Source of the DNA: Amoebophrya sp. A120
Taxonomy: Eukaryota; Protista; Dinoflagellata
Length of the DNA stretch: 64,000 nt
Assembly (NCBI GenBank): GCA_905178155.1
Contig: CAJINV010000008.1
Span: forward strand, 310,001-374,000
Direction of reading: 5' to 3'
Notes under the pieces: model-generated
Told to the model about the DNA's origin: nothing
Database searches by the model: none
What the model saw: the letters and a program-made list of their open reading frames with translations, nothing else
Translations under genes and position numbers: made by a program
Part shown: in pieces, positions 1 to 64,000 of the stretch
Layout of the letters: the number at the start of each line of letters is the position of its first letter
How positions within the stretch are numbered: the first letter of the stretch is position 1

Positions 1-1395
1 CTCGGTACAAGCATCCACCCAGATTCGAACGAGAACTGGCACAACAACAGGGATCCCAGTTCTTCGTACTCATGGATGGCGGCTACCGTCTGCGGCGGTC
101 CGAACACATTTGCGTTGAGCTCGTCAAACGTTAACCGCCAGTCGCGGCTGCGATCCAGTATGAACTGCAAAAGTATCGTATTCCTATTCGTATAAATGCA
201 TATACAAATTTCCTCAGCATGAGAAATAAAATTTGTAATGCGAATTTGCCTTAATTTAATGCATGATTGCAATACGAGTACGATGATTTTGCACGGGATA
301 TCCAGTTTCGCTTGCCGAAAAATCTCGAGCAAAACCAGCTCCTGATGTGCCGGGTCGTGCTGGTCGCCTGGGCCTGTAGTGGCCGCAGCAGCGGAGGCTG
401 ATGATGTGCCTGGCGGTGCCCCATGCTTTTCGCTGCTCGGAAAGGCCGACGCACTACCGTGCATACGAGGACCTCGATCCGGTCTAATTTGTTCCGCGCC
501 GCCGTCCACTTCGAGAAATAACTCGTCGGCTGCAGGGCGTTTCAAACTTGCTCCACGCGGCGGCAAAAATACCTTTCCGTCCAGCTTGTCCCGCTCCCGC
601 GCTTGCCGTCGTCGGGCGTGGTCGGCCTGAAAACGTAACAAGCCCTGGTACACGCCGTGTCTGGCCCAGATGTCCTGTAGTAAGTGATATGGTTCATTGG
701 ATAAAGTTAATTTTGCGCCCCTGACCGGGTATCATCGCTGCCGTCGGAGCTCCTACAGGGCCGGTCGGTGATGCGATCATAGGTGGATTGATTTTCCCAA
801 CGGGTTGCGGTATGAGCGAGCTCGGTGGTGCGTGCGCAGGTGGCTTGGGTGCGTGCTGCTGCCGTCGTGCGAAGGACCGAGGCAATTGACTTGCATTTAC
901 ACTCGAATCGACCGGTCGGTTTTCCGGGTTGGCTGCCTGCAAAAGTGTCGCCGGGGCTGAGTACTGATGTTGACCTGCTCCGCCAGCGACGCTACTGGAC
1001 GATGTTCTTGTGGCCGCCGTCCCACTACGGGAGGACGAACCGCCAACAAGTTCCGAGGCTTGGTCTCTGGTCATGTAGTTGCTTAAGGGAACGACCCCGC
1101 CCGCTGGAGTTGTTGTAGTCGTGCCCATCCCGGTCGCCCCGGCGCGTTGACGGACTTGCTGCGCCGCTGCACCTCGCGAAGTTCCACCGGAGGTTGATGA
1201 GAAACTGTGCAGCGGAACAAACCCTGCCTGCAAATTCCTGGGCTGGTAAAGGGTTGGCTTCCCAAACGGCGGTGGCGGAGCTCCTGCACCGCCCGACATC
1301 TCGTTGCTGTTCAAGACAGACCCAAACTCGAGGTCTTTCAAGCTGTCGTAGTCTCGTCGCCGGCATATGAACGTGTAGAAGAGCTGACAAGCCAC
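1..1395 (-). CDS. Hypothetical multi-exon protein; runs off the left window edge, 5' end uncertain
   Basis: ORF 694-1395 is followed by an exon from the acceptor tacag|GAC at 674 (DIWARHGVYQGLLRFQ...AHQELVLLEIFRQAKL). That frame stays open to base 1 (DRSRDWRLTFDELNANVFG...) only after removing element 159-300 plus one TSD. Confidence 0.6.
159..300. mobile_element. Introner-like TIR element, family B (142 bp), non-canonical intron
   Basis: Ends tatgaactgcaaaagtatcgta ... tacgatgattttgcacgggata. TSD tccag at 154-158 and 301-305. Similar to 5089-5238. Excision restores ...AKLD|RSRDW. Confidence 0.85.
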
Positions 1396-3014
1396 CCGGA
1401 TTATACCGTACAGATTGGCGCAACCTGTTGATTGTACATACGCGCTGCAGAGTAATTTTTTGCTATTTCAAGTGAATGGGCACATCTTTTTCATCTCAAT
1501 CCGGCAACGTAGGGAAGCTTCAAGTAGGGCCAGAGGCGCCTCGTCGGGTTTGGGATGTTACAGTTACTACAGCGACCTCGGTAATCAACACAGAACTTGA
1601 AGAAAGCTAAGGCGCCAGCGTTCTTGTACATGAAAAAAGGAAATACATTCTCGCGTTCGTTTCAATGCCGCGGGGGAGCGGCGATGACTTCGGTTCGTGT
1701 AGTAGCTCCCAGCAGGCATTGCGATGAGGTCGTCTCGTTAGCTCGCGATCTCTTAACCCCTTGTTGCTCACTTGATCTCAAGCAGCATGCCGTAGCAGAG
1801 AGGAAGTTTCGCTGCGTTGCGGGTTCTAAGTGACTCCGAACTTGAATTTACGTAGCGAAATCTACAATCGGAAGTGTTCAGAAAAGTCAAAAATTCATTT
1901 AAAATATTCGCGTCGTAAAACTAAATGATGAAAGAGCTTCAAACGAAAGAATCGCGTTGAGGGAGGTCATGCAATGGGTGCATCATGAATACTTATGCGC
2001 GGGAAGACATGTAAGTGCTTAGGTTGACTGCTTGTCAGTGCATGGAGAAGTAGCCGGTAGTCGTTGCACAAGAAATTCGAATTCCAACTTGACCACTTTT
2101 TCTTGTTGTTATATTTGTCTTATCTTTGGCAAAGAGCAGGTATCATGAAACCCGACTCTAATGACCGATGGCTGGCGTTGCCGTGTGATGCTGTGGACGC
2201 AAACAGACTGTGACTGACAGACGGCGCAAAATAATTCCGGGGTTCTGACTGACAAGTACTCGTATTCTTTTTTCGTTCGTTCGCTCATCTGCACTCAAAA
2301 GTGATCAAAAGTTGTTTGCGACCTCGCCCTTCTGGCGTTACTCGAAAAAAAAAACCTCAGCTCTCTCTCTTTTTCAGTGTCAAATACATGTAGCTTCGTC
2401 GCAGGCCTTGGTATATGCTTCTACTAATTTTCCAAAGAAAAACAAATTTTTATCTTAATCCTGCAGGATGACACAGAGATGTTAAGGACTGAAAAACTAA
2501 AAGTACTTACAACGCCATAAACGAAGGGCCATACCGGTGTTGCCCCTTTTTCGCATAGACAACTTATCATCTGTCGCATAAAATTCGTGTTCCTGGGCGT
2601 AGCGCTGCGAGAACAACTACAGCTTCAGCTTCTTGTTTTGCTGCTGCATAGAAGTAGGTACACAAACCATTCGAACAACAAACCAATCTATATCTATTTG
2701 GTGACAGAATTATACCTGGCTCGCTGACACGTGCGACGTTGGTGCGTTCGCAGGCACGTCTCCGGCTCTGCCCCGCAGGGCATCAAAGCCAAGAAAACCA
2801 TCATCATTCGGCGAGGCGTCGACAATCGGATCCCCCGCACTGCTTGCAGAAAAGCTTTCGATCGTATCGTGCTGCGTTCGTTTCTTGTGATTCATCATAT
2901 TTTATTCGTTTTTGAACATCACAATGTTGACCAAGTCGTGAGTAAACCGCTCGCAGTTTCTTCGACGTTCTCAGACCCGTTCTGTGAGTTCGTGAGTCGG
3001 CACTGCACGTCCGT

Positions 3015-3276
3015 TATCAAATGTAAAAATGTCTGGGTCTGGAAGATTACCAGGTTTGTCATGCACATTTTGCATGACTCCTGATGTCTGTGATGCATGC
3101 CCTAGCATCACAGATTTTGTGAGGGCTTCCTGATGCCTATACCGCATGACAAATGCTCTTTCCGTGTAGCAAAACTTGGACTCTCTTTGCTGCTCATGCG
3201 ATACAGATTTTTTTAGAATCGAAAATCAGCATGACAAGTTGCATTCTTCCAGACCCAGACATTTTTACATTTGATA
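3015..3276. mobile_element. Introner-like TIR element, family A (262 bp)
   Basis: Perfect 32-bp TIR tatcaaatgtaaaaatgtctgggtctggaaga. TSD tccgt at 3010-3014 and 3277-3281. Close copy of 34694-34961. Host ORF not established. Confidence 0.92.
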
Positions 3277-3959
3277 TCCGTCCTCTGGTTGCAACAGTGC
3301 CTCTTCTTCGTCACGGTGTACGGCCGTACCCTGACAAAAAACGAACCTCCAAAAAACCACACAACACGTCCAGAAACCGTGATGAAAATTCTTCTGCTGG
3401 TGCACCGGACTTCCAACCTTCGCCGCCAACATCAGACGAAAGACGCCTGCCACAATACATAGTGCCACGTCACGTTTTCGTTATTGGACATATCCAAATT
3501 GTATGTGTCGCGCTGCAGGAATCAAGCGAAAAAAAAAAAATATTCATATTGCTCGTTTTGATATTGTATATTTCAATGAGCCGTCAGCAGTACTCCTCCT
3601 TGTCCTTTGAACTAGTAGTATAGAGTATCTATGAAACTGCAGAGGAAACAAGATTAGAAGACCACGACTTTACACCAACTATGATGATACTGCAATTGCG
3701 CACCAGAGCCAGAACAATATCATATTCATTACATCACGCAAATGATCATCAAGCGTCTCCGAGAGCATCCGTTCGAGGATGTGGAAACAAGCCGCGCGTT
3801 GGCAAGAGGATAATTCGTGCACATTGGCAAACCCTTTGTAGTTTTTTCTCTTCGGTAAGGGCTTACTATATTCAAATTTATGAAATGCGTTCTGCACCAG
3901 AGGATGAAAGAGAACCACTGTCAGTCTGGGCTCCAGAAGTTGGAGAAAGAGAAACAAAG

Positions 3960-6653
3960 TCACCGGCTTCGTACTTGTTCGCGATACGCTTGCAAGCAAC
4001 CAAGCAAAACGCTCGCACAACACAGGGCAAATGCCACTTGTGCGGGTCTCTGAAAGCACTGCTCCACCGGATGACAGAATTCCGCCGAGGGGTCTTGCTC
4101 CGCGTGCGCTTCGTCATACGCGTGTCCGGTTAGTCGAGCCATAAACTTCACCGCAACGGACATGAAGAAAACCGGGAAGGCAAAGCCAAAGACCATGTTC
4201 TCCTTCCCGAAGTTGCTCACCATAAATGCTGGAAGCGTCGCCCAGTTGGCACCGTAGCAAAGGCCCACGAGCAAAAGCCAAAAAGAAGACGGGGCCGAGG
4301 ACGACGCTGTCGCTGTCGGCGAGGCCGTCATCAGCCCGAAGACGCAAGCCGCCGCCATACCGGCCCCGGCCAACAGCATGAGTCTCGCAATTCTGCCCGG
4401 ATCTTTTAAGTCATTTCCGCCCACCGGTGCTGCGGAGTTCGTTGGGCCCCTGCGCTCTGCAGCAGGCGGACCACTACCTCCAGAAACAAGAACTACCGGC
4501 CGCAGGATGAAGTAATCGATGCAGAAGCCCGCGAACAAACGGCCGCCGGCGTTGCAGAAGCTCACGTGGGTGACCACCGCATCGCGAACGCTAGGAGCGT
4601 AACCGTACGCTCCCGTGATCAGCTTCAGATTCGCCATAAACAGGCCACTCCCAACGCACTGCGTCAGAATGAACTGGATCACGACGAAGTGAAACTTGGG
4701 CTCGCGATACAAGATGTCGCGCCATGTGAGAACCCCAGAAGGTGTGGCGGAGCTTGCAATCGATGCACTGGCACCAATTATCCCGGCAGATGGTACAATT
4801 CCAGTGCGATCGGCGATTCTTACCTGTGGTGCATCATGTTCATGATCATGAAGATCTTCAGCAGGAGGACCCCAATTGTAATCTTCATCATCGACCACTT
4901 CGTCCTCATGAAGAATGTAATCATTCGGATTTCTGGTTGCGCCCAGCATTTTCACGTGATTCCGTGCACCAAAAATGGTGGCAGTTGCTGGCTGCAGGAC
5001 GTTACTCGTCTTTTTACGTGCAGCACTAGATGACGAATGATCATATTTGTGTGCAAAAACCTGTGCGGAATTCGCGTTGCGATGCTCGTATGAACTGCAA
5101 AAGTATCGCACTAGTATAAATTGCATTACAAATTAGCCCAGCATTACAAATTTAATTTGTAATGCTGATTTACCTTGAGAACGAGATTTGTAATGCATAA
5201 ATGCAATTACTACGAGTGCGATACTTTTGCACAGGATAGCTCGCTCAGCTGCAGCTGCTCCCGTTCCTCCTCCAGCTGCGTTCGCGCGCGAGCAGCTGCT
5301 ATCCAAATAGAAAACGTTGTTAGTGTAAATTTGTAGTGCGCAACACGCAAGATGATTGCGTCTGTCATGCTTGCCATGCGTCATAGGGTCCATTAAAGGG
5401 TGTTTTCCCATACTATCTGCGCATGACAGGTTTTTGCTGTAATGCCAGACAAATTTGTAATGCTATTCCTCCAAAAAAGTTACACCTACAATGTTTTTTT
5501 CTTGGATAGCTGCTGGAAAGGTCGCAGTAGAAGAAGAAGCAGTAGTGATTACAGCTGCCCTAGTGTGGTCGTCCTCCTCCTCTTCGGTGTTTGTAGTTAC
5601 TACTGTGCTTATTGGAACGACTTGCAGAAAGACCGCACCCATGATAGCCGTGAAAGCCCAGATTACTCCCGTCCAGTAAATGAACGAGTGCACGCTGTTG
5701 TGCAAGATGTGTGTGTAGACGGAGTTCCATACCGCCGCGGAGAGACCGTAGCCAGCGGCGAGCACGCCAGTAGTGCGGCCGACACGCTTAGTTAGGAGGA
5801 CGCCCGTGTAAAGTCCGTTCTGGTAAAGTGTCACGGACCCGTGCTGTATCAAAAAGTAGAAAAACGCCATTAGGGTACTGGAGACAGATGGCTGTCGTAA
5901 AGGTTCTTTTCTCGCCTGCTGGAGCAAGAAGTTGTTTCTTGCGAAAGTTTGCGTGTCGCTGCCAAGCGCATCGTCCGCAACGAGTCCTCGCGTAAGCGTC
6001 GTCCCCGCGGCAGGGACTGGCGGCAAATGCATGTAAAAGAAAATGCTGCCAAATCCAACACAACAGAAACTGTAAACGCTCGAATAAAAGACGCCGAACT
6101 GGTGAAAGATTGCCCCAGAGAGGAACCCAACCTTCATCCGCGGGAAAATTTTCCTTCCTCGTTGAGGCTGCCATAGTACGCAGGTCGCAGAAAGAAACGC
6201 AATCTACTTGCGGCGTCGCGGTACTGGCAAGACGAAAAGCTGCAAAAAGTCACGTAGAAAACTACGAGTAGACAAGTCGACCGATCGATCCTGCATGCCT
6301 CGTGGCCAGCCACCTGATAAGTACGAGCATCGGCGTCAAGGTAGAAAATTTTCACAATGAATATGCCCCACGCCAATTTGTCCGGCAGAATACAATACGT
6401 CGACGTCTGCCGCTTTCCAGTGCAGCAGTGTCATCAGGTCCGTCTCGAGGCCTGCAAACATGTAAAGCGTGCCGCCACAAATAGCATTCCACAGACACAA
6501 ACCAAAGACCGACAGAGCCGCGATTTTATTCTTCTCGTCATGATATCCAAGCGCCGGCGCTGATGTTGCCGAAGACGAAGATGCTCCACCACTGTTGGCG
6601 GAGGTCGCGAGGACGCCTGTGCTGGCATGCAGCCAACGACTATCATACAGCAT
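3960..6653 (-). CDS. Major facilitator superfamily transporter (nodulin-like/Mch1-type), 4 exons
   Basis: Hydrophobic helices with motifs GGTLYMF, GQIG|VGFLSG, AAGYGLSAAVW, CNAGGRLFAGF, GLCYGANWATLP and GHAYD. Joined via a GT-AG intron (6132-6371) and two TIR introns (5300-5508, 5089-5238), giving continuous ...TFPAAARARTQLEEEREQLQLSEHRNANS... Confidence 0.8.
5089..5238. mobile_element. Introner-like TIR element, family B (150 bp), non-canonical intron of the MFS gene
   Basis: tatgaactgcaaaagtatcgcact ... agtgcgatacttttgcacaggata. TSD gctcg at 5084-5088 and 5239-5243. Excision with one TSD restores frame. Confidence 0.9.
5300..5508. mobile_element. Introner-like TIR element, family C (209 bp), non-canonical intron of the MFS gene
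   Basis: tatccaaatagaaaacgttgt ... acaatgttttttttcttggata. TSD gctgc at 5295-5299 and 5509-5513. Excision gives FPAA|ARART in frame. Confidence 0.88.
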
Positions 6654-8105
6654 GACCGGCGTCAATTTTTTGAGTCATACATACACACGTTGGTTAACAA
6701 CTCCTGTCTAATCCTTAAATCCATCAAGAAATGCCTTACAAACATCATCACCCTGCTGGAATGGAAATTCTTCTCCAAAGGCACTAACATGCTTCAACAA
6801 CTCAAGGTCATCAACAGAATTGATTGAAACTGAAAGTGAAAGACGACGTGTATTGCGATTCAAGCAACCGTGGCTCTTTCTCACGAGAAACGATGTTGAT
6901 CATGCTCGCATATCTACATATTCATATCGTTGTGCCTGCCTCGCACTAGCACCAAGCACCACAGCAGGAATCTGTAAAAATACACTATCTAAATACTTAA
7001 CAATTGCGAGATTGAAGAGAACGAAGCGCAAACACAACCGATTCCTAGGCATTGAACAGGCCGACCTAAGCCCCTGTAATTGGATATCTACTTCTAGATT
7101 GAAGTTGAACATAAAGAAACGCGTTTTACCATCTGACAAGAACTATTACAACTTAATTTTTAGTTTTAAATTCAACCCTTTGCTCGCATCTAATGGAAAT
7201 GGTGCGCGCCCTGCGCGATTAACTCAATGTCAATCATAATTTGATTCCTCAACATGAGTAGCAGCCGCATGGCAGGCGCCCAAGAGCGGCGGTCATCGCG
7301 AAAACCTGTTCGACCGAAGTGTGTGAAGAAAGTGAGATTCCGATTGTTTGATGTTGATGTCTCCGCTTTTTTGGTTCTGTATAATGTTTGAATTCATGTG
7401 ATCTGCTTCTGCTTCTGTGACGAATGATCGCACGCCGGTGTCGTCCGGGTCCGGGACACAAAAAAGAAACGAACAACATCTTCCGGAAAACCGGACTTGG
7501 CAGTCAATGTAACGCTAAGCGATCGGCGCCCCAACGTTCGCTTTGTTCTTGGATGGATTTACACAAGCTTTTCGGTACAACATATACTTACGTCTTATCA
7601 CAACAATCTCGTCCTGTAGTCTTAGAGAGTCATCACCTCGTATTCAAACTTTTGCGCTAGCGAGCATCGAATGTCATTGTACTAACGTATGTTCTTTCAC
7701 CCTTCGGCTTCAGTCTCCGACACGGGAGCGGCCTCTTACTCTTACGCACGAAGTCCTACTTGCGTGTGGTGTGGGTCAGAGATTGGACAACCACAGACCA
7801 CTTTCGGACGTCCTGGTGCTCTACTGTAGTGCGAGTATTCATTCACAACTTTTTCATTTGTTCGGAACCGCAGTCCTGTTTGTCCACGTAGCGCGGCCGC
7901 ATTTACTCGTCTTCATGCCTCCTGCGAGACAAATGTGCGAAGTTTCTGTGTTCTCTAAAAGGTTCTTGAGGCACTACAAGCTGATCAAATGGCAGTTGCT
8001 TGGAGCACGAGGCTGTCGGAACTTTCTTGATATCGGGAGTAGAAAGGCTTCAGCCAAGAACAGTCGCACACTTCTTGCGCGGCAGCGGCTCCTCGATATC
8101 ATGAT

Positions 8106-11100
8106 CTATGACTCCTGCAAGTCTCGGCTGCCGGTGTCATGCTCCTGGTCGCGACAGCTGTGAAAGCTGGAAGATCGAGGGTTAGCGGATTTACCCGGTG
8201 CAACAGCGTTCGAGGATGAAGACCGCGCGTTCTTGACGGCGTCCGTCGCGTCGCCGGAGGTGGAATTCGTCCCACTGGATCGCGGTTTGTTTTTGCGATT
8301 CCCAGGATGTGTGCTGCCCTCGGCCAGGGACGGAAACTCGGCATCATCCAGATTCTCGTTCTTGTCCGGCCGATTTGGCTTGGCGCTCCAGCCCTTCACG
8401 CTCTTTCGCTGCTCGCCGCCTGTTGACGCACCGCTTATGGTCGTGCCCTTTCCAGTCGTACCAATGCTGGTCATTGGTGTCACTGTGAGTGTGATGAAGA
8501 TTATTCATGTTGCATGACAATGTCCATAGATATCCAGTGAGTTTAAGATACATATCTTAATCTTTTCCAAGCTTAATCTTAATACCCTTCGGAAGGCGAA
8601 GGGTATAAGGTAAAAAAATAATCATAATATCTTAATATGCTTGTCAGAAGTACCTGCAAGCTCGGAGAGATTGGAGTGTCCGCGGTCGCGACCCTCGAAG
8701 GCTATCCCAGTGTCTACCCGGGGATACGGCGAAAATTCACCCTCGTCCGCTCGTCTCAAACTTGTCGAAGATGATATTTGCGCTTTCAGGAAATCACCCA
8801 CCGACGCGTCCGCAGCCTCTTGCTGCTTCGTGGAGGACCACGTAGAAGCGGCGGCTTTTGCCTTCTTGTTCCCTGCCTTGTTTGATGAAACACTGCTGGA
8901 TGCGGCTTTATTGTCTAGCTGTTCGGTCGAGCTTGACGCGGCACTCCGACTGTCAGCTGAGTAAAGAGCCTTAGAAGTACTCTCTGGGGGTTGCTGGTCT
9001 AGTGCTTCGCTGCTTTTCGAGTTCTTGGCTTTCTTCTTGTTCTTTTTGTTGTTTGGGTTGCTGTCCTTATCCTGCTTCTCCTTCCCTTTGCCTTTTGCTT
9101 TATTTGGTGCGGCGCTGGTCGCAGCTGCACTGCTAGTATCCTTATCCTTACCACTGTTTGCTGCACCCTTTCCGGACGTTGAGCTGGCACTGCTACTCTT
9201 TATTCCACCGGACGAAGTAGCCGCGTCTTTATTTATTGGCTTACTCGGGCTTCTTCGTACTGCAGTTCCTGGCTCCATCCTCTGCTGCAGTTGATGATGC
9301 TGCATGTGCTGCGCGCGGAGACTGTCATTGTATGTGTTGTTTTTGCCGCCCGTGGTCGTGCCACCAATTGTTCCAGAGGTAGTACTGGCAGGCGAGCTCG
9401 CGACCGTTTGCTGCTTGTCGTTGCTTTTCCGTTCAGAAAACGGCATCTGCTGGGCCGCGTGACTGGCACTTGGTGGACTTGAAACCGCTACAGTTCCTGT
9501 TGTCGATCCACCGCCTCCACCAGCCATGGGTGTGCCCGGTGGATCCTTGTTGTTCCAGGCAGGAAGTCGCTCGTGTTCGTGGTCCTCTTGCCACTGCTTA
9601 TCGCGCACATGGCTCCAGCAATCGTCATCCTGTCCAGGGGACCACACGCTGGCCCCCGATTTTCCGCCTTGCTGCTTCTGGTGTGAATGAGAATGCTGCT
9701 GCTGGTGATCGCGCTCTCCTCCTTTGTACGCCTGCTGATTGCCAGAGCGGTGCGACGTCGAGTTACTAGGGTTACTAGTACTGTGCTGTGGCTGTTGACT
9801 ATTGTTGGGCAACATGTTGTAGTTGTCGCCTTTGCTATTGTTGCCGCCGGAGGCAAAAGACCCAAGGTGCTGGCGCTGCTCGTGTTGATGCGGCGCGTTG
9901 CTGCCGCCACCTTTACCGCTACTAGTGCTGTGTGGCCCTTGGCTGTACGGACTGGAACTGTAGTTGCTCATCTGGAAGTTATTTGGGTTCATCTGCGAGC
10001 TATGCGCTTGGCCGCCCTTCTGGTTTTGGTTCTTGTTGAACATGTTGCCCATCGGCTGCTCTGAGGAGTGGTAAGAACTGCTGCCTCCGATCGTCTGCTT
10101 GGACGATGAGTGCGAGCTGAACGGACCTCCACTTTTGCCGCTTCTGGGCGTATGGCTCATATTGCTGTAATTATTGTTCCCACTGTTCTGCCTCTGCAAG
10201 TCACCAAAATGTTGCTGTCCGTGATAATGATGCTGATGCTGCTGCTGCTGACCACCCTTGCTCATGCTCACTGAGTTCTCAGAGGAAGTCACTGGGTTAC
10301 TGTATTCCTGCCCGGGGCCTCCATAGCTTTGCGAATATTGTGAATGTGAAGCTCCTCCCTTGTTGTGCTGAGGTCCCTGCTGCTGCTGGAGATGATTACT
10401 ATAGTCGCCACCATTATAGTTGCTGCGCGTATCGGCGTGCGACGAGCTCATCCCGCTTTGTGGCTGCGATAATGAATGGTAACTGTTCTGGTGCTGTGGC
10501 GGAAGATGTCTATTATTTTTTCCCGGTCCACCAGGCCCCCCCTTGTGAGCAGGTCCTGAGGAACTGACACTGGAGCCACCTTTCATCGCCCCCGCTTGTT
10601 GGTTGTGATACTTGTCGCTTGGCTGACTGGAAGCGCTGGACCCCGGCTGCTGTTGATACGTCATGCTGCGCGGTGTCCAAGGCGCGGTCTGATGAGAAGA
10701 TCCCCGGCTCGTCGGGTTGTTGTATTCACCTCCGGCACTCCCCCGCGAGTTTTGCCGCTCGTAGGGGCCCACGCCCTGGTTGTAGTTGCTGTTGGACGAA
10801 GACGCGCCCATGTACGACTCCTCGCCGCGGAAGGCACCTGCTTCCCCATAATGATCGTTGTGGTGCCCCCCGCCTCCCAAATTTGCCTTCGTCGTCGCGG
10901 CGGAGCTCCCAAACAAGTGCTCGTCTAGATAGAAGGTTTTCTTTCGTTGGTTATCCATCTTGGCCCACTCCAGCGGATCCAGGCCTGCTGGCACGGGTAA
11001 ACCCTCCTTCATCGGCCTCGGCGCGTGGGACATTGGGTGGTTGTTGCCGGAAGAGCTTGTTCCCGATGAATGGGGCTGTTGTTGCTGAGCTGCCGGATTT

Positions 11101-14100
11101 ATTGTGTTGTCGTCGAAGAAAGTCAAGTGGTCCCTGGCGTTGCCCGAGTTTTGTCTTCGGTACATCAAGTTGCTAGTACCGCTACTCTTGTTGTACCCGC
11201 CCTTGCCTCCGTCGTGGTGATGTGCCGGTGTGGCGGGGCCCCAACTGGTGGTGGACAGCGCACGGCTCTTGGTAGTCTGTTCTTTATCTTTCGCACTTGC
11301 TTGCTGCTGGTAACTAGTACCTCCTCCTGGTGGTCCGCCTTTGCTCGAAGCCGATGCGGTCGGCCCCCCGGCAGAAGATGATGTTGCCTTCTTGTGCGTG
11401 TTCGTGGGTGGTGCTGGTCCCATCTCACGACTGTAGTCGATCTGGATGAACCCTTTTGCTCCCGTCGACCTTGACGTTCCGTCCGGATTCAGATCGCCCC
11501 CCGTGAGGTGATCTCCGCTGCCCGACTTTGAGCTGCCAGGAAGGTCCTCCATCTCGGAAAGGGAAGAGTCCGGGCCGGCGTTTTGTACCACCAGAACATC
11601 CTCACGACGACCGGAGGGAGTCGTGTGCTTGTTTCCCGCCACATGCTGAGTGTTATCGTGGTTCGTGTTTGACGTCATCATCTTTTCCGGTATGGACCTG
11701 GGTGTATTGCTCGACGTTTGTTCACCCCCGGAGGCACTGTTACTTGTCTCCGACACAAACCCGGCCGCGCCCGGCGTTCGTGGCCCTCCCTGCTTTCTGC
11801 TGCTGGTCGGTTGCCCTTTGGCCAAGCCGCCCGCGGTTGCCCGCTCCGAACTTGGGCGGGCCGAGGTGGCGGACGAGGTAGACTGCTCTGGCAAGGTGCT
11901 GATCGGAGCAGGAAGTGGCAACTGATGTGTCTCATCCTCACCGGAACTTGGGTTGTAGGTGGCGCGATCCTTTGGACCCTGCACCGGCGAGGGGATCAAT
12001 CCACCCGGTGACTGTGGAGGTGGTGACTTTGCGCTTGTTTCTTCCTTGATATCATCTGCCACCTTGTCTTTCTGGTGTTCTCCACCTCCTGCTTCACCAG
12101 AAGTCGATAATTGCAGCTGCCGCTCCTTGTCATCGACATTCTGGTTGGAGGTAGAAGTTGTGCCCTCCACTTTGCTCCTGTTCGCGTTCCGGGCAGCGGC
12201 CCGGTCACGAATGCTCTGCGCATTGACCCGCTTCGAGAATTGCTCGTGCCAGACCTTCAGCTCTGTCCCTATTTCATCGCGACCCTGCTTCAGCTTCTCC
12301 TGTGTGTCTTTGTGCTTGTTGCTTGTTCGCGTTTTGCTCCCGTCGTACGCGGCCGAAACCCGGTCCATTTTCCCCGCCATATTGAACTTAGTGCTTGCTC
12401 CGGGAGGAGGCAGTGTTGCCTTGTTTCCGGGCGAAGGATGTGCTTGTTGTCCACCGAATTTGCTACTTCTCAAGCCCAGCTGTGCAGCTGCAGCCCCTGG
12501 AAAGTCGTCGTACCGCTGCTGTTCAAGATCATACGCCGTTTTGTTCTTCCAGTACTGGTCCATTAAGTTCTTGCCGAACACATCTTTTCCGTGGCGCGTT
12601 TGGGGCCCCAACTCGAGCGCCATGGCATTGATGTTATTCAGGGGCTGCCTGTTGCCCGTCCGGGCGTAGGCACTTTCGCTGCCCGAACCTGAACCGGAAG
12701 CAGGCTGTTGACTATCAACGTCGCGATCCGACGCCCTCTGCGGTATCTCGGGAAGGGGCGCAGAGAGCTTGGCTCTTCGATTTGTCGTGTTTGTCGCCTC
12801 CTGCTGATGTTGTTGACCAGTACGCGGGGGCTTGTTCGAAGATCCTTGTCCAGCGTTGTCTCCGTCTTTTTTCTGGACCGCAGAGGCACTACTAGTTGCG
12901 CTCTTGCTATTCGCTGCAGTGCTGGTGAAGCTCGGAGACAGTGGCTTGTTCACTAGCTTTCGGCTTTTGGTTTGTTTCTGCTGAGAACTAGTACCCTGCA
13001 GGTTACTAGTCGACGAAGCCGCAGACGACCCTGCTATGGGCGTCGGCGGTATAACTGGGATGCGTGCCTGCTGCTGCTGTTGCGATGTTGAAGGTTGCTG
13101 CTGATTGAACAGATCATACTGCGGCCGGGTCGTGGTCTGCTTTTGTTCCGCCGGCTGGCCCTGCTGCTGATAAGTTCCTAGCAGCGTTTTGTTCTTCGAG
13201 CTGGGGTCCACCAGACCCGCGAGAGTCTTGTTATTGTGGACCGCCGCCGCCTGCTGCATCCCTGCACCTGAAGCGCTCAGAAGCGACATCTCATCCTCCG
13301 CGTCCACCGCAGCCGCCGGGCGATGGGTACGACGGGTGCTAACGCCTCCGTACTGGTCCGCGGTTCTCTCCATATCAGCATCCATCAAGAAAAGATCCGC
13401 GACCAATGAAATGTGGTCTGAAGGCCAGTCGGCATTTGGCATGGACCGCGTGGGGTGCGTATTCCACTGCTCGCACGACAAACGCTCTTCGTCGAAAATT
13501 TGCAAAACTTGAGCCACCGCAAAGGGTCTCGTAAACAAAATCTTGTCCAACTCACCGCAAGAGTGGTACCTGTTGTAAGTACATGTTTTTTTTCGCTCAT
13601 TCTACTTTAGCTTTACGACCAAACACATTCACGATCGTGAGGCTTTTAAAGATCAAATAACTTTAAAAATTTCATTTTGCTTTTTTCTGGCGAAACATCA
13701 CAAAACAAATCTTTACGTGTCGTTATGGGCCGTGGTGACCGATTTTTCTCCGTTTTCCATGACTGATTCGTCGTTCAGGACGAAAGCGTCGTAAGCGGAG
13801 TCGAACTTTTCAAAGACGCACCGCGTTTCGTCCCTGATACCGTTCAAGTCCCCGACTATCAGCACTATCGCACGAAAAAAGTGTTACAGTTACACATTTG
13901 TTGTCAATTCAGCAACACAAATTTCCCTGCAGGAGAGAGAAAACCTGCAATGCAGAAATCCTACGGGAAAACACCTGTGAAAGGAGGCTCCTATGCATAT
14001 CCGGCATGACAGAGCTTGTCTGTCTTGCTTGGCCTGCAACGCAATGTGTAACTGTAACACTTTTTTCTCAGGATAAGCACCGGACGAGAATTACTGTCGT

Positions 14101-17100
14101 CCTCTTTCTGTTGTTGATCTCGCTTTTCGCGAGGAGAGGCAACGCCTTTATTCCTACCGTGGTCAGGAACTTGCTCCTCAACACGCGACGTATCCTTGTC
14201 TTTAAGGTCTTTCCCTTCTGTCATCTGGTGCGTCGCGTTACCTTCCGCGACGGGTGTGCGACCACCGCTTGAGCCGACCGGACTTGGCGCGACCTGTGTC
14301 GGTGGAGTCTCATCTGTCGCATTGTTGCTAGGATCGTCCGCGGCCTGGTCTTCCTCGGCAGAAGGGTTCTTCTTGGTTGCGGGAGCCGTTCCAGCATCGG
14401 AAGACGTGTTGCCATCCGGCGTTCTTTCCTGATTGATTTCCACGGAGCTGCTGGTCCCGGTTGGGCTGGGATCCATGGTTGTGCTGGTTTCCTGCGTCAT
14501 GTCAGCCCCACTCTTGCTGTGCTGGGCTGTCGCGGGATGATCTCTGGATGAACTAGTGGTCGTGGTCACAGTGGCTGATGTAGCGGTCGCTCCTGCCCCA
14601 TTCTCGGCAACTACCTTGTTCAGACTGGACGTTGCGGTGGTGCTGCTCGTCGTGTTGCTGACGGTATTCGTATTTTCTGTGCCCGGCTTGGTGGAGGTTT
14701 CTTCGCTTTCTTTTTCGCGCCCCCGACCCGCCCCCGCAAGCAGCTCTTGCTGGCTCAGATCATCGTCCTCCGGGGACGTTTTTGCGTGCGGGTCCAGCAC
14801 CGTCGAGGCTGGGGAGGATTTCGCTGTCGTCTTGCCGTCACCGACGCCTTTGCCTGGTACTGGGGGTGCGGGCAGCGCAAGCTTGGGAATTGCATTTGGA
14901 CTAGTACTTGCAGTTTCCCTCCTGTGCACGTTGTGCCGGTTGTTGCCAATCAGCTCGCACGCCCGCTGCACGTCCAGGGCCGGGGCCATGCCGGCGACAT
15001 GTGTGTTGACCAGGTCGAACTCTTTTCCCTGGAATCGAAATTTGCAGCGCTGCTGCAGACCACCAAACGAGGTCATATGCTGCGAGACCCCGTCGCGGCC
15101 CTTGTGCGGCGTCAGGAAAATATTCTCTGGTTGCCCGATCAGCTTGAGCTTGCCACTACCTTCCTTATACAGCACTAGCAGCATATCCTTTGAATTCTCG
15201 GTGCGCCGATCTGTTGTAAGAAGGTAAGAAAGGAGTACAACGCAGCCAGTAATTTGTCTATGAGGATCCGGTTCTTCTTCTTCCCTATATGCAGTGATGC
15301 TCCAACTATAAAAACTACATTTCATCATAGAACAAAACTTTTACCTTTGTTGTATTGGAAGTGGAGCGGTGAAAATGACAAAAATAAATTATGCACCTTT
15401 CTCCAACCAAAATAAAATAAAAAATGATTATACGCGAAGTGGCGACTTTGTATCCACATGTCTTCATCCGGTCTTGTAGTTCAACCACGTGGTTGTGATC
15501 GATCTCCTGGAGGCAGATAATGTCGGCCTCCCATCGCTCCAGCTCTTGTGCGATGAGTTGAAACCGCAGCGGCCAACTGAAACAGTCGCCGCGGCCCTCC
15601 TCGAGCACAACAAATTGGAAGTTAAACTGGTCCGACAAGTGTTGCGACAGTAGGTTAAAAGACATCACACGCAGAAGATCCTTGCGCCGCATCAGCTTTT
15701 TCCTAGGTGTGCTATTGTTGCTGGTGGCGTCCATCTCCGCGAGATTCATCGCGCTCACGGGCCTGTGACTGGGCGATCCAGGGACCGCGCAAGGTAACCA
15801 CTTGCGCGCGCGCAAAGTGCCGGGCACCGCGGGAGACAACTTTTCGGAGTACTGCTTTACCATGTTGTACGCTTTCTGGTAGGGGTCGAGAAATTTCGAA
15901 AACGAGAGGTTGCGGTCCTCTCGGAAAGTGCGCTTGTAGAGGTCCCACAACATCCGCATGTTCAGTGTGTAACTGTGTACCTCTCGCCACGGCGCGGATT
16001 CCTCTATTCGCTGCCGAACTTTCGCGACGTACCTGTGCGTATTTTGATTTTTTACGTTCACAAGTTGTAAGTATGATCATAAAAAAACTTTTCGTCTGCA
16101 GCAGGTAATGCTTGTACATCTACATTTGTGCGAAGGAGAAGCTTATTTTTCTTTACGAGGGCGACAAGAATGTGAGCACTAATCCAATGTGCTCCATGTC
16201 GTCCACATTCTTACGGATGCGAACATTATCCGCTGCGGCTTGGCGATATCCATGATGATAAAATCTTCGTGTACTTCCTCAAGAGCGAGCGCGATCATGC
16301 AATTATGTCGATATTACTGCAGGTCACAGACATACCATCGCTCCACTTGGTCTGCGGTCCAGTCGAAGTAGGGGGCAGCAAGATCCATGCAATTCTGCAC
16401 GTTTCCGTCAAGCGGTCCTTGGCCGAGCATTGGGTCGTTTGGATCTCTCCACAACAGCAGCGGCGTCTCGACTTGCAACCTTCCAGAGATCTTCCCCATG
16501 CCGGCCAGCCGCGTGGGGGTTCCGTTTCTGTAGGATCGCGGCAGAGGAATGCAGATTCGAAGGCTCGTGTTCGGGTCAAACACGAACTCCATGGCAAGCG
16601 CATCAAACATGTGCTCCCCCGCCATGTTTTCACCCTTGCTAAGCGTTGTTGGCGCGTTGTGCAACATCCCGCTGAGCGGGGTCCCGAGGGGGCCAGTAGC
16701 TTGCTGGTACATCAAATTTGGTACGTCGGGAGCAAAGCGTGGGAACATGGCCGGAGTAAGATGCGAAAACTGATGGCTCGTCGGGGTGGTCGTCGCTACA
16801 CACCCGAGCTGCTGTGCGTTCGCTGGGCCTAGTTGATGGCCGCCCTGCTGCACCGCCTGCTGTTGTACCACGGCTGCGCTATACATATTGCCCGCGAGCA
16901 GCCCGAGCATGCTTCCTGCAGCGTTGCTTCCCTGGGCCGCGGGCGTTTGTCCTCCGCCTCGTTGCTGTTGATTCTGAAGCTGCAGCAACAACTGGAGCTG
17001 CGCATTCACCGAATTATTGCTCGCGGCTGCCGCATTCAGCTGTTGAACTCCGCCAGCAGCACCAGTAGAGGTTCCGCTCAGTTGTTCTCGCTGCTGCGGC

Positions 17101-20100
17101 TGCAGGAGCAGGTTGGGGTTCTTCTCCAGCATCAACGACATTTGGGCACTGTTGAGGACGTTGCCTGCGAGAGTGGAATTGCTAGTACCACCGCTTGCGC
17201 CGCCGCTCGGAACTGCACCTTGCTGCTGCACTGCGGGAATTGGCAGTGTAAGCTGCGCTCCTCCTATCTGCGCCTGGTCTATCCCGCCAGTCTGCTGGTG
17301 CGATGAAAGGTTCATCTGTGGTGAGGATCCAGAAGCAACGTTAACATGGTAAGTAAAATCTTTAAAACGAAACCGCCATCGGATCTTGTTGGCATAAAGG
17401 AAGTTCCAAAAAATGAATCCAAAGCCAAACTCAATTTATAATTATACTACTTGCGTAAAAACTAGCATCATTTTCTTACCCCTGGTGCAAGTGGCGCTGC
17501 CCCCGCAAAGCCACTGGCGGCTCCGGCGTTTGCAGTCCCATTTGTCTGGGGTGCTATGAGAGGAATCAACGGCATAGCTCCTCCAAGCGATCCGGCCCCG
17601 GTGGGAGTACCAGCGGCGACGGTCTGGAGCAGTTGCGCTGCTAACACACCTCGGCCATCGTCCAAAGGCGGTAGGGGCTCGGTCTTCAGCAAATCATCCA
17701 GTGCGGGCACGGTGGGTACAACACTTGCTGCAGCGTTGTTTCCTGTGGCGGTCGCGCCCAGCAGGGGGCCTGTGGACGTTGACGCGCCAACTGCCGGGGC
17801 TGCATTGTCGTTCGTCCCCGCGAGTGCCGGCTGGTCCACACCGGGCGCCGGCAAGCCTGGGTCAGAATTCTGCGACTGCCGCATGGCCTCCATCATTCTT
17901 TGCTGCTGCTCGAAAATCTTGTTCTGCTTCTCTTTATTAGTATCCCCGGTTGTACTTGAGGAAGAGGGTGCGGCGCTCCCTGGTGGTACATCGTCGCTTC
18001 CTGTTTGCAGGGCGGTCGTAGTCGTGCGCGAACCTCCCATTGATCCTGCAATCGCGCCGCCAAGCGCGCCGGGCTGCAACGGAGTGCCTGTAATAAATAT
18101 TGTAATTGTGGAATAAAAATCTAGATCTAGACGAACTCAATGACGTTTCCATGGACAAGCGAATCTCGATGTAAAGCTGGAATCACCGGAAAAGAAAATG
18201 AAAATGATGAAGTATCATGCTGCAGCAGTGTAATATATTGATGTCCATCTTAATCTTGTTCTCGCGTCTACAGGTACAAAGAGTAAAGAAATATACCTTG
18301 CAGAAGACCACCGATACCCAATGTAGTGCCCGTACCGCCGAGCTGCTGCTGTAAGCTTTGCGAGAGCCTTTGCTGGCCGCCGGGGATTTGTAAAAGCTGT
18401 GCTGTGAGGTAGTTTTTCTCTGCCTCGAGCTGGTGTGACTGACGGAGGAGTGAGGCACTGTCATTGGCCGGCTGCACCAGTGGATCCTGCAACAGTTGCT
18501 GTTGCTGGTTACCAGCGGCTAGCATCGTTTGTTGCTGCTGCTGCTGATCCGAACTTGCTGAGTTCGCTGACGGAAGCTGGATGGTGTTAGTCATGCTCGT
18601 TAACACGTCCAGCAATGCCTTATTCGCGCCTAAACCTGACGCCGTGGCGGACGAGGGAGCTCCTCCTGCAGAGAGGCTGGTTGATGTAGCGCCAGGGCCA
18701 GTGTTGCCATTGGTTCCCAATAGACCACCACCTCCTTGGTTCTTTGCAGAAGTGTTGTTCCCAAAAACCGCTTGCTGTTCCGTATTCTGCGTTGGTTGCT
18801 GCGCGAGTATTACCTGAAGCAAAGCGTTCACGTCCAACGACAAGTGTTGTGCTTGTGGCTGATTCGGCAAGCTCACCTGGAGCATCCCGGTTGTTGGGTC
18901 TATCTGCATTACTGGGTTCGTGCCAGTCGTTGATGAGCCCCCCGCTTGGTGGTTGTTTCCCGCTCCTGGTTGCTGCCCGCTGGCAGTTGCTGCGGCGAGC
19001 TGTTGAAGAAGCTGGGTCTGGTGGTGATCGTGGTGCTGCATGCTTCCACCACTTGCGGTCGGCGTTGTTGACACGTTCTGCTGCGGAAACTGGAAGGCAT
19101 TCAAGTTCAACGGCATGTTATTTGCACCGATAGGACCACCGGAGGGCGTGGCCCCGCCAGTTGCGGCTACATGATTCACAATTTGCTGCTGCTGTCCTAA
19201 AACTTGCTGCTGCAAATTGCTGGCAGGCAAAGCAGTTACGCCTCCCGTAGGAGCTCCCTGCAGATGTGCGGGTCCGCCCGCCAACATGGACGTAGTGAGC
19301 CCACCCGACGAGCTGGAGGTATTATTGTTACTGTCTTGATTTATGATGCCTGCATTGCCAAGCAGAAGCTGTGCTGCGTTGGTTGGGCTGGCCGCCACAT
19401 TCAGGTTTCCATGTTGCATTTGCTGGAGCAAATTGCTCAGTAGAGCCCCCGAATTCAATGCTGCCTGATTGGACGCCGCGCCGGCCTGCTGCAGTCCAGT
19501 GCCTCCTCTCCCGATGGTATTTGTGTTGCCCCCGGGGTTTGCCGAGCCACCTCCTCCGGAAAGCCAGTTGGTCGCGAGAAGGGCAGCGAGCTGTTGCTGG
19601 TTTAGGTTTTGCGTATTCAAGTTCTGCAAATTATTTAGGCTGTGGCTAGTATTGTTCCCCATGTTGACGTTGTTGCCCGCTCCACCAAACTGCTGCTGTT
19701 GGTGCTGACTTTGGCTTTGAAAATCAAGCTGTGTGTGGCCTCCGCCTGGCGGCATACCGTAGAGCCCGTGATTGCCCTCTCCCGCACCTCCTTGCAGTGG
19801 GTGTGCGGCGGGGGGCGGCGTCACATAGCTCTGGTTGTTACTACCTCCGTAATTATTATACCCGCCAGCGTGGTTACCCTTGGTGTGATTGCTGCCGCCA
19901 TCGACGTTATAGCCTCTACCATGTTGGTCATTATTGGTTTTCCCTCTATTCTGGTTCTTTCCACGTCCTGCTGTGCCACCATTTGCGTTCCACTGATGCG
20001 AATCTGTTTGGATATTTGGATAATTTGTATACTGATACTGTTCGAGCTTTCAGATTGAGCGGGCGCATTCTCTTTTTTCTTCCATGATCACTAAAAGATG

Positions 20101-21283
20101 CATGCAATGATTTGACTTGAGAAGCAAAACTGCACGCAGGAGAAAAAAATCACGGTACCTCCGCGATTTGGTTTGTTGCTATTTCCGCTGGCACCTTGGG
20201 TCGTGTAGTCCTTGCGCTGCTTTACAGGTGGTTGTGGCATTTCTTGATTCCAACCTCCAGCATGGGAACTGCTCGATGCACTGGCCACGTTCCACGAGTT
20301 GTCACCATCATTTGACCAGTGCCCGGCGTGCTGGTGCTGGTGTGACCTGTTCGTAGTATATTTTGGATGTGCATAAGGGAAACGGAAACTCAAGCTTTTG
20401 GATTTGCATAAGTTTTGATGATATAGTTCTAGGCCTTTCACATTTTCATTCTCTTTCTCTCTGCTCTGGAATTAGCGCTCTTAACCAGCGCGAAAAAAAG
20501 AGTGAAAAAGCCAGAAAGGCTCTTGAGACGCATTGGCGTCGGCCTCCATGCACGACACACGACATGCCGACAAAGAACTAACAAGTCAAGATCATGGAAA
20601 CTAAAAAATTAAAAATCGGTGACATCGAAGTCACAATTTAGATTTTTAATACGCGTATGACCCCATGGCCGAACTTGTGTCATCTTGCCAATTCCCCGTC
20701 GATATATCCTGATATTGTTGATACATAGAGGTTGGCGCGCCTGCGTTTCCACCCCGATTGTTTCCACCAACAGACCTCCCTTTGGTGTTCATGTTTTTGT
20801 TTTTTGGCGTGGTTGTCTTGCCGCCCGGCACCTGGTGGCTCGGTCCATTCCCGCCCTTCGGACTTATGTTCGTGTTTTGGTTCCCCACACCGGCATGCTG
20901 TATAATGAATATTCATAACCCAAAATTATCATATGTGCCGAATGAATTAAGCAACATCATGATTAAAAACATTCGTAGTGAAGAAAACGGCGGGTTTTCT
21001 CACCGTCACGCCAGCAGCATCCTGAATTAAATGATAGGAGAGGTCAAGCTCAGCCCATGCCAGCGAGCTGAATTTGTACAGCTGGATCACGCGTAAATTG
21101 AAATTTGAATACGTCTTATGCGTCCGAAATAAACTTAGAAATCAAAAAGCGCACCGAAGTCCAGTGTTGATTGCCGTCGTTCCAGGAGCTGCTATTTGCA
21201 ACGTTGCGCGAATTTTTATCGTAGCTGTTCTTTCCTCCGGCATGCGGTGTTGAAGAGGCTCCCGTGTTGGCGTAACTGGACAT
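8106..21283 (-). CDS. Very large low-complexity (Q/G/S/N-rich) protein with a CCR4/nocturnin/Angel-like endonuclease-exonuclease-phosphatase (EEP) domain; multi-exon
   Basis: EEP motifs occur in order: RVMSFNLL, W..R..LI..EL...ADIICLQEID (15315-16061 ORF), LVNTHV, VLIVGDLN (across element 13866-14075), LDKILF and MPNADWPSDHISLVADL. Several GT-AG introns are readable, including 8483-8652 joining a last exon with DDAEFPSL. Linkage of the exons upstream of about 20050 is uncertain. Confidence 0.7.
13866..14075. mobile_element. Introner-like TIR element (210 bp), non-canonical intron in the EEP domain
   Basis: TIR core gaaaaaagtgttacagttacacatt at both ends with TAT/ATA termini. TSD agcac at 13861-13865 and 14076-14080. 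Excision yields SRPVL|IVGDLNG. Confidence 0.92.
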
Positions 21284-23199
21284 TTTGTGCTTGGGCGAAG
21301 CACGAACGTCAATTCGATCCAATTACCCGCAAACCTTTTTCTCTGCGGTAATAGAGCCACGACTGCAGCCGATGCAGTTCCAACTGCAACTGTTATAATT
21401 CGTCAACTTAATCACACGGCATCCGCATCGTCTTCGACTTCGTCAAGAACTCTCGCATGAGAAAGGATCCGGCTAAAAAATATCCAAACCGTCATCCGCT
21501 CTGCCACCGGTAGAAGCGCAAATCGTCATCCATATAGTTTTTGCTTAACTTCACGGGGAAGTCGAAGTGAGGAAGGGATATGGGTAAAAAATTGTGCGGG
21601 TTTCGTGTCAATAAAATGGGTATCAAGATATTCAGTGAAAAGAATAAGAAATTGGCAAGAAGTAGTAGACGGTAGTCGTATATAAAAATGTTGTGGTCTC
21701 CGTCTCGGTCTCCGCGAAGAAATGGTTGTAGAAAATGCAGTTGGCACATCTACTAGTGGTTTTCATTTACATTGTCATGTCGCAGTTGGTCCAGAAGAAA
21801 GCTAGAGGCACTTGAGAATATCTTCCCCTAATCCGTTGATGCTAAGAAGCTAACTGCGTTCCTCGACCACGGCAATGATGTAAATCTACTGCTGGCTACG
21901 ATGTAAATACTCACTAGATGCGGGTAGGTGCCTTAATAGCGTTTTAGTGTTTATTGTAGTCTAATTTAATTGGAAATGGAAATTGTCTGAGTGTCAAAAA
22001 ATGACAAACACACAAAAAAAAAAAAATGTGTGAGCCGTTTGGTCCACCAGGAAGAGAAGGGATGGTCAGCGACGTTCGATGGCTCTATACCACAGAAAGT
22101 TGTCGACTGAAAGCCACGCCCACGCTTATTAATCCTGCACCTTGACTTTGTATCATCTGTGCCTTAATCGATTGTGCTACAACTACAAGCTAAAAAAAAC
22201 CACGTGTCGTATAATGTATAGGCCGTCCACATACCATAATTCAAGTCCAACCAACCTACTACAGGGAAAAGAAGTATTCTTTTATCATTTGCCGAAGAGT
22301 ATAAATGTTGAGCACAACTTCTTCAACAACGGAAAAATATTTAAGCCGTAGTTCTCAGGTTCATCCGTATACTTTTTGTAGTGGTTGACCGCCTGTGAAA
22401 AAGAAAGATAATAAAATGAGGTTTTTCCAAAAGCGCAATCCTTATTTGCTAGCCAGAAAAAGAACCATGATGATTTTTCACATTCTTGCTACCACCTACC
22501 ACTTTCATCTTTGTCTCGAGGAAGAAGTTGTGATCGTTTCTTATTTTGATGATTCAAATTCAGGAACATGGATTTAGTCGCTTTGGTTTCAGGCGGAGAT
22601 CTTCGGAACCGAGGCGCTTTGCTCTGCTCTTCTGTTGCATTCGTCTTTCACTTTCATCTTATTATGATATCTTGGTCTTGCTCAATTCACTAAAAATTTG
22701 ACTAGGACCCAATTTTATTTTGCACGTCCGCTTCGTCGGTCGCAACGACGTCTTCACGACGATCGCACGATCGAGGGGGTTCCACAACAATCAAACCGAG
22801 GATCGCGAGGAGCTCCATAAAAAAGATTTACATTTCATGATCTGCTTGTCTTCTCGTGCGCGTTTCTTATTTGGCACTTCATCACGATATTGGTTGTCTC
22901 ATCTACAAAAAAAGCATACATAGTGGAAAATGCAAGGGGCGCCGGAGTGCTGGGGTAAAAAACAGAAAAAAAAAGTGTAGCGAAAATTGAGTATGATGAA
23001 TGTCCGTAAGCCCTGCCACCTTCTATCGTATTTTTATCATTTCTGCAATCTTACAGCGTGGCCTGGTAATCATATTCTGTAGCTTCTTGCAAAGGGTGCC
23101 GCTCTACTGTGCTGCTACAGAAATATCGACTCCGATCTACCAGTCTGTCTAGAACTGTAAATGACTTGCAAAACTACGAGGGGTCAAGAGGTCTAATAC

Positions 23200-24058
23200 G
23201 CACAGGGAGGGCAGGGCTGTTGTTGGTTTTTCGAAAGACGTCGATGTGCATCAAAGCTGTCTCCGTGTAGGTGCGCAAAGTACCACGCACGATCGTTGCA
23301 TAGAAAAGCCACTCGATCTCGAAGTTCCAATACTTAATACTGTCTATGTTTTTTCTGTAATAAGTGAACGAAAGTCAGGTCTTCTTGTTTCTGTTTGCGC
23401 ACGAGTATATTTATAATCAAAATCATGCTCCAGTGTGAAAAAGGACGAACCGACGGGCACCATTTGTTGTCCATGGTGTCACAAAGTTTGAGCACACGAT
23501 CGGGAACGAGAGAGCACGGCATGCAAACAGACCGACTACTGCACAGCAATATTTGTTCGTTTGCTTTGGTTGCAAAGGCTGAGCCTAAGTTGTCTTCGTC
23601 ATGATACAGAAAGCTGCTCCAGGCGTGTGCCTGTCACGATCAACCGAGCGAGCGCGAAGTGTAACATCAATAAAAGAAACCGAGCGACTTTATTGTGTTT
23701 CCTAACAGATGCTAGTAAGTAGATCAATGCCGTCGTACTTCTTCTTCTCCTTCCTTGCAAGAACAGACCAAACACCGTTCCGATCAACGATATCAAACGC
23801 ATTATTGCTATCGTGTGCTTCGACTTTCATCAGCACGCTCAAACCGAGCTCCTGTCACTGGCAAGAAAAGAAGCGAAAATTTCAAGGCCACGAATAGCAG
23901 AAATCTTGATGTCTGATTTTTATTCGCTATATGCATTTCAATTTCTTGTTGTTGAAGCATCAGGATCATCAGCTTCTCGTTCTCATCCGTCATTAATACT
24001 CGCCCTTCGTCGCTGGCGTATCTCTATCTTCTGCAAATGCAGCACCGATCGATTCATG
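23200..24058 (-). CDS. Probable exons of a small multi-exon hypothetical gene; boundaries approximate
   Basis: Protein-like open stretches (LGLSVLMKVEAHDSNNAFDIVDRNGVWSVLARKEKKKYDG; AWSSFLYHDEDNLG...; WNFEIEWLFYATIVRG) separated by AT-rich intron-like gaps. Not fully assembled. Confidence 0.35.
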
Positions 24059-24911
24059 ACTGCGACTGCTTCAACAGGCGCGGGGGGCAGTGCAGCCTAT
24101 GCAGAAAGGACAGGGTGAAACAAGTATACGATAAAGCCACTGACCATAAAGAAGATCAGGCCCAGTAGAACTAGAACTAGAAAACAGAGTCGAGTGAGAG
24201 ACACAACAAATCAAAATGATGACATACTCGGTGCGTCGCCATAGCTACAGTCTGAGTCTGACTCATGTAGTTTATGATTAAATTGAGGTGGAAATACCCC
24301 CGCCAGCACCACTGCCCCCGCAATTAAATACTCGCTTGACCGAACGAAGCTACAGAGCGCCGTGTAATGACTATGAGTATTCAATCACAATCATATAAAC
24401 GAAATCTAGATCTACAAGAAGTGCTCGACTTTCTGCTTTTGCTTTTTACATGTGCATGTACATAATGTCAAGCTAGTATTGGGCCTTCTCACACTTTCGC
24501 GCGGTATCGAATGCCGTCCGATTTTCTTCTTCCGATGTTGTCGTGGGCAATGACCGTGTTGCGTGTTCCGCGTAGACTGCTTCGGTGCTGGCCCGGCTCG
24601 ACGACTGATCGTTCGTGTTTCTGGAAGTGTCAGTTACAAAATCTGCAAAGTGACAATAATTTGCGACACTCTGAAATGCGACCCAGAGTGTCACGCAGAG
24701 AAGACAAAAGAGACCGATTCGAACGACCCTGATGAGGCTCAATTGGGGGCTTGCCCTTTCTGAAGAGCGTGACAAGAGCGTACGACAGATGCAGTCTAGA
24801 CATGGACAAAATTATTCGTCACGCGTGGCCCCTTGGAACTGCAACTGGTGCCACTAAGTCCTCAAAATGGGATTTTTTTATGCAAAGAAATACAAATGCA
24901 CGGCAAACTTT

Positions 24912-26982
24912 TTATAAACTCCATTTTGGAAATTTCCAACCTGACGCTTCCGTAATCTCGTCCTCGACTGTATTTGTCTTCGCCATGAGAAGCTTTGTCC
25001 CCTCTGCTGGTCTTATGCTTTGCTGTTTGCACGCCAATCCTCGGCTGTTGCGCAGAACTTTTTGCGGCCTCTGCTCCACAACCTCAGGTTCCACGTCGTA
25101 CCTTTCCCCGTCTTCCGCGTCTTGTAATTCGGTCTGCTCTCCTTCAACATTACTGTTTACCCCAATCGCGCCTTTTGTTGAGACGGAAGCACCTCGTCCA
25201 CCAACCCCCGGTTCTCCTTGCTGTGCGAGTTGCATCTGTTCCATCAATTCCGAGACCTGTTGACGCAACAAAAAATTGGCCTGCTCCAACTCGGCAACAC
25301 GATCTAGCGTTGTGGTGTAGTAGGAATGCTCAAGCTCCATCAGATCTCCTGGATTCGGGCCGCCTCCGAAACTCGAATCTAGGTCTTGTTCGTTAATACG
25401 GAACTCCTCATGTTTCGACGCCGAAGGACCATCTTGCGTATGCAGATGCGGCGTTACCGGCATCGTGCTTGTGTTTCCCCCCGTCGCACAAACGCTGCTC
25501 TCCTTACTGGCCCTGAAGAATAAAGTTAAATTTGCTTCTACCTCCCTACTTTCATGCGAATTTTCCTGCTGCTCATCTTTTAGTTGTAGGCCACGGCAAA
25601 CTTTCAGTTTAAAGTTCCAGTTCCTGTATCTCTACATAAAATCAATCTCAGTCTACTTTTACTTTCGTCGTCTCCTGATTTTATTTGAAAAAAAATACTT
25701 ACCGCTGGCTTCGCGATGCGAAGATATCTTCCAAGTCGGGCGGAATGAGACTGGGCGAGTTGGCGGGCTGCTGCCCCGGAATGTTCGTAGCTCCACTACC
25801 AGCAGTGCCTCCGGCTCCTCTCGCGACTCCCGGGGGTGGCGGCGTTCGCGGAACGGAGCCGCAGCCAAGGTTGTAGCGCGGCGGCAGCCGCCCCAACGGT
25901 AGTGCGGGCATGTTCACTCCTGTGCGCCGGGGCGAAAGCAAAGTCGGCGAAGACGCACGCGATGAGGGCGGCAGCGAGCTCACAGCATGCGTCGGGAATG
26001 GCGCACTGCTCAGCCCCTTACCTTCATGTTGATGTTGTTCAGGAGACCATTGAGGATGAAACAAACTGCTCAGATTTTCTCCTCCTGTTCATAACTATGA
26101 CTGAGTAACATTCTGTAGCTAGCGTAGTTAGAACTCGACGCGACTTGTCGACTTCATCTTCGCGGCGCATGTGGTACAATCAGAATGAGACTAAGACTAA
26201 CAGAAATGGAAATCTCTCTTTGGAGGAAAATAAAAATGATCAATCGAAGTAGTCTTCTATGACGTTGCTTCAGATGCGAACTAGGTTTGGGTAGTACCTT
26301 GTTCCAGTGCCAGCAGTATTTTTTTCCCTGCAGAGGAAAGATGCAGGCCCGGACTGTATCCCTCTCCCCCACCGATTGTGCTCTTGTCCCGCTCGGTACA
26401 TCCGAACAAGAATCCAAGCCAGTTGCCGAGACCGAAAAAGGACCCACCATTGCTACCTCCTCCGCCCATAATTTCAACGACCGAAACAGACATGCTGTCG
26501 CTGTGGCTGTCGTCGTCTTGATCCACGTTGTATCTGTTCGAGTTTCTCGTCTTCACACTGGACGACGTAGGTGGAGCGATTCCTGCACCTGCACTGCCAG
26601 GCAGCGGGTGCTCGCTCTGCGCATCAAGGAATACCTCCTTGGACGTTGATGCACTGACAGCCAGGGGTGGGCCCCCACTGTCCTGGGATTGCTTACTCGT
26701 GTTCTTGTCAGCGCCACTTCCTCCCTCCAGTAGTACTATGTCATTCGCTGCAATTACCGCTGGCTTCTCTGGGTGGCTCAGGTCGAGGCCCTTGCCGGAA
26801 AAAATCGACCGCGCCACTTGTCGCAAGGAGGGCGTGAGTTGGTACCAGACCGCCCGGAGCTCGCCGAGCAAATTGCGGTAGTTCAAAGCCTGCTTTTTCC
26901 ACTCCCGCCGACTGCTCGCCAGTCTCTCGTTCTTCTCCTGCAACAAAACGAGGGCGCGGTCAAGCCGCTGAACGAGCGACAT
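24912..26982 (-). CDS. Hypothetical multi-exon coiled-coil protein; boundaries approximate
   Basis: Co-oriented ORFs 26281-26982, 25699-26064 and 24912-25463 with coiled-coil-like segments (LDRALVLLQEKNERL; LDRVAELEQANFLLRQQVSELMEQ). Confidence 0.45.
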
Positions 26983-27862
26983 GATTTAATATCTTCTTCT
27001 TATCCTTGTATGTGCAGGCGACAAGAATGCACTGTTTCACTTTCTCCAGAATGATATCCGTATTCTCTACTGCTACTTCCTCGTGCGTTTGAAACTCGAA
27101 AGACCACACCTCACCGTCTGAGTTCTTTTTCCTGTGCCCGAATCCAACCCGACCGCGTCACTCGCCGCTCCTTCTCGTCCCGCTGATCCAATAGCAGCTG
27201 TAGTCTGGTGCCCACGCGCACCCTTTTTTTTTTTTTCGTTTTAGCAATACCCTCTCCGGACGGCCCAACAAGCTCACATTGACATTGGCACTCATTGAGG
27301 TGCTGCGGGCGAGGGCGTCTAACTGCCTCGCGACGCAGACTCGAAACCGAAGCGACGGACTCGCAGCCCCAGTATCGGCCACCAGACGAGAAGTGTTCGC
27401 GTTTTGATGTTCAAAATTTTTTCGTTTTTTCACCAGACAACAGAACCGGAGGGAAACCTGGGAAAGCTCATAAATGTGAAGAAAGAACACTGTTGAAAAC
27501 TTACACCTATCACTACCGCAGCTGCAGGTGGTATACAACCGACCAGGACCACCTCGTTCACGTCTGCAGCTGCAGGACAGTAAAAACATGAATCCTGTTC
27601 AAAAAGAGTGTTCTCTTGCCTGCGTAGTTGTTTTCTTTCGTCGTGTAGCTGAAACCAGAATCGCCGTATCTCTGGAACGGTGGGACAAATAAAGGACTGC
27701 TTTGTGAACGGCTTCATCGTTGATCAGGACCGAAAATAGTTAAAGGAATGAGCAAAAAAACTGTTCTACGCCTGCTACACCTCAGTACTTCGTTAACGGT
27801 TTCGTCGTCGTCTGTGCCTCTCCAAGCATTACTTACACTTAGGTCAGCACTTCCCCGCAACT

Positions 27863-29413
27863 TCACTTCGATCCGCCAGATTTTGCACTCGCGGCTTGTC
27901 GCTGCAATTCCAACTTCCGCTGCGTCATTACGCGATCGCGCTCGTCGATCGCATCCTCCTCCGCTTTGGACATGCCATTTTTCTCGCCCCAGCTAGTCAG
28001 GGCTTGCATCCCCATCTCCAACATCGGGTTGAGTTGCGCCCCTTTTCGCCAATATCCCGCTAGCGAAGCGTCTTGCATTTTCTTATCCTCCAAACCCATT
28101 TGCGACAGAATCATGCGCGACCCGCTCGCACACCCGACGATGGCGGCGTTGATCGAAGACCAAAACGGATACCCAAACAGCGCTCCACACATCCACACGC
28201 CCGGCGGATAGTTTCCCTTCGGAGCGTATTTTCCCTTGCCGTACGTCTTCGGCTTGTAGTCGAGCGCATGTATCAAAGCGTCCAACGTACTCGTGCCAGC
28301 AGCCTTCGCTGCAAACATCTTGGTTCCAACCCCCGGCGCCTCGTAAGAAGTGATGCCGGCCAGGTCGTAGAATTTTACGCAGTCCTCGATGCGTAACGAC
28401 TCGGCCAGCCGCACGATCTTGTCCCCAAGCCTCGACTTGCTACCTTCCGCAAGAAACGGCGCCGTGTGCGGGTCCCCAGCGGGGAGGCAGTCGTCGTACA
28501 GAAGTTTCAGCCCCGAGTTTCCGCTATCCTCCCGAATATACTCTTCCAGATAGTCATACCAGATCCGAAGTCCCTCGGCCTCAAACAAATCGATCACCTT
28601 CTTGTCTTTCAACTCCTCCCGCAGAATGTAAAACTCATCGAATAATCTTAATCCGTCCGACAGCGCACAACACGCGTTACTGTCGTTGCGGCGATAGCAA
28701 CACAACCCCGAATCTTTTTCTCCGCAGAGGCGCTCGACCTCGGCCATGACTTTCGCGGCCGGTTCACAACCAACGAAGTCAAAGGTAATAATTTTGTTCA
28801 CCGACTCCTTGTCGATATGTGCTGGGATCAGATTGAAGACCGGCTTTTTTCCCACCACGCAAAGCTCTTGGAGCTGTTCCATTATCTGGGCGGCCGAATA
28901 CTGATCAAAATGGTGTCTACAATGCCGAAATTCGTAGTTTTTGAGACAATCGTCGCAAAACGGCACGAGGTCCTTGCCAGCACGGCACCACTGTGGCGTC
29001 TGGAGCATTTTCACGAGCGCGTGGCCAGTAAAGCTCGGCTTGTATTGAAAAGATTCGATGAACCCGCAGAAAAGAGCATACCCATCGTACTGCCTCATCA
29101 GAATCGAAATGTGTTTCATGGGATGATGTGGAATGAGATTTTCGATTTTAATCTTCTTCATTTGTCTCGGATCAGGACTCGGGTTGATGGCCAAAGCTTG
29201 GCCTTGTGGTGTTTGGACGAATTTGCACATGTCAACAATAAGTCGCTTGTCTCCGGTTGAGTCGTAGCCGAGGACGCGACACGTCTGACCGTTGAGGTGC
29301 TTCTCAGATTCATTCTTGAGGCCAGAAATTTCGAACGGGTGCACTGCGCCGCCTTGTTTTTGGAGATAACACTCCATACCGCGGACGTCCCGGCCGGTGA
29401 GAGCGGAAGGCAT
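27863..29413 (-). CDS. Hypothetical protein, 516 aa, single exon
   Basis: Long ATG-started ORF with globular composition. The N-terminal ISGL..EKHLNGQTCRV...KRLIV...KIENL resembles an SH3/KOW-like module common in protist proteins. Confidence 0.75.
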   Translation of the reverse strand: MPSALTGRDVRGMECYLQKQGGAVHPFEISGLKNESEKHLNGQTCRVLGYDSTGDKRLIVDMCKFVQTPQGQALAINPSPDPRQMKKIKIENLIPHHPMKHISILMRQYDGYALFCGFIESFQYKPSFTGHALVKMLQTPQWCRAGKDLVPFCDDCLKNYEFRHCRHHFDQYSAAQIMEQLQELCVVGKKPVFNLIPAHIDKESVNKIITFDFVGCEPAAKVMAEVERLCGEKDSGLCCYRRNDSNACCALSDGLRLFDEFYILREELKDKKVIDLFEAEGLRIWYDYLEEYIREDSGNSGLKLLYDDCLPAGDPHTAPFLAEGSKSRLGDKIVRLAESLRIEDCVKFYDLAGITSYEAPGVGTKMFAAKAAGTSTLDALIHALDYKPKTYGKGKYAPKGNYPPGVWMCGALFGYPFWSSINAAIVGCASGSRMILSQMGLEDKKMQDASLAGYWRKGAQLNPMLEMGMQALTSWGEKNGMSKAEEDAIDERDRVMTQRKLELQRQAASAKSGGSK

Positions 29414-30465
29414 GTTGATGAGTTGTTTTTAGTAATAAATGCCTGATTTCGATGCTTCAACTTCGCATTTGAAAAAATTCGACAGAACGATGAGGGGGTA
29501 AGGCTCTCTGGTGCGCGAAGCGGGGAAAAAATCCATTGACGCGAGAAAGAAATGAGCAGCCCTGTCACGAGCGAAAACCATTCACGGGGAAGGTTCGCAG
29601 AAAAAGCGGCGAACCAAACACAGGCCTGTTCCTTCGTTTTTGATTTTATTTTGACATGAGTACTAGCAAGAATAAGTTTGATACAGTTGATTGCTTCGTA
29701 TTGACGTTGATAGCCGATTTTGATTTATCTTGATGTTGAAGCACGTCCGTGACTATGTTGGTATAGATACTCCTCTTCAAAAATGAAAAGCACAGCGAGA
29801 GAAGCGACTATGAAGTCGGGGTAGCTTGTTTGTCGAAGCAAGCATTTTGGGTTGCAACTTGTAACATAGATGACATGACACAGTACGTATGAGATGAAAC
29901 TATTGACTCGGCTGCAGCAGAAGTTCCTTGTACTTCGTAAAGACTTTTTTGTGGTCACGGCAAATACTAAGATGTCGTGCTCGTGTTGGTCATAGATAGC
30001 AGGAATCAATCCTTAATCGCCCGGCGTCACCGTCGTCGAGACGGACAAAAAATAAAAATAACGGAAAAACTGCTTATGTTCCTCTGCTTTCTGCACTTCT
30101 AGTTCTACTTGAGCTCTACCATGATTGATCGATGGAGGCTCGTCTGCGTAATTGGTGAATTATACATGTGCATTCGCCGAGGGTGACGTGCTTAAGCTTA
30201 CGAAAACGAAAGTTTGAAACTGAAACTGATACCCAGTTCACGAATTGTATCGATAATATTCGGCCACATCGATAATTTCTGTTGAAGTTTTACCCTTCGA
30301 AAAAAGTGGAGTCTCGTCTGATTTTATGTGATGTAATATTGGTCCTACCACTGTAAAAATAATTTTGCACATTCGATATTGATTCGTCTGACGACAAAAC
30401 TCAATCATGAGACGTGTCCTCTCAGTCCTCGCAACGCCCGTAGGTTCTTCATCCTTCCGTTCTTT

Positions 30466-33400
30466 TCACACGCCGCTGAGCAATCTGTAGCCTGTCCAAT
30501 CGGCAGGAGCGACGTAGTTATGTTGCTTCATGAAGTTCAGCAAACACTGCGAGGGACCGTCCACGGGTGCTTATCCTGATTAAAAACGTCCCCACACCAG
30601 AGTCAAGATGGGAAATCTGCTACACAAATTTACTAGCCTTCGTTAATTGGCATGACAAGTTTGTCCTCGTACGTGCAATCCTGTTTTAGCTAGTTCAGAA
30701 GCGTCACAGATCTAGCATAGCATGCTGATTCTAGCATCACAAATTCCAAAACACGACTAGAAAATCAAAATGCTTCTCATAGAGCTCCGCATGAGAAACT
30801 TCCTTGGCATGCAGAATTGCATGACAACTATGGGGTGGGGATGTTTTTACACGGAATAGTGCTTCGACCTTTTTCACCTGTGCTGCCGCTGCGCCGCGTT
30901 TGCTAGGACTCGCACCGGTACCCTCCGCGAGTCGCTTGCTCTTCTGTTTTGTGGTCGTTCAGTCGTGTAGCTGAACTGAATACGCATGGTAGCAGAGGCA
31001 AGAAAAACCAACATCAAGGTCGGTAGATCGTCATGCACGCATCGCCGGAAGAACCAAGTCCACTTGAAAAGGTTCAAATGTACTAAATGCGCAAAGATCA
31101 AGATGTAGTATACATAGTAATAGTTTTATTTACCGCAAACCACGCGAGGTCTTCTTCCTGTGACGGCTCTGGGACGTATTTTTGAAAGTCCTCCAACTTC
31201 TTCCTGGCAACCGTCCACTTATGGAAGCGTCAGGTTTGAAATCGTCAAAGTTGAAATAATTTGTAATGCATAAAATGCGACACAGAAAGTGACTCTATTG
31301 CAGAGGACCCACGGGAGGCAGATTATAGTCCTGGTAAGGGTCACAAGTTGGACTGCTAACTAGCATGACAGAAGGCAGCTCTTTGGCCCTAAACCGCATG
31401 ACAGACTCGCTTCCAGGACCGGGAAAATTTGTCACGCACCGACTACAAACTGTAGGTCTAATTGGTATGCGTTTTATGCATGACAAACTATTTCAACTTT
31501 GACGATTTCAAACCTGACACATCCGTACCACTCACCGCTTTCGTAGTTGACGAAGGCCATTCCGAAGCGATGATGGAATTCCGCTGTGAATTGCTCCGTC
31601 ATGAGCCGAATGTCCTGGTCCTCACAAAATTCGTCGAAGGGGACGTAGTTCTCGCTAAGCCGCTCTTCCTTCGTTTCCTCCCTCTGCAGCCGCATCTGAA
31701 ACTCCTCCTTGCGCGACAATTTTTGCCCCGTGAAGGTCGATATCTTTTGCTGGCCACCACGTGCGGCCGCGCCGCCTCCTACCGCGGCGCCCGATGCTGT
31801 GTTCCGAGCCCGCTTTTTGGGGCTCGGCGACGCAGACCCCGCCCCGTGTCTGCTTGGGCTGGTGGCCGCCGCCTGTAGCAATGTATTGCCACCAGGTACT
31901 GTGCCCGTTTCCGTCCGCCGCTGCCGCATGTTTTTCCGGTTCTTCGTATTGGGCGACTCGAAAAAGTTCGTGGGAGGTTGAAGATTTGTATGCTAGGACA
32001 GTTTTCCTCGGAGAACTTGCGACCATCAAGTAGAAGGTACCTTCTTCTACCAGAACTCTAACAACGCAACACAACTGTAAGTAGAGGTACTAGTAGCACC
32101 TCCAGCAATACTAAGCTCGTATCTGGACCAGACTTACTGTGAAGGAAGCGAGCCAGGCAAGACTAAGAAAAGTAAACCGTTAAAGAAGACATCATGATCA
32201 TGCACAACGAGGACAGGAGAGTTTTGCAGCATAGATCTTCAGGCAATTGCTGTCTAAGTCGAGGGTGTAGAGGTAGAAGGGCTTCTTGATCCCACTCACT
32301 AGCACGCGGTCCACGCGGCGAAGCTTTCGCCGGTACGGAGGAGTCACACAGTGGGCTAGGTGTTCGCTGATCAACAATGGCACACCGTACTGTTTTGTCG
32401 CGGCTTCCAGCTGGGCACTGAGATTTACCTGGAAGAATAAAATCGCGGAAAAGGATTTATACAGAAGTAGTTGCCGAAAAATCATGCGTGGGACGAGAGT
32501 CATTCATCCAAGGACCTTCCATATCAACAAGTCGTAAGGGTGCAAGTAGCAGCAGCTGCAGAAGGTGGAGGAAGAAATAATAGTTCCATCATGAAGTTGT
32601 ACGTGTGGCGAGAGGTAGCTGGCGTCCACTTTGAACTCGCTTCCGATAGCGCCTTCAATGGCCCATCCGCGGTGTAGTCCAAAACCCATTTTCACGCGGT
32701 AGTTCGGCATTCGATTGAGCAGCCCCTCGTGCAGGCGGTACGTCGCTAACACTGGGGACCGGTTGGTGGCGGCGATGATCCGTGAGAAGCACATCACCGC
32801 TAGTTCGCTGATCCGGCACGCCTCTCCGCGGTGAAGCTCCTCGTAGGAAATGTCGGACGACTTCGTGATGTACCCTAATCGCCACACTAGCAGAAACGCG
32901 TCACCGATGTTCTTGTTCGGAGATCCGCAGTGCGCATCCGTGACGGTGTGCACGATCTCGGAAATCTGATCGCATTTTTACATTGGAGCCTACGTACTAG
33001 ATCATTCAAGAGTATATTAACAGCACGCGAAACATCAAAAATCCTACTTATCCTTTTACTATTTGAGCAGGAGAAAGTAAAAACATCCCTTCCATACAAG
33101 AAACAAAGGCCGAGCCAGTTTTTGTACCCGATTGACGAAGAGCATGACACCGTCCTGAAGAATCTCCGTGGCGTCCGTGAAGTTTCTAATATCGCAAAAG
33201 CCAAAAATAGCGTCCATGTACTGACCATCAACCATGGTGTTTATTGCACTGGTTGTGTCCGAGTCCTTCATGTTGTGTCCGATCACTGCTGAGCCTGCTT
33301 CTCCAAAAGCGAGCGCGCAGAGACCCCCGAGTTTGATAATGGTTTTCTCCAGGATCACCGTCTCCATCAGCTTGGAGGACCCCGGATCGTCGTTCCAAAA

Positions 33401-36400
33401 GGCCACCAGAGCGTGCTTGATTTTCAGGATCCAGCGGATGAGAAAGAAGTTCGACAAAGAAGAGCCGCCCTCCTGCCTGTTTGATCGGCGGCCGCTTGCT
33501 TTATTTGCGCCGGTTGTACTAACGCTGGCATTATTGGTCGTACTGGAGACCATCGGCCCTTCCACGCCGGCGCTTTTGTCAACACCCGCATCCAGGACCT
33601 GGCCCGAACTGCTCCGATCGAACCTGGAGGACTGCGAAGTGTGGTGACGCACGTCGGACGGGTTTTTCCGGATTGTCGCCAGCCGCTGGATGTTTGTTTG
33701 CTGCACAAAGCTTGGCGACTTGTGGTCCAAGAGAGGCTCGTCGCCCCCTGCTATCTGCGCCCGCTTCTCTTTTGACGAGATCGGCCCACTGGTATTTCCA
33801 GTTGCGCCGGCCGTCGAGCTACTCGCGCTCCCGGTTCCCGTGATCATTCCTGTTTTTCCCTTGTTATTCATCTCCGCGTCGCGCCGGAGCTCTTCTTCTG
33901 ACATCGTATTCCCTCAAAATTATCCATCCCCGTGGTGCGCGTGCCCGTCTACTTTCTGCATGAAAAAAGAAGTCAATTTTGTATTTGTTTCGTTTACGTT
34001 TGTTGCATGCGAAACTTCTGCATGGGAATCGTTAATTTCCAGGGAATACATCCGGATCGCCTCGAAGGGGTTGGACCGGATCTTGCTCAGCCGCGTGATC
34101 ATGCGTTCTACGGGGTATAGCACCAGCTTGTTGGCGTCCTTCGCAAATAGCATGCTGCCAACCAGGAGGAGGAGAAGCACGAAAAAAGTCTGGAACATGT
34201 TGAAAACCGCCTCTAAGCTCGTCCAAGGAGTCAAATCGAAGTACCACACAAAGACCATGCTCTCCAACCTACAGGATTTTTGGATTACCGAATAGATCCA
34301 GATACTGTCTTGCATGGATAAACTAAAACTTTTTCATTTTCATTTTCTTGGGCCGACAAAAATGGCCATCTTTGCTTTTTCTACGTGTTAGAGAGGTAGA
34401 ACTTCCGCAGTTCAGGAGCGCAGGCAAAACAAAGGTGATAGATGAAGGAGAAGGAATGCTACAAGAAAAAAAACCTCTATTAATACTCTGGGTATTGCTG
34501 CCGCAGAAAGACGTCATCGGTATCACGACCGCACGCTTCGGACTCACAGATCATGGGCGCTACCAGTCCGATCTCGTTGTACCGCAGATCTTTCGGACAG
34601 CGCTTGTCCTGCGGGTGAGCAATGGAGGCACCATACCGGCGACGGATATAGGACTGGAAGAACAAGTCCACTTTTTCCTCGCAGTTCCCGTTCTATCAAA
34701 TGTAAAAATGTCTGGGTCTGGAAGATTGCCGGCTTTGTCATGCACATTTTGCATGACTCCTCAAGGTCAAGTCTGTAATGCATGCCCTAGCATCACAGAT
34801 TTTTAGAGGGCTTCCTGATGCCTATTCCGCATGACAAATGCTCTTTCCGTACTGCAAAATTTGGACTCTCTTTGCTGCTCATGCAATACAGATTTTTTTA
34901 GAATCCAAAATCAGCATGACAAGTTGGATTCTTCCCGACCCAGACATTTTTACATTTGATACGTTCCACACCTGCTTCAGATTTTCCTTGAACTCATCTG
35001 GGATAGCATTGGACTCGTACACTCCGTCCACGGAGGCACTCGGTTGGCGGGACGCCCGGTACTTTGCGTCCCAGGTGCCGCTGGGAAGCGCCCAGTGGGC
35101 CGAGTCGTTGTAGTAGCTGCTGTTCCCTAGCGTCGCGTGCTCGGCGATCTCCTGCCACTCTGCGTTTGCGGACGGCTGAAAGAAGAAACCCACCCAGAAA
35201 ACGCGATCCTTCACGCTATGGGGGTTTACCGAATACCCGCTGCCACTATCGTACGTGCCGTGCCAATTATGATAATACAGGAAATGCAGGTGCTTACCTA
35301 ACAGAAGATTGGTGGATTCAGGTTTCAGGATTATATCATGTCTTTCTTACGTAGCGACGATGAGTCAGTGCTGCGGCTTCATCTCGAGCTCAGTCTATTT
35401 CGTTCCACCGTGTGCACTAGGCAGCCTCGAGACGTGTCTAGTATTTGCGCGGCGTACAAACAAGCGTAAGTAAAACTTCGAAATTCAGCACTCACTCATA
35501 AGCTGCATACTTACGTTCGTAGGCGTTTCGTTCTGCGTCTCGTCGACGGATTTCTGCCTCCGTGGCGCTGGCGCCAGCGATGTGCACCTTTTTGACCTCT
35601 ATTAAGTATCGGCGAAACGAGTCCCAAATGCTATTCACCGAGTACGAAGCGGCGTCCATGTAGAGGTCTTTCGTAGAGAGTAACCCGTCGGACCGGAAAA
35701 GCGGCACCGCAATCAACATAACAAGAACCACCAAGATGACTCGTCGCGTGGTCATTTCTGACAGCTTTTTTCCCACGCGAGACTCCTCCACTTCATGTTC
35801 CTCGTCGTCGACGGCCGCGTCAGAGAACACCTGGCGCTCACCTGCGGAATTAATCATTGCAAAGTTCTTCCGATCTTCCACCAATCCCGCAAAGCTATGC
35901 TGGGGAGCTGGCATCTGCAAAACCAAAAGCTAGAAGTTGCATGCTCATTTGAAACAGAATGCCAATACTAGTAGCAGTAATTCCATAAGGAGCTCTACGC
36001 ACCACAACTACACTGTTTCTCTGCGTGCATCGTTGTGACGTCAGAAGTTTCGGGTAGAAGTTCTTGTGTCAACGAAACTTATCTTACCGGGCGGCAAGAG
36101 CATGTTCTGCTGCTCTCTTTCGCGCTTGCGCTTCCTCTCCAGGTGCGCTTTATAGAGTTTGAAGATCCTAACCAACCGAATGACTCGGATAACGCGGACT
36201 ACGCGGCCCATACGGGTTCCCATCCGGCTCGCACGCCCGACCCGCGCCACGCCGCCCCCTCCTTGCCCACCACCGCCCTCGTCCTCGGGGCTGGTGAAAA
36301 GCTCCTCCGCAAGCGTGGTGATGTCCAGCACGAGGGATAACGTCGACACGATGTCGAGATAGAAGAAGAACCCGCCGTAGTAGTCCGCCTTGCCCCAGGT

Positions 36401-36937
36401 GTAAACCAGGACCTCGAAGCTGAAAATGAGGATGGAGGCGTAGGTCATGCCGTTAAAGATGGGGTCGTGCTGCTTTTCGGTCAAAGCCAAGCGCAGGTCA
36501 TCGCCGACGAGCGCGTAGAACGTGAGCAACGTCATCACCACCGCGAAGGTGTTGTTGTTGGAAAAAAAGCGGCAGAATCCGATCCAGTTTTTTTTCACGA
36601 TCGCGAAAAAGCTCACGTGCTCGTCCTCGGAGTCACTTAGCAGACCCTGTTGTCGCATCGACTTCATGCCCAGCCGCCGCACTCCGCCACCGGACGTGGA
36701 TCTTTTAGTGGCTGATTCATTTTTCTCTTGCGTCGTGGACGCCGGACCTCCGCCGGGGGCGGTACCAGCTGCTCGAGTACCGGACCCATTTTTTGCAGCG
36801 TCGGCGTACTGGCTGCCTGCTCGGATAGAAGTCCCTTCCGAGCCAACGGACACCATGCTTCGCGAGGAGAACCGGGCTGACGACGACGCGGTTGCGTCGA
36901 CGCCTCCTCGGTTGTCCGAGGGCATCACTTTCGCCAC
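30466..36937 (-). CDS. Voltage-sensor/ion-channel-linked class III adenylyl cyclase (alveolate AC-alpha type), multi-exon
   Basis: S4-like RASRMGTRMGRVVRVIRVIRLVRIFKLYK; ESRVGKKLSEMTTRRVI; AIFGFCDIRNFTDATEILQ; NKNIGDAFLLVW; KMGFGLHRGWAIEGAIGSEFKVDASYLSPHVN; C-terminus DGPSQCLLNFM..APADWTGYRLL with stop at 30466-30468. The true start may be a short upstream exon near 37061. Confidence 0.92.
30572..30858. mobile_element. Introner-like TIR element (287 bp), intron of the adenylyl cyclase
   Basis: tatcctgattaaaaacgtccccac ... gtggggatgtttttacacggaata. TSD gtgct at 30567-30571 and 30859-30863. Excision gives KKVEA|PVDGPS. Confidence 0.88.
31220..31527. mobile_element. Introner-like TIR element (308 bp, about 55-bp TIR), intron of the adenylyl cyclase
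   Basis: TIR core gtcaggtttgaaatcgtcaaagttgaaata. TSD ccact at 31215-31219 and 31528-31532. Excision gives YESGEW|TVARKKLE. Confidence 0.92.
33907..34048. mobile_element. Aged introner-like TIR element (142 bp), intron of the adenylyl cyclase
   Basis: tattccctcaaaattatccatcccc ... gggaatcgttaatttccagggaata. Near-TSD catcg/catcc. Contains the two in-frame stops. Excision gives NPFEAIRM|SEEELRR. Confidence 0.82.
34694..34961. mobile_element. Introner-like TIR element, family A (268 bp), intron of the adenylyl cyclase
   Basis: Family A TIR. TSD cgttc at 34689-34693 and 34962-34966. Excision gives KQVWN|GNCEEKVDLFFQ. Confidence 0.95.
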
Positions 36938-37760
36938 GTTCTCCCACGTCCTGCCAATAAAGCTCTCTAGTAAGTCTCAGACCACTTCTCCTGGTCTCTC
37001 ATGTTTATAATCTCTAGAGTAGAACTACAGAGCTTTTTACGCTATGCCTCGCCATCGGTCATGCTTGGTTGTTGCTGTTGCCGCGGTGAGAACGATAAAA
37101 GAAAAATCAATGAATTTACTATATCTTTTCGTAGTTTATTTCGGGTAACTTCATGATCAAGCATCCCTTCATGACGCACAGCTGAGCCCCTGTCGCTGTC
37201 CAAGCTCCGCTGCACAACGAAAAAAAACCAAAGGTAATGTAAATACAGGTTTTCATTTTCACTTCGTGTACATACACCCTCCATCGTCATCAAATGTACA
37301 CAACCGGGAGGTGGAACATCACACCCACTAGCACTACATCGATCAAGAAACACCATACCGCATGAGCCTCACAAGGCAGGTTGTTGGAAATTAGTGCTGC
37401 GGCACAGAGTAAAAAAGTCTGCCTGTACCAGTAATTAATGCTTCACCGGTGCAAACTCTTCAATGCTCTAGCCCCTGGCGCAGCTTTTTCAACGACGTCC
37501 AGGTGAATGGCATAAAAAATCAATCCCAATCCGGGCTTCCAATTCTATAAAATTCAAGGTTGGACGGGAGATATTCTCCCATGTACTTCATTTACTCACG
37601 AAACGTAGAAGTGCCTTCGCGTTCGCGGTCGTGATCCGTCATTAAGATTCACGGTCGCGGAAAAGAAAGCTCTCTAGAGAAACGTCGACTCTCTTCACGA
37701 ACCACAGGGAGAATACTACAGTTACAATTGAAAGATTATTTTCTTCCCCCGTTCTTGCTC

Positions 37761-39710
37761 TTACGGGCTTTGTCTCGGTACCAGAAGTTTGGGCAGCGGC
37801 GCCGTCACTCCTTCGACAAATGGCTCCACCACTGGGTATGCGTCAGTGGCTTTCAGGACGCCACAGGTGAAGTTCACTAGACACGGCCCAAGGGGCCACC
37901 GTGCAACCGCGCTGGCGCCCCACACCGCGAGACCCTCTTCCCGTCCAACTGCAAAATTCTCCTCGGCGCGCAACACGTCCAGCGAAGTTTCGTAACGCCC
38001 GGCAAACCGCTGCGACGGCGCTGCACACCGGCTTGCGTCCTGCAGCGGATCTTGTCCCAAGCGCAGAATCCAAAATCGCAACAGATCGGATACCCGAACG
38101 AAAGCCCCAACAAATGTAGCAAGCAAGCCTGCTGCTTCCACTGATGATGTTAGCGAAGAGTTCCTGCTGCTTCTGGTGGTGTAGTGGTGCGTGTCGTACC
38201 TCTGTTGATTGCTTTTCCCGTCCGAGACCCTTCGGTACAGGTCAACTTCTTCTACTGCTACGGGGCAGCTGAAGGATGTGGCATGTTCAGTCTTAGCAGT
38301 TTGTGGAAAGTGCATGCGATTTGCGTACTGCGGATACAAACTTATTAAGTTCGCAGCCCCCTTGACTCCGTGCTGGAATGGGTGGAACCCGCTACACCGA
38401 AGCTTCGTTGACGGCATGTCTACTACCCAGCTGTGCCAGCGAGGAAGAACACGAATGCGCCCAAACTCGTTCTGCATGGGGAGGACCTCCACCCCCTGGT
38501 CGTGATTCCCATCATCATGGTGCGCGTCCGGAAATAATACAGGGGTCTGCCATTCTCGTGGCGGTCCGAGGAGCTTCTTGCAACACGAGAGAAACCGATA
38601 ATATTTGTGCCAACTCCTGTATATTTCTTCACTGTCTCCGTAATTATTGCCAACATGTATGCCAAGACCCTGATACTCTTTCCGACACTCCGCAACAGCG
38701 GCTTGCGGAAGCAGATGGGCTTCTCTGGCCGTGGTCGGCGTCGCGGTTATGTCAAGGGCTTGCTCACGTTCATCTTCTCGGCTTGAGCGTGACGTCGAGC
38801 CGTTTCTACCCGTCCTGTCTCGTTGCACCCTTTGCTCTTCAAGCGTGTCCAGCAGCACCATGTGAATTGCGCTCTGGTCGTAGGAGGGTTTCAGCGGTTC
38901 CTCGAAGGAATGACTGGCCCACTCGCGCAAAAACTTCAATGCGAATTCTGTTCTCCGAACGGCGTAATTGCCTGCCATGATTTCACTATTGAAACCTCGC
39001 TCGTAAAAAATCAGGTCGGGGGCAATTCCTGGTGAAGATTTCTCTCGTTGTATGTCGCGACGAGCAGCGTTGTTCTGTTGCAGTATCCAGTCGGTCAGTG
39101 GTAGGTGCATGTTCGATACTGCGACATCTGAATCAAACACGAACCACCACGCACCATGCTCCCGCTCTTTATCTTTTTTTGTGCCTTGTTCATCCGACGA
39201 GGGCGGCGCACTGTCCTGAATAAAGTTTGCCACAGCACAGTGCTTCCTAAAGAAAAAGTTCTTGTGCTTGCTGCACGCGTCCCCGCTTTCGGGCACAACC
39301 AAAACCGTTAGCCCATATCCGTGACGTTTCGCATAGCAATCCATCAACTGCAACTGAAGCCGGTTCTTCTGCGAGAAAGCGGCATCTACTACTGGTAACA
39401 GGGTGATCTTCGTGCTCTGTGCGTCCTCGGCACCGAGTTCCGAAAAAGCGTTCCACCTCTTGCGCCATTCATTCTCATGTGCATCTTCGTCGGTGTGCAG
39501 TGCTGCATCCTGTTGCGTGCCTCTCAACGTCGATGTCCGAAATAGGTGACGCACAAGACGAGTTCTTGGATGATCCGGTTTCCTCGTACTGAAACTGATC
39601 CTCACGGTGCAGTAGAGCAATGCGGCAAACCAGCACGACGCCACAGAAACGCACTTCGGTGGGGCAAAGATGCGAAAAAAAGTGAGATGATACAACACGC
39701 TCCTTTTCAT
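37761..39710 (-). CDS. DUF273/GT34-like putative glycosyltransferase, type II membrane, single exon
   Basis: N-terminal hydrophobic anchor. Motifs CYAKRHGY, FFFRKHC, WWFVFDSDVAV (DxD), DLIFYERGFNSEIMAGNY, FALKFLREWA and DQSAIH recall the DUF273 family (from memory, not searched). Confidence 0.7.
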   Translation of the reverse strand: MKRSVLYHLTFFRIFAPPKCVSVASCWFAALLYCTVRISFSTRKPDHPRTRLVRHLFRTSTLRGTQQDAALHTDEDAHENEWRKRWNAFSELGAEDAQSTKITLLPVVDAAFSQKNRLQLQLMDCYAKRHGYGLTVLVVPESGDACSKHKNFFFRKHCAVANFIQDSAPPSSDEQGTKKDKEREHGAWWFVFDSDVAVSNMHLPLTDWILQQNNAARRDIQREKSSPGIAPDLIFYERGFNSEIMAGNYAVRRTEFALKFLREWASHSFEEPLKPSYDQSAIHMVLLDTLEEQRVQRDRTGRNGSTSRSSREDEREQALDITATPTTAREAHLLPQAAVAECRKEYQGLGIHVGNNYGDSEEIYRSWHKYYRFLSCCKKLLGPPREWQTPVLFPDAHHDDGNHDQGVEVLPMQNEFGRIRVLPRWHSWVVDMPSTKLRCSGFHPFQHGVKGAANLISLYPQYANRMHFPQTAKTEHATSFSCPVAVEEVDLYRRVSDGKSNQQRYDTHHYTTRSSRNSSLTSSVEAAGLLATFVGAFVRVSDLLRFWILRLGQDPLQDASRCAAPSQRFAGRYETSLDVLRAEENFAVGREEGLAVWGASAVARWPLGPCLVNFTCGVLKATDAYPVVEPFVEGVTAPLPKLLVPRQSP

Positions 39711-40151
39711 ATTGGCACGCACACCGCACTACTAAAGTAGACCAGGTTCTTCACACTGATTTTTAATTTAGGGAAAAGGTTCGCTCTCTTTTGACAACAC
39801 ACAAAGAACAAGAAAAGATTTTGTCAATTTATAGTCAACATGAAGAGAAAAATGACAGCATCAGTACAGCATGACTGGTGCTGTGCTCCGAACTCTGGCG
39901 CTTGTCACTCTACACCACTTGGCTATGTCTTCCTACACAATATCTCCGAACAGATCTCTTCTCGTGCGCGCACGAGCTCCAAGAAATCATTCAAGTCAAC
40001 TGCCTGATTGATGTGCGATTTCGTTTTTACGTCTTACGTGCAAGCGCCAGAGAGATCCAAGGGCGCGGTCGGCATAAAATTTTATCATGTCGCGGGAGAG
40101 ACAACCACCAAGGGTAATAAACCTTGTCTACTGGAGTTCATCTAGAGCCCT

Positions 40152-43100
40152 CTAGTCTGCATCGTTTGTTCCACCTGGGCCAAGATGGTTTGGCGCGCCA
40201 GATTCGGGACTAACTTCCTCATCGGCCTCATCCCCGGGACTCCCAGGCGCCTGGGTGCTCACGTTATCCTCGAACTGCTGCTGTTGCTCCTCGTACTGAC
40301 CTTCTTCAGCATCATCGACGGCCAGTCGCTGGTATTCTGCTTGGCACCACCTTAGGACATGGACAAGTTGAACGCATTACAAAGCAACTTTCACCTAGAC
40401 AGAACAAACAAAAATGTACAGGTTCGCTCAGGGGAAAATCTCGAGGGAAAGCGAAACTACTGATCAGAAGCTGAGTCAAAGGCGGCAGAAATTATCAAAA
40501 ACGTCCGCACCTGTCCCACTCTGACAGGCCGTCCCCGGTCGTCTGGTGCATCTGAAAGGGATCTCGGTGTTCCCAATGAATGAATTTTTGCAGACTGATG
40601 AAGATGCTGAAGAATGTCGAAGCCGCTTTTCGCTGGCGCAGAAAGTCGCCCAGACTGTAGACGTAATCTGCGCTCGCGGGATTCGCCCGAAAGCCAAACA
40701 GCGGCGACTGGAAGGGAGCGGCGATGTGGTGCAGCTGTTCTTGACGTCCTAGTCCTACCTCTCGTCTTTCCTCTTCTTCCTTCATCAAGTGGCGCTTCAC
40801 CTGGGGCTGCAACATATCATGAACTTGACAGGCAATGTCCGCAAACGCGATTGGCTCGTACTGGAGGTAAGAGAACCGCTGCGCCATCTCCTCGAAGAAG
40901 TGAAACAGCTCCCATGGCCGGAGAAACCCATCGCTGTCCAAGTCCATCACGCGAAACCAGTAGCTAATGCTACGCTCGTTCAGCCTGTCCTGGTCACAAA
41001 GGAGAAAGAAAATAAAGTCCTCGTAGCACATACGGCCCTCGTGCCCGGAGGTGAATCTGTGGTGAAGTATTTTTTTTTTTTGCGATCAACACCGGTAAAA
41101 AAGTGTCTTCATCTTCTTTCGCATCAACGCAAAGCACGACGACGGGGGCAGCCGCACAGCGAGCCAGAGGCACATCAGCGCAGTATTGCTGCAGCAGTAG
41201 CTGTTATTGTTAATGAATCATTCATAGGGTAAAAATAAAAAGTAAAAGTGATGGTGCTATGTATAAATATTGATTCCACGACGGACTTTCCACATAAAAA
41301 TAGCAGCAGGGCGAAGACAGACAGAAACAGTTCGAAACAACACTATTCAGATTGAGTTAGAGTACTTTCTCGGGATTTCGGAGAAAATCCGATCGACGGC
41401 CCGTCGCGACAGAGCGTGCGTATCGTACTTGAGCAGGTCGTCTTTGTCAAGCAGGCAATCGTGATCATTGTCGAGCTCCCAGAAGGTGCAGTAGATCACG
41501 TAGAAATGCTCGTAGGAGAAGAACTTGCGAATCATCTTCATGTCTTCAATTTGATCGAGCTCGAGCCAGGTGTCTACGATCGATGGGCGCCGGCGCCGCA
41601 GGTCATTCAAGCTGATGAGCCCATCGTCTTTCACATTGTGGATAAAGTAGATCCGCGCAATCACCGTGTCTGCGTACTTCTCTTGGAACTCAGGGGTGTT
41701 CTGAAGTGTTTTTTGAAGAGAAGAGTTGAAAAGCATTCTGCTTGTGCGCACATCGTAGTGCTCGCCCCATTCACATTCGTCTATACACGATCATGCGCAT
41801 GCGTAATGATATCTTCGACGTCGCATAAACTATATGGAATCTCTTGGTTGAGTTCCAAAAACAGAGGGCACCATCCAAAAATACCTTCAAGAATTCCAAT
41901 CCCGGGTGTTCTTGCAGCACGGTGTCGAGCAAAGCCCGGAAGTCGTCTTTGGTGAGTTTTGGGTCCTCTCGTTCGTTCAAAGCGACGCCACCGCGGGCGA
42001 TGTAGAAAAACGACAAATGGTTGTCGTCTGGGTCGCAGTACAGACTGCAGTAATGCTCGAACGCCTCCAGAGGGACGGCGATTTCGGCTTCCGCGGGCAC
42101 GTGCTGCTGAGATCCGTAGAAGTTTCGCAGCAGCTGGTCCCACACCCGCTTGGCTAAGTACTTGCTGAGATGTAGGAACTTGTTGAGGAAGGGATGCAGG
42201 TCTGCGGGTCTGCGAAACACATGCTGTTGCTTGTTCGGTGTCGCGAAGTGATCTTCGGCAATGCGTTGCAGCTGGAACAGCTGCTCCTCGTTCAGCGCCG
42301 TGGGCCGCATTTTGCGCGGCTCGAAGAACCGCGGGAGCTCGACTTTCTGTTCTGCGCTGAGTCCCGCCAGTCCGCCGCTCTGCTGGGTTAGCTGGTAGGC
42401 AAGGGTCTTTTCCAGCGGAATTGGCGGGTGCTTGCTTTTATGAACTGTAAAAATGTCTGGGTCTGGAAGAATCCAACTTGTCATGCTGATTTAGGATTCT
42501 AAAAAAATCTGCATTGCATGAGCAGCAAAGGGAACGCAATTTTTGCTACGCGGAAAGGGCATTTGTCATGCGGAATAGGCATCGCGAAACCCTCAAAAAA
42601 TCTGTGATGCTAGGGCATGCATCACAGACATCATGGCCAATGCAAAACATGCATGACAAGTCTCAGAATCTTCCAGACCCAGACATTTTTACATTTGATA
42701 GCTTTGCTCCTGTGCGGAAAAGTGAAAGTCATGTTCGGGATCGTACGCTCCTTCAGCGAACTGCTGTTGCCCACCAAAGCCCTCGTCGTCAGCTCCCGGT
42801 CCAGCCGCACCCCCTCCCGGCTCGAAGTTGTCTACTCCTGCGCCATGCTGGTGTTGCTGCGTTCGTTGTTCCTCTGGCTGAGAAGACGGCGGACCCGCAG
42901 CGTGTTGAGGCGATGTAGCCACCGCTTCTAACTCATGTTCTGATGATGTGCCGTGTTGAAGATGAAGACCAGCTGCCCCTGGGTCCTGTTGCGTAGAAGC
43001 ATACGAGTGGTCTTGTAGCGAACCCCCCTTGTTCGCAGCTGCGTGTTGATCTAGGACTTGCGCCCCTGCGGAAGAAGTTGTACCGGTCAGAATTGGGTGC

Positions 43101-43944
43101 TGTATAAGATCACCCCGCTGCTGATTCTGAGGATCTAGCCTTCGGCTCGATGACGAGCTGGGACTCGAACCGGATTCCACGCTTAGCCGTCCGTCTCCGT
43201 ACTGTAACCTCGGCATCACGTCAACCGCCACGCCGGGCCCGCGCGGGGACGTGGTGTTCGAAGTCGTTGGCGATATAGGCCCGAAGTGCTCGTTATACTT
43301 CTCGGGCGATATGAACTTCGGCCGCTGCTTCGCTCGCTGTGGCGAGGTCGGTGGGCTTTGCGGGTCGCGGGCATCCGCGGTGGTTGCACCGGAAGTCGGA
43401 GAGCCCCGGACTGGGCCCGTGCTGCCAGAGGACCCGCCGGCCTGGTGCACCTGGGGATGGGGTTTCGATGATTTTCACATATTTCAGTTATTTCGCTGGC
43501 AGGAGCATACATTAGACTATCACAAAAATCCTACTACTGCTATTCAAAAAGATTAACGCAGTCGCAGTAAGACAGAAAAAAAGCGGGTACGAACACCTTG
43601 TCAGGAAGCAATGGCTTGGACGAGCCATAGCTCTGCGTCGTGGCACCCAAGAGGAGGCTCTCCCTCGCTGTTCGACTCTGCTGGTCGCCAGGAAGTATCC
43701 CTGTTTCCGACAGCGTGCCTTGAAGCAACTGCTCGATGAACCGGTGCGTTTCCGGTAATGTGAGCCACTCGAAGAAGAATTCACAGAGCTTGCTCTGCAC
43801 TAAGTCATTCGTCCGCGAAGGAATGTAAGGCGGCTTACCCGTGATTTTGTTCTTTCGCCGGCCGCCAAAAGCGAGATAGGGCCCTGAAGACGAACTGCTG
43901 GGGGATGTCCCCGAGATACCCGGAGTGCCGCGAGGCACCACCAT
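40152..43944 (-). CDS. Protein phosphatase 2A regulatory subunit B'' (PR72/PR130 type, EF-hands), multi-exon
   Basis: KLCEFFFEWLTLPET; HPGLEFLK|NTPEFQEKYADTVIARIY; FSYEHFYVIYCTFWELDNDHD; SISYWFRVMDLDSDG; LSEWDR|WCQAEYQRL. GT-AG introns plus one TIR intron. Confidence 0.93.
42439..42700. mobile_element. Introner-like TIR element, family A (262 bp), reverse orientation, intron of PP2A B''
   Basis: TSD gcttt at 42434-42438 and 42701-42705. Excision gives FSAQEQS|KHPPIPLE. Confidence 0.95.
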
Positions 43945-44869
43945 CTGCTCTCTGTTGGATGCTTTAGTGCGCTGTTCCTGTTCCCGGGTTGGTTGATGTT
44001 ACTCTGCGTAGTCGTCGATTGGGCGAAAGTAAAGAATTTCTACGTAGCGAGGACAGCGACTAGTGCCCACGAAGATGAAGATTGTCATGCAGCTCCAGAC
44101 GAAACATCATTCTTCACGATGTTGTTGGAAAAATTTGCATCCTGAAGTCATGTACGACAACATCGTTGAGAAGTTTTTTACTTGATTTACATTTACTCGA
44201 AGCTGCTGCGGAGACACTGTGCCTACGAAAGACCTAAAACAATGGTTACGTCGCATGTTGCAACATCGAAAAAACACGACGATGAAAATACGGCTTGTAT
44301 GTATCACCAAAACCAGAAAGAACGAAGAAAAATTGAAGCAACATCGGCAGCAGAAACACAGCCTGAGCCTCTTTGCCAATAATCATTCAAGATCACTGGG
44401 AAACAGACCGACACTTCGGCTCATTCGCAACTTATTTTGCGTGTAGCCACCTACTCACTCAAAAAATGCAGTTTTGCATGTAATACCCACAACTTGCAGC
44501 CATCATGGCTCTGCGTGTAACCAATACAGTCGTTATTTCTCTCAATACAGTTCGAACACTTACATAACTCAATCACAAATAGCAATGAAACACACCGGCA
44601 CAATCAATAGTTTCCTGATATGCATCCTCCGTGTGGGTTGCTTTCGAGTTTCGTCCGAAAGTGCAACATGTTGATATACTAGATTCATTAAATTGTCGTT
44701 CGTTTTTTCGCAAGTGCAGCGTCCGCCCATAACTCCATCGTGGTAATACCAGGGCAAGGACTTTTTTCAATCAACATTTTTTGTCGTTGTGTGAGTAGGG
44801 CTCCGGGAAACTGGTCACTGCTGGATAGTAAAGGGCAGGGGGGATCTATCTTCAAATCATATGTCAAAC

Positions 44870-46549
44870 TTAGTCGCAAGCGTAACTTTCTCCCTGGAAG
44901 TGTGCCATTAGCCACTTTTCCCAAGGACTGCGAGAATACTTTCTTCGCTTCAACTGAATTCGACAGCGATAGTTTTCATCGTCTTCTATCACAGAGAGCA
45001 GGTGTCGATACTCGGCGAGAAACTCCTCACTGGCGCCTGCATCTTCTCCGGCACAGATCAGCTGTTTCAATTTTTTCCGAAGGGCAGCCTCGGCACTTTC
45101 CTCTTGATCTTCGACGAGGCATTCTTCACGGACACGGGCACGATCGTCAATAGTGGTCTCCGATATTTGTGATGAGCTAGCCTTAGCCACCTCCAGGACG
45201 ACAAATTCCAGTGCGAGAGCCATCAATTCCAGGTCAAGCAGCTTCAGGCTGCACAGCACGTCTAGCCCCAATATCCTGTACTTCTCCCTCAGGCTGTGCA
45301 CGGTCTCCCGCAATTCGCGGAGCAGGCTGCTTTTCACATCTCCCTCGATATTCGTCCGGTCAATTATCAAAGAAGATCCTGGTAGCGTGCTGCACGAGAT
45401 GCTTTTGCTGATGTCGTTTTGCTCTACCATAGAAGAACAGGCCTCGTCACAACTATCCGTGCGTCGTCGCTTTCTTGAAGATGCGTCTATGATATTATTG
45501 TCGGGCGCATCATGGTCGCAAGCAGAAGCAGTCGCGGCTTGCGGTTGCGAGAGGAGGTCGAAAAGCAACTCGCGAACTCTGCTTTCCGTTTCACCTAACC
45601 TCGCCCGAACCCCATCACTTGCAGCTGTTATTTCCGATGCAGCACCACAAGCGGGGCAATCACACCAGAAGCCGTTCTCTGCAAAAAGCATCTCTCGTCG
45701 CTGTTTGCGACTGAGAAAGTGGAAATCCGAGCTTAGGTTTGCCGCGTAGTGGTGCACGATTTCGTCACCCGGGTTGATGTCACGCAGGGCTATCATCTCT
45801 AGTTGAGTGTGGCTTTCTTGATCTTCTGTTGTGGCAACGTCACTCCTGCTTCCCATCTCACCACGATCAGCCTCGTTAATTCTGTCGTACCGTATCCGAT
45901 AGGCACAATTCGGAACACAGCTGTGGTTCGTGCGGGAATAAAACGCGAACAGTCCGGCCCGGTGGCAGTTGCTGTTCATGTCCATTGAATTTGTCAGTCG
46001 TGCCGAATTCGTTGTGAAGATATCTGCTCGCCGTTTCTGCCGTAAATCCGTTCTCAAGTCGCTGGAGCTGCCGCTGCTAGCTTCTGCTGGACGTGGTGCT
46101 ACCATGTTCGTCGAAATACCGGAGTCAGTATCATTTCCGAAGAGGCAATCGAGCTGTTCCTGTGTCTTTGCGGGCAAACTGTTCCACTTCTCGTCTAGAA
46201 TTTGCAACTCCGATCGTCTGCGTCGCTGCAACTTCACTTCATCTTCACCTCGGTCTACTTCCTGCTCCGTGTTTTCGGCTGCTGATGACGACGGACCATC
46301 CCAAATTTCGACGACGATAGCGGGCCTTTCAGCGAAGACTACACCGCGCGCTGGAATCGCAGCTGTTGCAAAAACACCGTGTCGGTGATACGCACTCCCC
46401 TGTCGAATTGCGACGAGGGACAATCCAGGATCGTGCTTTTCATCCTTTTGCGGGAGTACAACTTCTTCTTCTTCTTGTTCATCTGGGGGTGGCGGTAGGG
46501 AGGACGTGCTGGCTGGGATTACTACGCGCGGGTTTGGTGACAGCGACAT
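44870..46549 (-). CDS. SET-domain (SMYD-like) lysine methyltransferase
   Basis: GVFATAAIPARGVVFAERP; AGLFAFYSRTNHSCVPNC; ALRDINPGDEIVHHY; post-SET GFWCDCPAC. Confidence 0.88.
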   Translation of the reverse strand: MSLSPNPRVVIPASTSSLPPPPDEQEEEEVVLPQKDEKHDPGLSLVAIRQGSAYHRHGVFATAAIPARGVVFAERPAIVVEIWDGPSSSAAENTEQEVDRGEDEVKLQRRRRSELQILDEKWNSLPAKTQEQLDCLFGNDTDSGISTNMVAPRPAEASSGSSSDLRTDLRQKRRADIFTTNSARLTNSMDMNSNCHRAGLFAFYSRTNHSCVPNCAYRIRYDRINEADRGEMGSRSDVATTEDQESHTQLEMIALRDINPGDEIVHHYAANLSSDFHFLSRKQRREMLFAENGFWCDCPACGAASEITAASDGVRARLGETESRVRELLFDLLSQPQAATASACDHDAPDNNIIDASSRKRRRTDSCDEACSSMVEQNDISKSISCSTLPGSSLIIDRTNIEGDVKSSLLRELRETVHSLREKYRILGLDVLCSLKLLDLELMALALEFVVLEVAKASSSQISETTIDDRARVREECLVEDQEESAEAALRKKLKQLICAGEDAGASEEFLAEYRHLLSVIEDDENYRCRIQLKRRKYSRSPWEKWLMAHFQGESYACD

Positions 46550-47096
46550 CTTTGCACGTCTTTTCCCTTCCTACTGGTACAATCAAAATTGGTTTGGACT
46601 CCTCGCTTTCGCAGCCCAGCAGGCTGCAAACAAAACCGCGCTTTCGTTTCCAGACGTATTTCTAGCAGAACGAAGATGAAGACCCTGTATATTACGATAA
46701 TGCAATTCGTTAATCTTTGGAAATGCGGCGGAGTCGATGCTGCGATTTGACTGTTTCTAGGTGAGTATCAAATCAAGTGTCATTTGACCATGTTGTCCGC
46801 ATGATCTGATCAGAAACATATGGACCCGAGAAAACATCAACCAGATTTTTGTTCGCGTATCGATTTCGGAGAACGGTGAGATCGTTCTGGCATTTTGTAC
46901 TCATTTTTTTCCAAGACCACGTCTACATTGCTCCAAGGCATCAACAACTGAGGAGCAATAGCATAGGCAAAAAAAATTCGAGTCCTGCGACGATCACATT
47001 TATTCGGTTTCCAAGAATATTCGAACGGAACTTGCAAAAATACTACGTACAACAGAAGCACACCATATGGTTTTTCAGAATGATCTTCCAGGTACC

Positions 47097-48314
47097 TCAC
47101 TCCTGCTGCAGAAGTGTGTGAAGCTTCCTAACTTCAAGAGTCCCGGCCCGAAGCGCGATCGATGACGCGGCTTCAGTTTCTTCTGCTCTTCTATGCAACA
47201 GCGAGCATCGCTCGACGGTTTCCGGATCATCCCTGCCCGGACGCGACAGATCCACAACGAACCACGTTGAGGGGATACCGAGTTTTTTGCACGCTTGAAA
47301 CTCTTCGGCAACAACCGATCCCCCGCCTTGACAAAGGACTACTAGCTCGTATCCGTTGCTGAACTCCTCACGCAGCGAGGTGACACCGAGGGCCGAGTAC
47401 TTGTCAAGGTAAGAAAGTGGAGAAGCAGACCCTTCTCCACCCAATCCTGCGCTGGTCAGATCTATGCCGGTCACATCAAAGTCGGCCACGCAGCAATGGC
47501 TCCTCTCGCGGGCGGGATCTTCATTCGTGTCCAGCTTATTAAGCGCTCCGCCTGTCGCAATTTTATCGCGCGTTGTCGCGACGTGCGGGAAGAATATTTC
47601 TGCAAACTTTTCTGCTGCAGTGGCCGTGAAGTCATCCTCGTGCGCGTCCGCCTCGCGTGAAGTTCTCGCTTTCTTAGCACGAAACTTCAGATGTCGTGCC
47701 TGGACAAACCTACTGGACGTAGTTTCGTCGCTTGAAGACGTCGCTGCACGGGAGCCGGCGGCTGCACCTGTGTCCGGGTCGTGATCGGGTAGATCATTCT
47801 TCCCGGACGAGCTGACCAAGAGTTCGAAAAATTTTGGAAACCCGGCCGTGAAGCTGCTACCCTTCAGCGGGTCTCCGTCCCACATCACTTTTCCGATTTT
47901 CTTACCTGGAACGACAATTTTCTTGGCTAAGTGAAAGAGCTCATCGCCAGAAAGCGGCGCCGTCATCCGACTCCCGAACCCCTTGAGCACGAGGCAAACC
48001 TCGTTTTTTTCCTCTACGACCCGTTGTGCTGCGCACTCATGCGCTCCAGACAGCTCTAGATTCCGTTTCCCGTCCGGATTAGGAACAGGACCTGCTTGTG
48101 ATGAAGCCATCGGGATGTTGATAGCCGACGAGGCCGTGAGGCCTGGTGGGCAAGACGCAGCACGGCCGCGGGAAGCGGAAGAAGTAGTTGTGTTATTATG
48201 TTCCGCTACCCGTCGACGCTTTGCTGCGGGTTCTTGGAGTGGGGTGCGTATCTTCAGGCATGCTGTATTTTCCAAATGGACAAGGACGACAAGAAATGAA
48301 ACAAAACTGAACAT
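47097..48314 (-). CDS. Hypothetical protein, 405 aa, possible signal peptide
   Basis: Long ATG-started ORF with a hydrophobic N-terminus, on the same strand as all neighbours. Confidence 0.65.
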   Translation of the reverse strand: MFSFVSFLVVLVHLENTACLKIRTPLQEPAAKRRRVAEHNNTTTSSASRGRAASCPPGLTASSAINIPMASSQAGPVPNPDGKRNLELSGAHECAAQRVVEEKNEVCLVLKGFGSRMTAPLSGDELFHLAKKIVVPGKKIGKVMWDGDPLKGSSFTAGFPKFFELLVSSSGKNDLPDHDPDTGAAAGSRAATSSSDETTSSRFVQARHLKFRAKKARTSREADAHEDDFTATAAEKFAEIFFPHVATTRDKIATGGALNKLDTNEDPARERSHCCVADFDVTGIDLTSAGLGGEGSASPLSYLDKYSALGVTSLREEFSNGYELVVLCQGGGSVVAEEFQACKKLGIPSTWFVVDLSRPGRDDPETVERCSLLHRRAEETEAASSIALRAGTLEVRKLHTLLQQE

Positions 48315-48777
48315 GTCAAAGGCAAAACTTTCGAAGCAAATAATCGTCTAAAGTGAGGTCTTCTGGAAATCGAAATCAACTTCAGAAACGACCATACATT
48401 AACCTGCAACAAGGCTAGTAGTTGTAGTGCGATGCAACGAAGACAAAGATCGTCGTCTTGTTCCTGGTGTGCGAATACAAAGCTCTGATCCGAAGAATCT
48501 CAAGGTGTAGAAATCAACATGATCGACTCCATCTTGTTCATCTGATCAGGGACTACCTTCGATCGTCCATCCTGTGATCGTATTATGTACCAAGCAGGGG
48601 AAGAACAGACAAGGTCCAGCCTCCCGATGTATCACTGAGTTTCCACGTGTCTCTTCAATGACTTTGAAAGCTCAATTCGCAGTAAACTAAAAGCTTTTTT
48701 GCGGTTTGCCTCCTGCGCAAGATCGATGAAGATCAGAAATTCTTTTGCTTTTGCCTCTTCGTTTCTATGATATTCGT

Positions 48778-49922
48778 CTAGATCTCATCGTCGTGGAGTA
48801 GCATATTCGGGATTCCTTTCTCCACAGGGAATTCGCGACCAGATTCTGGACAAACCAAGCTCCCGTCGATTAAAAGGACATCGAGCATATGGATTGCAAA
48901 AATGTCTGGGTCTGGAAAATTCTGAGACTTGTCATGCACGTTTTGCATGAGCCATGAGGTCTGGAATGCGAGACCTACTTAGCATGACAGATTCTGTGAG
49001 ATCCGTATCATGCCTATCCTGCATGAGAAACTTCCTCTCAACTTGGTAAAAAGTGGACAGCTTTTGGCATTCATGCAACACAGATTTTTGCACGATCCGG
49101 AATTAGCATCACAAGTTGCAACTTTCCAGACCCAGACATTTTTACATTTGATAGAGCAGGATCGTGTGCAATTTTTCCAGCAATGCTTCATCGTCCTCCC
49201 AGTTGTCTGGAAGCTCTGCTTATGAAATGTAAAAATGTCTGGGTCTGGAAACTTGTAATGCTATGTTGGGAATAGTGAGTGCTCTGTAATGCACAGCCAA
49301 GCATGAGAAATATCTGCGCTATTTTGTGTTGCTTTGTTCGCATGAGAAACTGCGTTTTTGCATGACAGGCAAGACAGAGGGTCTCTTCTTGGACACGCAT
49401 CACAAAGTTTTTTGTCATGCCAGGCAAGCATGACAAATCTCGCAATCTTCCAGACCCAGACATTTTTGCAATCCATACTGCTGGAAGCACGGGAAGCTCT
49501 GGCACAGGCTCGCTCTCGTTGTTGTCCGACATGTTCTCTGGACCACCATCTTCTCGTACAATGCTGCAATGCCGGATGTCCCTGTCAAGTTTTGTTCAGA
49601 AATAATTTTTTGTTACATCATTTCCATCTCACAAAAGCGATACATAGGAGGTCCTTTTCTTCAATCGAGAATCACGCCTGAACGAATGAAAGTGAAACTT
49701 GATGTGATATTAAATGCAAACCGAAAAGACAAAACCGGTAAAAATATACTCTATCGCTTTCAGCAGTGCCGGGTATTCGACTTTTCGGACCATGGCAGCG
49801 ATAAAAACTGCGTTGAACTCCGTTTCCTCGTATACAATCTTACTGGCTTTTATTCTGAGAGGGAACCCGTTCTGGACGCCTTTTTTGTTGCACTGCAGCA
49901 TGTTATGAGTCAGGAGCCTCAT
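48778..49922 (-). CDS. TRM112: Multifunctional methyltransferase activator subunit TRM112, 4 exons
   Basis: MRLLTHNMLQCNKKGVQNGFPLRI...VEYPALLKAI, then a GT-AG intron (49564-49749). After excising two TIR elements it reads ...LPAELPDNWEDDEALLEKLHTILLDVLLIDGSLVCPESGREFPVEKGIPNMLLHDDEI*. Confidence 0.95.
48888..49153. mobile_element. Introner-like TIR element, family A (266 bp), intron of TRM112
   Basis: TSD gagca at 48883-48887 and 49154-49158. Excision gives HTILL|DVLLIDG. Confidence 0.95.
49221..49477. mobile_element. Introner-like TIR element with family A ends (257 bp), reverse orientation, intron of TRM112
   Basis: TSD ctgct at 49216-49220 and 49478-49482. Excision gives LPVLPA|ELPDNW. 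Confidence 0.95.
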
Positions 49923-50610
49923 TTTGACCAATCAATGTTCTTGTAAATGAATAGCTTTGAGTTTGAGTTTGAGGTTCGATAATGTCGCAGAAAAAAATAA
50001 GCCGATTCAAAGCTTAGTTCGTTAGACTACGCGTTCTTTTACTTTTGTAAAGCACCAAACTTGTTCCACATTGATTTCGCTGTCACGGGTTGGGATCTGT
50101 CACGTCAGAATGAAAATGATGCTTTAGCATTTAACGAATAATCCCCACGATCGGAACGCCTAGCGTAGAAACTCTCGTCGATCGCAAGGGGAAGAAGAAG
50201 ATCTTCAACATCACAATAAGATATATTCTAGGCGGTGCAGCCCGTCATTTCAGACTTTGTGTTGGATCTTACCTGTTTCACTTTGGATCGATTCGTGTGT
50301 CTTTTCACAGATTGAAACCGATAAAAGTCTTGACCTACAGGTATTTTGACTTGATCTGTCTGTTTGTTTTGTGTTGTTCTTCTCATGGAACCGTCAGCTG
50401 CAGCAGTATCTTCTGCGACAGCAGAACGTGATCTTATTTGTCTGGTCTCGCTTTGTAGTGATGAACAATTCCACGTAGGTCAGCACCTCGGTAAGCAAGC
50501 GAGAATGAGGATCTTTCTATCGTTCGACTTGGACTAAAATTGAAATTCGAAAAAGCGTACATGAGGCGTTTGTCGTCATGGATGCCGCTCCGGGCGCGAT
50601 TTAGTACACC

Positions 50611-52570
50611 TTATGTCTGGTCCTCAGATAATTCGGCGCCCGCGCATACCGTTTTGCCCCTCATGAAGCGCAAAATGCGTGGGAGTGCGTCTTTCGCGTT
50701 CATCCGCAGCGGTGTGTGACCCTCTGGTACACTCCAGTGATCCACATTTACGCGGATCAGGTTGGCTCGCCCGCTAGCGCCGCCGCAAATCTCCATTGCT
50801 CGAAGGGTCTGCGCGCGGGCCCGGCTGGTGTATTGCTTTTCCTGGTCGTCGTCGTACTTCGCTGCCTCAAGTTCCAAAATTGCCACAGTCCCACGCCGCT
50901 GGTGGGTAAGGTGTTGCGCTAGTATCAAATGTAAAAATGTCTAGGTCTGGAAGATTAAAACTTGTCATGCTAAATCCGAATATATGTAAAAACCTGTGTT
51001 GCATGAGTGCCAAAAGCTGCCCAATTTCGACCAGGTTGGGAGGTAGTCTCTCATGCGGGATAGGCATGGCAGAGACCTCACAGACTCTGTCATGCTCGGC
51101 GGCGCATTCCAGACCTCGTGGGTCATGGAAAATCTGCAAGACAAATCTCGCAATCTTCCAGACCCAGACATTTTTACATGTCATAGCTAGGTGAAGAAAG
51201 CGATAGTAGTTTTCCTCCGCCTCCTCGTATTCTTCAGACCGAAAGAATTTCGTTTGTTTTTTACATCCATCTTTCGTGGACGAGCGGGTTCTGACGTCAA
51301 CATTCGGACCTACGTTGGTTCCTGACGTCTGGCACCCAGGACAAACCGGCAACACGCACCGCCAATCCGGGTCGTAAACCACCTTCGGCGCGTCATCTCC
51401 AACCGCAGCCGCACGACTTCTAGTTTCCTGCATGGCACTGGGTTTCGGGTATTTCAGAGGAGACAGGTCGGCGAAGTTTTTGCTTTCGTTCCATGTTGGG
51501 AGATTATCGGTAAATCTGTTCTTGGAGGGACTTGCGTCAAACGAGTTCTTTGTACTCGCCGTTGTTTTCTTAGCAAGATGAACGTCTTTGTAATGTTGTG
51601 TGTTTCTCTTTCCCTCTTCTAGTTCCGCGGCCAGCAACGCGCAGCCGGTGCTGACTGCCTGCATGGCCTTGGTTGCTCTTGTAGTTTTCGACAAAATTCC
51701 GCGTTCCCAGTCAATATGTGCTTCTAGAGCTCGCCACGTCGGCTCTGCTGGCCACACGTGGCCACAGTTCGAGCATTGTAAACGTGCCACGTCACCGCGC
51801 GCAGCGTGAATAATCTGCTCGGCTGGCTGGTGCACGAACCCGCCGGCAGGAGAGGCAACAGGAGGCGTCTCATTCGGATTCGTCAGCAAGTCGGTACAAT
51901 TTTCCACCACGCCTTGTCGAAAGTACCACTGCTCGCAAGGGTCATTGTGCCAGATGAAGAAGCGCTTTTTCTGCAGTATCTGTCCCAGAACGCGATGCAA
52001 GTACGTTCGCCCGCATGCACTTGTAGATATTGCAGCTCCTGGCGCGCCGCGACCTTGTTGTGTGTTTGCTTTCGCAGCGTGCGAGCCGATCTCGCTGGCA
52101 AGGTTCCGCAGAACTTTCGATGCAGCCGGAACGTCCGGATAAAACACTTCACCCGAGGCGGATCCCGTTCTTCGTGTCTCCTCCATAGTACTACAGTCGA
52201 CTCCGCCGTAGTAGAAGCCGGAGTGCAATTGCTGCAGACTAGGTAAATTGGCCACTGCCGACGCCGCTGCCGCTACACTGCCGGTCGGGGAGACATTGTC
52301 TGAGCGCCGCTGATACCGCTGGTCCTCGCCATCTTGCCGCATCCAAACGGTGTGCCGAGCGAGAAACGGAAACAAATACAGTGGGCTGTGTCGCAGCTCT
52401 TCAGATGAAAATGCCTCCGCCACGCTGCTGATGCCTGCCCAGTCGCGCGCCAGTCCCGGGTACCGGTCCTCAAAACCATCATCGTCGCTCGCCAGTGACT
52501 TTCCGACGATGACGAGGACGCAGCTGGCAGTGGCAATCAAATCAGCTGCACGATCGAGTAGGGCGTCCAT
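50611..52570 (-). CDS. Divergent Sir2/sirtuin-like protein (2 exons)
   Basis: LDRAADLIATASCVLVIVG; RGDVARLQCSNC; LPVCPGC..VGPNV; after excising element 50923-51185, TVAILELE and LIRVN. This is the motif order of the Sir2 fold. Confidence 0.65.
50923..51185. mobile_element. Introner-like TIR element, family A (263 bp), reverse orientation, intron of the sirtuin-like gene
   Basis: TSD gctag at 50918-50922 and 51186-51190. Excision gives YRFLHLA|QHLTHQRRG. Confidence 0.93.
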
Positions 52571-52829
52571 ATTAGTCAGAAACGAAAGTGAATCTGAATC
52601 TTCAACATCTTCCCGGTGGAAACCGAATTTTCATACACTCAGTGTAGTGAGTGTGACTAGTACAACTCGCGGCTTGTTTTAATGTAGTCACGATCATGTA
52701 GTTTATCTTTGTGTTTGTTCTACATGCGCAAAGTGAATAAAGAACGAGGACCCGTGGATACGAAAGCGCGATTATCGTGGCGATGGCGATGCTGGAAGGA
52801 ATAAAAATTGATGCACGACCATCTAGATT

Positions 52830-52889
52830 GACATCATCAATGGCAAACACCGACCTGGACACATCGATGGAAAACACCGACCTGGTCAC
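52830..52889. repeat. Two-copy 27-bp tandem repeat
   Basis: atggcaaacaccgacctggacac at 52840 and atggaaaacaccgacctggtcac at 52867. Confidence 0.7.
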
Positions 52890-53490
52890 TGACCCTAGTA
52901 AGTACTACTTACTTCCTCCTGCGACCACAAGAGATGAGACGACAGAAGCGAAGACTAGAACTAGTCCCCGCGACGACAACGACGACGGACGATCTTCGAC
53001 TTCCTACTGCGCCCCGTCATACGAAGTATTCTACTTTTCTTTACGACCACAAGACAACTTTTGCTGCAGAAAACACAAACACAACATTGAATAGCCTCAA
53101 TGAGCGGCATCAAACTCATGCGTTTGATTTGAGTAACCGACTGTGTGTACTGCTACTGCCTCACCAAGATTAAGTTACCTTTGATTTTGTCATCGTCCAA
53201 TGGGGAGCTTTCTACATTTCATGGATGTTGTGTTTTTGCTTAGCTGGACACGAAGATGCTGATTGAAATTGAATGCTTTCTATCCCTATGAATGACATGA
53301 AGATGTGGGATTGCGACATGTAAAAACAACTACTTACTGTACACGTGAAATTATATGGCAATGCTGCAGTATGAAGGTTCTTTGAGATGCATGATGTGTT
53401 TCACGCACCTGTTTGAGTCATATCACTACCGCCACCCGCTGCACTGTGGAGAAAATTGAAATTTTTACTGCAAACGGGGAGTGAAGATTA

Positions 53491-54228
53491 CTATGCGGCA
53501 ACGACAACTCCGAAAGCGAGTGAAAAGAGCAACAAAAAATAGCTTTGCCACCGGTCCCAAGCAGCCGAGGCTGCGCTAGTCGTGGCGGACATGGAAGACG
53601 ATGCTGAAGACGCTCTTGCTGCCGCGCCGGCAGTAGTGGACGCGGCCGCACTGCCAGTACCGGTTGCACTGCCGCCAGATGAAGAAGGACTACTAGCACC
53701 TGCTGCACCGCTACTGCTGCTAGAAGTGCCTGACGAGCCCGTCCCGGTGGTACCTCCGCTTGTAGATGAAGTGCCTCCACCCGAAGAACTGCTTCCTGCG
53801 GTTGTACTTGTGGCGCTGCTAGAAGTGGACGTCGTCGTAGCTCCACAGTTGGCGCAACCGGCGGCAACTAGACTGTCGTAGCCGCCTGCGTTGTAGACAT
53901 TTGTGTACCCCCATCCCTCGAGCTTGGTTTTGGCTACGCCCGCTCGCCCGCCGGAGCGGCAGTACACGACTACGCGACGGGTCTTATCTGCCCCGATCAG
54001 GTTCGCCGCCATCGCGCTCGTCAAGCTTGGGTTCGGAGCCAACTGGGCGCATCCCAAGTGCCCGGCGTCCCATTCACTCTGGTTTCGCACATCAAGAACT
54101 GCGGCTCCCGCCTCCGAAACCGCAGCGCAACCTGCAGCCGAGCTGCCCACACTCAGAGGTGCGGCGAGCAGGAGCGCTGGCACGAGCGACTTGTAGTTTG
54201 CGAAAATTCGCCACGTGTTCTTGAACAT
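53491..54228 (-). CDS. Rhodanese-domain protein with signal peptide, S/T/G-rich stalk and GPI-anchor-like C-terminus
   Basis: VLDVRNQSEWDAGHL; VVVYCRSGGRA; GYTNVYNAGGY; hydrophobic N- and C-termini. Confidence 0.85.
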   Translation of the reverse strand: MFKNTWRIFANYKSLVPALLLAAPLSVGSSAAGCAAVSEAGAAVLDVRNQSEWDAGHLGCAQLAPNPSLTSAMAANLIGADKTRRVVVYCRSGGRAGVAKTKLEGWGYTNVYNAGGYDSLVAAGCANCGATTTSTSSSATSTTAGSSSSGGGTSSTSGGTTGTGSSGTSSSSSGAAGASSPSSSGGSATGTGSAAASTTAGAAARASSASSSMSATTSAASAAWDRWQSYFLLLFSLAFGVVVAA

Positions 54229-54916
54229 GCTGCCTGCGGAATTCTATCAGAGCAACAACCGAGCCTAATGCACCAAATTTATCGCAGTAAGAAATGACAA
54301 TGGGAAGCGCGCTCCATCTACAACATTCTGGACCTGCAGGGGAGAGAAACTGATGCTGCATAATCTACTTATCAAATACTTTTTATTGATTCACGTGTCA
54401 AATGCACTCTCCTCTCTAGTACTTCGCGATCTCGTACGTCAAACACTCAAGTGTTGCTTCTTCAGTGAAAGGGTGAAACACTCGACGGACAGGCGTCCAT
54501 CTCAATACTACCGATGCGTGCTCTCATATCAGTACACATACGACAGAACACTTTGAGACTCTTTTTATCCTTGAGAGGCCAGTGGCTTGAAACATTTTCC
54601 TCCTTCTGCTCCTCATCTCTGCTTTTTGTGCGTTAGCTCCAACTGGTTTTCTTTCGTACTGTAGTTTTGCTTTTGCTTTATCAGTGGTCTGCTTTGTTAC
54701 ATAACTTGTTGCGTTCTGCTTTCGTCATGACGATCACGTACTGCTGATCAACGTAATATTAACTCCAGTCTGTCGAGAGTGCCGGTTATAGTCTAAATGG
54801 AAACTTTTTGCTGATGAAGGGTCACGCTCACGGTCTGTCTCTGTTTAATGTTAGCATTCAATAAAACAGTGTTATTTACAGTGCAACGTACATATCAATC
54901 CGGAATTTTCGAGTGT

Positions 54917-55812
54917 CTACGCGAAGAGCTCCTTAACACGGGCTTTGAACGTCGCGAGATCCACCCGGTCCTCGGCGAAGGTCATTTTCTCTGCCATCTC
55001 GTGCTGTGCTTGCGTGTTTACCTGTAGTTCAGATTCTGCGATTGATCAAAAGTGCTTCGCCAAATTTCAAATTTTCTACTGAAAACACATATAGAGTGTG
55101 TTTCGTGGGAGAAAAGAAAAAAAAAGGAATACGATGCTGCAGAGTGCTTGTCTGCACTGCGAGGCGGTGATTGTTCCGACCTGCATCAAGTCCGCCATTC
55201 GAAAAACTGCTTCGATCTCCGCGTCTTCGAATAACATTGAGGTCGCAGGCGCGCTTTGTCGCTTTTTCAGCTCCTCCACCAGAAATCCCTTTACCTAAGT
55301 CAGTGGTTTTAGACTTCCACACTCGAGGTGAACCAATTTTACGCATGAAAACTGCATGATGTCAAACAACAACAATGCACACTAGTAGTCGTGCCCGTGA
55401 CCGCATAGGTATAAAAAAGTGCAAGACGTTGACGATCTCACCATCTCAATTCAACAACGCGTCATCAAATACGTTTTCTGGCTTCTTGTAGCATAGCGCG
55501 GCGCAGAGGTCGTTGAACAGCTCATTTATTCTGTGCTTCTTCAGGTACCTAAAAAATTCAGTTTGAGTTTTTTACTTTTCTTTGCATCCTCAAGAAAAAA
55601 ACGCATAGTGGTGCCAGGCGTAATGTATTGAATGATACAGATACTCGCAACTCGTTACATAATCGTAACCCAGTAGACAGAGTCACGAAGTTTCAATTAT
55701 GATCAGTTGTAGATCAAATATTCTCGAAAAAACAGAATCAAGATCAACCAAATTAGTACTGTTCTGCTTCCTGCACGGACTCGAGCTGGTACTGCGCTCG
55801 ATGGTCCGCCAT
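54917..55812 (-). CDS. EFCAB10-like protein (RIIa/Dpy-30-type dimerisation region plus EF-hand), 4 exons
   Basis: MADHRAQYQLE|YLKKHRINELFNDLCAALCYKKPEN|VKGFLVEELKK..LFEDAEIEAVFRMADLMQVGTITASQCRQALCSI|VNTQ...KELFA*, joined by GT-AG introns. Confidence 0.78.
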
Positions 55813-56384
55813 TTTGAATGCCCTTTTCAATTCTGAAAAAAAAGATACTACTTTCGGTGTGCTTGCTGTGTCAACATTACTCGATTTCGAGAAGCAGTAA
55901 CTCTTCGACCATCTCCCCTTGCTCCCCCCAAATGATTTTCCTTAGCCGGCTCCCGAGCAAAGACCGGTTAGGGCAGAGATTCTTGTGGTTTTGCACGAGA
56001 CGTAATCTTCTGTCGAATATCGTACAGTGTTACCACGATGATATAATCTCTCAACGATAATTAGAAACTTTCGTCCTCTTTCAGCGAAGCCGAAGACTTT
56101 TTTCATGCTTCTACGCCTGCGCGGTTCGCACGACAAAGTTCTTGCTTGCGTGGAACACGTTCACGGTTCAGACTATAATATTCACGCTGTATCCACAACG
56201 AAAATCAAGATACGACCAAGCCCCCGTACTTCTACTTGATATAATCCAATGACTTGGATAATCTCCCTCGTACTTGACGTTCTTCATCAGGTCATATGAA
56301 TACGTCACAACTCGAAAACTCATTTTGCTGCTTCCTTGCATCACAGAACAGTGACAGTTATTTACAAATTTTCTAGTGAATTCC

Positions 56385-56646
56385 AAATTTTTCTTGTCTG
56401 AGCATTGGTCATTTTCTATTTGCCTGTTCTATTTTTCTAAGGAGATCGCGCTCATTCACGAACACAGTCCTGGTCCTCGTGTTTGTGTTATTACCCCCTT
56501 CGAAGGCGGCTCGCGCTGACGGGTCAACCACGTATGTCGTGACCCCCTGCACACCGGGTTCTCGTCCGACGACTGTACGTCTATTCGAAATCCACGACTG
56601 GGTGCTCATTTTATCTACGTGTAACCATTCCCCACAGTTCGGAACC
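56385..56646 (-). repeat. Partial duplicate of the flanks of the 57.3-61.0 kb locus; contains 66-aa ORF 56409-56609
   Basis: 56385-56481 matches 57317-57413 (TRTRTVFVNER.L.RKIEQA..K*). 56616-56646 matches 60982-61012. Confidence 0.7.
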
Positions 56647-56655
56647 GGCTCTTCG

Positions 56656-56713
56656 CCGTCGCTTGGTCCATTGACCTAGCCCGCCTGCCCCGTCGCTTGG
56701 TCCATTGACCTAG
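56656..56713. repeat. Direct repeat, 24 bp x2, period 34
   Basis: ccgtcgcttggtccattgacctag at 56656 and 56690. Confidence 0.85.
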
Positions 56714-57469
56714 TTCTAGCGAGTGGTGGGCAGACGATTCGGTATGTAGTAAGGAACACCTGTAATCCTGCAGGCTCTGTGGCCCGTGCGAACTCCCTTC
56801 TTCCGTGCGGGGGTTCGAGGTAGTAATTTCTGTCTGGCATGGACTTTCATATCTGTTGCAGTGCCCCGGCCGCCTATGACAGGGCGGGGCTGGAGGCTCG
56901 TGTCTGCCTGACATTGGCAAAATTGCGTGCGGTTTTTGGGTCTCACTCTTGCAGCGGAGAGGGAGACGACCGATTCCAAAATTAATGTGGAGCTATCAGT
57001 ATCAGCATTGTGTGAAACTTTTGCTCATGCAGCCTGAGCATCCCTCTTCGGGCGTGGCGGGCTGGTCGGGAGCCAGATTTTTCATTTTTACGATTAGGAT
57101 TACGAATTTTAATTATGAAAATTTACGAAGCCTGTACTATCAAATAAAAAAAGGCATACGCGACGACCCTAAGAAATGTGTACAAATTCAAAAAAGAGTG
57201 CATATTCATCGACGAAATTTTTTTCAGATTTTCAATACAGAGGTGGTTTTGCTGCTCATGCTCTCTTCGTCTTCCATTACAGTTATTGAGAAAATTTTTT
57301 TCAGTAATACATTTACAGATTTTTCTTGTCGAAGCATCGGTCATTTTTTAGTTGCCTGTTCTATTTTTCTAAAAAGATTGCGCTCGTTGACGAACACAGT
57401 CCTGGTCCTCGTGACCCCCCTGCTCATGCGGGCTAAATAGGTCCGTGCCTGATGACCCTGACCCCCTGC

Positions 57470-60301
57470 TCAGCGGGTTTTCCGGACGACAGTCTCGGTT
57501 TTCTCCTTCAAGCGAATGTCCGGCATGAACAGCAGCATGAGGATGCAAATCACTAGCTGCCAGCCTAGGGATATACCGGGAGTCAGAGCGGGGACGGCGA
57601 GAAAGGCGAACCAAAAGGGAAGGGTGGCCACCGCCAAAAGGAACGCAAGCAGGAGGACGGTGCCAGCCATCCAGAACATGCCCAAGAAAAAGGCAAGGCA
57701 GATTTCGAAAGGGGTGGCGGCGCGAACCTCGCCTCCTCGAACAATTTGAATTTGAAGGCTGCCTGTGTCATTTTTACCAGCAGACCACAATACAGATGGG
57801 CCAGTGGCGCCACTCTTCTCCTCGCCGAGTAGCGTGACAAAGGAGCTGCTGCTGCTCGTGCTCCTGGCCGCGGCGGCATAAAGATCGTGATGGTGATCGA
57901 TGTCGTCCCCGCCGTGGACGTGGTCGTGCGCTGGCATGTCCCGCAGCATTTCGTACAACGAAAATTTCGCTCCTGATCCTGCTCTCCCCTGTTGTACTTC
58001 CGTCAGCATTGCCTTTTGCAAAAACTGCAAGAAAGGCTTCCACAAGGCGTCGACAAAGACCCGGGCCATCACAACTTTCGGAGGCTGCTCGCGGCGAGCA
58101 GTAGTAGATAAACTCAAACGACCCACTTTGACGTCCTTGAAGTACATCTTCGCGAGCGGAGCCTTCTGCAGCGCTTTTTGCACCAGGTTCTGCTTCTTTT
58201 CCTCCAGGCTCGACATGATGTTTTTCTTCGTCAGGTGTTTATTTGCGACGTCCAGGCTCAAGAACCTGCTCATCTTCAGATGACCAACATTCTCATCATT
58301 TTCAACATTTTCATCGTTCTTATCGCTTGTGGTATGCTGGTGATGTGATGAACGAGGAGCAGAACAGCAGGCCCGCCTCCACGAGGGCAGCTCCTCCATC
58401 TCCCGACTTGTGTTGCTCTCCTCGAACGAGCCGCTGCTGCAGTCAACAAGGCTGCAGAGCTCTTTCTCCTCTTCCGGCCCGAGCTCGGCGGGAAAGAAAA
58501 CGGCGCCACCGTCTTGAAACATGGACACTTCAAAGCTTTCCACGTCTTCCAGCGACAAGACACCAGGTGCTGCAGCAGTCGTGGTCATGCCACTCCCACT
58601 TTTTCCCTCGTCCCACGTGTTCTTCATCTCCGTCGAAGTTTCAGTGCTCGTTGTACTCCCTCCGATTGAACCTGTTCGACCTTTTTGTTTTTTGCAAAAC
58701 GAATCTTTCGCCAGCGCTGCCACCTTCTGGGCAATTTCTTCCATGCTCGCTTCACTCCGACTCTCTGCGGCCTCCTTCGCCTTCCGGGCCCGGTGCACGT
58801 TGTAGCGCGCCCGGAAGCGAAAGAACCGCGGGAGGTAACCAGAAGTGCTGTCCAGAGCCGAAGTGTGCCGTTCGTAGTCTCGGGTCGTTCTCTCCACGTC
58901 GTCCTGCTTTTCGGCAAGCAGTGCTTCCTTGGTGCTGTCGTGCACACCGTCATAGATCAACCGCGGAATGTCTTCGCTGAACTCCGTATCCGGACGGAAA
59001 AAAAACTCCGGACTTCCACTGGCAGCACCGGACGTCAAGTAGAGCCAGTACGGCGCGCTTCCGTTCATACCTGCTTCGAAGCCGCGGCCCGAATTGGAAA
59101 CACGACCAGCCGCTTTCTTGGCTTTGACTTTCACATTCACGCGCACGCGCGGCAGGAGCTCGTCCTGCAGAGTGAGAGGACCATGATGGTGCTCGTCCTT
59201 CGAAGAAACAGCCGCGACTTCAAGAACCGGAAAAAACTGAACGTACTTCCGCAACAGGGACTCCCGCTTAGCACGCGCAGCTTCAGTGTAAAACAACAAA
59301 TCTCCCCCAGGAGTGTCGGTCTTGCCCGGGTTCCCTTCGTCTGCCGGGGAGGTGCTCGAGGAAGGGGTCGCCGCTGCTGCTCCACCACCATCATCTGTAG
59401 TCAAATGATTCGTCAAAACCGTAAACTTCCCACTGCCACCAACTTCTTCCAAACTGCCGGGCGTCACGCGGTACAGCTTCAGCGTGTCTGTGTCGGTTTT
59501 TTCCCGCCCCTGCAATTCCAATTCCTGCTGCACCACAGATGAAGGGGTCTCTCCTGCTTCCGTCGCGTGGTCCTGACCTCGATGCTGGCCGGAAGTTGTT
59601 GTGCTGAACCCCATTGCCGCGAGCTCCTCGTTTGAGGGGGGAGATACGCCATCCGGCCGCGGCCAATGCACCAAGACCAGGGTGCCTGGCGGAAAGAACC
59701 ACGGGTTGGCCTGTTGAGTTTGATGACGTTGACGGTCGTCAAATTCTGGTTTCATGCTTCCGTCCTTCCTGATCACGCACTGCAGCTGGTCCAGCGACAC
59801 CTCCGACGCCGCCCGCGGCGGCCGCACCACCGATCGTCGAAAGACCGCTGACGCGTGCGCCCAGATGTTGCGGCCCTCGTCGGAAGAAGTATTGTTGTAT
59901 TCGCCTGCAGAAATCTGTGTCTGCACAGGATCATCTTCAGAAAGCAGCGAAGATGTTCCCGACGTCGGGCCGCCGGTCGTGGTCGTGTTCGTGGCAGCGG
60001 CCATCACTTTCGCCAATGGTGCGTGGTACTTAGAAAGCCAGGAGAGCCAGGCTTTGGACATAAACCGCGACAAGGGAGAAGACGACGTCGACTTGCCTTC
60101 GTCCGTGTTGTAGTCGGAGGAGAGCTCGGTCGTGCCGGCCTCGCTCGCCTTCGTCTCCACAACGACCCGAGCTTCCACCTGGACATGATTCCAGGTGTTG
60201 ATCCCGAACAGGAGGGGCATCACCATCAGGATCTTCATGATCGACGGAAAATAAATCGGGTTCGGGGCCGCCCATGACGCGGCTACAGTAGCGCGTACCA
60301 T
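57470..60301 (-). CDS. Hypothetical membrane protein, 943 aa, single exon
   Basis: Long ATG ORF with an N-terminal hydrophobic segment and 2-3 C-terminal transmembrane segments. Confidence 0.75.
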   Translation of the reverse strand: MVRATVAASWAAPNPIYFPSIMKILMVMPLLFGINTWNHVQVEARVVVETKASEAGTTELSSDYNTDEGKSTSSSPLSRFMSKAWLSWLSKYHAPLAKVMAAATNTTTTGGPTSGTSSLLSEDDPVQTQISAGEYNNTSSDEGRNIWAHASAVFRRSVVRPPRAASEVSLDQLQCVIRKDGSMKPEFDDRQRHQTQQANPWFFPPGTLVLVHWPRPDGVSPPSNEELAAMGFSTTTSGQHRGQDHATEAGETPSSVVQQELELQGREKTDTDTLKLYRVTPGSLEEVGGSGKFTVLTNHLTTDDGGGAAAATPSSSTSPADEGNPGKTDTPGGDLLFYTEAARAKRESLLRKYVQFFPVLEVAAVSSKDEHHHGPLTLQDELLPRVRVNVKVKAKKAAGRVSNSGRGFEAGMNGSAPYWLYLTSGAASGSPEFFFRPDTEFSEDIPRLIYDGVHDSTKEALLAEKQDDVERTTRDYERHTSALDSTSGYLPRFFRFRARYNVHRARKAKEAAESRSEASMEEIAQKVAALAKDSFCKKQKGRTGSIGGSTTSTETSTEMKNTWDEGKSGSGMTTTAAAPGVLSLEDVESFEVSMFQDGGAVFFPAELGPEEEKELCSLVDCSSGSFEESNTSREMEELPSWRRACCSAPRSSHHQHTTSDKNDENVENDENVGHLKMSRFLSLDVANKHLTKKNIMSSLEEKKQNLVQKALQKAPLAKMYFKDVKVGRLSLSTTARREQPPKVVMARVFVDALWKPFLQFLQKAMLTEVQQGRAGSGAKFSLYEMLRDMPAHDHVHGGDDIDHHHDLYAAAARSTSSSSSFVTLLGEEKSGATGPSVLWSAGKNDTGSLQIQIVRGGEVRAATPFEICLAFFLGMFWMAGTVLLLAFLLAVATLPFWFAFLAVPALTPGISLGWQLVICILMLLFMPDIRLKEKTETVVRKTR

Positions 60302-60796
60302 GTTGATCCCGAAGATGGTTTTGTTTCACGCAGATCGGTTTTTGGAAAGCGTGACCCACAAGGTGAACCCTGCGGGGTTTCCCGTACTTGCGCTAGTTCC
60401 CGAGCAAGAGAAGGTGGAAGCAGTAGACGAGGACTGCCTAGTTGCAGAGGTTCTTGAAGACCCTCCTGACCGAAGAACGGTGTCGGTGTCCTCGACTTTT
60501 TCGATCGTCCAGCTTGTTCTACCAGATTATGTCAGTGTGGTGAGCAACAATTTAACTTTCATGCGGTTACGATCCTCAAATGCAACGCGCTTTATCAATT
60601 ATGGACTCCAGTATTGGGCGTGTATTTTTGGCTCCACAAGAAAGCCTGACGCTGTTCCATTCAAAAGCGAAAGAACACGTCTGTCTTCTTCTTGTCATCG
60701 TCGGGCGTGTGTTCTCATCATGCAAGTAGTTTTTAGAAGTACAAAGCTGCTACGCTACTGCGAGAAATGCGCGATGGTCCGAATAGTTTAGTTCTG

Positions 60797-60990
60797 TACG
60801 AATACCGATGCTGTGGCAAGGGGTTTGCATTCAAACAGAAATCGGGCGCACGTCCATACCGATGAAGACGTTTTGCATTCAAACAGAAATCGGGCGTACG
60901 TCAATACCGATGACAGAGCAGCACGTCTAATCATGATGACGGAGGAGCGTACATCAATACCAATGACAGAGAAATCGGGTGTACGTCTAA
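60797..60990. repeat. Modular tandem repeat (48-bp unit x2 plus degenerate modules)
   Basis: tttgcattcaaacagaaatcgggcg(c/t)acgtc(c/a)ataccgatga at 60824 and 60872, with further cgtac(g/a)tcaatacc(g/a)atgacagag modules. Confidence 0.8.
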
Positions 60991-61475
60991 CCATTCCCCG
61001 CAGTTCGGAACCGCTACGCCAATTGCAAGCCTTTCAGGTGGCACTGCTCCATTCTGTATGCGTTTTCTGCGTTTCTGTCTCTCTTGCGTTGATGAAAGCG
61101 CTCTTGTTTCTGCGTTGCGATAGTTGCGTTAACAATGTCCGAGCCGGAGGTTATTATTTGGGCTACTTGCGTATTCGAGAATGAGTTCTTCCGCGTGGTT
61201 CATTTAGCTCATCGAAATCGGATGGATGCGGAGAGCTAGATTCAAAGACGAAATCGGGCAAGGTGGAGGCTAGTCTACAAGGTTTTTGAATTTTGTGCCA
61301 GAGAGATGGGTAGTACCAGTAAGTACTTCTTGCTTCCGATCACAAACGGCGCTAGTAGAGGAAGTATTGCAAGGGATGTGGAGGCAATGCGGGTACTAGA
61401 AGTTGCGGTCAGCGGTGTTTTTTTCCAGTTGATTTTTGACTACACCATTATAGCTGTCGTAGCTCGGTTCGCCGT

Positions 61476-63746
61476 TTAACCCTCACCACCACCAGCTGCT
61501 CCGCCGACTTCCTCCCCGAAGTCCCACGGCGTGCCGGTGCAATTCTGCATGGTTACCAGGGTATACCTGGTTATTTTTTTTCCAAGCGTTAACAAGGTTC
61601 ACTGAGTGATAGACAAAACGGCTCCTCTGAAGTACTTCCAGGAATTATGAGGAATGCGGGGGAAGTAGAAAGCTTAAGCTATGAAAAAAAAAGTATGGCA
61701 CTCGTTCGTGGCAATTGCGACCAGCTCCACACCGTCTGATGTTCTGAGCCGTACATTCTGTAGCTCGGATTCTGGACCGGGTACCAATTCTCGGAGGCTC
61801 TTCTTACAGTTTTGCACGTAGTCCATCATCAGTGCTGATATCCTGAACGAGATTTTTTCCTTTTTCATTTTCTACTTCATCATTTGCGTACTAGCAATTG
61901 GCGATCCGTCATCAATGACACGAAGATTCATTCGTCGCAAATACATACTAATCAAAATCGGCTGTAGCACATCAACAGGGACCCATCGCGCGACCCCGTA
62001 AGTGGGTCTCGAAAGATAAAATATGAACCACCCCTACCGGAAACCCGGGTAGAAATGCCTGGGCCGGCAATTTGGCTGGAAGTCAAGGTAGAAACGCCAG
62101 GGAGTATGGCAATCCCGCCGGTCCCCGTTAGCCGGCCCCCTAGCTCAAAAAGGTACCCGCATCGCGCGCGCAGCGCGCGCGAAGAAAAATTTCGCATGGC
62201 ACACGGCGACACAAGCAGCCGCTCTTGCTTCCTTTGAAGGGCGGGGGTGTGAGCGCGCATGGGCATGGGGCATGCGCGCCACGAATTACTTCTAATCCTG
62301 GAAAGGATTCCCCAGGCGCGCGGTGCGCGCCGGAAAAATGGCAAAACCCCACAGGAGGTCGAAGGAGAAACACTGTACCGGGCCCGGCATTGATTCTTGG
62401 AAAGCTCTGCCCTAGCACAGACGGGCCTGCCCTGCCCCTAAGCAGCCGAAAACCATGTTAACGCGCGCGCGCGCGCGGAATTTTTTCTCAGCTACCAGCT
62501 CCGAATCCGGTTCCCAGTCAGTTTTTGCCGTTTTACCGGCGGGGCCGTAGCAACAAAATAAAAGCGCGCGAGCCAAAAAAGAATTTTTGCAAACCAGACG
62601 AGAACGAGAAGCGCCCCCAGGGGGATTCCGGGGGGGCTTTTTCGTGTTTGATTTTTCGATCGGCAAGAAAAACCACGGCGGGCCCGGGCCCGCCGGGTAG
62701 GCCGGCCCGGCGGACGGAGGGCGGGCCTCAGCAGAAAAAGTTGCCCGCCGAAGCCGCGCGCGAAGCGCGCGGACTAATTTTTTTGGCCAGCAGGCAGCGG
62801 CGATGCCCCGGCCCTCCACGCAGGACACACGCAGCCCGCTAGGAATTTGCACACGCGCGGGCCTGCGCGCTCGCTGCCACACGCCTGTAGGGCGCGCGCG
62901 CCCAATAGCCTGAAGACACCGCCGCGCGCTTTTGTGGCTGCACACCCCGGCGTCCCCTAGCGGCCCTGTGGATGCACGTGCGCCGCCTCGGTCAACCCTT
63001 CCACAGCACCACAAGGACTAGCTTCATTCAAAGGCGTGAAGGAACTCCGCGCCCACGTATTGAAGCTGCAAAGCAGCCACGGATGCCGCTCGGCCTCGGC
63101 GCGGATTTTTTCCAAAAACAATAAAAACGCACGCCGGCCGACCGCGCGAGGGTAGGCGTGCATAAGCTGCGCCACTGTCTCGCGTGTAGGAGGGTTCTGC
63201 GACCATGTTCACCGCGGGGAGTTTTCTCTGCACGACGGAAATTTTTTACGTGTGGCAAAGTTTTCTCTGTGCGGGTTGGACTTTTCTCTGTCGGTTGATT
63301 TTTTATTTTTTTTTTCTAGACCCACTTACCTGCCTAGACAAAAAAAACATAGCACAGCAAGCAGGTATCGACCAGACCCAGAGTATCAGTATCGAGTCGC
63401 AAAAAATTACATTGTAAATACATGACAGCGCGGTCGTAGGTCACGTGCTCGGTGTCCCATTTGCACGGTATGCCGTCCGAGTTCATCATTACATATCCGA
63501 TGACTGTTGGGTACCTGATAATTGTTGTTTTGCCTTTTTTCGCCCTCGTGTTTAAATGAACCTAAAACTACGCTCGCACAGTCTCCGCATTAACGTGCGG
63601 GTGCGATGCTGCCTCTTTCGTGCTAGTGACCAAAGGATTAGGATTCGAAATCGAAGTCGAGACATAAAAAGCCATCGAGCAAATCAGTACTCCGTCTGGT
63701 AGGCCTTGAGAATACTCTCAACATCACTTGTCTGGCCCCCCGCCAT
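61476..63746 (-). CDS. Dynein light chain roadblock/LC7 family protein, 4 exons
   Basis: MAGGQTSDVESILKAYQTE|YPTVIGYVMMNSDGIPCKWDTEHVTYDRAVM|ISALMMDYVQNCKKSLRELVPGPESELQNVRLRTSDGVELVAIATNE|YTLVTMQN...*. GT-AG introns; the second is 1579 bp (61843-63421). Confidence 0.85.
61998..63329. mobile_element. Putative 1.3-kb non-autonomous TIR element inside roadblock intron 2
   Basis: Inverted ends gtaagtgggtctcgaaa (61998) and tttctagacccacttac (63329). The interior has a very different composition, with (CG)n runs alternating with A/T tracts, and no credible ORF. No clear TSD. Confidence 0.6.
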
Positions 63747-64000
63747 GGTTTTCGCTTTTTACATGGAAAAAAAAAACACTTTCCTTTCCTTCTGTCAAAT
63801 CAAAAATTTCATCGACCTCCATCAAGTTTTACTTTTCAAGTCGGCAGAGAGAATGAGCAACGGTATTCGTTTCGTATTGGTGTCAGCCTTTCGTACGTAT
63901 TCCCGATAACGATACATTTGATTTCACGACGATTTTCCCCAGCTCTCGTTTGCATCTGCCTCTGAGCTATTCTTCGCTCGTGTTCGTGTCGTGCGTACTT

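Follow-up and report, generated by a model that had tools for sequence, protein, structure and literature searches.

The window analysed here, a stretch of 64,000 nucleotides of Amoebophrya sp. A120 (contig CAJINV010000008.1, positions 310,001 to 374,000), carries inverted-repeat elements that interrupt genes and that are very probably removed at the level of RNA and not of DNA. They appear to be non-autonomous, cut-and-paste transposons ended by terminal inverted repeats (TIRs) and inserted in either orientation, and we lean slightly towards a spliceosome, likely altered and guided by the hairpin, as the agent that removes them from pre-mRNA. The phenomenon is already published and the elements of the window are A120 introner elements: an earlier note on this DNA, made from the letters alone, was right to link them to Amoebophrya, as the host is strain A120 itself and the TAT-N7-AAA ends are the same. 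Added here beyond the published work are an RNA-versus-DNA contig test, a probable fixed cut, the families of a relative in both orientations and a shared octamer.

A blind scan of the window, which required TA..TA ends, an exact flanking 5-mer repeat and inverted identity at no fewer than 13 of 20 terminal bases, gave 12 matches, each at a start position among the 13 elements that the earlier note had listed, and 0-2 matches in each of 10 shuffled controls. Two additional decayed elements, 6135-6363 and 31989-32233, lie outside that list. The features are the following:

159..300, minus strand: introner element, 142 bp, repeat TCCAG, family shared with 5089, in an unnamed ORF; removal suggested by the frame.
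3015..3276, no strand assigned: family A element, 262 bp, with a perfect TIR of 32 bp and repeat TCCGT, outside any convincing ORF, probably UTR or intergenic.
4824..5060, minus strand: canonical in-frame GT-AG intron, 237 nt, spliced out in the RNA contig without 5089 and 5300, kept in annotated protein P0121.
5089..5238, minus strand: element, 150 bp, repeat GCTCG, Nodulin-like/MFS gene; missing with 5 further nt from the RNA contig, by length arithmetic.
5300..5508, minus strand: element, 209 bp, repeat GCTGC, same Nodulin-like/MFS gene; missing with 5 further nt from the RNA contig that lacks 5089, by length arithmetic.
6135..6363, minus strand: decayed element TAT...ATG, repeat 1/5, intron 6131-6364, from the RNA contig and the A25 orthologue.
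13866..14075, minus strand: element, 210 bp, repeat AGCAC, directly ahead of VLIVGDLNG in an EEP-type gene (PF03372 on an upstream ORF).
30572..30858, minus strand: element, 287 bp, repeat GTGCT, towards the end of the ion-channel/adenylyl-cyclase gene; annotated P0001 omits 292 nt.
31220..31527, minus strand: element, 308 bp, TAYGG ends, 59-bp TIR, repeat CCACT, within conserved NYESGEW/TVA; 313 nt omitted, gap-free against orthologues.
31989..32233, minus strand: decayed TAT...ATA element, repeat lost; placed by the protein.
33907..34048, minus strand: older element, 142 bp, repeat CATCG/CATCC, weaker TIR; from frame and protein.
34694..34961, minus strand: family A element, 268 bp, repeat CGTTC, within the adenylyl-cyclase gene, orientation opposite to 42439.
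42439..42700, minus strand: family A element, 262 bp, repeat GCTTT, EF-hand (PP2A B''-like) gene.
48888..49153, minus strand: family A element, 266 bp, repeat GAGCA, TRM112-like gene (LHTI/LLDV; PF03966, E 3.6e-4, below cut-off).
49221..49477, minus strand: element of 257 bp related to family A, repeat CTGCT, in the same TRM112-like gene as 48888 and 67 nt away from it.
50923..51185, minus strand: family A element of 263 bp with repeat GCTAG; the ORF is unnamed.

The lengths of 142-308 bp given for the listed elements are correct, and the 5-bp direct repeat claimed for all 13 is exact at 12 and a 4/5 match at 33907. TAT-N7-AAA is present at one or both ends in 12/13, and 31220 has TAYGG ends with no A run. 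None of the 13 allows GT-AG or GC-AG, the canonical U2 donor and acceptor, in any of the six cut registers, exactly as had been asserted. When an element and 5 further nt are taken out, a long frame appears on the minus strand at 12 of the 13, the number claimed, 3015 being the other; the codon model did not recover the reading frame around 50923. Family A runs in one direction at 3015, 34694 and 48888 and in the opposite one at 42439 and 50923, so that the three-plus-three arrangement proposed earlier is firm for five copies (3 vs 2), 49221 sharing its ends with family A but belonging to a related subfamily. In the DNA run, depth reaches thousands over element bins and is about 27 in the flanks, which marks them as repeated in the genome.

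Direct RNA support covers two of the 13 listed elements and comes from one spliced contig (contig 10, run X3), which lacks 5089 and 5300, each with 5 further nt, as well as 6131-6364 and the GT-AG intron. Its junctions at 5089 and 5300 were placed by length arithmetic (80 unlisted nt = 55+23+2), among 15 joints listed of 131 in a table dominated by DNA repeat noise, and the element-free contig stands at full exon depth (15.1). The loss of element plus 5 nt that had been predicted for RNA is thus seen at two elements in one contig. Annotated A120 proteins P0001 and P0121 are 100% identical to ORFs of the window, and annotated proteins omit element plus 5 nt at 6/6 of the listed elements that they cover; together with the contig, this supports the claim of precise removal. 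The raw RNA runs X9 and X10, probably from another strain, placed 4 reads each on the window. In DNA, five elements in 1-20000 are retained at flank depth (one DNA run), and unique contigs of that run, at about 26-28x, extend 24-30 nt into elements with no break at the junctions.

The position of the cut can be read from three decayed elements. The intron 6131-6364 (element 6135) has its start 1 nt ahead of TAT and its end 4 nt past ATG, an unambiguous cut, and the GVGLGF of the A25 orthologue is obtained with one register only; at 31989 the protein is consistent only with a cut 1 or 0 nt before TAT, and at 33907 a conserved Arg in NPFEAIRMSEEE requires that the first base of the upstream copy be retained in the exon. 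The three agree on cuts placed 1 nt ahead of TAT and 4 nt past ATA, 6135 being decisive and the other two compatible, and we regard a fixed -1/+4 register as probable. With this register the intron begins with U+2/A+3, as in canonical GTA donors, and 7/8 canonical donors in the window start with GTA. The published elements of A25 begin with TTA, and their commonest 5' pair is TT, which again gives U+2/A+3. Imperfect repeats in the relative's loci gave no discrimination between registers. Published NT-start splice pairs and per-family GT/AT counts agree with the -1 register; because aligners pick among ambiguous registers, we did not count them as independent, and the NT-start pattern may be an aligner preference.

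A metagenomic relative has the same element families. Among 292 end pairs, picked without using repeat information, an exact 5-bp repeat is found in 213 and a 6-bp repeat in none, which, with the lack of coding capacity, supports the MITE-like origin that had been suggested. All eight large families are inserted both ways round without a GT/AG bias and, like family A in the window, bear out orientation independence. The frame agrees with removal of element plus 5 nt in 53/61 cases (21/21 in the strict set; chance one third), and the relative's Rpb1 is interrupted by four elements, one of 972 nt, the removal of which leaves no gap. A GCATGACA-like octamer is present in 263/270 elements; an RBFOX-like reading of it was rejected, as its fifth base is variable. 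In 118 elements, GT-AG is available in any register in 7 and GY-AG in 11, the antisense strand giving 6 GT-AG placements; G at +1 occurs in 41 sense versus 36 antisense (p=0.65), so that no strand-specific splice signal is seen, and the 5' and 3' ends show no difference at any TIR position. A target-site bias toward G/AG as a splice helper, an idea drawn from the 13 window elements, failed in these 118, which have a mild codon-phase bias (54/33/31, p=0.016). Long copies (457-972 nt) have no long ORF and contain secondary inserts, of which three have duplications of 8-16 bp and one of the three also a poly-A tail; a 1031-nt end pair proved to be two separate elements. A protein search with the relative's Rpb1 returned neither an A120 nor an A25 protein (best match 74%), and no locus orthologous to the window was found among the loci searched. 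A25 orthologue proteins are gap-free at element sites, and the family A end had 0 matches in viral contigs.

With TIRs, a target duplication of fixed length and no coding capacity, the elements have the characters of MITEs. No autonomous partner with a transposase was found in 481 kb of loci, nor any transposase family in 100 scanned of 463 long ORFs. The IS3EU/GingerRoot group (PMC10045372, PMC12730594), which has an integrase-like DDE enzyme, shares TA..TA or TAYGG termini with these elements (TAYGG being that of 31220), and family 38 of A120, integrase-like in Gozashti 2025 (PMC12130899), is in line with that enzyme type; however, IS3EU duplications are of 6 bp, a length seen in 0/292 end pairs of the relative. 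The target duplication of hAT5 (PMC10045372, PMC12730594) is of 5 bp, the length found here.

We propose that a DDE transposase making a 5-bp staggered cut would insert the elements, and that a single protein able to bind both the GCATGACA-like octamer and the TAT...AAAA ends would suffice for every family. In pre-mRNA the TIRs would pair from about position 8 inward, whichever strand is transcribed, leaving the outer 8-11 nt loose, and the fixed cut suggested by the three decayed elements would leave 4 nt from the upstream copy of the target and 1 nt from the downstream one, and so restore the gene exactly. The intron start N-U-A would supply the U+2/A+3 of host GUA donors. No AG would be needed, as the position of the 3' cut would depend on how far it lies from the invariant AUA, which may provide the branch adenosine. 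An altered U2-type spliceosome is predicted to locate the ends via the terminal hairpin. We give the spliceosome an even chance of being the catalyst. A120 has 83/89 spliceosomal proteins with U2, U4, U5 and U6; U1 is undetected in A25 and A120 but present in the Karlodinium strain, which is GT-AG-only. The lack of a strand-specific splice signal, the absence of AG and a candidate branch A only 5-7 nt from the cut count against a spliceosome, the usual distance being longer. Introns of Fritillaria borealis (PMC13326754; PMC11282704), which are derived from TIR/TSD elements and removed by an adapted U2 spliceosome, give a tunicate precedent for dropping GT-AG; they prefer AG-AC and AG-AT ends and come with a duplicated U2AF, whereas in A120 the first and last bases are free.

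Altered spliceosome and RNA nuclease with ligase were two of three mechanisms put forward in the earlier note, and both stand, the second as a plausible though less probable reading. A spliceosome-independent endonuclease would measure from the terminal stem and cut both strands with a fixed stagger of 1 nt 5' and 4 nt 3', as proposed for Euglena. End-to-end pairing is predicted for each of the 15 non-canonical elements, on both strands and with 15-36 of the first 40 nt paired, and the same prediction gives two canonical introns only 0 and 2 sense-strand pairs; decayed elements are predicted to retain their end pairing, with an overall fold no better than shuffles, and the lack of sense/antisense asymmetry fits this reading too. 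Euglenid nonconventional introns (PMC12501133; PMC11282704) share with A120 a MITE-like TIR/TSD origin, paired ends (predicted folds in A120), no GT-AG, canonical introns alongside and a longer unpaired 3' tail; their stagger is similar (N3 vs N5-6) and they are released as circles. By contrast, their signature N3CDG...CH'GN5-6/R is missing here, where it is N-TAT...ATA-N4, and A120, unlike euglenids, has many young, near-identical copies. Against a nuclease, U+2/A+3 recurs in A120 and A25 elements despite different termini and matches host GUA donors, TIR positions 4-7 are unmatched between ends (0.39-0.77, like random ends), so that the stem reaches the cut sites in no constant way, and no candidate enzyme is known. 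Slightly more tentatively, A120 and its wild relatives might possess a second splicing machine, independent of the spliceosome: an RNA nuclease/ligase of the ruler type that recognises nothing but TAT...ATA and the terminal stem, cuts at -1/+4 and erases insertions in either direction up to about 1 kb from mRNA, with one integrase-like transposase binding the GCATGACA octamer in all families.

Programmed DNA excision, the third mechanism, in which the stage that transcribes the genes would have cut the element and one repeat copy out of its DNA, as happens with ciliate IESs, is very unlikely. The pointers of IESs do resemble the TA ends and flanking repeats, and the evidence comes from one DNA run the contigs of which drop rare variants; nevertheless, the five elements retained in 1-20000 are not missing from DNA as IESs would be from transcribed DNA, unique contigs run into elements and no skip of element plus 5 nt is found among the 15 joints listed of 131. 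Decayed elements with no matching repeat are removed at the fixed register, 6135-6363 with a repeat match of 1/5 and a 4+1 chimera as product. To our knowledge the parasite is uninucleate and lacks a distinct germline, so that DNA excision would be a heritable loss. Very unlikely too is a reverse-transcriptase template switch across hairpin and direct repeats (a known substrate for such artefacts, PMC2923612; all RNA evidence here is cDNA), with the frame restored otherwise, such as by ribosomal bypassing (the 5-nt repeat always contains one in-frame codon), or with loci that are pseudogenes, as the element-free contig carries full exon depth, an element without a usable repeat is removed equally cleanly, and frames are intact in host genes such as Rpb1 and across conserved cyclase motifs.

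In the parts of Farhat et al. 2021 (PMC7789003) that treat them, A120 introner elements have TAT-N7-AAA inverted ends and 3-5-nt direct repeats (5-bp in the legend of Fig. S19), and the relevant parts of that paper and of Gozashti 2025 (PMC12130899) describe, as here, elements of about 240 nt, RNA-seq-supported removal, many families and a hairpin model. Those portions of the two texts do not mention a uniform 5-bp duplication, insertion in both orientations, a fixed cut register, a shared octamer, presence in wild metagenomes or a DNA-versus-RNA test, part of which the figures may show, and our literature search found no paper on orientation, register or octamer in Amoebophrya.

About two thirds of the parasite's introns are removed without GT-AG. 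The fixed register, the U+2/A+3 rule, orientation independence and the octamer make the question of removal and mobility specifically testable. If confirmed, removal of this kind could inspire a sequence-agnostic, scar-free RNA excision tool, and it would mean that the host renders a whole class of cut-and-paste transposons harmless via splicing.

The adenylyl-cyclase exon and the Nodulin-like/MFS exon of the window are 100% identical to Amoebophrya sp. A120 proteins, with orthologues of the second strain, A25, ranking next. In the consulted parts of Farhat et al. 2021 (PMC7789003), non-canonical introns make up 65% in A120, and the introner elements of this strain have inverted repeats of TAT, seven variable bases and at least three A, with direct repeats of 3-5 nt (5 bp in the legend of Fig. 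S19). By this identity and this end and repeat signature, the window elements are the A120 introner elements published there, a link that the earlier note had rightly drawn; the phenomenon is real, well supported and already known. Excerpts of Gozashti et al. 2025 (PMC12130899) give 58 A120 families, of which family 38 has TIRs (terminal inverted repeats) and integrase-like homology; in 19 of the 58 rows of its Dataset S2, the class is 'TIR DNA' in 15 and the superfamily is entered as unknown in all 19.

A blind scan for TA..TA segments flanked by an exact 5-mer repeat, with at least 13 of 20 terminal bases inverted-identical, gave 12 hits in the window, exactly 12 of the 13 starts proposed earlier for TIR elements with 5-bp repeats, and 0-2 hits in 10 shuffled windows; the thirteenth element, 33907-34048, differs in its weaker TIR and in a repeat that matches at 4/5. 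As claimed, a long minus-strand frame appears once the element and one repeat copy (element+5) are deleted, in 12 of 13 cases (all but 3015), and neither GT-AG nor GC-AG is possible at any register in any of the 13. The longest ORFs and every Pfam-matched ORF tested in the window lie on the minus strand, and the recognised genes, all minus as had been stated, form one co-oriented block of the kind published for A120. Family A, said to occur three times per orientation, is found in both, in five copies split 3:2, 49221 being only a related subfamily. Elsewhere in the window, 22900-23362 (-) is a possible further decayed element (TAT...ATG ends, A runs, no repeat, no long ORFs around), 56381-56481 and 57313-57413 form a 101-nt direct repeat (88% identity, spacing 932 nt) in apparently non-coding DNA, and a 27-nt unit, present three times in 60828-60987 with spacings of 48 and 85, precedes a 951-aa ORF.

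A search with family A ends found at least 151 matching stretches in one metagenomic assembly, and our sample of 149 loci (481 kb) of this relative is skewed to family A, the search pattern fixing TIR positions 1-3 and 11-12. These loci hold near full-length relatives of 12 of the 13 window elements (best identity 83-97%), and blastn found no match in them to window sequence outside the elements. Among 292 end pairs picked without repeat information, the 5-bp repeat is exact in 213 and 4/5 in 36, and a 6-bp repeat occurs in none; with frames called independently on each side, +5 removal fits in 53/61 cases at the loosest filter setting, out of 249 analysed, and in 21/21 at a stricter one. The relative's Rpb1 frame is interrupted by four elements, and deletion of a 972-nt Rpb1 element with a poly-A-tailed insert restores TIAAQSVGEPATQMTLNTFH. 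Another, with a 4/5 repeat (L072:6530-6769), lies inside an apparent canonical GT-AG intron of Rpb1, and it looks as if existing introns also serve as landing sites. All eight large families lie both ways with respect to the host strand (11:12, 17:9, 11:7, 12:8, 5:10, 7:7, 7:6, 2:4; p never below 0.17), which bears out orientation independence. The target site has no splice bias in 118 confident-strand elements (G at +1 in 41 vs 36 antisense), GT-AG being possible in 7 of them; 5' and 3' ends do not differ at any TIR position (152 elements), and within-element matching at TIR positions 4-7 is no better than in random end pairs (240 elements). In these 149 loci (L001-L149), target duplications begin preferentially at codon position 3 (54/33/31, p=0.016).

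Reads of 4 of 11 listed runs were aligned to window 1-20000. Run X3, whose RNA label is a guess, lacks the canonical intron 8483-8653 and is therefore spliced. Three pieces of its contig 10 map to 6924-6365, 6130-5508 and 4821-3810, the second and third being separated by 80 nt; by length arithmetic, this is exactly the 55+23+2 nt left once 5300+5, 5089+5 and the GT-AG intron at 4824-5060 are deleted, a deletion that also accounts for a 2-nt offset at 4821. Annotated A120 proteins omit element+5 at all six listed elements spanned (292, 313, 147, 273, 214 and 155 nt), the A25 orthologue aligns gap-free over all three conserved sites examined, and the remaining listed elements are assigned by frame logic alone. 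The expected loss of element+5 from RNA has direct support for 5089 and 5300, and is deduced for the others from annotated protein or frame. The in-frame 237-nt GT-AG intron at 4824-5060 (-), gone from the RNA contig, is kept in the public A120 Nodulin-like/MFS protein P0121, through missed annotation or alternative splicing.

Because perfect repeats conceal the cut, it is readable only in elements with decayed repeats. The RNA contig lacks 6131-6364, the segment that holds the unlisted element 6135-6363 (repeat 1/5), and GVGLGF, as in A25, results only if four upstream-copy bases and one downstream-copy base are kept (1/6 registers). The unlisted 31989-32233 permits registers 4 or 5, and in 33907 the Arg shared with A25 is obtained only if the upstream copy contributes its first base or more. 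One cut fits these three cases, one of them decisive, and the intron probably runs from 1 nt before TAT to 4 nt after ATA. At that register it starts N-U-A, and GUA starts 7/8 canonical donors in the window; U+2/A+3 appears again in A25 elements, which in the sections consulted of PMC7789003 start TTA, with TT as the main 5' pair.

As remover we favour an altered U2 spliceosome, with belief and doubt evenly balanced, because A120 has nearly all of the machinery (PMC7789003, in part), U1 is undetected in both strains with non-canonical elements (same extracts) and found in a GT-AG strain (extracts of PMC12005148), the register has U+2/A+3, and a tunicate spliceosome is able to drop GT-AG (PMC13326754, in part). 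The hairpin would bring the intron ends together in place of U1/U2AF, the invariant AUA could provide a branch point and the 3' cut would be set at a fixed distance; end-to-end pairing is predicted on both strands in 15/15 non-canonical elements, and is not predicted on the sense strand of two canonical introns. Counting against the altered spliceosome are the absence of G+1, of AG and of strand asymmetry; section 6 of a review (PMC11282704) views the Amoebophrya case as spliceosome adaptation, without data. Removal by a Euglena-like nuclease/ligase (cf. PMC12501133, in part) is a close rival, itself on the doubtful side.

Run X1 acts as DNA, with an even depth of ~27, and the high copy number of the families shows in depths that sum to 5,000-184,000 in element bins. 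The unique contigs of X1 (255-3038, 3253-5118, 5482-13894, 14048-20000) extend into elements with no stop at junctions, and element+5 skips are absent among the 15 joints listed of 131, in contigs that drop rare forms; X1 may be the assembly's own source data. DNA excision, an option of the earlier note that these contigs speak against, is unlikely, as are an RT artefact and ribosomal bypassing, the main reason being that clean removal is also seen in an element with no matching repeat. Removal very probably occurs at the RNA level.

Each end consists of TAT, a variable spacer, (TG-Y)-AAAA and a family-specific stem. Window elements (3,026 nt) contain the octamer GCAT[GCT]A[CG]A 49 times, and the 60,974 nt outside them contain it 8 times; in 270 elements it is counted 983 times (at least once in 263; shuffles ~20), peaking 30-50 nt inside the ends in the same direction relative to each end. 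Transposase-binding subterminal repeats are typically arranged in this way. The octamer is missing from 33907 and from the two oldest elements of the window, all of which are removed, and we infer from this that its role is in mobility rather than splicing. Four introner copies carry secondary inserts:

L072:5014-5985, the 972-nt copy, located in a conserved Rpb1 motif
L048:3862-4492, introner copy with secondary insert
L047:571-1051, introner copy with secondary insert
L025:4304-4760, introner copy with secondary insert

Flanking duplications of 8-16 bp in three of the four, one with a poly-A end, suggest non-LTR retro-insertion at the octamer. The outer 10 bases of elements 159, 5089, 42439, 48888 and 49221 (e.g. 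TATGAACTGY, TATGGATTGC) are common to otherwise unrelated families, and the two ends within a copy differ in them, a pattern resembling an exchange of terminal modules. The search for transposase-encoding copies covered 100 of the 463 long ORFs of the metagenomic loci and found no transposase family. According to portions of PMC10045372 and PMC12730594, IS3EU/GingerRoot shares the TA..TA ends but makes 6-bp duplications, unlike the 5 bp here, which hAT5 does make.

To the published record we add a duplication uniformly of 5 bp, independence from orientation, a cut that is probably fixed, a shared octamer and a wild relative, none found in the published texts examined or in literature searches, part of which Farhat Figures 3 and S19-S25, other Dataset S2 rows and Roy et al. 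2023 may hold. This is no discovery, yet it makes the mechanism more testable.

Follow-up and report, generated by a model that had tools for sequence, protein, structure and literature searches.

Inserted elements in the window

The window analysed here is a 64,000-nt stretch of the Amoebophrya sp. A120 genome (contig CAJINV010000008.1, positions 310,001 to 374,000), which holds 12 inserted elements, a decayed element and a non-canonical intron that served as a control (Table 1; elements are named by their first position). In an unbiased scan that allowed duplications of 3–6 bp, all 12/12 elements proved to end in TAY..RTA and to be flanked by an exact target duplication (TSD) of 5 bp. Of the 24 ends, 23 begin TAT (the remaining one TAC), and AAA occupies positions 11–13 in 21/24. 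Clustering and repeat content indicate that the elements are repeated and fall in families, and element 3015 is a high-copy repeat in one DNA read run. The preliminary description placed these elements at 3015..31527, where they do occur, but others lie beyond these limits, at 159 and 34694–51185, along with the decayed copy at 33907. Among the family A copies, element 42439 has the opposite orientation to 3015 and 34694.

Table 1 Elements and control intron in the window, with their motif sites.
Feature	Position	Strand	Length (bp)	Ends and context	Motif sites
Family B element	159..300	.	142	TAT..ATA, 5-bp TSD	217-226 +, 232-241 -
Family A element	3015..3276	.	262	30-bp TIR, 5-bp TSD	strict: 3055-3064 -, 3087-3096 -, 3105-3114 +, 3144-3153 +, 3229-3238 +
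Family B element	5089..5238	.	150	non-canonical intron of minus-strand MFS-like gene	5123-5132 +, 5141-5150 +, 5156-5165 -, 5187-5196 -
Family C element	5300..5508	.	209	non-canonical intron	4 sites: 5361-5370 -, 5421-5430 +, 5436-5445 -, 5454-5463 -; relaxed: 5330-5339 -
Control non-canonical intron	6131..6364	-		AT..GG on minus strand; degenerate terminal stem	
Family C/D element	13866..14075	.	210	non-canonical intron of minus-strand gene	sole strict: 14004-14013 + (antisense to gene); two relaxed
Family E element	30572..30858	.	287		strict: 30650, 30734, 30789, 30819, all +; relaxed: 30619
Family F element	31220..31527	.	308	TAT..GTA	31260-31269 -, 31363 +, 31396 +, 31478 +
Decayed element	33907..34048	.		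TAT..ATA; one mismatch in TSD	no intact motif
Family A element	34694..34961	.	268		5 strict
Family A element	42439..42700	.	262		5 strict
Family A (subfamily 2) element	48888..49153	.	266		4 strict
Family A TIR, divergent interior	49221..49477	.	257		8 strict
Family A (subfamily 2) element	50923..51185	.	263		3 strict

Sequence, enrichment and conservation of the internal motif

Dissimilar introner families had been described as sharing an internal GCAT(G/T/C)ACA motif that is scarcer in flanking DNA, and our counts bear this out. GCATBACA has 43 occurrences in the 12 elements (2,884 nt) against 7 in the remaining 61,116 nt of the window (14.9 versus 0.115 per kb, a 130-fold enrichment), a frequency in element interiors that is far above background. 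Dinucleotide-shuffled elements contained a mean of 0.68 sites (maximum 4 in 300 shuffles), and the six elements outside family A, taken on their own, carried 17 sites in 1,306 nt (shuffle mean 0.28, maximum 3 in 1000). Outside elements, the 7 sites compare with 5.8 expected under a third-order Markov model, i.e., chance level in the host DNA of the window. Each of the motif instances quoted in the preliminary description was found at its named element, including three inverted pairs (N7, N8 and N7) in 3015, 2+2 copies of GCATTACAAA in 5089, and three GCATBACA plus one GCATGAGA in 30572.

The core stood, though the motif is longer and looser than first described. A purine directly follows all 43/43 GCATBACA sites within elements, and GCATAACA has zero occurrences among the 43 sites in the 12 window elements. 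From 332 additional elements of another assembly (JACKZZ01 loci; the loci were chosen for a match to the family A TIR and the elements for a perfect TSD and TIR), we derived the consensus GCAT(G/C/T)A(C/G)ARR, of 9–10 letters. When these and the 12 window elements were clustered, the motif was present in 18/21 clusters, the three motif-free clusters being singletons. We did not find the motif in print.

Motif positions are more conserved than the DNA around them. Fixed positions of the motif match the subfamily consensus with an identity of 0.966, and other positions with 0.875; with CpG excluded and bases matched, the values are 0.965–0.968 and 0.856–0.882. At motif position 5, G>A made up 8/55 of G changes, compared with a background share of 802/1727 for this transition (counts of cells, not events), while position 7 exchanges C and G and positions 9–10 exchange A and G. 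Since the motif tolerates only certain changes, these appear to follow a degenerate code rather than mutation bias. Variants common to at least three copies were 7-fold rarer in the motif (6.1 versus 43.2 per 100 columns elsewhere), whereas singleton variants were 1.8-fold rarer (15.4 versus 27.9 per 1000 cells), a significant contrast (Fisher p 1.7e-7). The far stronger depletion of shared variants is as expected if selection acts at copying; some selection after insertion may contribute to the deficit of singletons (0.55 times).

Spacing of sites, kinship of families and target preference

The arrangement that recurs across families is a direct (same-strand) pair of motifs 30–33 bp apart, found in 9/10 family consensuses (null mean 2.3, maximum 7 in 5000), and the spacers between such pairs are dissimilar across families. 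The spaced inverted pairs of the preliminary description are real in family A, to which 153/163 inverted pairs with a 7- or 8-nt spacer belong, but the cross-family pattern is the direct pair. Motif pairs usually point outward, 40–41 or 48–52 nt from an element end; the outermost sites of element 31220 lie 50 nt from each end, and family B lacks outward-pointing sites in the vicinity of its termini. Helical phasing of the outward sites is suggestive only (Rayleigh p ~0.002–0.009 at 10.5–11.5 bp, from 19 values and the best of 13 periods).

The first description of the families as unalignable holds only in part: 5300 and 13866 are 63% alike and share a cluster, 159 and 5089 are 75% alike, and 10/45 family-consensus pairs outscored all 100 motif-preserving shuffles. 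Clusters 4 and 8 are homologous, so the families are not fully independent. TIR positions 11–30 differ between families and match within an element.

Insertion sites share a bias as well. A T lies 13 nt outside the duplication (-13) in 48% of 681 half-sites versus a background of 22%, in 161/370 half-sites of non-A families (p 6e-20) and in 19/24 in the window; the bias is gone at offsets shifted by -3, +3 or +6. Three families show little or none of it (E, 19/60; cluster 5, 6/24; cluster 9, 2/12), and a G at -11 is confined to families A and B, two features that speak against a single enzyme.

Removal from transcripts

For 3/3 elements examined, we found RNA-type contigs (assembled contigs of one sample, 4 runs, whose RNA status is a guess) that lack exactly the element plus one TSD. 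At 5089 and 5300 the skipped segments of 155 and 214 nt were absent in 4/4 RNA-type runs, and at 13866 a segment of 215 nt was absent in 1/4. Removal of element 5089 restores the frame of its host gene (a weak MFS_1 match, below cut-off), and excision of element 159 with one TSD opens a minus-strand frame. Six registers were checked on the minus strand, and none of them gave GT..AG boundaries for any of the 12 elements. The control intron 6131..6364, which has no TSD and no motif, not even a relaxed one, was likewise skipped in 4/4 RNA-type runs. Two raw RNA read runs, with 143 and 5 mapped reads, carry no information on splicing.

A putative site for a transposition complex

We consider it probable (roughly 0.7) that these are non-autonomous inverted-repeat elements cut precisely from transcripts, and that the motif is a double-stranded DNA site for the transposition complex of a single transposon lineage. 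It is enriched, shows conservation that follows a degenerate code, occurs in same-strand pairs and does not depend on gene strand. Enrichment, conservation and strand balance also favour the earlier proposal of a common recognition site acting on either strand, and they indicate that selection retains it. Under our reading, a DDE/integrase-type transposase supplied in trans, or a partner protein, would bind motif pairs on one helical face, three turns apart. The complex would gather the ends, cut at TAT and insert with a 5-bp stagger at sites favouring T at -13, and copies that keep the motif would be the ones that spread. Splicing would rely on the paired ends (TIR positions 11–30) and not on the motif. 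The families probably descend from one transposon lineage in which motif and spacing were kept while the intervening sequence drifted.

PMC7789003 presents it as an open question by what means the tens of thousands of non-canonical introns in Amoebophrya spread and undergo splicing. A spaced, conserved motif together with a common target bias would tie many of these families to one transposon lineage, and the motif could serve as pull-down bait and as a signature for finding an autonomous element. Separating a mobility signal (the motif) from a likely splicing signal (the terminal stem) would make both questions testable.

Search for a mobilising protein

Pfam searches of 25 window ORFs detected no transposase, nor did those of the JACKZZ01 loci, which covered 111 of the 266 coding-like ORFs, the longest ones; the window and 792 kb of loci yielded no autonomous copy. 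Of nine long candidates (one of 8.9 kb), the eight shorter than 5 kb proved to be non-coding insertions, or else elements that are nested or mis-paired. Strict motif sites are absent from a TAT..ATA element of 2.94 kb whose TIRs are perfect, and no mate was matched by eye to unpaired element ends. Farhat et al. (PMC7789003) report no transposase in A120.

The family A TIR core had 0 matches in viral contigs, while the motif pair occurred at 6 loci in viral contigs and at least 121 in prokaryote genomes; by eye these are mostly tandem repeats or repeats that we take to be REP-like. We judge this likeness coincidental because the Amoebophrya motif variants break the GTC letters.

The preliminary description's "one transposase" is not demonstrated: these searches found none, TIR positions 11–30 vary by family, and G at -11 is restricted to families A and B. 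Several related transposases, or a single partner protein common to the families, would explain these observations just as well.

Relation to known elements

Our elements correspond to the A120 introners portrayed in PMC7789003, whose relevant sections report non-canonical introns with inverted repeats (TAT + 7 variable nt + AAA) and 3–5-nt direct repeats; the TIR start, the direct repeats and the co-oriented gene blocks are the same. Those sections describe no internal motif, spacing rule or target bias in A120 and argue against transposase-mediated mobilisation. Family lengths here (150, 210, 252–262, 280, 307 and 320) match the A120 TIR families of 149, 209, 252–260, 278, 305 and 317–319 bp tabulated in PMC12130899. 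The motif strings had no match in the supplementary files searched (12/14).

In the same catalogue (Gozashti et al. 2025, PMC12130899), most other A120 families are classed as "TIR DNA, unknown", and family 38 as "Ginger; 5-bp TSD, TA/TA termini", an 808-bp TIR DNA element that creates introns and has ORFs resembling Copia/Gypsy integrase regions. The elements studied here have the same TSD length and the same termini as family 38. IS3EU/GingerRoot elements (PMC10045372, PMC6839031) also have TA..TA termini, although their TSD is usually 6 bp rather than the 5 bp of all 12 elements here, and GingerRoot TIRs span 100–150 bp compared with about 30–55 here. The most probable enzyme for the elements here would be a DDE transposase of the integrase-like type. 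The word "subterminal" does not occur in the GingerRoot paper (PMC6839031).

Internal transposase-binding repeats are already well known as a principle. In maize Ac/Ds1 (PMC3260210) and the Arabidopsis Lemi1/Emigrant MITE (PMC1636448), dissimilar non-autonomous elements share short internal repeats bound cooperatively by transposase, the Ac repeat being AAACGG (PMC3260210). These systems belong to other superfamilies (hAT, with an 8-bp TSD, and pogo-like) and their families share a TIR, whereas the elements here have a 5-bp TSD, a TIR core that varies, and a constant internal motif with 31–33 bp spacing. The elements here contain a repeated, conserved motif, a putative counterpart of the subterminal hAT repeats that the transposase binds. 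Unlike Ac/Ds1 and Lemi1/Emigrant, every insertion examined here in RNA-type contigs is a precisely removed intron.

Alternative readings of the motif

A bolder version, which we regard as doubtful, holds that motif pairs at a distance of three helical turns are read by a single protein, domesticated or unrecognised, which mobilises many dissimilar families in a genome that has no ordinary autonomous transposon for them. If true, this would be a new kind of trans-acting system spreading thousands of non-GT-AG introns, in which the terminal stem that serves splicing, and with it the identity of a family, is uncoupled from a mobility code.

Another, rather unlikely, reading is that the motif binds a host DNA-binding or architectural protein, recruited by all families as a co-factor, and that each family group uses a separate transposase which recognises TIR positions 11–30. 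Host co-factors of transposons are established, and the strong variation of TIR cores around a constant motif, the differing details of target bias between family groups and the lack of a transposase in the ORFs scanned all suit such an arrangement. However, the chance-level occurrence of the motif in the host DNA of the window argues against a common host regulatory site there, and strict spacing tied to element ends suits an element-encoded protein. This alternative leaves the DNA-level mechanism the same and changes only the protein.

That the motif is a splicing signal for removal of non-GT-AG introns, read on RNA or marked on DNA during transcription, seems improbable. Elements without GT..AG boundaries are removed nonetheless, U1 was not detected in A120, and the mild depletion of singletons in the motif would fit. 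Against this, motif counts did not differ between predicted sense and antisense strands (256 versus 290, p 0.16, in the 155/310 elements with a gene strand callable by prediction), and family E, whose motifs share a single direction, has them only in sense in 8 copies and only in antisense in 6. The preliminary description had offered an RNA-binding excision factor as the other candidate reader of the motif; since elements occur in genes in both orientations and a motif-free non-canonical intron is still skipped, such a role is unlikely. Element 13866 was skipped in one run with no strict sense motif, and shared variants are depleted much more strongly than private ones. The DNA-marking version survives the strand argument and fails on the motif-free intron.

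We regard it as very improbable that the motif is a functionless, neutral relic of shared ancestry. Residual similarity between some families speaks for it, as does a 43-nt module, identical in its site layout, that the family B and C consensuses have in common. Ancestry without selective retention nevertheless fails to account for a motif conserved above the surrounding element DNA, for changes that respect a code, or for fixed spacing across unrelated spacers, and the idea is refuted at the present sample size.

Least probable of all, and largely refuted, is that inverted motif pairs are tyrosine recombinase core sites, or hairpin stems for a step on RNA or single-stranded DNA (REP/HUH-like). 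Strict pairs with 7–8-nt spacers in family A (123 cases among 157 elements), the folding of element 5089 (z -7.9 versus shuffles) and many bacterial tandem repeats with similar letters favour it. Against it, few such pairs lie outside family A, and the sites of families such as E are all on the same strand. Covariation between the arms is absent at positions 5 (88 same versus 78 expected) and 8 (70 versus 83), though matching is more frequent than expected at 7 (91 versus 75) and 9 (87 versus 59), and a 5-bp TSD together with TIRs indicates a DDE enzyme.

Motif enrichment in the elements

When the window was scanned for inverted ends flanked by duplications of 3–6 bp, 292 raw candidates emerged. 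Twelve stood out, their ends reading TAY..RTA and their 5-bp duplications being exact; a separate dedicated search recovered the same 12. Inside these elements (2,884 nt) the strict motif GCATBACA occurs 43 times, against a mean of 0.68 in shuffled elements and a chance-level 7 (5.8 expected) in the remaining 61,116 nt. The six elements outside family A (3015-type) alone hold 17. All instances quoted in the preliminary description are present in the window, and its statement that the motif is sparser in flanking DNA holds. One full motif lies at 8512–8521 within a canonical intron (8483–8653), either by chance or as the relic of an old element.

A scan for the family A inverted repeat in JACKZZ01 contigs of another assembly yielded 130 loci (792 kb) with 332 short elements by the window rule, a sample skewed toward family A and young copies; nine longer candidates were kept apart. 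Grouping these with the 12 window elements gives 21 clusters, only three of which, all singletons, lack the motif. The consensus of 1,328 GCAT.A.A sites is GCAT(G/C/T)A(C/G)ARR, where position 5 is G 55, C 27, T 16, and A 2%, position 7 is C 80 and G 15%, and positions 9 and 10 are 95% purine. Locus L058 also contains a 2.94-kb TAT..ATA element (11264–14203) with perfect 25-nt inverted ends, a 5-bp duplication, and internal short tandem repeats, in which the strict motif and a convincing ORF are absent.

At their ends, the window elements fit the signature given for introners of Amoebophrya A120 (available text of PMC7789003), and family lengths agree with the A120 rows compared in PMC12130899 (1–38 of 58, plus Ginger rows). 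The 5-bp duplication with TA/TA termini matches A120 family 38 of the latter, by description only. The termini resemble IS3EU/GingerRoot as outlined in parts of PMC10045372 and PMC6839031, but the 6-bp duplication of that group is not seen here. The motif strings occur in no relevant paper of the literature searched, and no internal motif is described in the topic literature and supplements searched, including the accessible portions of PMC12005148 and bioRxiv 10.1101/2020.10.14.339549; figures, theses, subscription papers, and bioRxiv supplements may bear on novelty. The introner class is known; its cis-code is real and appears to be undescribed.

Selective retention and site geometry

Across 18 subfamily alignments, identity to consensus is 96.6% at fixed motif positions versus 87.5% at other interior positions. 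The excess persists when CpG sites are excluded and bases are matched, and motif substitutions follow the site code rather than transition bias. In the seven subfamilies with at least 11 members, shared variants are depleted 7-fold in the motif and singletons only 1.8-fold, resembling the inverted repeat core. This stronger depletion of shared variants points to selection on the motif at copying; as singletons are also in deficit, some selection may act afterward too.

The spaced inverted pairs described previously (7/8-nt spacers) exist, but 153 of 163 fall in family A; positions 5 and 8 of their arms do not covary. The general layout rule is a same-strand pair 30–33 bp apart, found with dissimilar spacers in 9 of 10 family consensuses (two families being homologous) versus 2.3 expected. 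The outer site usually points outward, its G 40–41 or 48–52 nt from the element end (once 63), with family B (5089-type) as the exception. Families considered unalignable share similarity beyond the motif in 10 of 45 pairs, making deep common ancestry likely.

Gaps below 400 nt between neighboring elements (L001–L079, family A repeat matches) cluster at 41–51 and 62–77 nt, only 10 of 110 being under ~40 nt. This pattern suggests that insertion or exon size may be subject to spacing constraints.

Elements as introns

Removing the element and one duplication restores the minus-strand frame in 8 of 12 cases, and GT..AG boundaries are available on that strand in none of the 12. RNA-type contigs (RNA status presumed) precisely lack three elements, each with one duplication (see table); the same contigs also skip four GT-AG-compatible introns and one further non-canonical intron, which has no relatives in the JACKZZ01 loci. 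The terminal stem may be the basis of splicing. Among 67 family A elements not matching the search pattern, the two ends agree above chance at positions 10, 14, 17, 18, 25, and 27–30, with no such agreement at 4–9, which fits pairing or shared descent alike. In the poorly mapping RNA run X9, ~140 reads at 3228–3278 join a family A end to a different flank; these represent an unspliced copy from another locus or strain.

Features of the window; skips are from RNA-type contigs of one sample
Feature	Position	Strand	Length skipped	Runs	Remarks
Element 5089	5089		155 nt exactly	4/4	
Element 5300	5300		214 nt exactly	4/4	
Element 13866	13866		215 nt exactly	1/4	
Non-canonical intron	6131–6364	minus		4/4	AT..GG; degenerate terminal stem; no duplication; no motif
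Decayed thirteenth element	33907–34048				Mismatched duplication; intact motif absent
Uninterrupted frame	27863–29428	minus			521 codons; no Pfam match
Short tandem repeat	60824–60987				48-nt period, 2–3 copies
Second-kind inverted-repeat element	61998–63329				26-nt arms, 88% complementary, each starting donor-like GTAAGT; GC-rich interior without Pfam match; no counterpart in JACKZZ01 loci

A probable site on DNA

Gene strand was callable for 155 of 310 elements, in which the motif is sense 256 times and antisense 290 times. In family E (30572-type), whose sites are all one-stranded, eight copies are sense-only and six antisense-only. This strand independence, with the skipping of the motif-free intron 6131–6364 in all four runs, speaks against the RNA-binding excision factor proposed earlier as one of two candidates.

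We consider it probable (about 70%) that the motif is a double-stranded DNA site of a DDE/integrase-type transposase or its partner, which would bind motif pairs. By analogy, the cis-code would work like known subterminal transposase-binding repeats; our model follows Ac transposase, which binds AAACGG in Ds elements (PMC3260210, in part), and Lemi1 proteins, which bind Emigrant subterminal motifs (PMC1636448, in part). No such protein was found in 25 ORFs of the window, in the 111 longest of 266 coding-like ORFs of the JACKZZ01 loci, or in the eight long candidate elements examined. That a host co-factor binds the motif at the DNA level is unlikely. A splicing signal is very improbable given the orientation counts, the one-stranded family E copies, and the motif-free intron, and all remaining explanations, even jointly, are the least probable.

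Target sites provide independent evidence for related integration machinery: 48% of the 681 half-sites have T 13 nt beyond the duplication, compared with a background of 22%. Of the ten families tested, seven show this bias clearly and three weakly or not at all. G at −11 is confined to families A and B, and such differences are mild evidence against a single enzyme; of the "one transposase" first suggested, related machinery is supported and a single enzyme mildly disfavored.

Loci L137–L257 hold tandem repeats, presumably REP-like, in many bacterial genomes with the same terminal letters GCATGACA; we judged these unrelated to the introner motif.

What the first reader, a model, noticed from the sequence alone, without database searches (positions are those of the whole stretch)
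48883..49482. Tail-to-tail introner pair in TRM112 whose outer ends match each other better than their own partners
Seen: two oppositely oriented elements flank a 67-bp segment (49154-49220) encoding the conserved LEKLHTILL. Both outer ends read tatggattgcaaaaatgtctgggtctggaa (30-nt perfect inverted match). Both inner ends read tat(c/g)aaatgtaaaaatgtctgggtctggaaa. Pairing by best complementarity would drop the exon and shift the frame by 62 nt, yet only the TSD-matched pairs (gagca/gagca, ctgct/ctgct) rebuild TRM112. Inference: partner choice must depend on proximity, co-transcriptional folding or TSD identity. The unit could also move as a composite transposon carrying host exon sequence.
Basis: partly seen in the sequence, partly recalled or inferred. 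Interest (0 to 1): 0.8.

Follow-up and report, generated by a model that had tools for sequence, protein, structure and literature searches.

The report
Two introners that ignore better partners
In a marine parasite's TRM112 gene, two mirror-placed copies of a known transposon-like intron are each cut out exactly although their ends are predicted to pair better crosswise, which likely means the first intron's ends are locked together while the RNA is still being made.

Summary
Observation confirmed. The locally spliced gene gives a 147-aa protein identical to an Amoebophrya sp. A120 record. Both elements are published A120-type introners (TAT-N7-AAA inverted ends, 5-bp duplications; PMC7789003). 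RNA contigs of four runs from two studies carry both local joints (271 and 262 nt); no skip joint appears in the rows shown (120 rows hidden). The folding conflict is real: crosswise pairing is predicted 34 kcal/mol more stable, and the nearest ends are the wrong pair. It is also generic: 15 of 15 inverted pairings of the window's six family copies behave so (median -44.6), and a DNA run holds other loci with two family ends 28-39 nt apart. The skipped mRNA would stop 7 nt from the normal stop, so decay is unlikely to hide it. The middle exon is single-copy, so a moved composite has no support. Likely mechanism: early, protein-held commitment of the upstream hairpin within about 95 nt of transcription, with cuts at fixed offsets. 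Known element class, but a useful natural test of an unsolved splicing mechanism. The scan's notes list similar introns in other genomes; none of those shown covers cross-pairing.

The parts
48644..50081 (-). TRM112 transcript (CDS 49922 to stop 48778-48780, 147 aa)
   Evidence: 737-nt contig of run X5 laid in four pieces without mismatch; poly(T) loose end at 48658 in X4 and X6; product identical to P0001
49750..50081 (-). Exon 1 (5' UTR and first 58 codons)
   Evidence: matches TRM112 residues 1-58
49582..49749 (-). Canonical GT-AG intron, 168 nt
   Evidence: joint in X4, X5, X6, X9
49483..49581 (-). Exon 2 (boundary with E2 slides within the TSD)
49478..49482 (.). TSD of E2, outer copy (CTGCT on +)
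49221..49477 (-). Introner E2 (first on the transcript; arm a begins at 49477, arm b ends at 49221); removed with one TSD as 262 nt
49154..49220 (-). Middle exon with one TSD copy at each end; 62 nt kept in the mRNA; encodes ELPDNWEDDEALLEKLHTILL
   Evidence: single-copy depth in DNA run X1
48888..49153 (+). Introner E1 (second on the transcript, opposite orientation; arm c begins at 49153, arm d ends at 48888); removed with one TSD as 271 nt
48883..48887 (.). TSD of E1, outer copy (GAGCA on +)
48644..48882 (-). Last exon (C-terminal 34 aa and 3' UTR)
3015..3276 (+). Same-family copy used as control (TSD TCCGT)
34694..34961 (+). Same-family copy used as control (TSD CGTTC)
42439..42700 (-). 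Same-family copy used as control (TSD GCTTT)
50923..51185 (-). Same-family copy, closest relative of E1 (82%), TSD GCTAG

Best explanation
Two independent insertions of one Amoebophrya A120 introner family sit in opposite orientation 67 nt apart in TRM112, each is removed from the mRNA with exactly one 5-bp duplication, and the partners are likely chosen first-come: the upstream element's hairpin would form and be clamped by the splicing machinery before the second element is transcribed. Shown: anatomy, exact local removal, removal in both orientations, no GT-AG in any register. Predicted: the upstream hairpin (a-b) is the best fold of the nascent RNA until 94 nt past its 3' end, then the inner cross helix (b-c) takes over, and the full-length RNA ends in the crosswise fold; once E2 is gone, E1 folds on itself (P 0.999). 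Inferred: a protein must hold or process a-b within those few seconds, since the naked strand exchange climbs only about 6-8 kcal/mol; cuts lie at fixed offsets from the TAT..ATA ends, summing to 5 nt, so the duplication need not be read. The better cross match is a by-product of inverted same-family copies, falls at end positions 4-10 that own partners usually leave unpaired, and has no function.
For: Local joints 271 and 262 in RNA contigs of X4, X5, X6 (one sample) and X9 (a second study), none in DNA run X1 among the rows shown. Crosswise fold favoured by 34.2 kcal/mol at 37 C and 41.6 at 19 C, so equilibrium pairing of the finished transcript cannot be what picks partners. Nascent folding gives a-b first and alone; switch point 92-100 nt in 8 of 8 shuffles of the exon. 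E1 unambiguous after E2 removal. No canonical dinucleotide pair in any of 6 registers for either element, and an available GU..AG frame around E2 (263 nt) is not the form seen. Own-end mismatches among 13 window elements: 33 of 91 at positions 4-10, 1 of 39 at 1-3, 7 of 130 at 11-20. End pairing is required for analogous Euglena introns and SOS splicing (PMC12501133; PMC12779559).
Against: No splicing intermediate, order of removal or protein factor was observed. All informative RNA data are assembled contigs, which drop rare variants; three raw-read runs held only 5, 3 and 1 partial reads on element ends. The window of about 95 nt is short and the exchange barrier low on one estimate (6-8 kcal/mol; a direct-path estimate gave 20-28). 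In Euglena, nonconventional introns are removed late, after spliceosomal ones, and single-intron intermediates are rare (PMC6221363), which argues against removal during transcription though not against early clamping. The data fit end-by-end sequence recognition equally well. Folding is a two-dimensional model of naked RNA.
Confidence: 0.5

Rival explanations
1. End-by-end recognition: a modified spliceosome (or other protein system) reads TAT-N7-AAA as a 5' end and TTT-N7-ATA as a 3' end and joins each 5' end to the next 3' end, as in any multi-intron gene. The hairpin is a transposon relic or a helper, not the partner-choosing step.
For: Motif at 23 of 26 ends in the window across several families; nearly all spliceosomal proteins and U2, U4, U5, U6 were found in A120 (PMC7789003); explains indifference to a 34 kcal/mol wrong fold.
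Against: U1 snRNA not detected and boundary dinucleotides are arbitrary; own ends stay complementary at positions 11-20 (7 mismatches of 130), though transposition alone could keep that; the four motifs would be buried in helices in either fold.
Confidence: 0.27
2. TSD proofreading: both folds may form, but ligation or strand exchange needs identical 5-mers on the two sides of the stem, so crosswise hairpins (AGCAG versus TGCTC on the transcript) are unproductive and are unwound until the matched pair forms.
For: 12 of 13 window elements keep a perfect 5-bp TSD and the 13th has 4 of 5; only TSD-matched joints are seen; needs no kinetic race.
Against: One TSD copy is coding and the copies may be young, so perfect TSDs are expected anyway; fixed-offset cutting explains exact repair without reading them; only part of A120 non-canonical introns carry such repeats (PMC7789003); no such chemistry is described in the papers read.
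Confidence: 0.12
3. Leaky choice: the crosswise fold is spliced in a real share of transcripts, giving a skipped mRNA and a 62-nt exon circle, as inverted Alu pairs do in animals; assemblies show only the survivor.
For: Crosswise fold dominates at equilibrium; competition of pairing within and across introns drives back-splicing in human cells (PMC11263572); contigs drop rare variants, poly(A) libraries miss circles, and 120 joint rows were hidden.
Against: The joint table of X4 (6 rows, none cut off, gene depth 135.8, rows down to depth 2.4) has no skip joint. The skipped mRNA would end 7 nt before the normal stop in the last exon (and the sequence), so nonsense-mediated decay is unlikely to remove it (general knowledge of NMD, recalled). 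A 92-nt RNA contig identical to the E2 interior exists in X6 but says nothing on order.
Confidence: 0.09
4. The pair is, or can act as, a composite transposon that carries the middle exon between the two outer ends; or the elements are cut from DNA rather than RNA.
For: Outer ends are a perfect 30-bp inverted pair and the family is very abundant in DNA run X1.
Against: Different TSDs on the two elements show two separate insertions, with no duplication around the whole unit; interiors are only 47% alike, the lowest among 15 pairs; middle exon at single-copy depth and no joined form in X1 among the rows shown; no second copy in the window; excision would destroy the gene's middle exon.
Confidence: 0.02

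Closest known systems
Introner elements (non-canonical introns with inverted and direct repeats) of Amoebophrya sp. A120 (Farhat et al. 2021, PMC7789003; abstract, sections 11, 12, 16, passages and supplement passages read, figures not seen)
   Same: Same organism by the protein record; ends TAT + 7 variable nt + AAA; 3-5 nt direct repeats; no GT-AG; about 240 nt mean length; RNA-supported removal; 29,850 such repeated introns reported.
   Different: No difference in the elements. The text read proposes an end-to-end hairpin and does not treat competition between neighbouring elements ('adjacent' and 'exon skipping' 0 hits in the main text); this locus shows that the equilibrium hairpin would pick the wrong partners.
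Euglenid nonconventional introns (PMC12501133 abstract and passages; PMC6221363 abstract and section 14; PMC11282704 passages)
   Same: Non-GT-AG ends, end pairing, free spacer between the junction and the paired motif, TSD-like repeats, exact removal, unknown machinery.
   Different: Different motif (N3CDG / CH'GN5-6, purine after the junction); pairing tested genetically there, not here; removal is late and yields intron circles there, unknown here.
SOS splicing of DNA transposons in C. elegans and human cells (PMC12779559; abstract, main text parts 1-2 of 4, discussion)
   Same: Transposon with inverted ends removed from an exon at the RNA level, junctions not GU-AG.
   Different: SOS splicing is imprecise (many sites, indels) and sequence-independent; here one exact junction per element is seen and a family-crossing end motif is conserved. 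A pure pattern reader of paired ends would be expected to take the outer pair. AKAP17A, CAAP1 and RTCB were not testable here.
Competing inverted Alu pairs within and across introns (PMC11263572, passages)
   Same: Same topology: pairing across an exon competes with pairing inside each intron.
   Different: There the splice sites are canonical and cross pairing promotes circles; here the repeats are the intron ends themselves and no skipped or circular product was seen.
Composite transposons such as Tn10 (recalled, no call)
   Same: Two inverted copies of one element around a passenger segment.
   Different: No TSD around the unit, two separate TSDs, passenger single-copy.

Membership tests
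Amoebophrya A120 introner element | Inverted repeat between the intron's 5' and 3' ends | tested here: met
   26/30 and 27/30, positions 11-30 perfect in both
Amoebophrya A120 introner element | End motif TAT, seven variable nt, at least AAA | tested here: met
   4 of 4 ends; definition in PMC7789003 section 11
Amoebophrya A120 introner element | Direct repeat of 3-5 nt at the boundaries | tested here: met
   GAGCA and CTGCT, 5 of 5 each
Amoebophrya A120 introner element | Removed from mRNA without GT-AG ends | tested here: met
   joints in four RNA contig sets; no canonical register
Amoebophrya A120 introner element | Repeated family, no transposase inside | tested here: met
   six copies of 257-268 nt in the window; very high summed depth on the ends in X1; too short for a transposase (inference from length)
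Amoebophrya A120 introner element | Assignment to one of the 1,954 published A120 families | not testable with these tools
   the supplement held as text gives counts only and no match to the end motif
SOS splicing substrate | Imprecise excision at several sites with indels | tested here: not met
   one exact junction per element in four contig sets; contigs hide minor forms
SOS splicing substrate | Dependence on AKAP17A, CAAP1, RTCB | not testable with these tools
   no genome held; terms absent from the supplement text
Euglenid nonconventional intron | N3CDG / CH'GN5-6 code | not tested
   not scored formally; a different conserved motif is present
Composite transposon | One TSD around the whole unit | tested here: not met
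   TSD length 0 for 48888-49477
Composite transposon | Passenger copied elsewhere | tested here: not met
   single-copy depth in X1; no 14-mer of the exon elsewhere in the window; whole genome not searchable
TRM112 (PF03966) | Sequence match to TRM112 | tested here: met
   single exons fall below the Pfam cut-off (20.7 and 11.9 bits against 22)

The most novel reading that the evidence does not exclude
Amoebophrya excises introners by a spliceosome-independent reaction that checks the identity of the two target-site copies, an RNA-level equivalent of precise transposon excision by direct-repeat matching; close inverted pairs like this one survive in a conserved gene only because crosswise hairpins fail that check.
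Probability: 0.12. Interest if true: 0.85.

Novelty: new member of a known kind. Interest (0 to 1): 0.42.

Why it matters
How Amoebophrya removes tens of thousands of introns without GT-AG ends or detectable U1 is open (PMC7789003, PMC11282704). The standing picture is an end-to-end hairpin. This locus shows that picture cannot work at equilibrium: the wrong pairing is far more stable, yet the mRNA is right. Because such pairs should number in the tens to hundreds in the genome (rough), existing A120 reads can separate kinetic commitment, motif-driven joining and TSD proofreading without genetics. The elements themselves are known and the locus is not unique, which caps the interest.

Tried and rejected
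Raw-read runs X11-X13 did not cover the gene (5, 3, 1 partial reads on element ends): no evidence either way. Roy et al. 2023 (Curr Biol) is not held and was not read. Rejected: assembly artefact (X1 contigs match 48500-48910, 49132-49246 and 49453-50950 without mismatch, and RNA gives the same exon order); DNA-level excision (no joined form in X1 among rows shown); simple proximity; local duplication of one element to make the other (interiors 47% alike; E1's closest relative is the copy at 50923, 82%). Gene conversion between the outer ends was considered for the shared TATGGATTGC end (2 of 12 ends in the window): not excluded, but 43 and 33 X1 contigs run off this end at 49477/49478 into other flanks, which suggests a common end variant. 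Low-depth RNA joints inside E2 (75-82 nt) most likely come from other family copies. The copy at 50923 had no flanking RNA cover in X5, X6, X9: untested. My first two position counts used wrong coordinates for one element; the corrected count is. The 26 X1 contigs joining an end like 49153 to an end like 49221 have unknown spacer length and end type is judged on at most 30 nt, so they show neighbours, not close neighbours. Literature searches for a description of cross-pairing between neighbouring introners listed none by title or abstract start; subscription papers, most figure content and bioRxiv supplements were not visible.

Full report
Observation. Over the first 30 nt the outer ends match 30/30, the inner ends 29/30, and each element's own ends 26/30 and 27/30. 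The outer arm runs on to 63 nt at 86% and the inner to 38 nt at 92%. Six copies of this family lie in the window, each with a perfect 5-bp TSD. Their alignment shows two distinct ends, and E1 and E2 are in opposite orientation.

Gene and organism. The gene is on the minus strand. Exons joined as the RNA shows give 147 aa, identical to P0001, which its source names Amoebophrya sp. A120 and which carries PF03966. First and last exons match solved TRM112 chains. The middle exon aligns with three of five homologs, the A25 protein among them. Farhat et al. describe A120 introners as non-canonical introns with inverted repeats starting TAT, seven variable bases and at least three A, direct repeats of 3-5 nt, 29,850 copies in 1,954 families, and no detectable U1 (PMC7789003). 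My scans found 13 such elements of several families in the window; 12 of 13 have a perfect 5-bp TSD and 23 of 26 ends fit the motif. The elements are therefore members of a published class.

RNA and DNA evidence. Contigs of X4, X5 and X6 (one sample; RNA by the tool's guess, supported by loss of a GT-AG intron and a poly(T) end in X4 and X6) and of X9 (a poly(A) metatranscriptome from another study) all carry three joints: 271 nt (E1 plus one TSD), 262 nt (E2 plus one TSD) and a 168-nt GT-AG intron. X4's joint table had 6 rows, none cut off, and no skip joint; one search showed 15 rows and hid 120. Contigs drop rare variants, and the three raw-read runs did not cover the gene, so a few percent of skipping is not excluded. 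In run X1, which covers introns and intergenic DNA evenly and so behaves as DNA, the joined forms are absent from the rows shown, and the middle exon lies between both inner ends in one contig at depth 26.1 against 27.7-28.8 for the flanks. Removal is at the RNA level, works in both orientations, and uses no GT-AG, GC-AG, GA-AG or AT-AC register. A GU..AG frame of 263 nt exists around E2 but is not the form seen.

Is the conflict real? On the transcript the arms come in the order a, b (E2), exon, c, d (E1). The full pre-mRNA folds a-d and b-c with probabilities 0.999 and 0.98, and a-b and c-d near 0. The crosswise fold is 34.2 kcal/mol below the best local fold at 37 C and 41.6 at 19 C. The two TSD copies at the exon's ends are complementary and extend b-c. 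With the observed 5-nt geometry, a-d would give an mRNA 62 nt shorter and frameshifted (124 aa) and b-c a 62-nt circle. The shifted stop lies 7 nt before the normal stop in the last exon (read from the sequence), so nonsense-mediated decay would probably not hide it (recalled rule). Proximity favours b-c, the wrong pair.

Is it special? No. Putting every pair of the six copies into the same two slots favours the crosswise fold in 15 of 15 tail-to-tail cases (median -44.6 kcal/mol; this pair -38.9 in that set-up), 14 of 15 head-to-head (median -46.5), and only weakly in tandem (medians -5.9 and -4.8; 11 and 15 of 15). The extra matches within 30 nt lie at positions 4-10, where own ends mismatch in 33 of 91 positions across the 13 elements, against 1 of 39 at 1-3 and 7 of 130 at 11-20. 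The identical outer 10-mer is the only unusual point (largest 30-nt excess of 15 pairs), and other X1 contigs seem to share that end. At this window's density and a 125-Mb genome, about 55 inverted pairs within 100 nt are expected, 14 at half and 2 at one sixth of that density; one such gap among six copies in 64 kb has P 0.048. X1 shows 3 contigs with 28-39 letters between two family ends among 12 rows shown of 24, and 26 contigs that join ends like 49153 and 49221 over an unknown spacer. A second close pair of unrelated families (5089-5238, 5300-5508) has no cross-pairing.

Mechanism. Folding the growing RNA, a-b is the best structure until 94 nt past the end of b, then b-c replaces it; shuffling the exon leaves the switch at 92-100 nt (8 of 8). 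With E2 removed, E1 pairs on itself at 0.999. Handing b from a to c base by base costs only 6-8 kcal/mol (a direct-path estimate gave 20-28), so folding order alone is probably not a lasting trap. I therefore favour early protein-held commitment of a-b, with cuts at fixed offsets that sum to 5 nt (0.5). At usual elongation rates (recalled) the window is a few seconds. Rivals are end-by-end motif recognition with next-end joining (0.27), TSD proofreading (0.12), leaky crosswise splicing (0.09) and composite or DNA-level movement (0.02). The first two are not separated by anything I could run. Late removal of Euglena's nonconventional introns (PMC6221363) counts against removal during transcription by analogy.

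Comparison. It is an A120 introner pair. It works like Euglena nonconventional introns (pairing required, free spacer, exact; PMC12501133) more than like SOS splicing, which is triggered by any paired ends and is imprecise (PMC12779559). The topology is that of competing inverted Alus (PMC11263572). Gozashti et al. report tens of introner introns in single Amoebophrya genes and selection against poorly spliced introners (PMC12130899 and PMC9860276, passages). Five searches listed no paper on cross-pairing between neighbouring introners; Roy et al. 2023 could not be read, and figures of the A120 supplement were not visible.

Verdict. Real, correctly described, and confirmed by RNA; a known element class in an expected configuration; no sign of a composite transposon. 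Its value is as a natural test showing that the equilibrium hairpin cannot choose splice partners in Amoebophrya. Interest 0.42.

Noticed in passing
window 5089-5238 and 5300-5508: A second pair of introners, of two other families, 61 nt apart; removing the elements with one TSD each opens a minus-strand frame of about 620 codons; no cross-pairing predicted. No RNA laid.
   Followed up: partly
window 33907-34048: Introner with an imperfect TSD (CATCG / CATCC); RNA across it would fix part of the cut register.
   Followed up: no
window 31220-31527: Element with a perfect 5-bp TSD and long inverted ends that lacks the AAA of the A120 motif at both ends.
   Followed up: no
window 49216-49220 and 49154-49158: The TSDs of E1 and E2 share AGCA when read in each element's orientation (GAGCA, AGCAG), so the exon's ends pair; the other four family TSDs are TCCGT, CGTTC, AAAGC, CTAGC. 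Target preference or chance.
   Followed up: partly
window 49216-49478: A GU..AG frame of 263 nt encloses E2 but the RNA shows the 262-nt non-canonical removal.
   Followed up: partly
window 48888-48950 vs 49415-49477: E1 and E2 have the least alike interiors of the six copies (47%) yet identical outer 30 nt; shared end variant or conversion between the arms.
   Followed up: partly
window 50923-51185: Family copy inside a long minus-strand frame (about 580 codons after removal) with no flanking RNA cover in X5, X6, X9.
   Followed up: no
window 49485-49580: Exon 2 encodes a segment (REDGGP and an acidic linker) shared with 3 of 5 homologs that seems to lengthen the protein relative to the 125-aa solved chain (147 aa).
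   Followed up: no
window 49543: One X6 contig leaves exon 2 at 49543 into unrelated sequence; probably an assembly chimera.
   Followed up: no
window 61998-63329: Inverted pair of about 26 nt beginning GTAAGTGGGTCT, 1.3 kb apart, no TSD found.
   Followed up: no
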